The notes under the pieces: generated by a model
The model's input: only the letters and a program-made list of their open reading frames with translations
Told to the model about the DNA's origin: nothing
The model's database searches: none
Source of the DNA: Trichoplax sp. H2
Lineage: Eukaryota
Direction of reading: 5' to 3'
Length of the DNA: 64,000 nucleotides
Assembly: GCA_003344405.1 (NCBI GenBank)
Contig: NOWV01000011.1
Coordinates: 744,001 to 808,000, forward strand
Position numbers and translations under genes: made by a program
Shown here: one piece after another, positions 1 through 64,000 of the stretch
How positions within the stretch are numbered: position 1 is the stretch's first letter
Layout of the letters: every line of letters starts with the position of its first letter

Positions 1-2353
1 TAAATATAACGTGGTCAATATCGATCTAATACTTTTGTAATGAAGGTTAATTTTTAGAATTTTCCTTCAAGTTCTTTTATTGTAAGTATTCTAGCTTAAT
101 TTTGTATCGTGATAAGTATTCTAACTTTAAAAAAATATAACTTATTTGGTTGATTATAATGGTAGATTTTACTTAGTAGCTTAGTATCTTGTAAACCCGA
201 CTGCTTTATTCGGGTTAGAAGTTAACATTATCCGTACCTTAATTCTTGTTAAGAATCCGATATTACGATTTTTTAATTCAAGCGATATATTTAGTTGATA
301 GAATACATGTGTGCTAATTTTGATCATTAATTACAGTAGAAGTTGATGTTACTTTGCAATATCATACAGTATGAACCCAAAACATTGATCTAGGATTGTT
401 ATTTTGACTTAGTGTATACTGTACAAATGTACAGTTTCAAGCTAAACTATACTTAGTATTAATTTAGTAGTTTTCGGGAATCTAGGGTATAATTTATCTT
501 ATCGTGTGTGTTTGATTGCTAGTTTAATTTGGAGTACTTTAGAATGATTTTGGATAGTCTAAAGCCATCAACTGCTCTGTGTAGCATATGAAAGGTGGTA
601 TAGGTCGGTAATTGAGAGCAGTTGAAGTTAGAGAAGACGAGAAAAGTCTAGGATGATCGTAAGTTACCTCATTAATTGATAGTTTGGTTGGTTGAGGCAG
701 TAGTTCTGCCCGTATTTCGTTATTCATAGAAGTTTTGCTAAGATTGTCGTTAAAGTTATAATAAAGTGTTGTTTTCTCTTAATTTATTTTGTTTGAACTT
801 CAATTGTTGGTAGTTTAATTTAACATAGAAAATTTTATTTTATTTTTGAATCCGATACTGCCCTTTAATGAATTGCTATACTACAGTAATTGCGTATATT
901 ATCAAATACAGATACCAAATAAGTCTTTACTTAAATAATCGAATATCTTTTGTAATCTGTATAAGGGTGTGACACTTTATGTCAATGGAATGATCTATAA
1001 GATGCAATCGAGATATATTCTACTGCAATAGTTAATCTCCAGCATTAATATTATTATAAAATGTCTCAACAATAAATACACATTACAAAAGTAAAAACAA
1101 TACAGAATTATTATCAAAGCTTAAGTTCATCAATCGGAAAGCTTAATAGGCAAATAAATTAAGAGGGTATTCAGAACATTAGATTGCCATGAGTTAACGC
1201 TGTCTAGATGGTGTCAGTTACATCTTAATACTGCCTATTTTCATGTAATATCAAATCATTCATCGTAGATGGAGGGAAATTGAAATGTGAGTATGTATTT
1301 ATCATCGATACATTTTGAATTAAATGGGATATTTATGAAACATGGAGTGTTAATAAGACCTGCTTGCTTTGGGGTGGCATGGAGGAAATTATAAATTTTC
1401 GGAATTAATTATTAGGGCTAAGGTACAGATAATATGATCATTAGGTACCAGTACTTCTATCTTAGTGTAATAAAGTGTCTTCAAAATAATGAAAAAATAA
1501 CTACAGTTTCTTGTAAACTGCATTTTATTACATAACTTAGGTTCGTTATCCAACTACCAAAGACTACATAACTGCGACAAATTATCTATATTATTAAAGC
1601 CTAATCCATGATTTATGTACAATTAGTTACAGAATGATTCTTTAGCAATATAATAATATAAATTTATTAGACCAATTTTGCTGGTTTCGAATCGGGGAAT
1701 TAAGAGAACATCGGTAGAACGTCTCTTATGAAATCACACACATTCATAAATGCGGCAATTAGTAGTCACAGAAGGTCTATAATGAGATTTACAGGCGTCC
1801 GAGAACTATTAATTTGAGATCTACGGTACGTTACCCGATGCTTATAATTAATACAATTTGATATGGTTGTACACATTGGTACATGTGAATATATTTGATC
1901 AGCGTAGGAAAGCCTTAAAATACGTCGATAAAATATATTGACATGCTTGATGATAGAAAGCGCTATGGGATTTTAAATGTTCACCAAGAATACGAATTAT
2001 CTATAGTAGTGGAGTCTATAAGCAAATTTCTTCTGACAAACTTTATTTTTGCAAATTTTCATCGGTGATTATCGTATTGTATAAAATTGGCGGTATATAA
2101 GATGTATAACATATACACATACAAAAGGTACATCGCATGTAGCTGTATCATGATTATCGATATTACTAAATAAATTCAATATTACATAATAACAGGTACG
2201 AATATTTTATGGTGACTCTATCGTATAATTTCGATAATGTATAACTGCAATATTAATCGATAGCATTAACTAACGCTAAATTCCAATTATTATGTAGGGA
2301 TAAGTCAACGGAGTCTATAGATATCGCAGTAATAACTTAGACATGGAGATGAA

Positions 2354-3183
2354 TTAATCATAGAAGGCACCGCCGATCCACCAATTTGTTGTCGATGTGC
2401 TGTTCATAGTACAAGAAAATTTCGAGTGATAATGGACATAATTACCAAAGATATTTTCGCCAGATACTACATCAGGAACGTTAAACCTTCCACAATTTAC
2501 TTTAGCGTGTGGAAGATCTACAAACAAATGATAATTGCTATAGCTGTAAAACGGAATATTGCATTTACTGCATGAATATCCACGTATATTGATGTAATCG
2601 ACTACGGCGCAAATCCAAGCATTTCTAGCACTAAAGAAGCTATTATACGCGCAAAAGGATACTCTTATGTAATCACGACGATTTGCTAATCCTTTCTCGT
2701 TTTGGTTATCAAAGTTACATGTCGCGCGAAAATGCGTGGATGAAGCAGCTTGTTTCAATGCACTCATTTTAGCTTTAGAAAGTCTATAATTCGACCAATT
2801 GGGTGTACATTCATTAGATGGAACATTATAATAAAAACTCTTACGAAAGGTAGTAGTTGCTGCATTGGTTCTTGATAGAGATTCTATAAGAGTCCATGCA
2901 AATCCAGGATCTGATTGAAAGTCGCAAAATGCAAGATAGGGTTTGTTTGTAGAATCGTGGAGTGTGAAATATCCATTTTGGGAAACGTGATAAATACTTC
3001 TAACAGCGGCACACGTTGTCGGCTTTGGATTAACTACCTAATCGATAATGTGAAGAATTCTTATAGTGCTAACTTCAGCTACGATGCTATAATGAAATAT
3101 TCATCTAAATAGCTCACCGCTGATCTTGCAATCGGTAGTATGGCTATTACCATAAAATAGAAAAATAAAGTGTATCGAAGCAT
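2354..3183 (-). CDS. Secreted fibrinogen-related/intelectin-N-like family protein, copy 1 (subfamily A), intact, 249 aa; exons 3183-3118 and 3037-2354
   Basis: Exon 1 MLRYTLFFYFMVIAILPIARSA (signal-peptide-like), GTGAG donor, TAG acceptor, phase-0 intron of 80 nt. Exon 2 is open: VVNPKPTTCAAVRSIYHVSQNGYFTLHDSTNKPYLAFCDFQSDPGFAWTLIES... and continues into ORF 2354..2767, ending TTNWWIGGAFYD. Confidence 0.9.
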
Positions 3184-5195
3184 ATTTAATTTGCAATACG
3201 AAAAATTTCTGTTCACTATCGACAGTAGCCGAGAACTAGCAATAGAGAGTTTGAATTGATAATCCCAAATATCGAATTTGTCGACCTATTTATGTTCATG
3301 TGGAATTAAGATGATTATTCGAGGAATGTAGAGAATCAATTATAATATCCCGTAACGTATGCCAGTCATAGCTAAAATATAAATAAATTTTGCGTTTGTC
3401 ATGAACTTTAACCTAAATATTACTAATACAATGTTTAGATAATTTTAGTTAACGATTAACCCTCTGATTTTATCTTAGTAGGGCCTCAATAATATTGATT
3501 TTAGAAATGCTCAGCCTAATATTTAAAAATACCTTAGACTTTGGCATAAATTTCATCAAGGTTAAATTAAATAACCTAAAGTGGAAGTTCGTGATCACTT
3601 TATAAGTTGTGCCCAGTGGCATGAAAATTTTCGCTTATTCCAGGTCAATATGCATATGTAAAATAAAAGAACTAATTCAATCGAAAAAATAAACTCCTTG
3701 ATACCGTAATCTATTTCGAGAGGAAATGCTACCGTAGATATTGATTTAACAACGATTAATAATGTTAAATGTAAGTTAAGAGAAATAAACAATAAACACT
3801 GTAGCACTCTGTGGTTGTAGGCCGATTAAAGTAGTCAGTAGCAGTCTCGGCTATAGTGTTGCTTGTGATGCTCCCAGCGTAGTACGATTTATGTCATGTT
3901 ATTTATGATTTTGGCATCGTTATTGCATCAGAAATTTCGATGCATTGATTTTTATTGTGTAATTATTAGAACATTGAAAAGGGGACGATTATTATTGTAA
4001 CAGCTGCAAAGGATATGTTCTCGCTTTTTGCTGTAATCCTCTTTCCATTTCGGAATAAAATGCTGTAAGCGTAAATCCTCATGACCGTAATGTTAAGAAT
4101 AACGTTAACATGACTCTTTTCTAATTTATTCGAAAATGTGTAAGAAATTGCAACATAGCCGTGTGGTCATACTCGAAGCGCCAAATTATGTAGTAGTTGG
4201 GTTTTACAACCCCTTAGGTTCGCAATCGTCTAATTCAAAATCTAAGTTATTGAAATTGAGCAAATTTCTAACGTGACACAAGATCAGATTAACACCGTGT
4301 TTAACCTTAGAAGTATCCGTTTATTAATAGAGCGTCTGACAAGAGAAGAATCCACTTTTCTTCCCTCATAAAAATAGTTGAAAGTGGGCTAAGACAAAAT
4401 GGATAATTGATTTAGCCTCCACGATAACAATTCCATATTACCTAACAGTTATATTAAGACATTACACAAAAACATCACCCTATATAGCTGTCTACCGCGG
4501 CCTTATACGCACATAGTATGGGTAGCATAAGTACACCGTTTCATCATTAGCAGTCATGAAATTACTTTATAAGCATAGTAGACTGTACAACTTCTTAATG
4601 CTACCGTACTCAATTACTACTGTAATTAGCTGAAACTATTACAGCGTCATAGGAAAATGAAAGTTATGAGAGTTATATGTAATATGATGCTTTTCCCGAT
4701 CTGTAATGAAACTTGTTCTACCAACTATAATTGGTGTGTAGATCATACAAGTAATTTTATAATAGCAGATTTTATTACTGGCTCTCTACCGATTGAGATG
4801 CTACGTAATAGTACAACAAGCTCTGATAGACAAGGAAAATTTCTTATAATAGCAGATCTTAGAAAAGAAAGACTAAGAACAACAATAACTGAAAAACGTA
4901 GCTGCTTATCTAACTTCGTTACAACATAACGATTACGAACAACTTAACACTTTGAGAACTTAGTATGAGAATAAAATTCTATCATTACTACAGTTTTCTA
5001 CGAAACTTAAGCCAGTGCATTCTTTAAACCAATAACATGATCATATTCCAACTTGTTATTACAAATCTATGATGTTGACAACCTACACAGTAACACTATC
5101 ATCATCATCACAAACACTTATTACAAATACTAAATTTTTACGCTAACATCGAAGGAATGATCAAATTATTAATAAAAGATTTCACTTACAAAGTA

Positions 5196-5420
5196 ATTTC
5201 ATTGGCGAATATCGATTATGTGAAATTTATGTAAGTATGTGCACTTAGAGGGTCATAAACCATATAGTATGGAATTAATTACATTGCTATTAGCAAATTG
5301 CACAGCGATTTCATTGGCGAATATCAATTATGTAAATTTTTTCCACTCATAAATGCGGACATGTGGAGGGCCATTGGTCATGTAACATACAACTTAACTA
5401 TATTACTGCTGGCAAGTTTG
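5196..5420. repeat. Diverged tandem duplication, ~112-bp unit, 2 copies
   Basis: atttcattggcgaatatc(g/a)attatgt at 5196 and 5308, with weaker similarity continuing downstream. Confidence 0.7.
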
Positions 5421-6117
5421 AATGTAAATCTTTAAAGGTTAAAGATCAATCATGAGATTGTGCAATCGTTAAAATGACAGGTATTTGATAGTATTGATTA
5501 GTTTACTAAGATATGATTTGTAATTGCTCTTCGATTGATGTAGTTAACTGATGGTAATTTCATATATGTTAATAGAACTGTAGTGAAGCCCCAAATAAGC
5601 TTAAGACTAAGATTATAGAATAATGCGACAATAGATAAATTGTGCGCTAGGCTGTAAGACTGCATACGTGTCTAATTATAGAAGATGTTTAAAGTACGTA
5701 TTGTAGTAAATTATATTGAAATGCTTATATTAAGAATCAGAGATAATAATAGATAGCGTTAATTATGTTAGTATTGTGAGATTTGTATTGTGATGCTTTA
5801 ATCAGAAGCGCGATAGTAAATTTAGATATGATCTTGTAACTTAATTTATGAGATCTGATTGTGTTTGAAAGAAAATCATTGTGTCACTAATTGTATATAA
5901 ATTGTGAATATTGCTATGATAATTCATACCGTCCAGAGATAGTCCTATTGAAGCTAGATAGCTCTTGGTACTTGTAAGATGAACCTAATCTATGTAATAA
6001 AGTGAAATTTACAAGAAACTGTAGTTCTATTGATTTTTTAAAAGACACTTTATCACAAGAACATAATCTGGTTTAGTCGATAATAGTGTACCACGGAAAT
6101 AGCGGTATGGCTAGAAA

Positions 6118-6954
6118 CTAGTCATAAAAGGCACAGCCGATCTACCATTTTGTAGTCGTGGTGCTATTCGCCACACAAGAGAATTTCGAGTCGGTATAAT
6201 AGGATTGACCAAAACTTGTTCATTTGATATTGCATCAGGAAAATTAAATTTTCCACAGCGCATTTTGGCGATTGAAAGATTCACAATTGTACGGACACTA
6301 CCATATCCAATAAATGGAATACTACATTTACTGCTAGAATATCCTCGAATATTGATATAGTCAACCTCAAGATAATCCCAATCACTTCTAGAAGTAAGGA
6401 AATGCCTACATGCACAAAATTGTACCTTAATATAATCTTGACGATTTGCTAATCCTTTCCCCTTTGGCTATCAAAGTTACACGTTGTACGGAAATGAGTC
6501 GATGATGAAGCACTTTTCAATGTAGTCATTCTAGCTTTAGAAAGTCGATAATTTGATCAATTGGGCATACGTTCATCGGACGGGACATTATAGTAAAAGC
6601 TCTAACGAGGTGAAGAGCTTTTTGCGTGGTTAGTCGACAGCGATCCTATAAGAGTCTACGCAAATCTGGGATCTGATCGAAAATCACAAAAAGCGATATG
6701 GTTTACTTGTAGAATCATAAAGTGTATAATATCTATTTTGAGGGGCGCGAATTATAGTCCTAATAGCGGTACATGTTATCGGTTTCGCTTTAATTACCTT
6801 ACAAACTAATAATATAAAGAATTGTTACAATATCGGATTTATACTACGAGCTCTATTTTAAAATCCGAGCTAAACTACTCACCGCCAATTTCAATGCAGG
6901 TATTATAGCTATCAAGATCAGATAAATAAGTTTATACAAAGTCCACTGAGCCAT
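6118..6954 (-). pseudogene. Family copy 2 (subfamily A), pseudogene
   Basis: Signal exon MAQWTLYKLIYLILIAIIPALKLA|GTGAG. Exon 2 aligns over its full length to copy 1 but has frameshifts and stops (TAG at 6656-6658 replacing the W of AWTL; TGG TAG at the terminal WW). Confidence 0.88.
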
Positions 6955-7627
6955 ATTTGAATTAACATGGAGATACACTTTTACCTGGAAGATGATTGGT
7001 AGAAAACTATCAGCAAGGAACTTTGAATTATTGAGTGTAAATATCCGGGGTTTTTAATCTACTGACTCTTTTATATTCTCGTGAAATCGATCCGATTTAT
7101 TTGAAGAATGTAGTCAGCATATTAAGTATATCAATCACAGATGAGCATAAAAAAATTTATATTTATGAAAGAAATCTGGCTTGCATCCTGTTTGTGGAAC
7201 TTTGAAGCAATATTTCTTCGAATTTTACTTTATTATTTTCGTTTAAGTAATACAGATAAAGAATATTGATTTAGGATCAAATTGAGTATCCCAGGTATAT
7301 TCTCCTGCATGTCTTGGACTTCGAGCGAAAGTATAAACTTCTCTAGTACCAGTATTTCAGAAACCTAATTCATAATCCAACCTCTTGTCTACGTTGAAAA
7401 GTCAAGATGAAGTTAAGATAACCATTAAATGTAAAAGCTTAAATATCCGATGTCAATGTTGCTAAACATTAACGATATATTGTTTCGCGCTATCACCCAT
7501 TAAAAGAAAATTCATAGCTAGATTCTCTTACTATATATGAATCCCTTCCTAGAGATAGGTAGCTGATTCAGTACGTATCAATATTTAGCTATCTACAGAA
7601 ACTTCAGAATGATGACTAGCTTATGTA

Positions 7628-7665
7628 ATGGATTGAAAATTTACGTTCTACTTGCAACTTTGATC
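7628..7665 (+). pseudogene. Possible short relic of a family copy
   Basis: ggattgaaaatttacgttctacttgcaactttgat (..RSTCNFD) resembles copy 9 ggatcgaaacactatcgttcgacctgcaattttgat (GSKHYRSTCNFD). Flanks are not clearly alignable by eye. Confidence 0.35.
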
Positions 7666-8063
7666 GAATACATTAGTCAAATAGATTTACTTGATACTAA
7701 TAGCGGGGTTTGGCTTTAGATAAAAATATTCGATATATAGAATAAATTTTGATGCCAGATAAGATTTGCTTTATTTAATTAGTTTATTTGCATTCTAAAT
7801 ACTCTAATATGGCTAAGCAGCATACTTCATATTTGCTATATTTTAATCTAATTTCGCTTTGTTAACAAATCAGTAATTCTGTGCTATATTAGTAACCTCT
7901 AATCCTATGACACCTGCATATTTGAGAAGCATTTATATAACAATATTATGCATTATTTAGAACATTCTTCCTTCAAAAACTACTTTAAACCGGGCTTTCA
8001 TATATCACTTAATAACCAGATACCAGTACAGAGTTTAGATTATTGCTGGCCTTACAGCGGATT

Positions 8064-9400
8064 TCAGTATCGACCTCCAATCCGCCAATTCGTAGTTGCT
8101 GCATCCTTTATAGCACAGCCGAATGAAGCATCGTAAAAATCATAGCTTTCGAAAACAGCTTCGGTATTTGCCTTCTGTACTATAGTTTGCACTTGGTCGC
8201 ATTTTACTTTCAGCTGAGCAGGATTTATTAATGAATAAAAATTAAGAGCGCCAATATATAATGGAATGCTAGAGTGGCTACATGATTTTCCTCGAAGATT
8301 TAAACACCTGACTTTAGCGCAATGCGATTCTTCACTTAGTATCTTTCTATTCTAATCATGGATTTGAGTATAGCAAATGAGCATAGCAAGTTTCAAATTA
8401 TGTGATATACGCGTATATACTTTATTGTTTTAATTAAAAGTTTCTATATCAATAAATTTTTAAGCCAAGAAATTAAAAGAGTTAAAGACTTGTGTCTGAC
8501 AGGTCTATCAAATGGTAATACTATCTGTTAAATGAGCACATTATCGTAAATCGTCAGCAAAGCGACGGGAGTTTGCACTAGTAACTTACAGTAAGAACTA
8601 CGGTAGTTATTATTTTGTTACAGTAAATTATGCTGTACTGTAGTAAGAGTTCTTATACGGTAACTAATGTTAATTGATTATAGTATTATGTCTTGTAACG
8701 CTTGTGATGAATATTCTGAAGATATTCAACTATAGATGATACTATGAATAATTCTGCATATGACCATACTGTAATCTAATTATCTAGAATCGTTCAGTAC
8801 ATGTCTAAGATTATGAATAATTTCTGTATTAATTTAGCTATACAATATGAACTAAATTTTCATGAACTGTTGTGACTAATGATAGCAGCTACCGAAGGGT
8901 ATTTAAGCTCGGTAGATAGCTGAATAAAAGAGAGTCCTATAGCTGTTTAAGGTAGAAGCAAAGGCGTCTTAATTCTTGTGAGATAGTTCAGGAATACTGA
9001 ATCCCGGAGACTACAGTAATTTAGAGATTTGTCTTACCTTATCTTTGTCACGAAGCTGGCTTGTGACAACTTGATAAAAGTAATGAATTAGATTGTATCT
9101 CAATTAATATATTTACGTATTATGGTCATCATTTTAAAACAGTAGATATTTTAGTAATATATTTATCGTAGCATTGTTAAGTAGATAAAAGGTTATTAAA
9201 ATGTAGTCGAAATTACAATATGAGCACTATTAAGTTCCAGAAGTCTATAAACTGATTCAATTTAGTGCTTATATTGTCGGCTAAAGATCATAATAAATGT
9301 CCTTCCTAATGAACCGTTTTAATGGATTGCTTAGTATCCAAGTAAATCTGGACTCTGATTAAAATCATAAAGAATAAGATAGGATAAAGCCATCGAATTA
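8064..9400 (-). pseudogene. Highly degraded family copy 3, split by a solo LTR
   Basis: 3' part (8064-8294) reads RGKSCSHSSIPLY...NTEAVFESYDFYDASFGCAIKDAATTNWRIGGRY*. 5' part (~9240-9385) reads roughly YLILYDF*SESRFTWIL...N*ISYRL, matching the CDFxSEPPFxWTL and NWxxYRL motifs. Confidence 0.7.
8493..9068 (+). mobile_element. Solo LTR (576 bp) with 5-bp target-site duplication ACTTG
   Basis: Starts TGT and ends GTGACA. ACTTG at 8488-8492 and 9069-9073. Internal TATTTAAG (~8900) is followed by AATAAA (~8923). Confidence 0.75.
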
Positions 9401-12060
9401 TGGGTGATTGATGTATGTCCTATAATACAATACACTCTAAGTCTGAGCCTAAAATAGATAGATGGTGCTGTTCTAGGTTAGACTTCCTAGTTCGTCATAT
9501 AAAAAATGTTATTTTAACGGCATTAATTTGTGTGCTTGTATGCTATAGGGGAACAACTTAATGATGCTCTTTCAACCTTGCCATTCGTTACATAGAAATT
9601 GAAACCAAAAATAGGTGCAAATTTCACTTATACATTGATAAGAAATGATGCATGTAAGACTTCAGTTCTTGAACTGGCAACCATTAATTTACTCCATAAA
9701 ATTGAAGTTTCTAATGTCTAACTAATTAATTAATGTAGCTTATAGATCGTTGTACATAAAATTTTTAATTGAGATTTCAAAGTAGAACCTCATGGTAACT
9801 ACAACTAAACGATAGATATTGCACTGCTATATTATCACAATCGCACATTATAGAGTTATTGTAGTTTGACTATGCATTTACAGCTGCCTTCGATTTATAT
9901 TTTAAGCGATGTCTTAACTAAACGGAAAAGAATTCAGTCTTAATCCTTTTTGTGAATCTTTGCAGATCAATGTGAGTTGCATTACTAAGATACTAAAGGA
10001 ATTTACTTAATAGCCGGTTCGCTAGGTTTTTTAGGTGTTTTTCGTGATAGAACCTATTGTACTTCTGCAGATGAAGATCTATCGATTATTTGTAAGACTT
10101 TTGTAAACTCTATTTTAATATTCATTATTAATCACGGCATATTTAAAATAGATCTACTTTTTAGTCAAAGTTTTATTTTGATTCTATATTGAAAGGGATT
10201 ATCAGTTTTAAAATGTATTATATTAATATCTGATGATGACGTATAGTCTTGCATATGCAAGTTGCTATTTCTCCATATAAAATAAATATTTATAACTAAG
10301 TAATATTATTAAAGCAAAGTTACGTACATTCGACGTCATATTCTAAACAAGAAAATTAAGTATAGTGCTACTTAAAATTGTTCTAAATTAACTTATTAGT
10401 CATTAGAAGAGCTTAAAATTATAAGCCATACTAGTAATCATACGGTATATAAGAAAAATTGTCAATAATTAAATAAAGCAGTCAATTAAATATTTACGTA
10501 TGCGTTTAGTTTACTAGAATTACTTGTATTATCCACATCTTGTTATCTCGGATTCACAAAGTAAGTATGGATTTCATCATTTACTATTCTTGATGTTATC
10601 GGTTCATAATATTCCCATTCAAACTTTTCAAAATTCTAACTACAAAGCTGATTTCTACCTGCTCTACAGCAGATGTATGAATATAAATGTTATTTTATTA
10701 AACTGATGCTACGAACGTGATTGCATTTATTTAGGGGAGGTATTATCAAAGTTCAAGTTTATTATGTTTATTATCTTTAAGTCGTGCAATATAATTACAA
10801 ATATTTACAATATAGCGCACTCGGTAATAAAAATTTTAGGGTTTGGTCTTTCCTTTAGCACCATGCTATGCATTTACAATATTTAATTTGTTTTATAGAT
10901 AATATTTTTATGGCCTTGATCACCAATCTCCGATAATATATAACAAAAAAGGATTACTGCCTTTTATATATTCATCGGATGATACTATAGTAATTACAGA
11001 TAGTTTTAACAGGATTAATTAAAATCCCTTCTTATCTTAATAGATCTAAGTAGAAGGCAACAGTATTGGATCTCCAATTTTGGCCGTACTTGATCGCTAT
11101 CTCAATATTGTCGATATTAGGCATAGATATATCGTCGTTATAAATTTTAATTATTAAAATTTTAATTATTATACAACTTAAAAGTTCTTTATGCTATCAA
11201 ATCAATATTGGAAACAACCTGTTTTTCTTGAGTTCTAATTTACCATAAAATATTAATGTAATGAGCTCAGCTAATTGCAGCAGTACAGTATGTGTCTAAT
11301 AGTAATAACACGAGACTATTACACGGTCACTACAATCGGATATAAAATATACCTGCGTCAGTTTTTACCAGATTACTTCTATAGATGTATCATATACACC
11401 CTTTTTAAAAGTCATCGCTATTTTTACCCTGATGTTTTAAATTCCAATTATAATTATTGTTTGCATTGAAATTTATTTAAACAAATTTTCTGATGAAATT
11501 ATTTGCAAATTTAGGCGGTCTTAGTGATGTTTTGAATAGCAATATTGTTCAGGTGACTAGGTAGGCGGTTGTATTCTAATTTGAAAGAATTCATAACTTA
11601 TTTTAATCTCTGCCATCAAGGTCCCTGCTAAGAAATTTTATATTTTGTATAGGTTACTGTTTTGTCAATTCAGCGAAAATTCTAGTTTATCATAGCTTTT
11701 AATGAAGCTGTTATGAAACCTTTAACAGGTGTTAGACTTATCGTGATTTTTTCCCCGCTTTGCTGCCATTACTAAGAAATCATAAGGAACATTTGTATTG
11801 CTTTTACCTGCGTAATTTTCGTATTCATTTTTCCGAAAGCTTCACCTTATTGCGTAGACTGTTTATAAAAAACTATGCTTCTACCTCACATTCCGCGGAT
11901 AGTATATTTAAGGAATAATAAATTTCCAGTAATTTCATCAGGATATCTCTTTTTAAAGGCAATTGGTCTCTCATTCACGGAACAGTATGTGCTAGAAAAT
12001 ACGGTCCATTATATACAATTATTAGAAAGGATCATCATATGTAGTGCATATATGTCTTGT

Positions 12061-12435
12061 ATTAGTATTTTAAACTAATCATAAAGGACTGTAAGCTACT
12101 TATAAGTAGCCATTGAAGTAGCACTGTAGTAGCTAACTATATTCTATGCGTTATCTTAGCATTTTAAACTAATCGTACAATACTGTAAACTACTTCCCGT
12201 GTGCGTTTATTTAGTATTGTAGCTGCTAATTGTAGTCAAACAGGTATATTACTATTTTAAACTATTCGTAAAGTGCCGTAAACTAATTTTTTGCTCGTTC
12301 TAACGTAGTGCTGCAATAGCTAATTGCAGTCTATGCGTTGTACAGTATCAGTTTTTTGGACTAATTATCAAGTCTTGTAAGCTACTTTTCTAGATATGAT
12401 AATATAGCATTGTAAAAAATAGCTAATTGTAGTCC
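12061..12435. repeat. Diverged tandem repeat, ~94-bp unit, ~4 copies
   Basis: Recurring ttttaaacta...gtaa(g/a)cta...gctaattgtagtc, with unit anchors at ~12068, 12162, 12255 and ~12354. Confidence 0.75.
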
Positions 12436-15309
12436 AGTTGTGTCTTGTAGAGATTGATGCAGTTGTTCAGGTATATAGCAGTTTGCTACATTAACAAAGT
12501 CACTACTAATTTTTTAAAGTACTTATACGGGTATGGCATGATATGCTATCTTTAAAATGTAAAGTTGGAAGGCTTACTGTGTCACCATACAGTTGTTATA
12601 TACTCTAAACAGCAACTAACACATATCTGGAACCAACTCATACGGCGTAATACTAAGCTATAGCTGTGATATTTAGATTGTAAAGCGAACGAAACAGTAG
12701 GCAATAGAAAATCGTAGCACTATAATAAAAATTATCATCTTGACATAATGTACGGCACTCAAATAAGCTAACGAACTCTACTTACGGTAGAGAGTATCGA
12801 AACAGCACGTCACCGATAAACACTACAGTACTCGTATATTATTAAAATTAAGTAAGCTGCTATAGAAAATTTTAATGATTAAATATGACGATATTACTGT
12901 TATGATGCTAAGTACATACCTGATTTCTTCATAGTATTTAAGCTACGTAGTACTAAAATAAGTAAGTAAGTAAACTCCTATTGATGACAATGGAGTACTG
13001 TAACAGTCACTAAAACCGGACATCATGCTATACGAATTGAGCCAGCTATTAGTAGTATGCCTCTAGTAGTATAGCTTTATTATTGTATATTTAAATGAGC
13101 ACTATTTATTATTCAGTACTGTAATACTTACTCTTAGCCATACTGTCCACCATAATGTAATTAAGTAAGTACTGTATAACACTTATAGAGAGTTTCCGCA
13201 AGCACAGTTTACAGTATATCTTTGGCTATTTCTAAATCTGCAAAGAACCTTACATTTGTCACTGCAAATCTTTATTGGTACCATTATACCCGTATATCCA
13301 AACACTTTACAAAATCAACTTCAAAATGCCATATTAAAATTATTTGATAAGCTACAACTTGTGGGATCTATGCGTAGCACATTACTATGGTAGCTAGCAC
13401 GATAGCTAGCAAACGGGATAAACTATTGTGGCACAGTTCACTGCTTGTATAAATGCGCTCTCTTTCATTATACCATTGCATGCACAGCCACCACATAGTA
13501 TATATCTTGAAGATGCTTTAATGTTATGTAGGATAGAGGTTTATAACATACTAATTTCTAGCTAAACTCTAATAATTATATTATAATTGATATCCCGTGT
13601 ACGGATATCACTGAATGGAGCTGAGTTGGGTTGTAGTGTTATTTTCCCTTAGTTGATTAACATAACGAACTGATTGTATCTACGATTAGTAAGTAACATA
13701 AATAATAAATTGGATCATTTACATTACATTAAAGCGGCATACGGAGATTTACTGTAATATTTGTACTGCACAGTGTACTATTCTTAAAATATTACCATCA
13801 GCTATGAAAATTAAGTCGTAGACTAGTTAAGGTTCAATTTTGTGATTGCACTAATATCAAACTAAGCGGTAAAATATTTATGCTGCGCAAGTCTAGTCAT
13901 TGCAGTTAACATAGACTGATATTTTACTGTATTCGATTAGTTATAATATCTAGCGAAAATGCTATATACATGATCGGAAACGCAATAAGTCTAACTATTT
14001 GCGGTCCATATGATACGTAGTTGCAGTATTTACATTTCTTCCCTGTCATCTAAATTTATGCTTATATTAGAAAATAAACGTTTTAGAATGAAAAATTTAT
14101 TCTTTGGATAACTTTAATCATTAATTATAGTAAAAATGCCATTAAATATTTTAATTGGTCGTACTCTGAATTAAAATATTCATAGAATTGCAAAAATAAA
14201 AATACAAGCAGTTTCACAACGTAGTGGTTCACTGATATCCATATTGAAATTAAAGTTTGTCATTACTGATATATATGAACCAAAATAGTTGAATTAGCCA
14301 GAAGCAAATACTCCTTTAGATATAGTCGTATCAAAATAGATACCTATTTTCCTTAAGATTGCTGGTACTTATTTTTTGGTGATTTACAGGTTTGCATTTA
14401 GGGTAAAAGATCTTACCATACACATTAAAATTACTTTCACCTTTTTGGTGCAGTCAAGTTTAATTTAGATTTAAATTTTCTTTTTTCATGCTTCATATCA
14501 TTGGATATCCAGTAATTATCCTGTGATGCTAATTACCTACTGATAAAAATTACTGTCATGGCTATGACTTACATAGCAGTTAAAGTACCTCTGATTATAG
14601 TAAATACAGATATTTTTGCTGAATCTAAAGTTCAAATATTTAAAAATATTTTTAATTTCACTTAAATCGGTAATTAATTTCTATCCGATACTTTGGGTTC
14701 AGATAGCGATCAGAAAAGTGAAACCACTCTACCAGTCTAACGTCTTTTATAATTTTAATAAATTGTTACACATGAGCCTTATAAACAGCTCCTCTTCCCA
14801 CGAAGCGAATTTAACAGCCACAATGTCGCTGCTGCTGTGCTATTAGTTTGGAGCTGAATAGCGTAAAGATATTTTTGTAATAAGAGTATGAGTGCAAGAT
14901 GACAAGATGACGAGAATTAAACCATAACAACTATAAATTTACAAAAGATTTATTAAGTTAATGTAGCATTAGCAAGTTTTAATTATGTAGGAGAAAAGAA
15001 CGATTTACGAGTAACTTTCTCAGATTTCAAGAGATAATTCGAGGCACTACCTAAGGCCCAAAATTAAAAAAATTGGCAATGTTGAATCGGTTATTCATTA
15101 AAGAATTTTTTAGCCATTAATTTGAACCGAGAACATTTTTAAACTTTGACACAGTATTTTAGTATCAAAAATATAAACTGTTGTCTTACGCAAGATTAAC
15201 TAAGAATACATAATTGGAAACTATTCAATTAAAAGGCGTTATGAAATTTGAAGCATTTATGAAAACTTAATTTATAAGCGATCAGACAGAAAGTCCAAGC
15301 ATTTTTAGA

Positions 15310-15875
15310 TGCAAGGAGATGATCGTATGAGCAAAATGATACCCTTAAGTAATCGTGATGATTTTGTAACCCCTTCTAACTGTTACTATTAAAGTACACG
15401 CTGCACGAAACGAGTCGACGGTGGAGCATTTTTTAGAGTCATCATTTTAGGTTTGGAAAGTCGATAACCCGTCCAATTGGGTGAGCACTCACCAGGTGGA
15501 ACATTATTATAGAAACTCCTACGAAAAGTTGTGCGGCGCGCGTTATCGGTTGATAGCGATTCGATTAGAGTTCACGCAAATCCAAGATCTGAGCGAAAGT
15601 CGCAAAATGCCAGATGAGCTTTAGTCGTAGAATCGTAGAGTGTATAATATCCATTCTTTGTCGCAGGATACTCGCTTCTAATTTCAATGCATGTTATTGG
15701 TTTCGACTATATTTCCTAAAAGAAAGTATCGTATATAATTGTAACAGAAGACGATCTTACTTTCGGGATAAGTGACCATGTAGCAGCTAGTTATGATTCA
15801 TGTATTTACCTTTAAACTTGTTAGTGATAGTATTACGAACATTATCAGTTAGCTTGAGACCATGTATTTAATCAT
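15310..15875 (-). pseudogene. Family copy 4 (subfamily A), 3'-truncated pseudogene
   Basis: Signal exon has an in-frame TAA. Exon 2 reads EI*SKPITCIEIRSEYPATKNGYYTLYDS...AFCDFRSDLGFA*TLIES. Homology ends just after DYLRVSFC. Confidence 0.85.
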
Positions 15876-16870
15876 TCTTGCTAATATCTGATCAAATAAA
15901 TGATAAGAACTCAACTGTATGCAAACTAAAAGTGCCTAAGAATAGCAACTGACAGGAGTAAATCCAAACTTCACGGGTAAGGTCTGCAGACTCTGTACTC
16001 TTTATATCTATTCGTATTGCTGCTATAATGAATTCAAAGGAATTCAGCGAAAATTGAAATATGTCAATCATTGATAGAGTATAAATAAAATTTTCATTGC
16101 AAATAGTAATAAAGTTGGCAATATCGTAAATAAGAATGAAATGTTGAAATAATGACTCATTAGATGACCGCTTCATATTTCTGTTTAGAATGTTCAATGA
16201 TATTAAACTATGAAAGTCAGTTTCCTACTATAAAATTAATATTAAAAATGGGGTTTGTCAAAAGTCATTTCTAGCGCTAACGTCGAACACATATATCTCT
16301 AGCAATCTATAGATATGACCGCACTAAAATTACGAGCTTTTTGAAAGTGATGTGAATACAACATTTAGTTGCTTATACGAGTTTAAATCAGTCGCTATAA
16401 ATTACTAGGTCTGGACTCGCTAATAACTGCGCCGACAGTCAGGTTGCAATTTTGATGATCTTATAATATAGAGTAAACTAACACAGCAATATGAACGATG
16501 TTAATAAAGTACGCCACGCTTGCTTCATGGGCTGGCAATTATCATATCGGTGAATTTTATTCCAGTAAATCTCTAGGATGTATTAAAAGTCTTTACGATA
16601 ACATTTAAATTTTAAAAGCGATGTATAATTCTCGCGGCGTAGATAGGTTTACTCGGCTATATTACAAGAGTTATGAGATTCTACGAAATAATAATTATAA
16701 TCCTATTTATGACACAGTAATCCAGATGATGTACTTTATAAATAATTGTTATATATAGCTTCAAGCCTTAACATTGTCGAGATTTTGTTGCTAGACATTA
16801 AAGTATACAAATCTATAACTGCGAGTATGCATGTTGAGAAATTTAGGTAAATAAGACTTGGAGACGTACC

Positions 16871-17108
16871 GCGAAAATTTTTTAAATTGGCATCTGCATA
16901 CATACATACATATATGCAGATACATAATTTGAAGGTCTAATATTCATAAACCAAATGAAATACTGCAATCGATAGTTTGTTTGCCTAAATTAAATACGGC
17001 GGAAATTTTTTAAACTTGCATTTGCCTACATACATATAACCTCATAATTTGATAGTCTAATATTAATAAACCAAATGAAAGCCTGCAATCGTTATTTCAT
17101 TTGACTAA
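16871..17108. repeat. Direct duplication, ~110-120 bp, 2 copies
   Basis: gc(g)aaattttttaaa...cataatttga..gtctaatatt.ataaaccaaatgaaa..ctgcaatcg at ~16871 and ~16999. Confidence 0.8.
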
Positions 17109-18486
17109 GATGGTCAGAGTGCTGCACATATGCTTTACAGCTAAAATATTATTCAGTGATATCTGATTCTTGTAATTTATGAGTTCTATCCCCTTTTGTC
17201 GCGTAGTGCTTTACTTCATGCTATTATCACACTCCCACAATGTACAGCTACCATAATTTAATTAGCTGAGACCACCTGCTCAGAATATAGTTTTGCTGAA
17301 TTTAAATTAATAAGGTTATTTCATTTGAAGTAAATATTATGAGAAATAAGCTTTTACATCAAGCTAGATGGCGTACACTTGTGTAAAGGCAGTATGATGA
17401 AATACTTAGTGGCTTACGTGATTATATATTAGCGTAAATTATGGTATTGTTTGCTTAATTAACGTAGACATTAGATCAGCGATTACTGTGCTATAGTACC
17501 TGGGAAGATAAGGGTAGTTAACAGTAGTATTAAAAAGGTTAGTTATCGTTAAATATGACGGTCTGTTGTGGTATATTCGATTATTGTAAAAGTACATGTA
17601 GATACTATTGCCTAGTGAGCTAATTACGGTAGGAATTGAATGTAGATTGTAAAGCATATATTAACTCATATTCGCTTAGTAATTTAAAATAATTTAAATT
17701 ATTACATAGGCTTTTAACTAAAATTAAGAAATATACATAAATTATTCTAATTTATGTTTCGGAATGCTGTCTGCTTTTATTTGCTAACTCAATTATAATT
17801 CTGAAAGTTGGTTTTGCTGTAACGCGCATCTTTGTGTCAAAGTACTCCATACAGATTTACTTCGGCTTCTCAATTTAGCAGTTGAAAATGACTAAGGTAA
17901 ACGGTGTTCAATTTGCGATTTAGTCTAAATATTTGATGTTTCAACCCATTTATTTCAGATAAAGTATTTGCTCAGAAGACCAGATTTATAAGCTGTGTTA
18001 TTATACTATAACAATGAAGACTGATATGATATATGCCGTTAATGCGATAGCATATGGTTTAAGGTCGATAAAATAACTGCAGCAACAGTTTTAATTACAG
18101 CATGATGGTAACTACTGGTATAAATTTCTGTTTTACTGCGAGTGCCTATTTTCGTCTTAAATCGCGGTCGGAATTTTGTTCAAAACTTTAATCAATTGTA
18201 TTTTATTGTATAACTTACCATAAAGTAGCAGTCAGTAAATTAACGCCAATCGCTGTTAGATCCTGCATGTTTAATGCATACGAACATTGAATAGCTATAG
18301 TAGTATACAGTACATCACTAACAATACTATAATAATTATGCGATGAATAAATAGATTTCACATCTTTTCGGTATTGGTTTCGTTTTTGATAAAATATTAA
18401 ATTTATTCTTGCTTACAAATATTGAACTGCCTATATCTTCCATTCTTACAGCTACTTGCGATCAATGACTATTTATTGTAACTTAT

Positions 18487-19082
18487 TGTGACGGAGTACA
18501 GACTCCGTCAATTAATTGTAGTGTTAGTTTTAGTAATTAGTAATTAAGATTTTATTAATTGTTAATAACCTTTATTAATTAGGTATTAGATAATTATAAC
18601 GTTGTTATACTTGTTGTAAACTCTGTGCAGAGTAGTGTATTTACAGAGGTGACAACCAATATTCACACATAGTAATTTCTGTTACTTTGTGCCGAGCCTT
18701 TGATTGTTAATTGGCTCTTAATTAGTTTGTAACTCATTAGTGTTGTTTACGCCGTCTGTCATACTAAACCATATAGACAGTCGGCTATACAAAAGCTATA
18801 TATTTTTAGAGTTATTTATCTAAGCTGTGCACCGAGTGCAACCGAGCTAGGGTATATAAAGCCCGGTGCTCTCATTAGCTATAGAGTTGACGATTGTCCG
18901 TGTAGTGTACGCGTGTAGTTAGAGTAGTCTTGGATGTCAAGACTACCTTGGTTTAATAAACTATTTCCAAAGGCCTAAGTCTAGTCTACACTTAGCCCGT
19001 TGGGGCATACTTGGCTGTTGTAGCCTTAGTATTCGTACAGATCGAAAGACCCAGGTTTCCTTGTCGTGGGCTGAACGTGACA
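18487..19082 (+). mobile_element. Solo LTR (596 bp) with 5-bp target-site duplication CTTAT
   Basis: TGTGAC...GTGACA termini. CTTAT at 18482-18486 and 19083-19087. TATA box GGTATATAAAG at ~18851 and AATAAA at ~18955. More GC-rich than the flanks. Confidence 0.85.
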
Positions 19083-20141
19083 CTTATAGGTTCATGATGA
19101 TGTCTTGACGTAATTTCCTCTGACTTGTTCTATTAGGTTGATAAATTATATTACATATATCATAATTTGTATACTTATATCAATTTATTCTCCATGACCT
19201 GCTGTAGCCTCAAATTATGCTAGAAATCGCATGAAACCTATAGTAAATTTTCATGTTTATTGAGCAGGAAGCAAGAATAATATTCATGCGAAAGCTGACT
19301 AGCAATCGTAGTTATCAACTGAAATTCTATGACTTTTTTCCCATTTTCCTAATTTCACTGTGTAATGTTGAAGTTCCATCTTTTTAACATTAAATATCCT
19401 GGAGAAATATTATAAAAGAGGCTTAATTAGAGAGCACCTTGGACTGATTTTGGTTAATGTACGAGGGCTCGTCTTGATGTTTATAAATTTTTAATCTAAA
19501 ATTACTTACATCGAAACTTTAGGTACATTGGAGACCTACGTCAGACCGTATGTGAATTTTTAATCACTGTAACAGAGACTGATCTAATTATGGTATTAAT
19601 AAGAAAAGATTTTTACAAAAATTTGCTATTTTTACCTATATCTATTTTCTTGAAAGATTTGATAACCTGCATTGCTACGATGAATGAGTGAACATAGGTA
19701 CACGAATATATCACTGAGATTCTAGATTTACTAAATCATTATTTATAATTAGTATAGCTACGCTATGGATAATAATAAATATGAATAATTGATCTAAAAT
19801 ATTATAGAATTATAAGTTTATTATTCACTATATATACTTCCGATTCCTTTGTGACAAAATTCTTTATTTACATGATTTGCGTACCGCACATCATAAAGTG
19901 TTTAATCTTTCAAGATAATTTTTCAAAGTTATTTATTAGCCATACAAGAAAAAATTGAAGAAAATTAACATTACAATTAATTTTCTGCTTGAATTTGCAT
20001 AATTCTATGTTGACAATATAGATGATATTGATTGTTTGCGTTATCAGATATATTTTTAAGATTAAATCATCAATAATGTGGTTAAAGGAGTAAATACACG
20101 TGCATGGTTATTACGAATAATCATTATATGTAGACAAAGAA

Positions 20142-20988
20142 TCAATCGAAGTAACCTCCACCAATCCACCAATTTGTTGTTGACGTACTATTTGCAGTAC
20201 AAGAGAATTTTATATTGACGTTGTGATAAAATCCGAAGGCATCTTCATTTGTAATCATTTCAGGGACAGTAAATCTTGCACATGAAGATTTGGATGTTGG
20301 GAGATGTATAAATAAATGATAGGCATTCGAGCTATAAAATGGAATACTACATTTAGTACATGAATGGCCCCGAACATTAATATAATCTACGATAGCGCAA
20401 GTCCAGACATTTCTGGTACTCAGAAGGTAATTATATGCACATAGTGAAACTCTTAGGTAATCGTCACGATTCTGTAATCCTTTCTGGCTTTGGCCGTTGA
20501 AGTTACACGTAGCGCGAAAATGAGTTGACGATGCAGAGCTCTTTATTGCTGTCATTTTGGATTTTGAAAGGCGATAGCCTGTCCAATTAGGTGTACATTC
20601 ATTTGACGGAACATTAAAACTAAAACTTTTACGAAATTTCGAACTACGTGCGCTTGTTGTTGAAAGTGATTCAATTAGTGTCCATGCAAATCCAGGATCC
20701 GATTGAAAATCACAAAAGGCTATATAGGGTTTATTTGTTGAATCATAGAGTGTAAAATATCCATTCTCCGTGATACGATATTTGCTTCTTATGGCGACGC
20801 ATGTTGTCGGCTTCGATGAAATTTCCTAAAAGTATAGATAAGGATTGTAATCATAATGCTTTGATTTAAGTAAAATTACATCATAAATAATTAATATAAT
20901 ATAATCAAATATACTCAAATACCTCTAGTTTTGCCAGTGGCAGCATCATTAATAACATTAGGTAAATGGAGACGATTTTTTTAGTCAT
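20142..20988 (-). CDS. Family copy 5 (subfamily A), intact, 249 aa; exons 20988-20923 and 20825-20142
   Basis: MTKKIVSIYLMLLMMLPLAKLE | EISSKPTTCVAIRSKYRITENGYFTLYDSTNKPYIAFCDFQSDPGFAWTLIES..., in frame with ORF 20142..20555. Exon 2 is 684 nt, as in copies 1 and 11. Confidence 0.9.
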
Positions 20989-23900
20989 TCTTACAAATAG
21001 TTGCATAAGAAACGCCTTAGGGACTAGAAAATAAATGCGTAAGGGTACGTAAACAGATAACTTCCAAAGAGCAAAAATGTTGAGCTAAATTTAAGATCTT
21101 GATCCTTTTATATGCTCGTAGTGCTGTTATAAATTCAGGTAAACTTGTAAGAATAACAAGCATGCCAATCAATGATAAAATACAGTATAAATAAATTATT
21201 GTACTTCAATCAATTTCAAAGTAATAACATGAATAGTGAGGATTCAAAGTTGAGATAGTGACTCATTTCAGTAACCGTGCAAAAAGTTTTTGTTCAAATA
21301 ATATGCATATCATTATTGCAGACTTCGAAGATAAGATTTATATTAGGTACTTGAGTGGATTTAGTGCTCAAATTGGTATAAAATCTACGATTTGTAATGA
21401 ATTATTTCTAACAACTGCTAAACTGATCGAAATATGCGTGCAGACTAAAGATTACTGGAATCTTTCCGGACTTGTTGTCAATTAGTTAATTGGGTATCAT
21501 TTTCCGCATTGCACCTGTAAATATGCCGATAATACAGAAACAGCTAATCTATTTTCGATCATGCTTAGCAATTACAAATCATTAGTCTGCAATTTTATTA
21601 AATAACAATACTACATTTCCCTGGCTACACGTATCCAACCGGGTAGCGATTCTGGTAAATTATGTCAATTATCTGTCCTACCAATACTTTTCATCAGCTA
21701 ACATTTTCTGTTCATGATTTCTAAACAGTAGAAATATCTGTCATATTATAGAAAAATTGTTTGTTTTAATAAATAAATCTTAATGTTTAATGGTCAGTTA
21801 CTAGTACATATATAGTAATATAATTTAGTAAGTGTTGCTGTACAGATTCTGTTAGTACTGTAGTTTATTATAAGAAATTTTTAGGCATTAATTGTCTGAA
21901 CTCTGGAATAAGTGTTATTTTGATGACGAAATCTTTAAAATTATTCTAGAAATATTATTGGTTAATAATGTCGATATATTTTTGGTACCACCAATAACTC
22001 TATGTAGCTTTCGAGAGGTGGAGTAATTTTTTGGACTGAAAGTGGGTTTATTTTCAGTATATTGACCGTTATCGAAGACTAACTGATCTATAATCTATGT
22101 AGATTACAATATCTCTAGAAGGTAACTCTATTTATCAACTAGACGAAGCAGATATTTGAAGCTAATTTTTAAAATGTAATAAATCCTAGTTATTAAATAA
22201 AATTAAGCATGTTATCTCTAAATTTTAACGTCGTTGCTTATAGTAGAAATCTTAGGCTAATTTTATACTTATCTCAATCTAGCTAGAGCTAGTATATCAA
22301 TTTGGAAAGAGTAAAGTACGAGTACGATGAATTTGATCTTTTTTAATTAGAACTGTTCAAATCTTTCCTGAAGCTTGAAGATAATGAGTAGAAAATATCA
22401 TTTGGTACTTTCTATAAGCTTGCAAAGTTTTAACGATTTTTTTAAAGAATATGACTAGTTTATCAATTAGGCCAAGAATAGATAAAATAACGGTCACTTA
22501 CACGTATGAATAAATACTCTCGGCTTGTCCCTAGATTCCTCAAATTTGGAAATTTATAATTGCATAGCAACTTAAACATATCAATTTACACATAATGTTT
22601 TATGTTTTTGGAGAGAAGATAGCAAAGTTAGATGGCTTGGGCACCGTAAATCTACCCTGTACTCGCAGTTGTTTTGAATACTGCATTTCGATTTTAAGGC
22701 ATTAAATTTGAGTTCAATAGTCTGTTATATTTAGATTGACCTAGCGTAACTTGTAGATTAAAAATATGAAGCCACTTTATTTACTTAGGTTACAGATCAA
22801 AAACGAATAAATACATTGGTTGAGACGGTTAAAAAAATAATTTATTGTTACCAAAAGCTATTTCGAAAGAAAATTACAGATTACTTTTCCCGATACCTAA
22901 TAAGATTAACATAAGTTATTTTATTATTTTTATGCGGTAGGGAAGCCGCCGTATATGCTAGCTTTTTAAACTGAATGATAAGCATTTCAATGTTAATTAA
23001 CTAAATGCTATTTTGGTGCACAAGTTATAAAATCAATTATAAGGATATTTTATATTAATCGCTCCGGAGTAGGACTAGATTTATTACGGTCACCTTGTAT
23101 AGCAACTGAAATTCTATAAAGTAATTCGAGATATGAGAAAAGTTATATATTGAAGGCCTTTTACGTATTAAAGCATTTAAAGAGGACAGTTAAACCAATT
23201 TAGTTATTTAGTCGTACTTTTTTTCGATTCTATCTAGTATATATCTTCTTTCTAACTTGTGCAAAGCCTGAAGTAAGCTACAAAATTAATAAAATTTTTT
23301 TGCCTTACTTATCAATTTCTTTGGTTTATTTATATCAAGGATTGATAAGATCATCAAAAGATGAGAATGCATAAGATATATTATTAGCGATAACTCATGG
23401 CTATATGAAATATCGCCAAAGCGCTGAGATTGCCTTTCCAATATAATTACTTTCTCGTATATAATTATTACCGGTTAGCTGTTGCTAGCTTTTTTGTAGC
23501 AGAGGTGCTAAGAAACTAGTATTTAGCTTAAGCGACTGAATCTAGAAACCCATGTTAAAATACTGGCACTGTATTCTATCATATTATTCTAAACATATAC
23601 CGTCCGTAAAAAATATGTAGAAAATACCAAGTATACGATAAAAGCAATTAGGTTGGTAAAGATTGCTTAATTTAGTTAATAAAACAAGTATATACCGCAA
23701 AGTTAAATGTTAAAATGACCTATAGTGTAAGACTTTATGGAAATAATAAAGCCTAAAGAGAGCATGCCAGTTTACTAATAGCAACTCAAATTGCTACTAT
23801 ATTCGAAGAGTAGTGTTTAATATCTACTATATGAACATTATAGATTATAAAAATTTATGCAATAACTTTAAATTCAAAACTGTCGTATGTCAAAGAGATG

Positions 23901-25019
23901 GTACAACCAATGAAATAGAAATATAATCAATCTGATCTATTTGTATAAAATTCGTATTAGTACTGTTATGTAATTAAACCGAAGCATCGTTTTAAAGTTG
24001 TATAATGAAACAAATTCATCGTCGTATAATACGTAATAACTATCTAAATATCAGAAATATTTAGCTCTGATAACCTTTTGTAGAAATGTCACGATACGTA
24101 TGGATAGCAAACCGCGAACAATGAGTATTAATCTAGGCAATTTTTATAGCTGTAATTTTATTACTTTGATGTTCTAATTCATAATTACAGACTGTAAAGC
24201 AAGCAATTGATGAATTTAAAGTCTTATTTACTTGCATGCAACGTAGAGTTGAACAGGCGGAACGAGTTGTCTTATTAGTTTTTAATATATGAATAAAAGT
24301 ATTTAATAGTGCCATACTTTATGGAAACAGCAAAGCTTTAAAGCGGCATGAAGATAGTTGCGAATCAATTAATTTAAACTACTTCTCAATAAATCCTTTT
24401 ATAGCTTACTAGATTTACTGATAGTGGCTTTAAGAACTTTTATACTCGAAAGAGTATTATCAATGTCCACTATCACAACTTTTGCAAGTTATTTAAATTT
24501 ATATCACAGCGATAAATGCAAACAGCTACATTTCAAGGAGTAGCTAGAATTAAACAGGACGTATGGAACGAATTGCAATCGATTTGATCTATTTTTTAAT
24601 TTTTTTTATGAATCAGCGTATTATTCAAAGGCTACATAGGCGTTCTGTTAGTATTGTTATGTAAATAAACCAAAGCCTCATTTTAAAGATGCCAATAATA
24701 TAAATTTATTTTAGCATAAATACGATGTATGACAGTTACTTAAGTATAAAACTTATGGAAAATCACTTTGTCCTACTATACTTTTATAACACGTACGCAA
24801 ATAATTTTTTTTATTTAATTAAGGTGGGGAATATTTCATATAGATTCAAGTAGCCGATGACATAGATACGAGTTGTAATTTGGCGCTAAATAATAGATCT
24901 CCTTTTTATTCTTTATATTTAAGCAATTAGCTATTAGTATAAATTCAGGATGAAATTTCAGGTACTTTATCATAGTCAGAGCGAGATATTTTGCTTCTAT
25001 TAACAGTTGACTTGAGTAT

Positions 25020-26026
25020 TAGAGCAACACAAAATCTATTAATTTTAAGCTTCGTTGCAGCCATCACAGTCACGATAGGAAAGTTAGTTCGTAATTGAGG
25101 TTGATGTATTGCATGAATCAAAACTACCTTTATATATTCAATTTAACCCAGCGGGGCCATCTAAGTCAATTGAACTACAGAAATAAAGAAATATTTTAAT
25201 TATATATCTCGACATAAGTCTAAAAAACTGACTCATAGTTTTCATAATCATATTAGTAATAGCAAACTGAGTGAAGTAATCCTTACACATTATAGTTTAG
25301 CATGTTGAAGATACTACTTTTTCTTGTTCTTGCAGCTATATTACCTTTGGTAGAGCTAGTTGTAAGTTAGATATTTCTCGTTTCAATCTCATATTATATC
25401 AAGCTCGCGAAAATGTTATTATACTCTATATGATCTGGATTGAAAATCCGTTTAGTAGCTATTCAGATTTTGAATCTGAGCCACCTTTCGTTTGGACGTT
25501 AATAGAATCGCTATCATTTAAGAATTATAAGGATGTAACGTATCATAGAGGATTTCCTGTGGATGCCCCATTTAGTGAATGCAATTCATCGTGGGCCTTA
25601 TTTCGCTTAAGTGCTGCTAAAATGAGTTCTATTATAGCTGCATATGGATCAGTACATTTTCCCGCAATATGCAATTTTAATCCAAATATAGGAACAAGAT
25701 TAAAAAATCGTCGTGATTATTCAAGATAATCAGCTTGTAAGAAGCGTAATACTCTTGGCAATCAGTGGAATCAGTACATTGAAGTAGGCTATATCAAGAA
25801 AAGTTCATGCGTAAGGTGCAAGATACCATTCTATAGCTCTTCAGATGCTCATGTCCATCTGTATGTCACTGTAGTACCAAACCATTGCGTCACTTTCAAA
25901 GTTAATGGCATTACCCATCATGAAGACGTTTTCGGTCATTACGGAGCTCGTCCGTCTGGCTTCTCTTGCCTAGCCAATTACAATTCAACTACTAATTGGT
26001 AGATTGATGGCATTTACGTTGAATGA
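25020..26026 (+). pseudogene. Family copy 6 (subfamily B), pseudogene
   Basis: Degenerate signal exon near 25020-25082 with no clear ATG. ORF 25430..25729 has SDFESEPPFVWTLIES and AICNF, then a premature TAA. Downstream reads EDVFGHY...STTNW*IDGIYVE*. Confidence 0.85.
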
Positions 26027-27930
26027 ATTTTGGTCGGCTTGAGTTATTTTTCTGCATGATGCGAAATCTTAATCATTTTAAGACGCTTATATTTAAGCAA
26101 TTTGACTGTCTCAAAGAACTTCTAGTTCTGATCCATTTAAATTATTGTAATTTAAGATACAGTGCAAATATGTCATAATTGATTGTAAATTCGATATTTA
26201 CAGTTTATTACGGTAATAAATCTGTCTTCACTGCTATCACTTACAGTACATGTATGATATATGAAATTATGGAGAATTTATCCTACATTTTTACGGCTAG
26301 TGGAAAGAACTAAAACGTTAGATGTGGCGCTTGAATTTACATTGATATATTGGCCATTTCCATGATAATGTATAAATTTATGATCATATCAATTTGTATC
26401 ATAAAAATATTTGTACCATACCGTAGCATAATAGACATTTTCTTAGTATCCAACTAGTGCATTTCCTCGCTCGTGATATTTCGTGTAACTAGTTTACTGA
26501 TCACCATACTTCAGTCTATGTTATGCAGTCTATGCTGCAATAATTGCATAGCGAAATGCAATCGCGGCAGATCGAATGATCCCCGATTTGGTTTTATTAA
26601 CAAATCTAAATCAGAAAATTTAGGAAGCTGTAGCAGAACAGAAATCTTTGGATTGTTACTTTATAATCTTCACATCTGCTTAAGTAATCGATGTGTGAGA
26701 AGAAAAAGATGATATTATGTGATAGGTAGCTATTATTGGCAAGATTACTTTAATTAGCTTATTTGGTAGCTATCACGGTAATACCTGGATCAATGAAACG
26801 GACTGCTCAAATGATTTTGTTGCATATTTTGGATATATTGGTAATAGAGCATGACGGCGATGCAATGATACTGCTACATTAATATAAATATGAATGTAAA
26901 ACAACGTTGAAACCAATATCGTAGCGGGTATAAATGGATCCATAGAGATTGACTCTTTCTGTAAACAGTTTATGACTTCAGATTATATGATGTTTTAGTT
27001 AACTTCTCTGCGAATTCAGTATGTATTGTATTCTAAATGCCGACATTAGTCGATATGATTAACTAAGATATTTTTTATAAAATAGCTGCATATGCAACAT
27101 GGTTATATGTAAAATTAACTGTAGCTAGAGTAATTGCCCGTTCTAACATTTCTCTTTCTTATTAAATAATAACTCTAATTTGACCGCGATCAGTTAACCC
27201 TAAGAAGATCAAATAGTGTATTATTTCATTCATGTGTGTGGCAGTCAAGCTCATGATGGAGAGTTAAATATTAAAAAAAACTGTACCTCTAAGAAATAAG
27301 AAAGCGAGAGCATTAGGATTATTTAATCCATTACGTATTGCTATAAAATTGGTTTCCCTTACACCTAGAAAGTGATCTAATGATATAACAATATTAAATC
27401 ATAATTTTATAATAGAAATAATTTTCTCCTTTCAATCATTACAACTCGAAAAGTGGTTGGACTATTATTTATGAATCAATACAGCTACAAGTTTTCTAAC
27501 GTAAAAAATGACCGGCATTGATCAATTATGACCTTTGTCTTCGTTTATTTCACTTTGTACTAGTACAGTAGGGAATCCTGTTAAGCTTATGTGAGTGAGG
27601 CTCAAAATATTCCATTCTCAATCAAATTTATTGTTGCAGAATATTAGCAGGCGCTAAATTGAGGCTGGTTCGAGATCGAAATCAAAATAATAATTATTTC
27701 TTTTCGGCTTGATACCATTCAATAGAATGTTTAAGATTTACGTAAAGAATTTAGCACCAGATATAGACTACAATATTACAGGATATAAATAGCTACGTCA
27801 GTACAGTTTTTCCATCATTTTCTTTCGGGTACAAGATCCAGTAAATCACACTTCTCAATAATACGGGTATATTTCCTAGAAATAACTTCTTGCTCGCTAT
27901 CGTCTTGTTACTCATTGTTTAACTTACAAA

Positions 27931-28807
27931 ATGTCCAAATTCATTGCACTTGTTCTCGTCATTGCGACTTTTCTACCCAATGGAATGTCATCGGTATAGC
28001 TAATTATTTAACTTATCTTTTTTAACCATTACGCTATCGATAGAACTATACTAAAAATTCCATTGCTACTTCGATATATAATCAATACGAAATGATATTG
28101 TTGTCTCATAATAGGTTATCAAACATCACCCCAAATCGTGTTATGAAGTCAAAGAGTATCTTCAAGCGACTGAAAATGGATATTACAACTTATTCGATAG
28201 CTTAAGCAGTCCTTATACGACATATTGTGATTTCGAATCAGAACCACCGTTCGTATGGACATTAATAGAGTCATTTTCTTTAGAAGAAGGTCAAAAAACA
28301 ATTAATCGAAAAGGCTTTGTTGAAAATCATCCAGTTGGAGAATGTCATCTGTCATGGGCAGCATTTCGACTATCCAAAATCAGAATGGATACGGTTTTTG
28401 GCTCGTATGGATCAACACATTATCGTGCAACGTGTAATTTTAATGTTGTTAATGGAACAGGATTAGTAAATCGTGTCGATTACATGCGTGGAGAGTTTTG
28501 TCATAATACGTATATATTTAAGTCTTATGGTGCATATCTATGCCGTGTCGTTGATTATGTGAATATACGTGGACACGTCTGTCGCAAGTGTACATTGCCA
28601 TTTTATGCTACAACAACCTACCATAATCATATCGATCTTACCTATTCGGCTTCTCACTGTAGCAAATTCGCTGTTCCAGATGCGATTACGAATGAAGATG
28701 TTTTCGGCCAATATTCTAATTCTAATCCCTTATTTTCGTGTGTAGCTAATAAAAACTCTACGACCAATTGGTGGATCGGTGGAGCTTATGTTGCAGAAGC
28801 ATTTTAG
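27931..28807 (+). CDS. Family copy 7 (subfamily B), intact, 251 aa; exons 27931-27993 and 28115-28807
   Basis: MSKFIALVLVIATFLPNGMSS | VIKHHPKSCYEVKEYLQATENGYYNLFDSLSSPYTTYCDFESEPPFVWTLIES..., in frame with ORF 28385..28807. Confidence 0.9.
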
Positions 28808-30445
28808 AATTCTAGTATTTTGAAGACATGTATCCTGATCATCAGGGATGAAGGCCAACTTTACTGCATTTTACTCTAATTTAACTTTTGATCAATAATT
28901 ATACTTGTAATGCAATATTAGATAGTGGTGTTAAATATTTTAGTACTAGCAGTATTTCTTAGGATATGACGTAAAAATCTTTCTGGAACAGTTTTTGAAA
29001 AGAAATCGACAAGTATAGCAGGGCACGATTTCTGGTAGATAAATGATCAATTTTACGATAACTAATTGTAGTTATGTATAATTGCGCTGAGATTCTGAGT
29101 AGAAACTATATTACAAGCATACTCATATTTTTTTCGATATATCCTACGTTTGCTATTGTAATCATTTTAGTTGCTCTGCACGTTAATATGCCATCATAGA
29201 CTACAGGTATTTTCTTTTCTTGCTTATGCTACGAATTTAATAAAATTTTTTTTTATCTTATTTGACAACTTGAAACAATATCGCCTTAATAAATCAAATG
29301 TCAATAGATCTATTGAAACCAGAAAGGAAATGATAATAAATAGGGAGTAAATCCGTTATTCGTTACTAAATCGCATGATAAAGTGACATATTTTAGTCAG
29401 CTGCAGTTCTCTTAGCTACTGCTTCCGATAGTTTAATTGAAGGAGATTAGCATATTTTGTGCCTCAAATTTATTGCTTTGAAACCGGTTTAAGTGATGTG
29501 GATAAAGGTACTCGTATACTCGTAAATAAATTTCAGAGCAAATGGTTTTAAGTAAAATCATTTCAAAGCTCACCAACACATTACAGTAACTGCAAGCGAT
29601 TCAACTCCACTCCTCTAGATCAAGAGTAAAATATGTTTTTAAAATGATGTTGTAATTTAAGGTTTTAGCGCATGTACTGCACTACCTTACTGGAGGGGCT
29701 TTATCATGTAATCAAGAATCGAAAAGGCATGAAACCGAGGTAAAGGCTAATTCATCTAAATTTGTTGCATATACAACAACGTTCTTTTATCACCATGGAT
29801 GATTATAAAAATTTGCTTAGTAATGATAAAATTATTTCCGTAGAGTATGAATAAGAGTAAAGCCAATATGGAAGTCCTATTATATAATCGATATGATGTA
29901 TTTTGTTCCAAAACAGGACTATGAGTCCACTTTGTATACACAGCAATTAATCATCTCTCTAGATGCTTTCTAACCACTGCGTGAAGATAATCAGTAATAG
30001 TTTAGATCCAAATTCAAAACGAGGCTAAGGGTAAGTATATCTCTTCAAGGTCATTATAACTATTGTTCTCATTTAAGTAGGACCACCTACTTGAGATCAG
30101 CCTATAGAGAAGTTTTTAATTGTATTTTCTGCAAGTTTTTCAGTACACATCTCAGTAAATAATGTTAATCAATCTTTCGCTAATCGGGTAGTAATTATTA
30201 AACTACATAAATTACTGCTTCGAAAAATATCTATTAATTCGTGAACCGACTATCACTTTCTGCTTATGAATGTCGTATAAGTATCTTATTCCTTCAAAGT
30301 ATAGATGACTTTGCAAGTCAGTCCATTTTTTTCTACCTAAATATTTGATGTTTTGTCAAGACCAGGCAACCTTTAAAGCGTTAACTAGTTATTAATAATT
30401 AATAATAGCACGATAACGTGCTTATAATTTAGGCAATCCTTTAAC

Positions 30446-30840
30446 ATGACTTCTACAGCATCTTTTGCGATAATAGCTATAGTGGTTGTGCCCGTAATCC
30501 TATCATCGGTAAGTTCAATCTTCAAATTTTTTGTTCTATTAACGATAGTTTACAATCATAAGGATATGTGAAAAAGTAAAGTCTTATAACTATAATAATT
30601 TGAATTAATTTACACTAATAGGTATACTACAAGCCTCAATCCTGTTCTGAAGTCAAGCAATATCTAAAGCCTTCTGAGAGCGGTTACTTTACGTTATATG
30701 ATTCTGGTGGCAACTCATTTAAAAGCTTCTGTGATTTTCAGCCGAAACACTGGTTTACTTGGACTTTTCTTGAATCGTTAATAATAAAGATTGGCCAATA
30801 TCAAGAGGTCGAGCCGATATGCATGATGCTGTATCATTAA
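30446..30840 (+). CDS. Family copy 8, truncated open version (93 aa, N-terminal subdomain only) or pseudogene; exons 30446-30508 and 30622-30840
   Basis: MTSTASFAIIAIVVVPVILSS|GTAAGT...TAG|VYYKPQSCSEVKQYLKPSESGYFTLYDSGGNSFKSFCDFQPKHWFTWTFLESLIIKIGQYQEVEPICMMLYH*. No downstream family homology seen. Confidence 0.6.
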
Positions 30841-32519
30841 ATTTTACCTAAAGTGCACATAATTCACAAGGAGGGATGACAGAGGGTTTTCGCGTCTAAT
30901 TTTCTCTCGTTTTGTGGGAGAGATCAACGAAAATCTAAAATAATTCCTATTAATTACCAATGTAAAGTTCAGATTACATTCATTCTTTTTCTATGGTTAA
31001 AATTATAATGAAATTATTATTACATATCGCCTCAAATTGGTACATGCATACTCAGTAATGTAACTTGATAATACCTAATAACTATTTTATATTAAAAATT
31101 ATTGCATTATTTGCCTTAATCTTCGTCTTACGATGGTCCGTTATACAGTAAATTAAACTTTTCTTCTGTAGTGAAGTCTCACCATTTCATCTCCGTAATT
31201 CTAATAAAACAATGTTACATACTTTGATTGACGAGCAATACATCAGTTTGACGGGTAACTACTTCTGACGAAACAGAACTGATTACTTTGCGCAGTAAAA
31301 GATAACTTAACTTTGTAATAAACTATAATAAAATCTGCTATTTGAGACTATACGTACTCTGTATACTAGAATGATTATAAGCATAGGCCTAGTTTGCAAA
31401 TTCTATTTTTTTCACAGCATAGCCAGAAAAGAATTCAATAATATGAAATAAACCCTTAAAATTAGTACTACTTTACGTCGTAAGAAGGTAAACATTGATG
31501 CAGGAGGAAGAAAAGGGAGATGAAGTCGTATTAAAACGGTCATCACAAAGCCTCTCTAATCTTGATAAAGAAGTAATCATCAATTGAATTTATGGTAATA
31601 TAAGTAATTTACTAAGGTGCAAAATTTGTAACGAGGTTTGCTATAAGATGTTGTTAATGAGTTTAGCCGCTCTAGAACGCAAAGGAAACTGGAGTGCATA
31701 GAACATTTGAATTAACTTTAAATTCATGCTAACCCTGTATCAAATTTTACATTAAGTTATGCACCTCAGTAAATCTTATGCAAGATGCTTCAACTCATGT
31801 AGTAAAAATGGGGATAATATGTACGGTAACGAAAGAGCAAAGACAGAGGAAATTATAATTATTAACATTACTACTATAATCAGCACGACTAGAAGTTTCC
31901 ACTTTGGACAACTAGTATGAAATCGTCTGCGCAAATAATTTTATCACATTGCATCTGGACCTTACTTTATAGCAGCAAATTATTGCGTCTGAACTACGGC
32001 ATCTTATGAGTTTACATTCAATGTATCATAAAAAAGTTGTTGATGCCTAACTAGCAGCCCTGATATGATTAGCTCGAACTTGTGGCTCATCTTCTGCCAT
32101 TTAATGTCAACGGCTTAATAAATGCAAGGCTCAAGTAATTACTCATTATTAGAGCATTTAAAGTATTCGAAAGACAGCCTCTTGCGGAGATGACTTCACT
32201 GTTTATCAAAGTGAGGTAGACTACATGCCGTAATTCTCGGGCGTAGAAATCTTTATTCTTTTAATTGTTGTATTATATCCAATGGCATTGGTATCTCAAA
32301 TTGAGGCTAACAACAAAAGGAATTAATACAGTGATCTACCTATTCATCAACTCTAGATGTTTGCAGTCATCAAGTACCGTACTATCAGAAATAATAAAAT
32401 TTTTAAGTATAAATTTGAACAACATCAAAATATGCCAGTATTCTGCAGAAATTTTGTATTTCGAGAGCAACTTTTTGAATAGCTCAACTGAACACTCTTA
32501 ACTACTCATTAAATTCAGG

Positions 32520-33370
32520 ATGGCAAAAACCTCACATCTTCTTCTTGCAATCGTGGCTCTACTACCATTTGTTATATCTAAAGTAAGTTTCAATAGTCCT
32601 CCTATCTTCAATTCCGAGATTCTGCACTAATTGCGACTTCAATAATTTGAGTTTTATTTATAAAATATTTACCGGTATATCCACTTCTGTAGATGCATCA
32701 TAAACCTTAATCGTGCTATAAAGTCAAGCAATACCTTAATCCTACAGAAAGCGGGTTTTTTACTTTATACGATGTTAACAATAACCCATTCCGAAGCTTT
32801 TGCGATTTCGAATCAGAATCACCTTTCGTCTGGACATTAATCGAATCTTTAACATTGGAAAACGCTCAAAAAGCGCCTTTTCGTAAAAGCTTCGAGATTA
32901 ATCTTCCATTAGGCAAATGTAACACATCAATGTCTCTATTTCGTTTAACATCAGCTCATAGAAGCTCAATTTTAGGTGCGTACGGATCGAAACACTATCG
33001 TTCGACCTGCAATTTTGATATTGATATGGGAACTGGCTTAGCTAATCGTCGTGATTATTTAAGATTTTCCGCATGTAAAGGCCTTTATATTCTTACCACT
33101 AACAGTGCTCGTTGTGTAGAAGTAGATTATATCAACGTTAGAGGGCAATCATGTAGAAAATGCAGCGTACCATTTTACAGTTCTACATCACAGCATCTTC
33201 ACATCGATCTCATTGTGGCTAGTACCTACTGTAGAAAATTTGTTGTTACTGACCATATTGCAAATGAAGACGTTTTCGGTCACTATAGCAATCTTAATCC
33301 TACATTTTCTTGCGCCACAAATAAAAATTCAACTACTGCTTGGTGGATAGGAGGAGCATTCATCGAATGA
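32520..33370 (+). pseudogene. Family copy 9 (subfamily B), full length except one in-frame TAA at 32708-32710; exons 32520-32582 and 32693-33370
   Basis: MAKTSHLLLAIVALLPFVISK | MHHKP*SCYKVKQYLNPTESGFFTLYD...FCDFESESPFVWTLIES, then ORF 32855..33370 with all conserved Cys. Confidence 0.8.
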
Positions 33371-35224
33371 ACTTTTCTCGTACCGTATTTGTCAGCACAT
33401 GTTCGCGTCTCCGTTGATTGTTTCTACAAGATTTTCGATTATTTGCTATGAATATTAGATCTATTCTAGCACCATTTTAGCGTATTTAAATCAGATGTTA
33501 TAACCACAATTCAACTTCGTATCATTATGGTAGATCTCTACTATTATTAACATGTAATAGATCGCACTTGATCATGTAAGATAGCTGATAATGACTTCAT
33601 GTGTGTTCTCTATACCTTGCATCTCCTACCGAGATACCAATTAGCAAATTTTAGCCTTATAATAAGGCTTATTTATTTTAAAGTCAATTCTGTACATAAG
33701 TTAAACGATTAACCTTCCTAATATGAAAGGATATGAGTAATAAGTATGCATATGATTATGCTTAAGCAGGTCAAATAAATACGAAGGCGAAAAGATGCAT
33801 TTTACTTAGCGATCCTTGTCAGCACCTATAAAAGTAGGTTTCGCCGCGGCCCTTTACATCTTAAAACTTCCTTTTTAATAATTTGACTATAAATGCGCAT
33901 TATCGATATCGCTGATAGAAGTAATATTACAATGGACGAAAAATTCAAATAAAACTACCAACTTCTGAATCCCAACGCAAGGAAATTAGGGGAAAGCACA
34001 GTTTATTATAATAACTATCTAAAAATTCTATTAATTGTACATGATAAATTACAAAAAGGGCAGAATTGCTGCCTTAACCAATCAAATTATCAACGTAAAA
34101 TACGATTTACTGACGAATTAGGTAAATTATTTACTTCACCTTCTCTATCTTGAACTACTAAGCTATTGAACTAGGCCATCTTTTATTTGCCACATAGAGC
34201 AGTAGTTAGATTACTATCTTACAGTACCGTTCTAAAGTAATCCTAATCAAACTAGCAATTGAACGCATATGATAAACAAATTATACCCTAGATTCCCGAA
34301 AGACTAAATTAATAAAAATTAACCGTAATTTAACTACAACAAGGATTTCCTACAGTATACGAAAGGTAACTATAATAAAGCATTATAAAAGATCATCAAT
34401 CTTAAATTAGAATCCTGATTAGAACTTTCAGGTTTTCAGTGTATTTCGTTATAAAATAATGTCATTTCTGGTGTAACTTCTAGTCAAGTTAGCTGCTAAT
34501 TTTAAGATTGCAACTTGATTGCTGTATTATCTAAATATATGGCCAAATTTACAATCTTACATTGTGCAACTCTTAGCAAAATTAAGTTAACGAATGCTAT
34601 TAAATTCTAGTCAGAACAAAGTGGTCATGTTTACGATATATTAAAACACTAAGTAGAATCTGCCATAATTAAATCAAATTAAATTACTTTTTAAGTCACA
34701 TTACTTACTGAAATTAAATAAACTTGAAGAATTCTAAAAATTAACCTTCATTACGTAGATTTTACTAAATTATCAATTAAAATACAGTATACTACATGAT
34801 GTTGTATGGCTACATTTAGGACTACTGGTACCGATATGAAAATTATCTTACTTTACAGCTTACACTTATAGCCATGTAGCAGCCTACAACTGTTAATGCT
34901 TTAGATTGAAAATTATTTACTAAATACAAGCAGACACTGTTCTTCTCAGCAAGAGGCTTAAAGATGTTGATGAACGCATCTCATCGGTTGCTTGTACCTC
35001 TTAATAACTTTTATCTTAAATACTTTAAGATTCGATCGATTTTTTTCAGAATAAATTGCGATATACTGTATGTGAATGAAGTTTCGTCTAATATTAATAC
35101 TAGTAGCTCGTATTAGTCATGTTTGAGTTGTGGCAATGAATAAGTGGAAGAATAAAATCAGTATCGTCTCTAATATCAATTCAATCATAATACGGCTCGG
35201 TACTGCATCGGGAAGCAATAATTA

Positions 35225-35436
35225 ACAACAATTATCTTAATATAGCTGTTGTGTTAAGAGCCTCAAATCATTTCTTTCCTAGGAGCAATGTCAAAATATC
35301 CATAGCACATATCGTAAGAATGATTGTTGAGCTACAACAATTGCCTTCATAGCTATTTTATTAAGAGCCTCAAAATCATTTCTCCTACGAAAAAATGTCA
35401 TAATATCCATCGTACACATAATAGGAATAATTGCTA
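35225..35436. repeat. Tandem duplication, ~108-bp unit, 2 copies
   Basis: ttaagagcctcaaa(a)tcatttct...aatgtca.aatatccat..cac at ~35254 and ~35361. Confidence 0.75.
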
Positions 35437-36275
35437 CACTGTGTATGATCAGCTCAATATCACTTCTTGTTCATTTACTAGCACAGAGAACTCGAAATAA
35501 GATGGAATAATTTTGCATAACAATGGAAGTAGAGCCAAGAAATGAATAATATGCATCCAATAAAATTTCCGCTACCATTACCAGAATTCATTTACTATAT
35601 TCTGGCTGGTTAGTTGAATATCAAGCAAGTAACCAGGAAGCGGATTTCTAAAATTTGGGAATAAGGAAAGTTGCAATTTTCTCGTTAATTAAAAGATGTA
35701 ACATTTATTAGGTACGATATCGATACAGTTTTAAGCAGAGGGGCTCAAATCTTTAATTTGAAATTTTAGAATAGACTCCCATACTGCAATTTATCTCGTA
35801 TTACAAAGGATTGACTAAGATTGTGTTTATTAAATGACATCAACAAATTTCCCGTTTTCAAATCACTGATTATGGGAACGAGGCTATATTGATTTTATAA
35901 TTGACAGCTAATCATTGAATCGCTCCACGATGTCACCTCTACGCACATGATTTCTATAGGCTCCATTTCCACTTTTTACTTTATAATCAATTATTGTGAA
36001 TGAATGTATCGAAGGTAAATAATTTCAATATCTAATTAATAGTCTTACAAGAGTCGAAAGAATATAGACTGATAGCGAGGACACCATTGTTCCCTAACGT
36101 AAATATTTCCCCTTATTCATGAGTGTCAAATATATTCTATTCACTAAAGCATTACAGTTAGAATCACTTATAAGTAATAAAACGTTCAGTATATAGCGGT
36201 TATAAATCAGAACTACGATTTTGTGACAAAGATCATTCGCTCGAAAATCATCTTTACAAGATTGTAATTGCAGAC

Positions 36276-37127
36276 ATGGCAAAACTTTGTTTTCTAATCC
36301 TTATGGCGTTTGCCATCGTTCCTGCGGTAATGTCTTCGGTAAGTTTGCCATAATTATATTATCCTATTATTCAAACGAGTGTTTGATTTCTTAAACAAGT
36401 TATTTTATTCTATCTTCATCGCACAAAGGTAATCAAGCATAAGCCTAAATCGTGCCATGAAATAAAAGAGTTTATGCAAACAACCGAAAATGGATTCTAT
36501 AACCTGTTCGATTCTAATCTCAGCCCATATACAACTTATTGCGATTTCGAATCGGAGCCCCCATTCATTTGGACCTTAATTGAATCCGTTACCTTACACG
36601 AAGCCCAACAGTTAGAAAACCGAAAATCTTTTTATTATGACCATCCTCTTGCTGAGTGTCATATAAATTGGAATAAATTCCGTTTATCTAAAGTTCGAAT
36701 ACAAAGTATCCAAGGTTCATACGGTACAACGCATTATCGAGTTACTTGCAACTTTAACCCTGTTAATGGAACTGGCTTAACAAACCATCGCGATTACCTT
36801 CGAGGTTCTCTCTGTCAATACACGAACTTTTATAGTGCCACCTCAAGTTACTATTGCGTTCGCGTTGATTACATTAACGTTCGAGGAAAACTTTGCCGAA
36901 AGTGCAGGGTACCATTTTATGGAGGTAATACAAATCATCAGTTTGTTGATTTGGGAACAGCAGCAACAGCTTGCGATAGATTCGACGTTCCGGATAAAAT
37001 ATCGAGTGAAGATGTATTTGGAAACTACAAAAATGTCAATCCACAGTTCTCTTGCTCCGCCAATTCCAATTCTACAACCAATTGGTGGTTAGGCGGTGCT
37101 TTCATTGCAGAACAATTAATATATTAA
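36276..37127 (+). CDS. Family copy 10 (subfamily B), intact, 253 aa; exons 36276-36338 and 36429-37127
   Basis: MAKLCFLILMAFAIVPAVMSS|GTAAGT...AAG|VIKHKPKSCHEIKEF, then ORF 36474..37127. Confidence 0.92.
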
Positions 37128-39102
37128 ACTATTTCTTTGATAGCTAGTTTAGTAAACGATCCTTACTTTCTACTTTAGTACTCAACTACTGTCTCGCCGT
37201 CTTTATCAAGAGTCCGGTTATTAATTCGATAGAAATTAGACTATTAGAAGTAGTTAATTTTCCTTCTAGCGGACTAGTTTTCATATTGTTGTTTGATAAA
37301 AATTTTAGTTTGCAAACGGAAAGGAAGCTGTGCTGTGAAATTGTAACCTTTACATCATTTTTACCGTTACTGTATCCTCCTGTTCGTAATTTTTACGTTA
37401 AAATCTCCTGAAAATTCGTTAAATGTTATTGCAGCATAAAATTTAGTAGAAGAGGAATCGATAGATAAGATTTCGACCATTTGAAACCTTAATAAAAATA
37501 AAATACGCCAACTTCCTTTAATAATTTTACTCTCATTGTGACTAACTAAAAATGTCTTCATTCAATATTCTCAACTACTATTCTTTTTACTGACCAACGA
37601 TGCAATAATCTGCGCTAGCATATTAACAAAGATCTATTTGAGTACATAAGGCAATTGTAAGGAAAGTGTTAATCATCTTTCTTTCGTACTTATATCATAT
37701 TCCTGATTATTGATGCCTTACTAATTCACTTTCTACCGACATACATGATATGATATGTTACAATTTTAATTAGTTCAGGGATGTTCCGATTGTATTGAAA
37801 TTAGTTACTGATATGTGGCTTACGTATGAATTTCGGCCAACACTTGATAGAAATTTACACACAACTATCGCTATAGTTGTTCCAGTTAGTACTATCAATA
37901 AATATGGCAAACTGCCGCTACATTTGATTGCCCTAGGCCGCCGAAACTCTTTCTAAAACTACACACCTACGCTCTTCAACTGCATATGTAGTAATTGGCC
38001 AAAAGTTTTGTTACAGTAACCTACACTGTGGCCGTTGTCAATTAATATTAATTTTAGAGCTACACGCGTATTAACCAAAAGTATTTCAATTGAAACCACA
38101 AGTGCTTTTGCTCAAGTAATGTACATAGTAACTCTTTAGTCTCAAGCTGAGAAATTACAGTGATACAAGGTCATTTGGCTCTCAAAATCCCTAACGCAAC
38201 ATTATTTTAATCCCGAATTCAACTTTTTTATGCTATTACTATTTCTTGATCAATTTATGATTTGCAACTACGTGCTCATAGAATTCAAATAGCCCGAAAA
38301 CGAGGCTTTAAAAATAATACCTTTGGCAGTAAACATAATAAGAATGGAATTTGGGCTAATGCTCGAATTGAGATAGTTAATTAAGTACAGAATTAGGTCG
38401 ACAGCAGCTAAGATTTTTTATCAATTAAAAGTATAGAGTATATTTATGCTAGTTTCGCTATCTTACGAACTCACGATCGAATCCTGAAGTTTTACCGAGT
38501 TGGATACACTGATTCGATAATTTTGGGATAAATTGAATCAATTTTCAGATGGTACCAGATATTGCATTCTACTGCATTATATTTTTCTCCCAGATTATAA
38601 TACCACTACAGAGTATTATGTTGAGTTGATACGACTAACCTAACAGATGGTAATTTTGCAGGTGGCGATAACTGTACGCACCATGCTATCAGTTTAGTAC
38701 CCTAACTACTGGAAATATTAAAAAGATCGTAAATGCTCTACATTAATAGTATAAATAATTATATAATTTAATCTGTCTGGTTTATAGTTGCTAATCAAGT
38801 TGCTCGATATTAAATATATATCATGACGAAACCATTTTTGCTTTCTTTACCTCCTTCAGTTTAATACTTCTACAATATTTCAGAAAGTTTGAACGGCCAG
38901 AATACGAAGACAATTTTCATGTCGTGTTTATAAATATCTTGATCTTTCGACCATACGAGTATGTTAATAGTATTTTTCTCCTCCCTAGACTACTGCTTTT
39001 CAACTTTCTGACGGCACGATATTTTCAAGATTTATATATGAGAGAACAAACGGATTACAGCGAGTAAAGGTCTATTCGCATTTAAGTTGATATACCATGA
39101 TG

Positions 39103-39550
39103 TGTTGTGATAGATAAGGCAATGAATTACTAAAACAAGTATATAATACGGTATTACAGCTATACTATTTAAAAACAGTAAATCCTAAATAAAAAGTGAT
39201 TTCTAGTAAGCCTACTAGGTGAAGTGTATCAAAATCCCTCGTGCCAACATTAACAACTAAGCGTGGAAACACAACGGCTAGCACTGAAATTCATTGTAGA
39301 AATCTATTTAAGCTCGTGTGTTTGTAGAATAAATCAGTAGTTGCTCAAGAATGGTGTAAGACTAGTGTAGTGAAGAATAGTGTAATATATTTAGTTATCT
39401 GTGGAGTTCAGTTAAGAAATCGAGTTCTCGTATATCACTAACATAGAAACTGGAGATACTGGAAGAAGTAACCCGAGTTATTATAGTTACAAGAGAGATT
39501 CTTTACTTAGTTAATTTACGTTTCCTTTGTCATAAGAGAGGGTTGTGACA
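39103..39550 (+). mobile_element. Degenerate solo-LTR-like element
   Basis: Likely start TGTTGTGA (as at 45861). TATTTAAGCTCG plus GAATAAA as in the 8493 element. Ends TGTCATAAGAGAGGGTTGTGACA. No target-site duplication found, so the 5' boundary is uncertain. Confidence 0.5.
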
Positions 39551-40375
39551 GTACTCTTTTTACAAATTTATAGAAAATCGGTGAATACTTCTTAAAATTT
39601 TAAGGAAGACTACGACTATAGATATATTTGTAGCACTGCTATTTTATCAATTAATGGCTTTATTGACATAAAATATTGCGGAAGTCCATCAAGCGTAAGA
39701 CAGTGGAAATAAAGTGTGACGGAGGTGCACTGCCTTATGTGCTGGAATCGTCTGTAATACCGGTATCGTTAATGTTTTTTATCGTGATCATGAATAGCAA
39801 ACGTTGAAGAATATGCCATAATAGAATTTCAAATATGTTTCATATTCGAATTATGACGGTTATACGGTTTTTTATTGAATGGCCCTTGTACAATAACCAT
39901 TATTCAAAGTTTTTAAATCAGTGTGTTACTGCAATAATTGCGTCTCACAATAACTATCTTAGTCAAATGGTATTTTTTAAAAGGCTTTCATTACAAGTTA
40001 GTGATTTCAGCTAATTACAGTAATTTAGGGCTAACAACCCGTACACTACAACAAGATTTTAGAAATAGTAGAGCAATAATTAATTACTACAAGAATCTAG
40101 TCTAAAATTGAAAGTATTCCGAGCTCAAAGCGAAGTGAAGTCTCTTCTCCATCGTAGGCTCATCTCTGCAGTTCTTATAAACATTTCGTTAAATCCATTT
40201 ATGACAACTTGATTCATCTACAATCAGACATGAGTCATCAAACAAAAATACTTTTTTTAAATGGTACATCATTATCTTCTACAGTCTAAAATAATTCTAC
40301 TTAAGATGTCGCTACTCTTCTATCAACGTCTAGCCCCTTTCGTATAATCAAATATGGGTGCATCACTACAGTTAC

Positions 40376-41236
40376 TTATTTCAGGTATGGGCCGCCGATC
40401 CACCAATTAGTTGTTGATGCGCTTGTTGCAGTACAAGAAAAGAAAGGATTAACTTTCCAATAGGCACCAAAAACATCTTCACTTTGTACTTGATTAGGAA
40501 CTTTAAATTTTCCGCAGGACGCTGCCGCCTGCGGAAGATCTATATGTAAATGCCAAATATTACTAGTCCAGAATGGAATGCTGCATTTTCTGCAAGAATG
40601 CCCGCGAACATTGATGTAATCGACTGTCACACACGCCGCATTAACCTTAACAGCGAAAAAAAAATTAACTGCGCAAAATGATGCCCTTAAGTAATCACGA
40701 CGATTTTGCAGTCCTTTCACGCTTTGGCTATTAAAGTTACATGTCGCACGGAAATGAGTCGAGGATGGAGCATTTTTTAATGCCACCATTCTAGCTTTCG
40801 AAAGTCGATAGCATGACCAATTAGGTGTGCACTCGCTCGATGGAACATTGTAATAAAATCCCGTACTAAATTTAGGGGTTCGTGCATTGGTTGTTGATAG
40901 TGATTCTATAAGTGTCCATGCGAATCCAGGATCAGATTGGAAATCGCAAAATGCTAGATAAGGTTTACTGATAGAGTCGTAGAGTGTAAAATATCCATTG
41001 CGCGACGTATGGTATAGATTTCTTACGGCAGCGCATGTTATCGGTTTAGGTTTAACTACCTAGTCATTGGTATCAAGAAACACAGTACTTCGTTATAATA
41101 TCGAGTTATATTCGTATTCAGCTATGCAGATGCATTTCGCTAAGTGTTGTTTTAATTTTAAGGAACTTACCGCTAGTCTTACTGTTGGAAGTAGTACAAC
41201 AAGGCTTAACCACGTTAATAAGGTACAGTTGGTCAT
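40376..41236 (-). CDS. Family copy 11 (subfamily A), intact, 249 aa; exons 41236-41171 and 41059-40376
   Basis: MTNCTLLTWLSLVVLLPTVRLA|GTAAGT...TAG|VVKPKPITCAAVRNLYHTSRNGYFTLYDSISKPYLAFCDFQSDPGFAWTLIES..., in frame with ORF 40376..40789. Confidence 0.9.
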
Positions 41237-42162
41237 TCTCATCAAATTATCAGTAACCAAGTTGCAATATCTTGAAGGTAAATAGGTGAAAATTAACTGC
41301 AGTATCAATTTGAATCCTTTTATATGTTTGCTTTCTTGTAACGATATGTTTAGAATACTATTAATTTATGAGATATTCCAACATACTGTAGACAGAAGAA
41401 AATTCATGCAATTGAATATAGTTATAAGCCACAATTGAAACTAATTGCTGGCATTATTTCTGGACAGAGAATGCTTCTGGAAAATCTTGTGGAAAGAATA
41501 ATACTCCGCTAATTAAAGGATCTCTAAAGATATTTACATGTCGCTATTAGCTACCTTGAGCTTCCATTAGTAAATACAATAATGTCTTATTTTATAATTT
41601 TGAACGAGTAATTGTAAGGCAAACTATATTAGCAACATACCCTTGTATGTGTAACAAACTGAGACTCGAAAGATAAAAAATAAGTATGTTTGTGCAATTT
41701 CAGTTCACTTTGCTGTTTCACGGATCTGTATCTCTGTCCTGTTTTTACTTTCGGACTTTTACATTTTCGCAACAGTTTTAAGGGAATGAACAACAGCCTT
41801 ATTTGTAACCAATTAAATTAAAATATATGTTGTCCTAACAACTACCGGTTGACAGCTATGTCTTTAAAATACTTAAGGAAACTACTTACTCAGTTAATTA
41901 TTGCTGTACATTTAGATAATTATGTACGACGTTAGAAAATCTGATTTATTGATTATAATTTATAGACAATCTCATAGGGCGTATGCTCGTAGTGGTATAA
42001 GTAAATTATTATGTACATTATGTCAAACTCTAAGGCAAATACTAAGGAAAAAATAGCGCCACAGTAGTTATTTCTAGGAATCATACAATCAGCATATTGA
42101 TTTCATTATGGCTATATTTACTATAGATGTGGCAGTAACGGTAATATTAAATTGTCTCTAGT

Positions 42163-42660
42163 TGTGTGGAACATGGTGTCAGTTCCTCCTATGTTAGCGC
42201 TATATATATATATTGATTATCTATTGGTGGGAATCGGAAAGATGTAGCGGTGTTAATGGGCCTCTTGGCGAGAAGTGCAGGTGGAAGTCCTAGAAGATTG
42301 ACTATTGGTCGAGGAGCTGAGAAACAAGGTTCGAGGCGATATAAACAAGACGCGGATCATGTTAAAGGGCTTCTATACTGTAGCCGTTACGATATACTAT
42401 TTTGTATAGGGAAAATTGTGATAGAGTTTTGATGTAAATATTTACATCAAAGATAGATATATAAGGAGGCTAATATAATTGTAGAGGTAGATAGATTCAT
42501 TCATAGGTTAGCTTGAAGAAGACATAGTAGATATTCTTTTGATATTATATCCGTAGTTTTTAATGCCTGTATTTTAACATCGTAATAAACTTTTTATATT
42601 AACCGAGTCTTACTCATTCTTGTGAGTCGATTGTAGTTAATATAGGGAAGTAGTATTACA
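42163..42660 (+). mobile_element. Possible LTR-like element (low confidence)
   Basis: GC-richer block with GATATATAAGG (~42457), AATAAA (~42584) and a TTACA end. No target-site duplication found and boundaries are uncertain. Confidence 0.3.
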
Positions 42661-44080
42661 GTAGCCTTTGAGATACTTCAAGAATGGAGGTTTTAAATCC
42701 ATTCCTGAGAAAAATAGCAGCAATTTCGAAACTGATCACACGTACTGTACAGGATTGCTGGACTTTGGCCGGGCAATACGCGTATTGGCCAACTTCGGGT
42801 TTTGGCCGTAACCTAAATACCTATAACGACTAAGCTAGTGGTTGATTACAGTATAATTTTAATTGCGATGAATTATAGCTAATCGTAAAGCCATTTACTG
42901 TTAATAAGAACTGTTTGCTTTTCGAAAGAAATCTTTGTAATATTGTAGACAACTGGATCGCATTCATTCTTCTGTGATAGATATAGTGATTCTGAATTTC
43001 ATGAATAAGTATCGAAACTATGAGCAAATGTATTTATAGCTTTTTTTGTGTTTCAGCTGCTATATACGTTATCACATAGTCGCATATACAGTACAACGGC
43101 AAGGTATAATTGTGACTAAAACTTAACCATATGAAGAGAATCAATAAAAAATAGGTTTGTGCCTGTTAGTACTGTATGGCTCTAATTCATCTTCACATGT
43201 AATGCATAGCAATAGCATGTATTTTACGTATCTACTCTAGCACATATGGGCCCTATCACATGAATGTAATCTTTACCTGACGATTTTATAAAACTAATCG
43301 GCTATGAAAGCTCTACAGTTTTTGTTGCTACGTTGATTCATTTTCAGTTTTACCTTTCCTTTTTAATTCCTCATCTCCGAAAACAAGTTAAGCAGATCGA
43401 TCGATTTATACAATGGGAAACATTGATTATTTACATGAGGAGGAGTAGTTTAATTTAGTGGTTTAAGTCTAATTGTCGGCCACCTTGTTGGCGTAAATAG
43501 ATCGGGCTAAATATATCAAGAACTGTCGACAGGCGCTGGTGATTTACTTCGAGCTCAGGGTATCTTACTTTAGATTCTTGTTACTAATTAATTATCGCTC
43601 TACTTTTCTAAATTCTTATAGTAAAAGCCATGTTTACTTTTCTATCTTAACTGAGACTATTATTGTAAGAATTAGACTTCTAAACAGATAGGATACTTCG
43701 GATACTTTTCTTACAACTATTACAAAGTGTATGTGATTCCTGAAAAATAATTTACGCCAATTTCATAAAAGAAAACCCTATTTAGTGTGTGACGGTACAA
43801 CAACGCTCTGAAAACACGCTTTCTTGAGAATATTTCTAGTTTCGAAACGATAGTAAACTACAATTATCTACTTAAAACAAGTACTTAAATGGCAATTATT
43901 TACTTTTTTCATCTATTAATAATTAGCATTTCTAATAGATTTTTAAAGAAATTTTAAATTCTTGTATATCGTAGTAAGTAGACGAACATAGGAGAATTCC
44001 TAAACCTAATATATAGATTCTACTTGATATTTTTATTTTTCATTTTCAAAAGCCACATACTTATACGAAACTTAGTGAAA

Positions 44081-44920
44081 ATGGCTAAATACTCGTACGC
44101 TTTACCAATATGTTTGATCCTGATTGCTATACTGCCAATGGCAAGGCAGGCGGTGAGTTACTTGACATATTGAAACATAATACTGTAGTAATACTATTCA
44201 ATAAGTCATAACGATATATTTATTCTTCATGATGCTGATTAGGCGGTAAAACTGAAGCCAACAACATGCGCAGCCATTACGAGCATCTCGTATCTCGCGA
44301 AATGGATATTTTGCAATGTATGATTCTACTTATAAATTCTATATTGCATTTTGCGTCTTTCAATCAGATCCAGGATTTGCATAGACACTTGTAGAATCAC
44401 TCTCTACTCTCTATGCACGAACGACTAAATTTCGTAAGAGCTTCTATTATAATATCCCAACCAATGAGTGTATGCCAAACTGGTCAAATTATCGACTATC
44501 TAAGGCTGGAATGACTACAGTAAAAAATACTCCATCATCAACTCATTTCCGTGCTACGTGTAACTTTGATGATTAAAGCGAGAAAGGATTGAGGAATCGT
44601 CGCGACTATCTAAAGGCATCATTTTGCGAATACGATTATTTTTTGATTTCTAAGCTGCTTGGACTTGTGTTCTAGTCGATTATATCAACTATCGCGGATC
44701 TTCCTGCAGCAACTGCCGTATTCCTCTCCGAAGTGATATTAATTGGCATTCACATACAGATCCACAGCTCGTTAGAGAGTCTTGTGGAAAGTAGTTTAAT
44801 GTCTCAGATGCAATAGCTAGCGAAGACGTATTTGGTAGTTGTTATAATTTTAACCCAAGATTTTCTTGCGTCACTAATAGTTCAACAACAAAAAATTGGT
44901 GGATTGGTTGTCCTATCACC
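44081..44920 (+). pseudogene. Family copy 12 (subfamily A, inverted orientation), pseudogene
   Basis: MAKYSYALPICLILIAILPMARQA|GTGAGT, exon 2 from 44243 (AVKLKPTTCAAI...). Contains frameshifts, TAG at 44382-44384 and further stops. HFRATCNF, VDYINYRGSSCSNC, SEDVFG and NWWIG are retained. Confidence 0.88.
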
Positions 44921-45827
44921 GAGGTACCCTTTTCTACCGACTAACAGCAATTCCTTAATTTCTAAAATACGTCTTAACTTCGTACCTAGAATTTGAAAAC
45001 TGTAAATTATCCGAAAATACCTGATTACCTTTTCTTCAGAATATGATAAAACTGTAGCGATATTAACGTTACTATAAAGATAATAAAGCTCGTTGCCAAC
45101 AGCTCTATTTAAGATTAGCGAAAACAAGGATAAGTGTGATCATTTTATCCGTAGAAAGGCAGTACTGATTTCAGTTCTGTAGGAAATTATTGAACGGTAA
45201 ATCGTAGAATTCTATTTACATTCTAAGTTTAGCATGCCAATTGATGCAATAAATGCGGTATTCCAAGTAATAATGATAAACACTTAAGCTCTATTTGTTG
45301 ATTGCTGACTCAATTTCTATTCTTCTTCAGGTAATATCATATCATTTAATTCCCTTGTCCATATAGCATAGTAGCTCAAGCTTACAACGACTACCGTTAT
45401 TTAATATAATATTTCAACACCCTCAATTTTGACTTAATATTAACATATTTTGCATATTGAATACGTGGGCAGCATGGTAGTGTATCATTATCAGCAGTTA
45501 ATATTCAATTGGGTAAAATACATCAATCGATAACAATTCTCATAAATTAGTCAAGAAATAACGCTAACTGTATTAAGAAACATCAATCTCCGACTAATTT
45601 AGCACATTGATACCATCCGAATTCAAAATTTAGTATCTTATAACTTGATTTCGTATATAGATTAGAAGATTAAGGATATTTTTATTGATCACACCGGCGT
45701 AATTTGCTATAATTACTACATTGTCTATTTAAAGTACTTATATATTTATGTTTTATAGTAACGAAAATCTAACGTAAGAGGCTATAAAGTGTGTTGTGAT
45801 TCTGGCTATAATAAGTATGTAGACTGG

Positions 45828-45847
45828 NNNNNNNNNNNNNNNNNNNN
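45828..45847. other. Assembly gap (20 N)
   Basis: Run of N; ~42 nt of sequence is duplicated on both sides of the gap. Confidence 0.99.
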
Positions 45848-45860
45848 GTCATAGAAAGTG

Positions 45861-46225
45861 TGTTGTGATTCTGGCTATAATAAGTATGTAGACTGGGTTA
45901 TTAATTAATTACTGTTTTTGCACCAACGAAGTTGGTGAGGATATATAAAGTCTCAAAGTTCTTAATTGAGAGTTAGTTACGTTAGTCGATGACAGATGGT
46001 TATCAGTTGCTAGTCGTAATTGTAAGTTGTGCGTTCAATCGGACATTTTAATAAAATAGCTTCTAGAATAAAGTTTTGATCCTTAACGTGAGTAATCTAT
46101 CGTCTAAGACTCGAATCTAAGTTTGGTTGATTAAAGAGTGCTTAGAGTTAGTTGCTTAGATAGTTAATTCTACTTTAGAGGAAAGAATCCCGTTTAATTC
46201 TTGTGTTACAATCTCGGTTGTGACA
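45861..46225 (+). mobile_element. LTR-like element (365 bp); its first 36 nt also occur at 45792-45827 before the gap
   Basis: TGTTGTGA start, GGATATATAAAG, AATAAA motifs, and end TGTTACAATCTCGGTTGTGACA. Confidence 0.6.
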
Positions 46226-46903
46226 AACGCTAACTGTATTAAGAAACATCAATCTCCGACTAATTTAGCACATTGATACCATCCGAATTCAAAATTTAGT
46301 ATCTTATAACTTGATTTCGTATATAGATTAGAAAATCAAGGATATTTTTATTGATCACACCGGCATAATTTGCTATAATTACTACATTGTCTATTTAAAG
46401 TACTAATATATTTATGTTTTATAGTAACGAAAATCTAACGTAAGAGGCTATAAAAAGGATAATAGCTAAAATGTAACGCAGTTAATACGTCCAAGATTGG
46501 ATTCTATTAATCAAAATTAACAAGTTCTTGTAAGGAATCACATTAATCATTCCGAATCTATTCGATTCGTATGTTTAGCTTAAATTAGTGCAATAATTCA
46601 TTGACTGTAAGCATTTAGCTTTTAGCTGCACTGACAATACAAAATAGTTTAGTATGAATATAGAAAGGAGAATTTAATCATACGATGAAATAACGCTTAA
46701 TTTTAACGAAAGGTAATAATTTTAAGCTGTTAATGTGCAAAAATGTGTTGAAAATGCTATAAAAATACAAATATTCAAAGTGTCTGAATCAGTTTGTTAA
46801 TGTATTTAAGATTATCTAACTCTTACATCAAATATACTGTATTACCGCATCTTATGGTAATTTATCTGTACTTAATACAAACCTTATCCAGGTTGTATTT
46901 CAC

Positions 46904-49900
46904 TTATCCAGAACCAGTACTCCTTGCTAATGCTTGAGTATAACAGCCTGCATAAGCCTCTTGGAAAGCCTTCGTAGAAGATCCAATACGATTTTCCATT
47001 TGTACAATTTCATTTGAATAATCTTGTAAAAGTTGTTGTTGCCGCGCTATATGATCCCGTAATGCTATAGATCCGTAACGTACGATATTTTATCAGTTTC
47101 AACGACATATAGATGCTAGTACGATAATTTTTTCAAATCTTACCTTGTATAGTTTGTAATTTATTCTGTGCCTCCGTTCTTATCCTGGTAATCATCCCTA
47201 ATAAGGTACGCACTTGATCCGATGCAGGTTTAACTGCGGTTACGATTTTTGCTCTTCTGGCGGATATGTTTTGATATCTCGCATTAAAATCCGTTAAATC
47301 CTGTGAGCAATATTATGTCAACATAAAACGCCATAGTAAAGTAGCAATTAGAACTATCACAAAGATTAACTCAAGAGTACTTTAATGTACAATTTTGTAT
47401 TGACAATTTAAAATGTGTTTACAAACCTGTCTAGTTATGTTCATTTCACTTTCAGTAGTTGTTGCTGTATCACTAGCCAATTGTGTATAATTTCTTACTG
47501 TACTTTCTTCATTTTGCATAATCTCACTTGTTGTATTCATTCCTTGAATATTGGCTATCGCACTATTTGTAGAAGCATTCATCTGCTTAATATTATTATC
47601 AATCTAAGAAAATGAAGGCAAGAATATGAAAATGTTAGTAAAGCAATGATTAAAATACATATATTAGAAAATTATGCTCTGGCTGAGTATGAAGAAACTG
47701 AACAAGTTCATGTTCATGTCTACTACCAACAGATTTATGAAAGTGATCATTGAATAAAAATTAAATTATTTACTTGATTGACTGTCACGTTTGTTCTCTT
47801 GAAGATACCCCAGAGTATAGCTAGGTTATCTGAAGCTCTTGTCTTTTCGATATTATATTGATCTATTCGAGCTTGTAAATCTGCAATCGACACTTCAGCA
47901 TTATCAATTGCCGTCCTAAAATAAATTATAACGGAAGTATTTTTTTGAATTCAATTAACAGCGTAAATTAAAGTACTGTATAAACATTATAAGAAAGCTT
48001 CTGAAGAGAAATATGATGAAATACAGAAGGACGAACCGAATGCCAGCAATTCGAGCACGAATTGCTGATACAAGGCTGACAATAGAAGAAGAATTTTGCT
48101 GTCCAGAATTGCCTTCTAGAACTTGCAATGTAGCATTGAGTTGATCAGATAATCTTACAATCTCAGGCAGATTAAGAGCTAATTTAATGTGGGTAATTTC
48201 GATGTTAATACGATCAATATTGGAAGCGTTAGGCCATTGCTGATTTAAGAAGGTGGATAGTCGATTAGTTACTCGACTAATATTATTATATGCTCGTGAC
48301 CAAATCTGTGCCTCGCCGTTCACTTGGACAATAAAATTTAAAATCTCTCTTAATGTTGCGTTGTTACGTTGTGATAAGTCATTTCTAACTCTTAATGCTA
48401 AATCCAAATCACGTAACTTATCAACTAAGCTAATGCTAGTATCTCTTGCAATCCTGTTACTCCTTGCAATCAAATCAACTGCTCCATCACAGTTATTAAT
48501 AGTATTGCCACATAAAGAGCAGCCCATACCGCCACATGTTGTATCACACTGATTCGTTTTTCTTCCGCAGAGAAAGCGATTAATATCTGCCACCATGTTC
48601 TGTAGTTTTGATGTTTCATTCTGTAACTTTCTGATACTTTGCCAATCAATTGCTTGACGATCTTGGATATTGGTCAAACGTGGTCGGAGAATGCGTATCT
48701 TGATTTCTGCGGCTTTAATTTTATTACCTGCAATTAATGCTCGTTGCCTATACCTTTCAGCAACTTGAGAAGAATAATTTAAACTGGCTAAAGCACCAAT
48801 TGCCGATGATTCAGATATATTGGTGAATTGGATTCGTATGCTATTAACTTGATCATCTTGATTAGTAAGTGTTGTATTGTCATTTGTTATAGTTGTCCTC
48901 ATATTCGGTATTTCACGATTAACGGAGCTTAAATTTTGAAAAAGCTGTTGATTTATTTGTTCATATTGCTGTAAATTACTGCTTGCATTTGTTAATGTAC
49001 GGCGTATAGCGTCTAATTTGTCCATCGTTACTCGCTTATTCTTCAAGAAATTTTCAACTGTTGTCATATCGTTCTCCAGTTGTCGTAACCCACCAAAGCC
49101 GAATATGAAGCTACCATTAGCAATTAAGTTCTGTGCCCTTTCGACTTCTGTAGAAGCAATGTCATTAAAGTCTGTGATTCTTTTATTCCAATCAAAATAA
49201 CAAACATGGCATCTTCTACAGCTAGGGAATGTTCCTTGGTATCCATCTGCACACCGATCACATCTGAAACCTCCAGCTGCTGCTATACAATAACACTGAC
49301 CAGTTTTACGATCACATTCAGTGCTAAGAGAACCCATTTTATTGCAGTTGCAAGCTAATTGAAATTAAAATCATCCATAAATATGAGTACAATTACCAAG
49401 TCAGGTATATATTCAAATGCAAACTGCAGTACAGACTATAAATTTTATTTTAAATCCGATTATTAGAGGTTATAATAATTATGCGTTACATGTTAAAATT
49501 CTTAGTCAAATTTATGAAAAAATTTATTTTATTGCAGACTAATTCAGAACTTCTTTTTCGATGATAGCGACTACTAAACTCACTTAGTTATTATATTTTG
49601 AGCAATACGAATAATGACTTTGGTAAAAACTGACCGTAACATGTAGTCGATGGATTACCCCAAAAGCCATCTTCGCAGTCACAACATTTATCGCCACTGT
49701 ATCCTTTAATACAACTGCATTTACCAGTAACCTGAAGATAGTTATTTACAATTAGGAGCAAATCGATATCTGAGAAACAAATCGTCATCATTCTACTGGA
49801 ATAGTTATTATCACCCTACCGCATCACAATTGGCTTGTAAAGAATTATTACGGCAACAACTACATGGTTGGCAACCCTTTCCACTGGTGATATTCCAGAA

Positions 49901-52900
49901 TCCTGTAGCACACTTATCGCATGTTTTACCGATTACATTAGAGCGACAAGTGCATTGTCCCGTTATAGGATCACAGTTTCCATCTACGCTTCCATATTCG
50001 TTGCATTGGCAGGCTGATTGGTTACCGGAATTTAAACAGAAGTTATTTTAGGTAATTCGATAATTTTGTAAGGTTACAATTCCATACCTATGAAATAAAG
50101 CCCACTACCACTTAATTTAATTACTCACGTCGACATGTTCGAGTTAATGCCTTTCCATAGTAGCCAGGTCGGCACTGGCTACAGCTGGGACCACCGGTAT
50201 TGTATAAACATTTCAAGCACTCTCCGGTTTGATTATGGCAGCTACCTGGTTCGTTAACATTAATATTGTTGTTACATTGACATGGTAGACATCTGCCGCC
50301 AACGCTTGTAGGATTTCCATAGTATCCTGGTGCACATAGTTCACAGTTATTTCCTGTATAGCCAGTTGTACAATTTTCGCATACAATCGTAGTTCGACTT
50401 TGTGTCGATCGGTAATAGCAAGTAGAACTGAACTGATTGCCACTAGAGCCACCTAATTGGTTTATAACACCAGATGCATTAATTTACTATATGCTAATAG
50501 TCGATATAAAGATATAATTTTTAATATGATAATAAAGAATGCATTACAGAGTTAAATCAAATAATTTCTATTTGTATACCTGGGCATTCGCATCTTACAC
50601 AGTCATTAGGTGTTCCAGTTGTTGCTGTTCCCACAAAACCTGTTCTACATTGATTACAAGTAGGCCCAGCAGTATTATGTAAGCAATTTAAGCAAGTTCC
50701 GTTTCGTTGATCGCAAGATGCAGAGTGTCCATAGCATTCACATCGTTGACAATTTGGAAATCCATAATAAAAATACTGGCAACGTGCACAATTTAAGCCG
50801 ACAATATTACGTTTGCAATTACATTGGCCGGTGTTAGCATCACAAGATTCAAAATTAGTGGAGCCTTGACGATCACATTTACATTCTATAATTATTAGAA
50901 GATACAATGAATATTATTTTTGTTAGTGAAAGGTATTAAATGCTCGTTAAAGGCACGATAATGATCTAAATTTCTTTTAAATTAGCTTGAATGCAAAAGA
51001 TTATATCTCTATGTAAAATTTGGTGCTGCAATTCATAAGGTGCAACCTCGACATCCGTCAGGTAGACCAAAGCCGTAGGCTCCAGGTAAACATTTATCAC
51101 ATCGACGACCGAATATATTCTTCTTACATCTGCACTGGCCACCAACTTTATCGCATGCAGTGCCGGAAATGGTACCAGTTGGATTGCAGTCACAAACTTT
51201 AATAGGATGAAGATGTATATCGAATATTTTAGTTACCTATATTTCTTATAGACTGTATTTTGACTATGTGATGCAATAGCTATAATTCCAAATTTGATAT
51301 TGTAAGCCTACCTAAGCCGCCGTCGTTAAGAATATTAGACACGGTAAACATTACTTCTTTGCAAGTTTCCGATAAGTCACTAACATTGTAGGGCTTATAT
51401 AATAATTCTGAGCAATATTCAGCTTCTGCAGAGGCAAGTGTTTTTACCAGCGTTGTGGATAACTCTACTGATGCAAGCGAAGTCAATGAAGGCCAGAGCA
51501 CAATCTATCAATGGCATAAAATGAAGGTACGTATAGCTAAATAATCTCATAATTCTTCAAGTACGATAGTCTAACTTCATTCTTAAATTCAAGTAAATTT
51601 AATAAATTCACAATTTATTCAACAGTTGTTTAAATTACAAACCGAATCTAACTTCAAAGGCACGTCAACTCTTTCGTTATTGATATATTGAATTTCAGTT
51701 ATATAATTCTTATCACGACCGAAGCAAATAGGTATGGTAATATATGCACCGTCCACCGATGTGTTTTGAAATTTTAGGGGAGATGAAGGAATATCGCAAT
51801 TGATAGGTACACCACTTGGAGGTCGTTTTATGTCGACCGTTATAGTAAAATTATTTAATCCCTGTGTGTATTGCGTTTGATAGAATATTAATTTACGATC
51901 TAGCAGAATGTTTCTAAAAATTCATTGCAACTTTACGCAGGTACTAAATGCTCACTTCTAGTTCAAATATAGCTCAATAACTTACTGGTGTAGGCTCAAA
52001 GCGGACCAACAGACTATACATGAATGTATAGGAGACGGAAATTACAATCCGAACAATTCCATTTGTTTGTATTATCCGATATCCAGTCCCAGAGTATAAT
52101 TTATACGGATAATCGTAGAAATGATTAATTGTTTGAACAGTACTGGCCTAGGGTATTGAATTAAAGATCAATGAGAAGGCTTGATTAAAACGTTACTATC
52201 TGATCCAAATAAATTAGACAATCAGATATCCTAAGGCAGGTTCTAATCTTAATTTCTTTACTTACCCCTCTAACATCTAAGACATTTTGTTCTTCAGCTT
52301 CAAATCTGATTGAATCCATCAGAGAATAGTAATGATTGGCGGTAACTTGATTACACCTTGGGCTTACAAGATTCTTTCTACATGGACAAAGTCCAGTACT
52401 GTCATTACAAGAAAGACTATAAGATCCTGTAGGATGGCATAAACAAGGTCGGCATTGAACAGATGGAGATGTCAAACCCCAGTAAGTATCCTAGATGACA
52501 GAATAGATTTTAAATACTTAATCTGGTAGCTGCAACGGGAAGTAAATTCTAAGTACTGTAATGCCATAATCCTGGACTCAATCTCTTAAAAAACATTTCT
52601 TCATAAATTCACCTTGCATCTTTCGCATCTTCTTCCATCAACATTTAATTCACAACTACATTGGCCAGAGTTAACATCGCAGACAGTATTATCTACGGTA
52701 CCATCATTATAGCAATTGCAAGCTAAATAATAAAAGATTTTGATATTAAAAGATGTCAATGCATTTTTATTCTGATCAGAATCAAATTATTCATCTTAAC
52801 GTGCTGTACATACGCAAACATCCCAAAGGATTGGTATCGTTTAGACCATAATAGCTACTCTTGCAAGAATCACACCTATTGCCCATTACATTGCTTTTGC

Positions 52901-55900
52901 ATTGACAAGTTCCAGTTAATCGATTACAAGGCTCATTCGTAGTACCTCTTGCATCGCAATCACATCCTATAATTGCAGAAACGCAATGCTTATAAGACAG
53001 AATTATTCTTTTATAAACTGTCTCGACGACAGTCATTGAAGCCAATATTATCATTGTAAAAGCGTTTTTATCAATCATAAGTTAATGGAACCGATATCTA
53101 AACTGATTTTATTGCAATTCTAGAAGTTAGTAGCTTGAGTAGTCAAATTAAGTAGAGCAAAACAATCATTTTTGAGACCTGTCATATACCGTATATGTTA
53201 TGTTTCTGAATGTCATTGCCATCAAATTAAAAATGATTGGCTATTAGTGAAGATCGTGCTATAATAATACGATTGCTTCTATCTGCTTAAGATGATAAGT
53301 GTGATAATTGCACGAGCTTAAATTTTATTTCTCTTAATGATAGATTTAGGATATATGGTATGGTACTGTAGTTTATGTAAAAGTTCGGATCGAAATCGAT
53401 GCAATCTTAGTAGCAATATGACGTACATGGCTTGTGTTCTAAGGCATTCATTTATACCGAACAGTTATATTTATGAAAAGGTAGCATGAAAACATTGGAA
53501 AATATCTTGATATCAAAGCCTGAACTAGTCGTGCGATATCGATATTTAGAGATTAAATTTACCCAGCGGTAGACACAGAATTATGTATTAAACTCTTTAT
53601 AATAAAATCTATAATTTCCGTTTGCGTCATTACTCTTCGATCAATAAGGAATATTAACCCAAATTTGATAATAAACTCTTACATTTGCGGTAATGTATGA
53701 AAATTGGAATTAATTGCTAGTAATATGTTTTATCGAATCGTTGATCATGAAAGGGCTGAAAAACTACATTTAGATCAAAAAATGATGACGTACGTTCTGT
53801 AGCGAGTTATTTCACTTAGGCAGATTAAGAAATTATAAAATAATTTAGTATAGTTCTCGATATTCTTACTTGCGCAAACATCAGGACTGTCCAATGATTT
53901 ATTTGCTTGTTGAAAGTAATTAGGCCGACATTGATTGCATTGATCGCCTCGTGTATTATCTTGGCAATTAGTGCAAAAGCTGCCTGATGCATTATTGGTA
54001 CGCTCATAAACTGTAGATGAGAAACTGCAGGTAGATGTGTGATTGTTACACTTGCAACCTAGAAAAGTAGATAGTATTTATCCATCAGTAATACATGTTA
54101 CGTAAAATATGCGGCTTCATATATAATTTAAAGATGTTTCTATAACTAATACCGACATTTATCGATACTATTAAAACTCTAATTACAATAAATTAATTTC
54201 TATAAAATTTCGATATCGATTAGAGTATACCTGAACAGCCTTTATTTTCTTGATAGCCAGCAATCCATGGCTGATCATTATATTCTGGTAAGCAAACATT
54301 ACATTGTGTGCCAGAAGTAAAGTGCTGGCAACTGCATTTGCCATGAATCTGATAATCGATGAGAAAACAGTTTATGTTAAAATTATTGAAGTAGGGAAAT
54401 GAATTATCACATTAGCCTTTAAGCTGTTATATTCCTTAATACTAACTAATAAATGAATATAATCTACAAAAGTATAAATATAGTCATACTATTTACCATG
54501 TCGCGAATGTTTAGCTTTGCTGGTGGAGTGTTTGGCATTGGGATACAACTCGATGCATGACCATAACACAAACAGCTACCATAAACAACTAAGCTAGAAA
54601 TAGCATAGTAATATTTTTCGTTATTATCAGGATAGCGCGGCCCGATTGCTTCTCCTAGTGTTTGTAATTTGCTAAATTCAAAACGAATATTGGTAACGGT
54701 AATCCAATCTAAAACACGAGGATCCGAGCGGCCATAATTGTTAGTTGTTCCAGGAGGCATTGCAATAAATACGACCTAAATGAATAGTTGTAACCAGTAT
54801 TATTATGCTGAAATCAAATTATCTAGTACATAGCTAAGCTATTCGTAAATTAAATTTGTAATAATCTTGTCAAGTGAAATTTTCATTCATACATATGTCA
54901 TTTCTGAATCATTTATTACAGGAAGATTGATCGGAATTACCTGGCCACCTGATGCTGGTTTCGGTTGTGAATATCTTCTGGTACATATAACATCAGAAAA
55001 AAAAGTTCTTTGGTTTATACTTTCTCGTATATTAGGAAAGGCTGTTGCACAGTTTTCGGCAAAATATTGGTAAGGCCTCCAATTCTTACCACCATCTTTA
55101 GATCTGGATACTATCATAGCGGCAGGGCGAAATGTTAAAAATGTCATTATTAAGTGAGTAATTTGAAATTCTGCCTCAAAGTCCAACGTTAGTGTTACTC
55201 TTTCAACGGCATTCTCTGATTGCCACCATGTTCGATTGGTATCAGATGTAGCAACGATATTGCTGACAAGATGAGACTCGGTCTCATTTCTACCAGGTCT
55301 AGAATCACAAGTAAAACATTTCTTCTCCGAATCTAAATCACTTACTCTACAATAGCGTTGCGGTCCATTTAAACCGCAGGTCGATGTAGCCGTTAATTGA
55401 TCGCCACGGCCTAATAATAATTCTCCACTTGGTGGATAACACGTCTTACCAAGACAATCTTGGCACTGGACGGTGGTTAGCTTAACTGAAATAAGGTTAA
55501 CGTAATTTAAAAAATTGCAAGAATGAATATGTCTCATTTAACCTATACTCATGTCATCAAGCGAATGATATGGTAGCCAAAGTCAATTTACGTTGGCCTA
55601 ATGAAAATTCGTCATTGTCTGAGATTCAGATATTTCATTCTCCTTAAATATAACAGTGTTTTTAACAGGTTGTTCGCTATCAGTTTTTACTATCCAGGAT
55701 AGTAAATAGAGTATGTCGTCTTAATTAGTGTTAGTGACTTTTAATCGCCTGCATTGGAATACCTGGTTTTATTAAATGATATACCGTCACTTTAAACTAA
55801 CTAAGATATTATCTATTATAGAGCGTTGAATTGAGTATAATGCTAATACTTATTTTACACTTCGAAATTTTGTAGAAATAAGTCAACAAAATGCATGCAT

Positions 55901-56550
55901 TAGAAGTACTTGATCAGTAGCCTATTTCGATGTGATTAGTACTCAAACTGGCATTAGTTTCTCATTAGTTCTCACGTTCTGCCTTCTTGACTTGAATAAC
56001 ATATTTTTGCAAGGATAAACTAAAATTTGTCATATCAAGGACTAACTATTTCGTACAAATATTATAATCGAATAATATCAAATATAGAAACTATAGAATC
56101 TTTTTTCCAGCTAAACATTAGTAATAAAAAAAGACTTTGAATTGATCGCTAAAATTGTATTCATCATTGCTTCGATAGTCAAGTATTGGTTGTAAATTGA
56201 TCTATTAGAATGAATCTCGTATGTATTCGTGATGTAAATTAATAATCAGCTCTAGGTTTAGTCTACTAAATTGATTTATAACATATTCTTTAGTCACGAT
56301 TGAACAATACTTTTAATTAAAGAAACGATTTCCATTTTTCAAGGAAAAATATGTTTATGGTCATTGTATTGCATAAAGTAATGAAACAAGATTTGCTACT
56401 AGTTTTGTACAAATCTATGCAACAGATGCCATAAATATCGGTGATTAATTTAATACTGCGCACAAGTACAAAATGGTTTATTAAAGATTTAACTAAAACT
56501 TTACCTAAGGCTGTAATGGCCCAAGCGAGAAGTAAATATCTCAGCTTCAT
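46904..56550 (-). CDS. LAMB1: Laminin subunit beta, complete multi-exon gene
   Basis: Exon 1 56550-56505 encodes [15 protein letters not shown] (signal). LN domain in 55485-54941 and 54775-54497 ([60 protein letters not shown]) closely matches laminin beta. LE repeats ~54.3-52.3 kb, domain IV ~52.2-51.3 kb, LE repeats ~51.2-49.2 kb. Coiled coil has the beta-specific Cys knob [22 protein letters not shown]. Last exon ends ...[18 protein letters not shown] at 46904. The symbol denotes the beta-chain family, not strict orthology. Confidence 0.93.
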
Positions 56551-59487
56551 GCTTTGTTCTTCAACTATTTCTTCAATCACATGAAACTGATTCCTACGGA
56601 AAAACTCCTAGCCACTATTCGTTCTCTTTACTCAGCTTTAACTTTATTAAATATCACAATGAATTCAATCTTCAAATCAAGTTATCGCATGTTTAGCATG
56701 GCAAACCGATCCAGCAAACAGTCAATCTACTGTTCCGCCTCTAATGCCGAGGTATAGAGGCTACAATTGACCTTCAATCCTCTATGTGCATACCATAAGC
56801 ATTTCTTTTTATTATAAAAATATTGATTTACATTAAAATAGACCTATACCGTACTCTTTATACTTATTTGCCACGCAAATGATTTTAATAATTTTAATTA
56901 GCAACACAGTCAAGTAATACAGGAGGTCGTACTTGCTCGAAATTGCTCCAAACTTATGCCCCTTTATATTGGGTAATTTTATGTTATTTACAAGCATTAC
57001 TTGTTCTTCTCGTATTATTTTGTTTCAAGTTTTTGAACTTTTTCTTGTGAATTTTATAATTATTTTTTGCCTTAAGCATACTAGAATACCTAATTCTTGT
57101 AACTAGATTTGTGTTATGTATAAATTCCTAGTAGTACATAACTTGAAACCGATTTATGACAGACATGTTGGTAAAGGTTTTGATAAGCAAATATGCAATA
57201 TGACATGTTATATTAATCATCTTTCCTTCATTTTTCTTATTTGAATTGAATTCTTGAAAGTGTAGAAAAATTTTGGCACCTTCTGACAAAAATCAGCTAG
57301 ATTCTCGCTCTTAAATTAGAGTGAAGATCACATTTGCTTTTCTATAATGACCTATTTCGTAAATGTAACAAGCATTCTAATTTAATTCACTTATCTATGA
57401 AATAATTCTTACTAGTCCTAATTTAATAAAAGATACTGTAAATAAACTATATAAGAATCATGTGATCGTTGCCTCATGCTGCTAAGGCTGTTGGCTATGC
57501 AGAGTAATTTCATTATATATAAATTACAACCACAAAGATACAACCGGAATTGCTTATCGACCTAGGCATCAGCATACAAAAGATTCTTTTTATAAATTGC
57601 TTTTGTGAATATTTTGGTGATTTGCAGCAGATTTTTGAGGTGGCTTAAAACCGCCGTTCATCAAGATCTATATATAGCTATCATTTAAAATTACTGAATA
57701 GAAGAATGAAATGCATGTAGTTTTCTAAAATTTCTCTACTGTAAATGATAACACAGTGGCACAATATACTATAGACAATTTGACGTGATTTGCGTAAAAG
57801 TTACATTAGAATTAATAGTAGTTATTCTGGTATCATTTAGTCGGTTTTAGTGTGTAATATACTGAGAACTATGAGTCTAGGCTATCGTGTAAGAACGTGA
57901 TTAATTTTAGAAGTTACATTTCCGAGACTGGAATTTAACATAGCGTGGCCTAACATGACTATTTTTCCCGGTAAAAAGCTTACACAATCTCGTTTTAGCT
58001 GCGTACAAATTCCCATTGAACGAATAATTGAACAATTATTTGCTTTAAAATTGTAACTACCAGCAACATTTTAATTAGTATACGAGTATAGTAATAGCCC
58101 TTGATTTAAGTGCTGGTTCATATACAGGCGATTAAAGTGTTTCCGGATCCCGAGCATTACGCGTACTCATTGTGACGCATTAATGATATTAGCCGCTGGG
58201 TAAAGTAATTTCGTTCCTAAATTCCCTTGTAACTGGCAAAGACTTCTCATTTCATTTCTAATGCAAACTAAAGTAACTGCAATATTTCTCTTACAAGGAT
58301 AAAAGTATATCCCATTTACGATTTGGATATCTATGGACTCTCGAGAACAGTAATTATAATTAATTAAAGGAGACGGTTTATGAAACCAAAGACGTAATCA
58401 AACACGTAATCAAGATGGACTTCGAACTTCGGTATACAGTGCAGACCACGGTATGGCTGAAGGGGCCACAACCGCATGATAGAACAGTATGCACATAAGA
58501 TTGTCGATCCTATAATGAGAGTCTGTATATAATGTTCTTTATGTTATTCAAACTATGTTGAAGATGTTTATGATATCAAGATATTAGAGCCATGCCGTCC
58601 CTGCTCTCCTACAGGCTGCACGCTGTGATTACCTATTAAAAATTTAAACTTCGCATAAAAGGTTATGCAGTATTCTAGGTTGATGAGAACTCTATCGGCT
58701 CTTTGTAGTTCATTAAATTAAAATTAATTGAACATTAGAGAGTCAGAGACAGTACATTGTTGATTGCAATTTATGAAAGAAGAAAAGATAATTATAATCG
58801 AATCTTATTTGCAGTTCATAAGTGAGAAATCTAGTGCTAACTGCAAGGAACTTGTTTAGCAGGCTGCAATATGCAGACCGTAAGAAGGTTATTGGAGAAT
58901 TATCCGCAAACAAAAATAATCTCTCAAGAGACTTTGATAAACCGGTAATATCCTCAAATCCCAAAAGCTTCTACTGTACTCTCCAACTGAAAATTGCTGT
59001 CGTTACTGGTTCATTAATAACTGCATGCAATATACAGTAAGACGCTAACTGAATAGGCTGTTCTATTTCCTTGAAAATCAGATAATGGCTTCGCATCGGA
59101 GCTTGGCTTTTTCCCCAATCTGCTTTAGTTACTGTAGTAGCAAAGATCCTATTTGTGTTATATTAAAGCGAACTATTTTTATGGTCATTCTAGAACAGTA
59201 AAGACTTGCGCGTGCCTACGTCGCCTTGCGAGTATTGCTCATCTTTCATTTTAATGCAAAAAAAATTCTTGTTAATTATCCACTTTGATTCGATATTAGT
59301 CCAAAGTAGATTTTCACACCAACATTATGATCTATTTTATGAACTATCAAATGCAAATTCGAAATTTTAGCTAAATAATCTCAACTGGATGGCCTTAATT
59401 TTAACAATGCCGATTCCAAAGCTTCTACGCATGTTCGAAGTTATTCCTTTGTTCATATAAAGTAAAATAGCCCACTATTGGTGGTAC

Positions 59488-59560
59488 GCCCTTGTAGCCT
59501 AATGGATAAGGCATCGGCCTCCTAAGCCGGGGATTGCGGGTTCGAGTCCCGTCAAGGGTA
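59488..59560 (+). tRNA. tRNA-Arg (anticodon CCT)
   Basis: GCCCTTG/CAAGGGT acceptor stem, D arm TAGCCTAATGGATAAGGC, anticodon loop CTCCTAA, T loop GGTTCGAGTCC, 73 nt. A T-run (Pol III terminator) follows at ~59576. Confidence 0.95.
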
Positions 59561-61049
59561 GATGTAGGAAAGATATTTTTTTCCTTATTACTAGTTTTCT
59601 GCTCATTGGCCAGAGATCGGGCAGTAAGAACGAAAGCAAGGTCATTTTTTCTTACCTTTACAAACTAGCCTTCTACAAGGCGTATAGTTGATTTGTATAA
59701 TAAATAAAGTGGCGTAAATGATATTTCGCGGCATAGCCCATGCTTTAATCACAGAATATAAAATTTTAAATACTGTTCGGGTTTCTACGAGTATTTCAAG
59801 ACAAATTCGACTCTGATATAGAATTAGCGTTCTATAATTTTTGTGGAACGGAAGCGATTGCTAAGTTAAATTTAATAGGCTAATAACAGCGGTACCTCTA
59901 CTCTTGTGGCATCAATGAAGATCTCTCATTTAATAAAACATAGGAAAGATAATAAATTTAAACAACGTATTCACACGTTGACTAACATTCCTCGTACTGT
60001 ATCACCAAGCTCCTAATAATAGATTAAAAATTATTATAAGATTTTAGGTATATTAAAGAAGCCATACCGCCGTACAATCTATATCTAGCCGAACATAGTG
60101 TGGCTGCCATGCTATTTCATTAATGTATCTTCTCATTAATTAATTACTAACTGGAATATTATCAACCGCTGTTAACTTTGATCATGGACTGGTAGCTTCA
60201 TTTCTGAGGAGTCACTACATATTTTACGTAGTCTAAACATACTAGGATAAGCCAGGTGTATAGAATTTAACAACTAAAGCCGTTTCGAGTTCGGAGGGTA
60301 AAGTTTCCTAAGAAGAATGCACTGTGTAACTGAATTCGTATATTTGAAACACGTACCATAGTTTTTGAATTAACAGGTTCATAAGTTGTTCATTTTATTC
60401 TAATTGATAGTGGAATATAAATGTAGCTGTGTACAGTCATACAATGGTACGATTTAGTGATATTTCATTGGAATTAATCAACATAATGTAGCAATAGTTA
60501 ACGAACTTAATAAAATGCCTATCAACAACGGCATTAAACAGACTGAGATCGTCTTTATTATGATCTGATGATTCATAAATCAAAGAGAAAAGTATTAGAT
60601 ACTGGCTGAATCATTTATTCATAAATTGCCTCACGGAGGCATTCTTTTACAATTTGGTATCATGTTTTATTACTTTAGGCAGTAAAATGTTAATAAATAC
60701 GTAAGATTAAAAGTTATTCTACTTTAAATGTTTCGAAAACTAATATAAAATATTTATGTTTGCATAGGCGTTTTGAAAAAGAATACTTTAGGAGTCATAC
60801 TGATCGGCTAAGTCCATCATTATTACAATGATGACATCGAATCGAGATAGTGGTGCTTTATCAATTAAAATTATAATCTATAGGCATTATTTAACCTAAC
60901 TGCGAATTTGGCAAATATTACAATTTTAATGTTACTGCAGTTCTGATTATAAATGTACTATATCAGGCAATGAAATATACGAATACACTAATGCTAGCTT
61001 CCATATAGCGTAAACTAAGTACCAGTAGATGGCTGCAGCATTAAAATCA

Positions 61050-64000
61050 TTAATCGTCTTCATCGTTATCATCTTCACTACTGCTCTCAATGTAAGAGTT
61101 ATAATCAAAGCTTCCAGTCATAATTTCAAGTAAAACGGAATGTTTACCGGACTCATTCGGCTCTCCAGGATTTAAAAAGTTTTGCCTATTTTCAGTATTT
61201 GTAACGATCAATGGCTTTATTAATTTCTCCTTGATGTATATTTCTGCGGGTGGAATACGTGGCTTGAAATATCTTGCGGCATGAATTTCAACTGGGTTAA
61301 TTTGATGGAGATAATCACTTGATAAACTAGCTAATGGCTCGTTGCATATTTTATGATGCAATACAAAGAATAGTGGTAAGTAAGCGGCATAGTTGATAAA
61401 GGAAATCTGTAACAATGTTGAAAAGCAGCAATGTTATATTACTAAATCTTATCGTTATATGGCTAGGTTTGTAAATATAAGATACTATCAGATGTGCATT
61501 AAGTTTAAGACGGTATATTACGCTGGTAACCTATTACTATCATAACAATATAATGATAATCTTAAAATGTAGTAAAATAAATTACGACACGCTATTATCA
61601 TAAACGAACCAAGTTTTCTTCATTCGGTAGCATTGAATTGATAATGTAATTCTCTTGCGCTTTAGATAATCCTCCAGCTTTCAATTCAATTCGCAAGGTA
61701 TCAGCAGGAATGTAGTATCCGTTGTCATCGTTATTGCAATAAAACATTCTCTGTTGTGATAAAATATTAATTTAAGTGTTAATTCAACAGCAGTTATCAT
61801 TATACGAACTAATTTATGTAACTGTGTCTGTGAACAATAGATTCAGGTATTACTTTAAATTGCATAAGTTTAGCCTCCAACGGAACAAGGTTCAGCAATT
61901 TCAGTATATTTTGAAGTTCAGGTCTAGATTGTAAAAATAATTCGTTAGGACTTTATTTGAAAACAAATGTGACAGATTTATTCCTGCTGAAGGCTATATA
62001 GGATTTCTTATCACTACGGAATAGTAGATAGTATAGAGCTCTTTCAATATCAGATTGCATACTCCATAGCGGTAACTCTTTCTACCAGTGCAGCACAAAC
62101 ACAAAATAGTTTGAAATCTATTTCGGACAACCTTTCCATTTCCAATACCTGTTAAAGAATGATAAGAAATCATTACAGTATAACTTTCTCTGTAAATTTC
62201 TTAATGAAAATAGATTTATTGAAAAGAGGTGATTGCATAAAATTTTTATCATCATTTTTTGATAGCAATCTTCAATAAGTAATACAGTTTGTATAAGAAC
62301 ATTTCATGGCCTACCTTCAAGACGTAAGTTAATTGTGAGTGAGTTACTGAAGATAAAGTTGGTATCATTTTTAGGGCAGAGCCGATAGTCTTAAATACAA
62401 TAATTATTACGTTAGATTCTGTCACATCATTAACCATGATATATCACCATTCTAAATACTATAGCTATTCAATTTATTATATTTACGTTATGGTAAGATC
62501 ATTATGTAGCTTACTTCAGCGGCGATATAACCGCCTTCATCTCTATCATGCAATGCAAATGCAGCTGCATATACATGAATATTCTTTTTGTTGACCAAAT
62601 GGAAGTAATTGAGAATATCAATTGAAGGATCTAGTGGATAATTAGTGAAACGATTAAACGAGTTAATAGATATTAGAATATTTCACAGCAGAATGCCGAT
62701 AATTATATAAACTATGGCGACTCGAATTAAAATAGCATCTCAATATTAATATAAAGTAATTACTTTATTTTCAATTTACCTAAATTTTTAGCAAAGAGAT
62801 GCTGTTCAGCCTTAGCTTCCCTATAAGTATTAATGATAATAGATTAAATATCAGCTATCAAGACGAAATTATGTGCAAGAATTTGATTAAAAACTACTGA
62901 AGCAGTAATACATGATAAAAATAAAATTTTTACTTTATATGTAGTAGATAATATAGTTAGATTGCTCTACAGTTATTTCCTGATAACTAATCAGTAGTGT
63001 TGGTACATTGGCCGTTAAAAATTACTTAATAATGCTTTTGCTTCGGGCTTTGATATAGGCTAAATGCTTTTGTTTACGTTCACGAATCTTTGCATTACGT
63101 CTTTCTGCCGCACTTCCTGTTTTTCTGTTGCTTTTGCGAAGTTTAACCTTTTCCGTAAACGTTTCTATGATAGTAATTACACTTTAAGCATCTATTAATA
63201 ATTTCATTCCCTTCACTTCAATTCATAACCCTTGAAAGAAATATATATTTAGAATTATAATTCTGGCTTTCAAACCTCTTGAGATTGCTTCTTCCGTAGC
63301 TGGCGATCCTTCTCTACTAGCAGAACCTATATCGGCAACCTCCTGTGATGGCATCATCGCATCCCTTTCAACAAAGTTATCGACTATTTCTTCCACAGCG
63401 GATAATATCTCTTCACCATCAAATGAGACTGAACTTTCTTTCCTTGTTGCACTATCTACTACCCTAACATAGCTAGATTCACTACTATTACCACCTTCGC
63501 TAGCTAGTTCGGCCAAGGATAAAACGCTACTCTGACTAAGTGATGACTCGGTATATTTTCTGTAATTGGATACCTTTATGTCAGATTCAGACTAATTAGA
63601 AAAAGGAATTATTTTTTAGATGATTTAAAACATTGAATTGTCATCGATTTTATTTAATAAGTGATCTATCTATGATGATTACCTTCTGCTGTCGTATGAC
63701 TGGACTTTCTTTCTTTACTATCGACGTTCTGAAGGAATCTTCGCTGGCCGTACGCTTTTGTACGTCTCTCTTTTTTTCCGTAGACCTATTTATTAAAGAC
63801 AAATAAGATGTAGCTATAACATTTCCCAGGAATAATTTGTATAATTGATCCACAAATTTATCATAAATGGATGGATATCAAATTTATACTTAGCACTGAT
63901 TTTGGACTCAGATATCAATTTATTTTGTTTTATAACAGTACAGTACTAAAACATGATGATATATTCACTTTACCTTTCAGAGATTGATTTTATAGCATCC
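61050..64000 (-). CDS. 3' part of a multi-exon gene for an uncharacterised protein with EF-hand-like segments; 5' end probably outside the window
   Basis: GT-AG bounded coding segments: Ser/Glu-rich exon ~63.2-63.6 kb; AAAFALHDRDEGGYIAAE (~62520-62630); VLEMERLSEIDFKLFCVCAAL (~62.1 kb); RMFYCNNDDNGYYIPADTLRIELKAGGLS (~61.6-61.75 kb); last exon ISFINYAAYLPLFFVLHHKICNEPL...EDDNDEDD*. Exact exon boundaries are not all resolved. Confidence 0.65.

Follow-up and report, generated by a model that had tools for sequence, protein, structure and literature searches.

Along 43 kb of the Trichoplax sp. H2 genome, open and broken copies of one small gene for a secreted protein stand side by side, and the question is what these proteins are, how old the copies are and whether the family is new. 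The whole stretch of DNA analysed (64 kb, here called the window) was searched by tblastn with six long exons, and exactly 12 loci of one family were found at 2354-44923; six-frame hmmsearch with two family profiles (E < 0.05) returned the same 12 loci, and the rest of the window was empty. The initial annotation had counted at least 12 copies in 43 kb, intact and dead ones mixed, with five intact, one single-stop, one truncated and at least five decayed; the census agrees and puts the decayed copies at five, with 7 of the 12 broken or truncated (Table 1). The array extends beyond the left edge of the window, and TrispH2_001764 and TrispH2_001765 matched the window with best identities of 69% and 76%, respectively. 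The region is most of one published 'placozoan intelectin' cluster of Trichoplax sp. H2. A laminin gene adjoins the array.

Table 1. The 12 family loci of the window, with exons, spliced joints seen in read contigs, and lesions
Copy	State	Subfamily	Span	Strand	Signal exon	Large exon or family match	Spliced joint (runs)	Remarks
c2	intact	A	2354..3183	-	3183-3118 (22 codons)	3037-2354 (227 aa + stop)		intron 3117-3038; ORF, signal exon with GT donor, AG acceptor
c6	pseudogene	A	6118..6954	-	6954-6883, still readable	match 6118-6818		3 frameshifts, 4 in-frame stops
c8	C-terminal fragment only		8067..8342	-				family residues ~143-225, 34% identity
c15	pseudogene	A	15247..15715	-				1 frameshift, 3 stops, end near residue 158
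c20	intact	A	20142..20988	-	20988-20923 (22 codons)	20825-20142		alternative start: upstream ATG at 21006 gives a 28-codon signal exon
c25	pseudogene	B	25302..26035	+	25302-25361	match 25394-26035		large exon with 2 internal stops, N-terminal part unrecognisable
c28	intact	B	27931..28807	+	27931-27993	28115-28807	27993/28115 (X8, X15)	TrispH2_001770 (251 aa), 100% identity across exon 2
c30	truncated	B	30446..30840	+	30446-30508	from 30622; match 30622-30861	30508/30622 (X8, X15)	signal exon + 72 codons, then stop: 93-aa product, only ~55 residues family-like
c32	single-stop	B	32520..33370	+	32520-32582	32693-33370	32582/32693 (X8, X16)	in-frame TAA at 32708-32710, the Lys position of the P-K-S-C motif; rest of frame open
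c36	intact	B	36276..37127	+	36276-36338	36429-37127	36338/36429 (X8, X16)	TrispH2_001772 (253 aa), 100% identity and coverage
c40	intact	A	40376..41242	-	41242-41171 (24 codons)	41059-40376	41171/41059 (X8)	joint reads CT..AC on + strand
c44	pseudogene	A	44081..44923	+	44081-44152	match 44246-44923		2 frameshifts, 4 stops

The common architecture is a signal exon of 20-24 codons, separated by a phase-0 GT..AG intron from a single large exon. Such a hydrophobic exon, ending at GT, stands upstream of 10 of the 12 loci (21-24 codons in the five intact copies, c30 and c32); it was looked for upstream of c8 and c15 and not found. Spliced products of the intact copies are 249-253 aa long, and the ten conserved Cys that had been claimed are kept across the placozoan copies in the alignment. 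Reads were compared with the stretch outside c2 and c20, and spliced contigs from public runs X8, X15 and X16 (X8 and X15 taken as RNA by inference from their spliced joints) join at the predicted introns of c28, c30, c32, c36 and c40. The two-exon structure first proposed (21-24 codon signal exon, phase-0 intron, large exon) was thereby confirmed in five copies, and expression of intact copies was seen as spliced contigs of c28, c36 and c40. The stop of c32 was retained in the transcript contigs (0 other letters at 32693-32816 and 32693-32923). Since c30 and c32 are broken yet transcribed, transcription alone is no proof of function.

The suggestion that the family may be uncharacterised was not borne out: the same features and two genes of the window appear in PMC6321704, and expression of paralogues in PMC12013895. 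In the parts considered here, Kamm et al. 2019 (BMC Genomics 20:5, PMC6321704) described 31 'placozoan intelectins' in Trichoplax sp. H2, of ~250 aa, with a signal peptide, an N-terminal fibrinogen-related domain (FReD) of up to 70 aa, a conserved C-terminal part and 10 Cys, the genes lying in 5 clusters of 2-9. Nine gene models are listed there for the cluster of the window (001764-001773 without 001767), 8 of them assigned to PTHR16146, and TrispH2_001770 and TrispH2_001772 are given in Dataset S3C as putative intelectins with that assignment. In the corresponding parts of Mayorova et al. 2025 (PMC12013895), paralogues were mapped to secretory epithelial cells; Ta 60661 was localized by FISH to dorsal epithelial cells, and 10 of the 31 family genes were specific to 'upper epithelial' metacells, with others in mucocytes or gland cells. 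Binding of glycan, calcium or microbes is reported for no member in these parts of the two papers. The family, the cluster and the part it is likely to play in defending the placozoan surface have already been published, and the array is a correct rediscovery. Roughly half of the array's copies are dead, with c30 and c32 dead yet transcribed, which matters for counts of '31 intelectins' and for the reading of single-cell expression of the family.

Kinship with intelectins was clearest at the N-terminus. The family profile matched XEEL (E 7e-10), lamprey lectin (3.5e-9) and human intelectin-1 (1.2e-7) in the PDB; intelectins (E 7e-10 to 3e-7) scored better than fibrinogens (~1e-4), and ANGPTL3, tenascins and ficolins were matched as well. 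With hhalign, the N-terminal region aligned to intelectin/fibrinogen-related sequences at a probability of 96-97%, and the features of the FReD N-terminal subdomain are present (a Cys pair and the C-D...W-T-L core), in keeping with the fibrinogen/intelectin-like N-terminus of the initial annotation. Sequence similarity to intelectins ends after ~55-88 residues, with none detectable past residue ~106, and the C-terminal ~170 residues gave no alignment to intelectins or canonical fibrinogen domains at sequence level. When Pfam was searched with the six window exons at E up to 1, no family was returned, PF00147 included, one Piezo_cap match aside; that match, on c20, was sub-threshold and was taken as chance. 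The fold predicted by AlphaFold2 from a 53-sequence alignment (pLDDT 92.2, pTM 0.87) aligns with intelectin across chain residues 31-313, and in this model a single FReD fold, with intelectin as its nearest match, takes in the entire mature chain and hence the whole domain. Of the unrecognised C-terminal domain proposed earlier, the lack of sequence alignment to intelectin or fibrinogen stands, whereas a second domain does not, the model being a single FReD-type fold.

The structural calcium motif of intelectins, HENxxxGxCTxGD, directly follows the W-T-L-V-A-S strand (PMC9682848). It is absent from the family, the consensus of which has neither H-E-N nor G-x-C-T-x-G-D: at this position WTLIESVTLHEAQQ...LENRKSF stands opposite 22 intelectin residues with a 5-residue gap (TLHEAQQ-----LENRKSF in TrispH2_001772). 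Profile-profile comparison with 22 vertebrate intelectins aligned 55 columns, and the region of the ligand-binding calcium site lies outside them. Without this motif, any ligand need not be bound by the calcium/1,2-diol mechanism known from vertebrate intelectins, and the label 'intelectin', a name that family members owe to a classifier, is doubtful.

That these small secreted proteins form a lineage-expanded family was supported, but their rapid turnover was not, because the duplicates are old. Nucleotide identity between copies is only 64-75% and limited to the coding exon; dS exceeded 1 in 6 of 15 pairs (all the computable ones) and lay beyond the range of the method in the other 9. In those 6 pairs dN/dS was 0.09-0.23, and the intact copies are under purifying selection. 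A quick tree of 132 domains grouped c2, c20 and c40 (support 99) and c32, c36, c28 and Ta 60661 (support 90). The array arose by tandem expansion long ago and comprises two subfamilies whose blocks are arranged head to head, the minus strand carrying A and the plus strand B (c44 apart); about half of its members are dead. It is most improbable that the five open copies are functionless too, as in a gene graveyard with residual transcription. The seven broken or truncated copies and the continued transcription and splicing of c30 and c32 would agree with this, but the five copies keep frames of 249-253 codons, signal peptides, splice sites and ten Cys despite saturated synonymous divergence; the low dN/dS argues against it as well, as does c2, which is 98% identical across aligned residues to its T. 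adhaerens counterpart TRIADDRAFT_63826.

The array is probably a cluster of secreted recognition proteins with a FReD fold nearest to intelectins, derived by old tandem expansion, whose glycan binding, binding chemistry and any oligomerisation we infer. Each intact gene would encode a cleavable signal peptide and then a single compact, disulfide-held domain of ~228 residues, predicted to be a divergent FReD fold with the intelectins (X-type lectins) as nearest solved relatives. The product would most likely be a soluble recognition protein, released from epithelial secretory cells, that may recognise glycans on the surfaces of microbes or biofilms and may help to defend the animal's surface and/or to manage the food biofilm. 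Ligands for proteins in matrix, adhesion or signalling, in the manner of angiopoietin, ANGPTL, tenascin or FGL1, are an unlikely alternative to such lectins: as structural matches, the globes of ANGPTL3, FGL1, tenascin and angiopoietin trail intelectin by only ~2 Z units, the proteins lack the calcium motif of intelectins, PAN and EGF modules, typical of extracellular matrix/adhesion proteins, are found in cnidarian relatives and, weakly, a laminin gene is the neighbour; against this, intelectins were best by sequence and fold in every search. We know of no receptor candidates, which also counts against protein ligands. Where paralogues are numerous, many of them pseudogenes, and expression is divided among distinct secretory cells, recognition or defence proteins are commoner than signalling ligands. 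The present family is large and rich in pseudogenes, its expression in distinct secretory cell types being mapped in the parts of PMC12013895 considered here, and it fits recognition or defence better. Feeding rather than immunity, with the secreted proteins binding for example the surfaces of algal or bacterial prey in external digestion, seems less probable still. Placozoa digest biofilms externally, members occur in several secretory cell types including ventral mucocytes (same parts of PMC12013895), and the giant surface proteins that contain the bacterial relatives also bear LamG and sialidase-like modules, which makes for an adhesin-like setting. The FISH-localized paralogue Ta 60661, however, lies in the dorsal, non-feeding epithelium (PMC12013895, same parts), and the molecular prediction is the same as for a defence lectin, glycan binding being needed by both.

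Beyond Placozoa, full-length relatives are abundant in Cnidaria (corals, anemones, jellyfish) and also occur in giant bacterial surface proteins; no report in print of these cnidarian and bacterial full-length relatives was found. Proteins of 1912-2054 aa from Candidatus Komeilibacteria MAGs contain one full-length copy of the ~220-residue domain, 32% identical to TrispH2_001772, with 8 of 10 Cys and the motifs RLSK, TCN, NVRG-CxxC, SSED-FG, F-C and STTNWW in common. By profile score the members form a discrete group (full-length members at least 107 bits, one partial match 88, intelectin 46). It is conceivable, if somewhat short of an even chance, that the 'placozoan intelectins' are neither a placozoan oddity nor true intelectins but a discrete, ancient, unnamed branch of the FReD superfamily with a compact domain of ~220 residues. 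Such a branch may be marked by six near-universal Cys, the RLSK/TCN/NVRG-CxxC/ED-FG/F-C/STTNWW motifs and the lack of an intelectin calcium motif, and may have radiated massively in Cnidaria, often behind PAN/EGF, with a further life as a module in Komeilibacteria and other bacterial MAGs. Given its abundance in Cnidaria and presence in bacteria, the 'placozoan-specific expansion' would be part of a broader lectin-like family, as yet without a name, in early-branching animals. Either the branch would then predate the Metazoa or it would have passed between bacteria and early animals long ago, and the ligand-binding chemistry would probably be unlike that of vertebrate intelectins.

Compared with Kamm et al. 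2019 (PMC6321704, parts considered here), the family and the genes are the same, and size, signal peptide, FReD, Cys and clustering agree. Nine models are listed there for the cluster, at least 2 of which fall outside the window, whereas 12 loci, 7 of them broken or truncated, were found here in the window alone. In those parts the expansion is treated as placozoan-specific and only up to 70 aa are recognised as FReD; the full-length fold and the cnidarian and bacterial relatives are described here and not there. The window proteins are ~50-60 residues shorter than vertebrate intelectins (human intelectin-1, 4WMQ/4WMY; XEEL, 4WMO/5ZC0; lamprey serum lectin, 7E1E) and lack HENxxxGxCTxGD, and their C-terminal two thirds are unalignable to canonical FReDs (ficolins, angiopoietins, tenascin, fibrinogen beta/gamma; PF00147). 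The NCBIfam model NF040941 ('fibrinogen-like YCDxxxxGGGW', GGGWT_bact) spans only 46 N-terminal residues; TrispH2_001772 reaches 24.7 bits, under its curated cut-off of 30 bits, against 66-164 bits for the bacterial relatives. In bacteria the copies sit as modules within multidomain proteins (DUF2341, five LamG_3), whereas the Trichoplax copies are stand-alone secreted proteins.

Six long stop-to-stop ORFs of 219–246 codons, similar to one another, were found in the window, which is AT-rich (G+C 0.29–0.36). With these six frames as tblastn queries, 12 loci were located at 2354–44923 (named c2, c6, c8, c15, c20, c25, c28, c30, c32, c36, c40 and c44 by position in kb), and the same 12, with no others in the 64 kb, were recovered by six-frame hmmsearch with two family profiles. 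In a protein search, TrispH2_001772 of Trichoplax sp. H2 matched the copy at 36276–37127 (c36) with 100% identity, and TrispH2_001770 matched the large exon of the copy at 27931–28807 (c28), also with 100% identity. Five copies are intact (c2, c20, c28, c36 and c40), with products of 249–253 aa. A single in-frame TAA, present also in transcript contigs, interrupts c32 six codons into exon 2, where the P-K-S-C motif has its lysine; c30 consists of a signal exon and 72 codons, family-like over about 55. Several stops were found in each of c6, c15, c25 and c44, with frameshifts in all four except c25, and c8 is a C-terminal fragment. The copy census of the initial annotation (five intact, one single-stop, one truncated and at least five decayed) agrees with this count of 12. 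On its left side the array appears to continue beyond the window; TrispH2_001764 and 001765 matched the window at only 69% and 76% identity, and locus-tag order would place both just outside it.

Ten of the 12 loci are preceded by a hydrophobic, ATG-started exon of 20–24 codons that ends exactly at GT; in the five intact copies, c30 and c32 this signal exon has 21–24 codons. AG directly precedes the large exon in the intact copies and c32, and since these large exons begin right after it, the intron is in phase 0. The proposed two-exon model was borne out for c28, c30, c32, c36 and c40 by spliced contigs of public sequencing runs (see table), which also confirmed transcription of these five, two of them (c30 and c32) broken copies. 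Splice joints were drawn from contigs of three runs: X16, an RNA library on record, and X8 and X15, which have no recorded library type and were treated as RNA because spliced joints are present in them. Run X10, with even cover of genes and spacers and none of the GT..AG intron joints, was treated as DNA. The read-contig comparison spanned 25001–45000, c2 to c20 lying outside that stretch. No contigs of X8, X15 and X16 covered c25 and c44, both decayed, an absence that is not evidence of silence.

Splice joints of the array and neighbouring features (window coordinates)
Feature	Position	Strand	Basis or remark
c28 splice joint	27993-28115	+	GT..AG, contigs of public runs
c30 splice joint	30508-30622	+	GT..AG, contigs of public runs
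c32 splice joint	32582-32693	+	GT..AG, contigs of public runs
c36 splice joint	36338-36429	+	GT..AG, contigs of public runs
c40 splice joint	41171-41059	-	GT..AG, contigs of public runs
Inverted non-coding repeat pair	457-821 / 33947-34314		69-71% identity
Second inverted non-coding repeat pair	1458-1639 / 5874-6065		69-71% identity
High-depth stretch in presumed 3' UTR of c40	39675-40341		contig depth
Second high-depth stretch	41676-43009		contig depth
229-base direct repeats	45560-45788 / 46226-46454		98% identical
20-N assembly gap	45828-45847		
Laminin-type gene, multi-exon	47955-55537	-	
N-terminal-domain-like exon of laminin-type gene	54887-55537		
tRNA-Arg(CCT)	59488-59560	+	ARAGORN, Rfam 68.2 bits

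In the two high-depth stretches, contig depth was very high (up to several hundred), and all RNA-like runs as well as X10 showed numerous loose ends there, along with odd joints that are not GT..AG; a repeated element may account for them, or a further abundant transcript. The assembly gap lies between the direct repeats, and the assembly probably failed to resolve a repeat here. The laminin-type gene adjoins the array; in one long exon a Laminin EGF domain (Pfam) precedes a stretch resembling a coiled coil, and more of its ORFs carry laminin-type EGF repeats.

By best match and tree the copies were assigned to two subfamilies, A (c2, c6, c8, c15, c20, c40 and c44) and B (c25, c28, c30, c32 and c36). 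Every A copy between 2 and 21 kb lies on the minus strand, and every B copy (25–37 kb) on the plus strand. Nucleotide identity between copies was 64–75% and confined to the coding exon. Of 15 copy pairs, dS was computable in six, exceeding 1 in each, and lay beyond the range of the method in the other nine; dN/dS in the six was 0.09–0.23. From the high or saturated dS, the low identity and these dN/dS values it follows that the array is old and that its open copies are under constraint. The earlier description as a birth-and-death array fits, whereas rapid turnover sits poorly with these values. The two inverted repeat pairs, which lie between family copies, could derive from the duplicated units or from old transposons now in fragments.

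With an E-value limit of 1, Pfam searches of the six long exons matched nothing, barring Piezo_cap on c20, which was rejected as a chance-level match (E 0.034, below cut-off). Against PDB sequences, a single copy gave a weak intelectin match (E 0.02), an 11-sequence profile reached intelectins at 6.6e-6, and a 53-sequence profile matched XEEL (7e-10), lamprey lectin (3.5e-9), human intelectin-1 (1.2e-7) and fibrinogens (near 1e-4); the matching part in every one of these searches was the N-terminal ~55 residues only. Over that stretch the parallel with fibrinogen-related domains (FReD) and intelectins drawn in the initial annotation proved correct. AlphaFold2 gave a pLDDT of 81.4 for a first model built on 11 sequences, and a pLDDT of 92.2 with a pTM of 0.87 for a second built on 53. 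In a Foldseek search of the PDB with the first model the top matches were all fibrinogen-related, human intelectin-1 standing first (E 5e-5, TM 0.41). The C-terminal part, previously set apart as an unrecognised domain, is predicted by these models to complete a single, divergent FReD fold whose nearest match is intelectin, rather than to form a second domain. Profile–profile alignment of the family (alignment A2) covered 55 columns against 22 vertebrate intelectins, 88 against one newt intelectin and 52 against 11 canonical FReD proteins; all three alignments end in or just past the N-terminal subdomain, and the intelectin ligand-site region could not be mapped onto the family by this method. 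A proposed equation of ED-FG, F-S-C and T-N-W-W with the canonical FReD motifs D-x-D, N-C-A and G-G-W-W was unsupported by the profile–profile alignments and was dropped.

When the family profile was run with HMMER against 1.84 billion representatives, the full scan yielded 923 proteins at E ≤ 1e-3 (518 at ≤ 1e-10 and 100 at ≤ 1e-30), and most of the best 150 of the 923 matched the whole profile. By profile-search score the family forms a discrete group: full-length members reached at least 107 bits, one partial match 88 bits, and all other matches at most 57 bits over the N-terminus only, an intelectin among them (46 bits). Named relatives include proteins of Acropora, Porites, Nematostella, Oculina, Xenia, Montipora, Rhopilema, Stylophora and Actinia, and these cnidarian proteins are all annotated only as uncharacterised; ESM Atlas neighbours were mostly cnidarian 'hypothetical proteins' (TM up to 0.84). 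PAN or PAN + EGF modules were found ahead of the domain in two of four cnidarian examples (Pfam scan). Two Candidatus Komeilibacteria MAGs carry full-length copies inside proteins of 1912–2054 aa, with DUF2341 and five LamG_3; copies without the first ~30 profile positions are present in a Deltaproteobacteria MAG protein and in an IMG/GEM protein that has four in tandem. On the Komeilibacteria contig L001 the domain match (4001–4663) lies inside one open frame of ~1920–1990 codons, directly followed on the same strand by a second open frame of >898 codons, an arrangement suggestive of a giant-surface-protein locus. When prokaryote genomes were scanned with the animal profile none was found, because the pattern is too animal-specific; with a single Komeilibacteria domain as query, eight loci were obtained, two of full length, both in Komeilibacteria MAGs, and six matching at the N-terminus only. 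Across 117 full-length domains six cysteines were present in at least 96%, two in 72–76% and two (C98 and C150) in 7–8%. A quick, provisional tree of 132 domains, rooted at the midpoint and with SH-aLRT as its only support measure, placed all ten known placozoan rows inside one 16-row clade (support 99). A branch with support 94 set the bacterial rows to one side, and the cnidarians were spread across a large radiation; since no nesting across domains was seen, the tree gives no ground for claiming a direction of transfer. The literature search returned no description of the cnidarian or bacterial members among the matches listed.

The products would be single-domain FReD-fold recognition proteins secreted at the epithelial surface, with glycans on microbes or biofilm as their putative target. 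We regard this statement as a whole as reasonably probable and its part on identity and fold as highly likely. Mayorova et al. (2025, PMC12013895) localized the paralogue Ta 60661 (70% identical to c28) to dorsal epithelial cells by FISH; in their data ten family genes were specific to upper-epithelial metacells, and mucocytes and gland cells expressed others. A role as a protein-binding matrix or signalling ligand is considered unlikely, and one as a feeding-related binder more doubtful still. That the array is a functionless gene graveyard is very improbable; decayed and transcribed broken copies stand in it beside open copies under constraint. TrispH2_001764, 001768 and 001770–001773 go unmentioned in the available text supplements of PMC12013895. 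In UniRef, Ta 60661 (TRIADDRAFT_60661) is labelled 'SCP domain-containing protein', a name with no sequence support that looks like a cluster-naming artefact.

For Trichoplax sp. H2, 31 such genes, with five clusters of 2–9 genes, were reported by Kamm et al. (2019, PMC6321704), encoding proteins of ~250 aa with a signal peptide, an N-terminal FReD of up to 70 aa, ten conserved cysteines and a C-terminal part kept among placozoans and unalignable to vertebrates; TrispH2_001764–66 and 001768–73 are among the genes in Dataset S3C of that paper. Given these descriptions and those of Mayorova et al. (2025), the family, the cluster and the proposed defence role are already known, and the suggestion that the family may be uncharacterised does not stand. 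Overall, the observation in the initial annotation is confirmed and its interpretation partly supported; what it describes had already been published. Four modest additions are made here: a fold assignment for the whole chain, the absence of the intelectin calcium motif, a census of pseudogenes in which two dead copies are transcribed, and a wider distribution among cnidarians and bacteria. In the alignment with one intelectin, unrelated residues and a five-residue gap stand in the window family in place of the structural calcium motif HENxxxGxCTxGD (PMC9682848); because this motif is absent and the ligand site could not be mapped, the proteins were filed under the FReD superfamily and as 'placozoan intelectin', and X-type lectin was not taken as a demonstrated identity. 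Along the entire Komeilibacteria domain, identity to TrispH2_001772 is 32%, and the two have in common eight of the ten cysteines and all the C-terminal motifs first picked out in the array.
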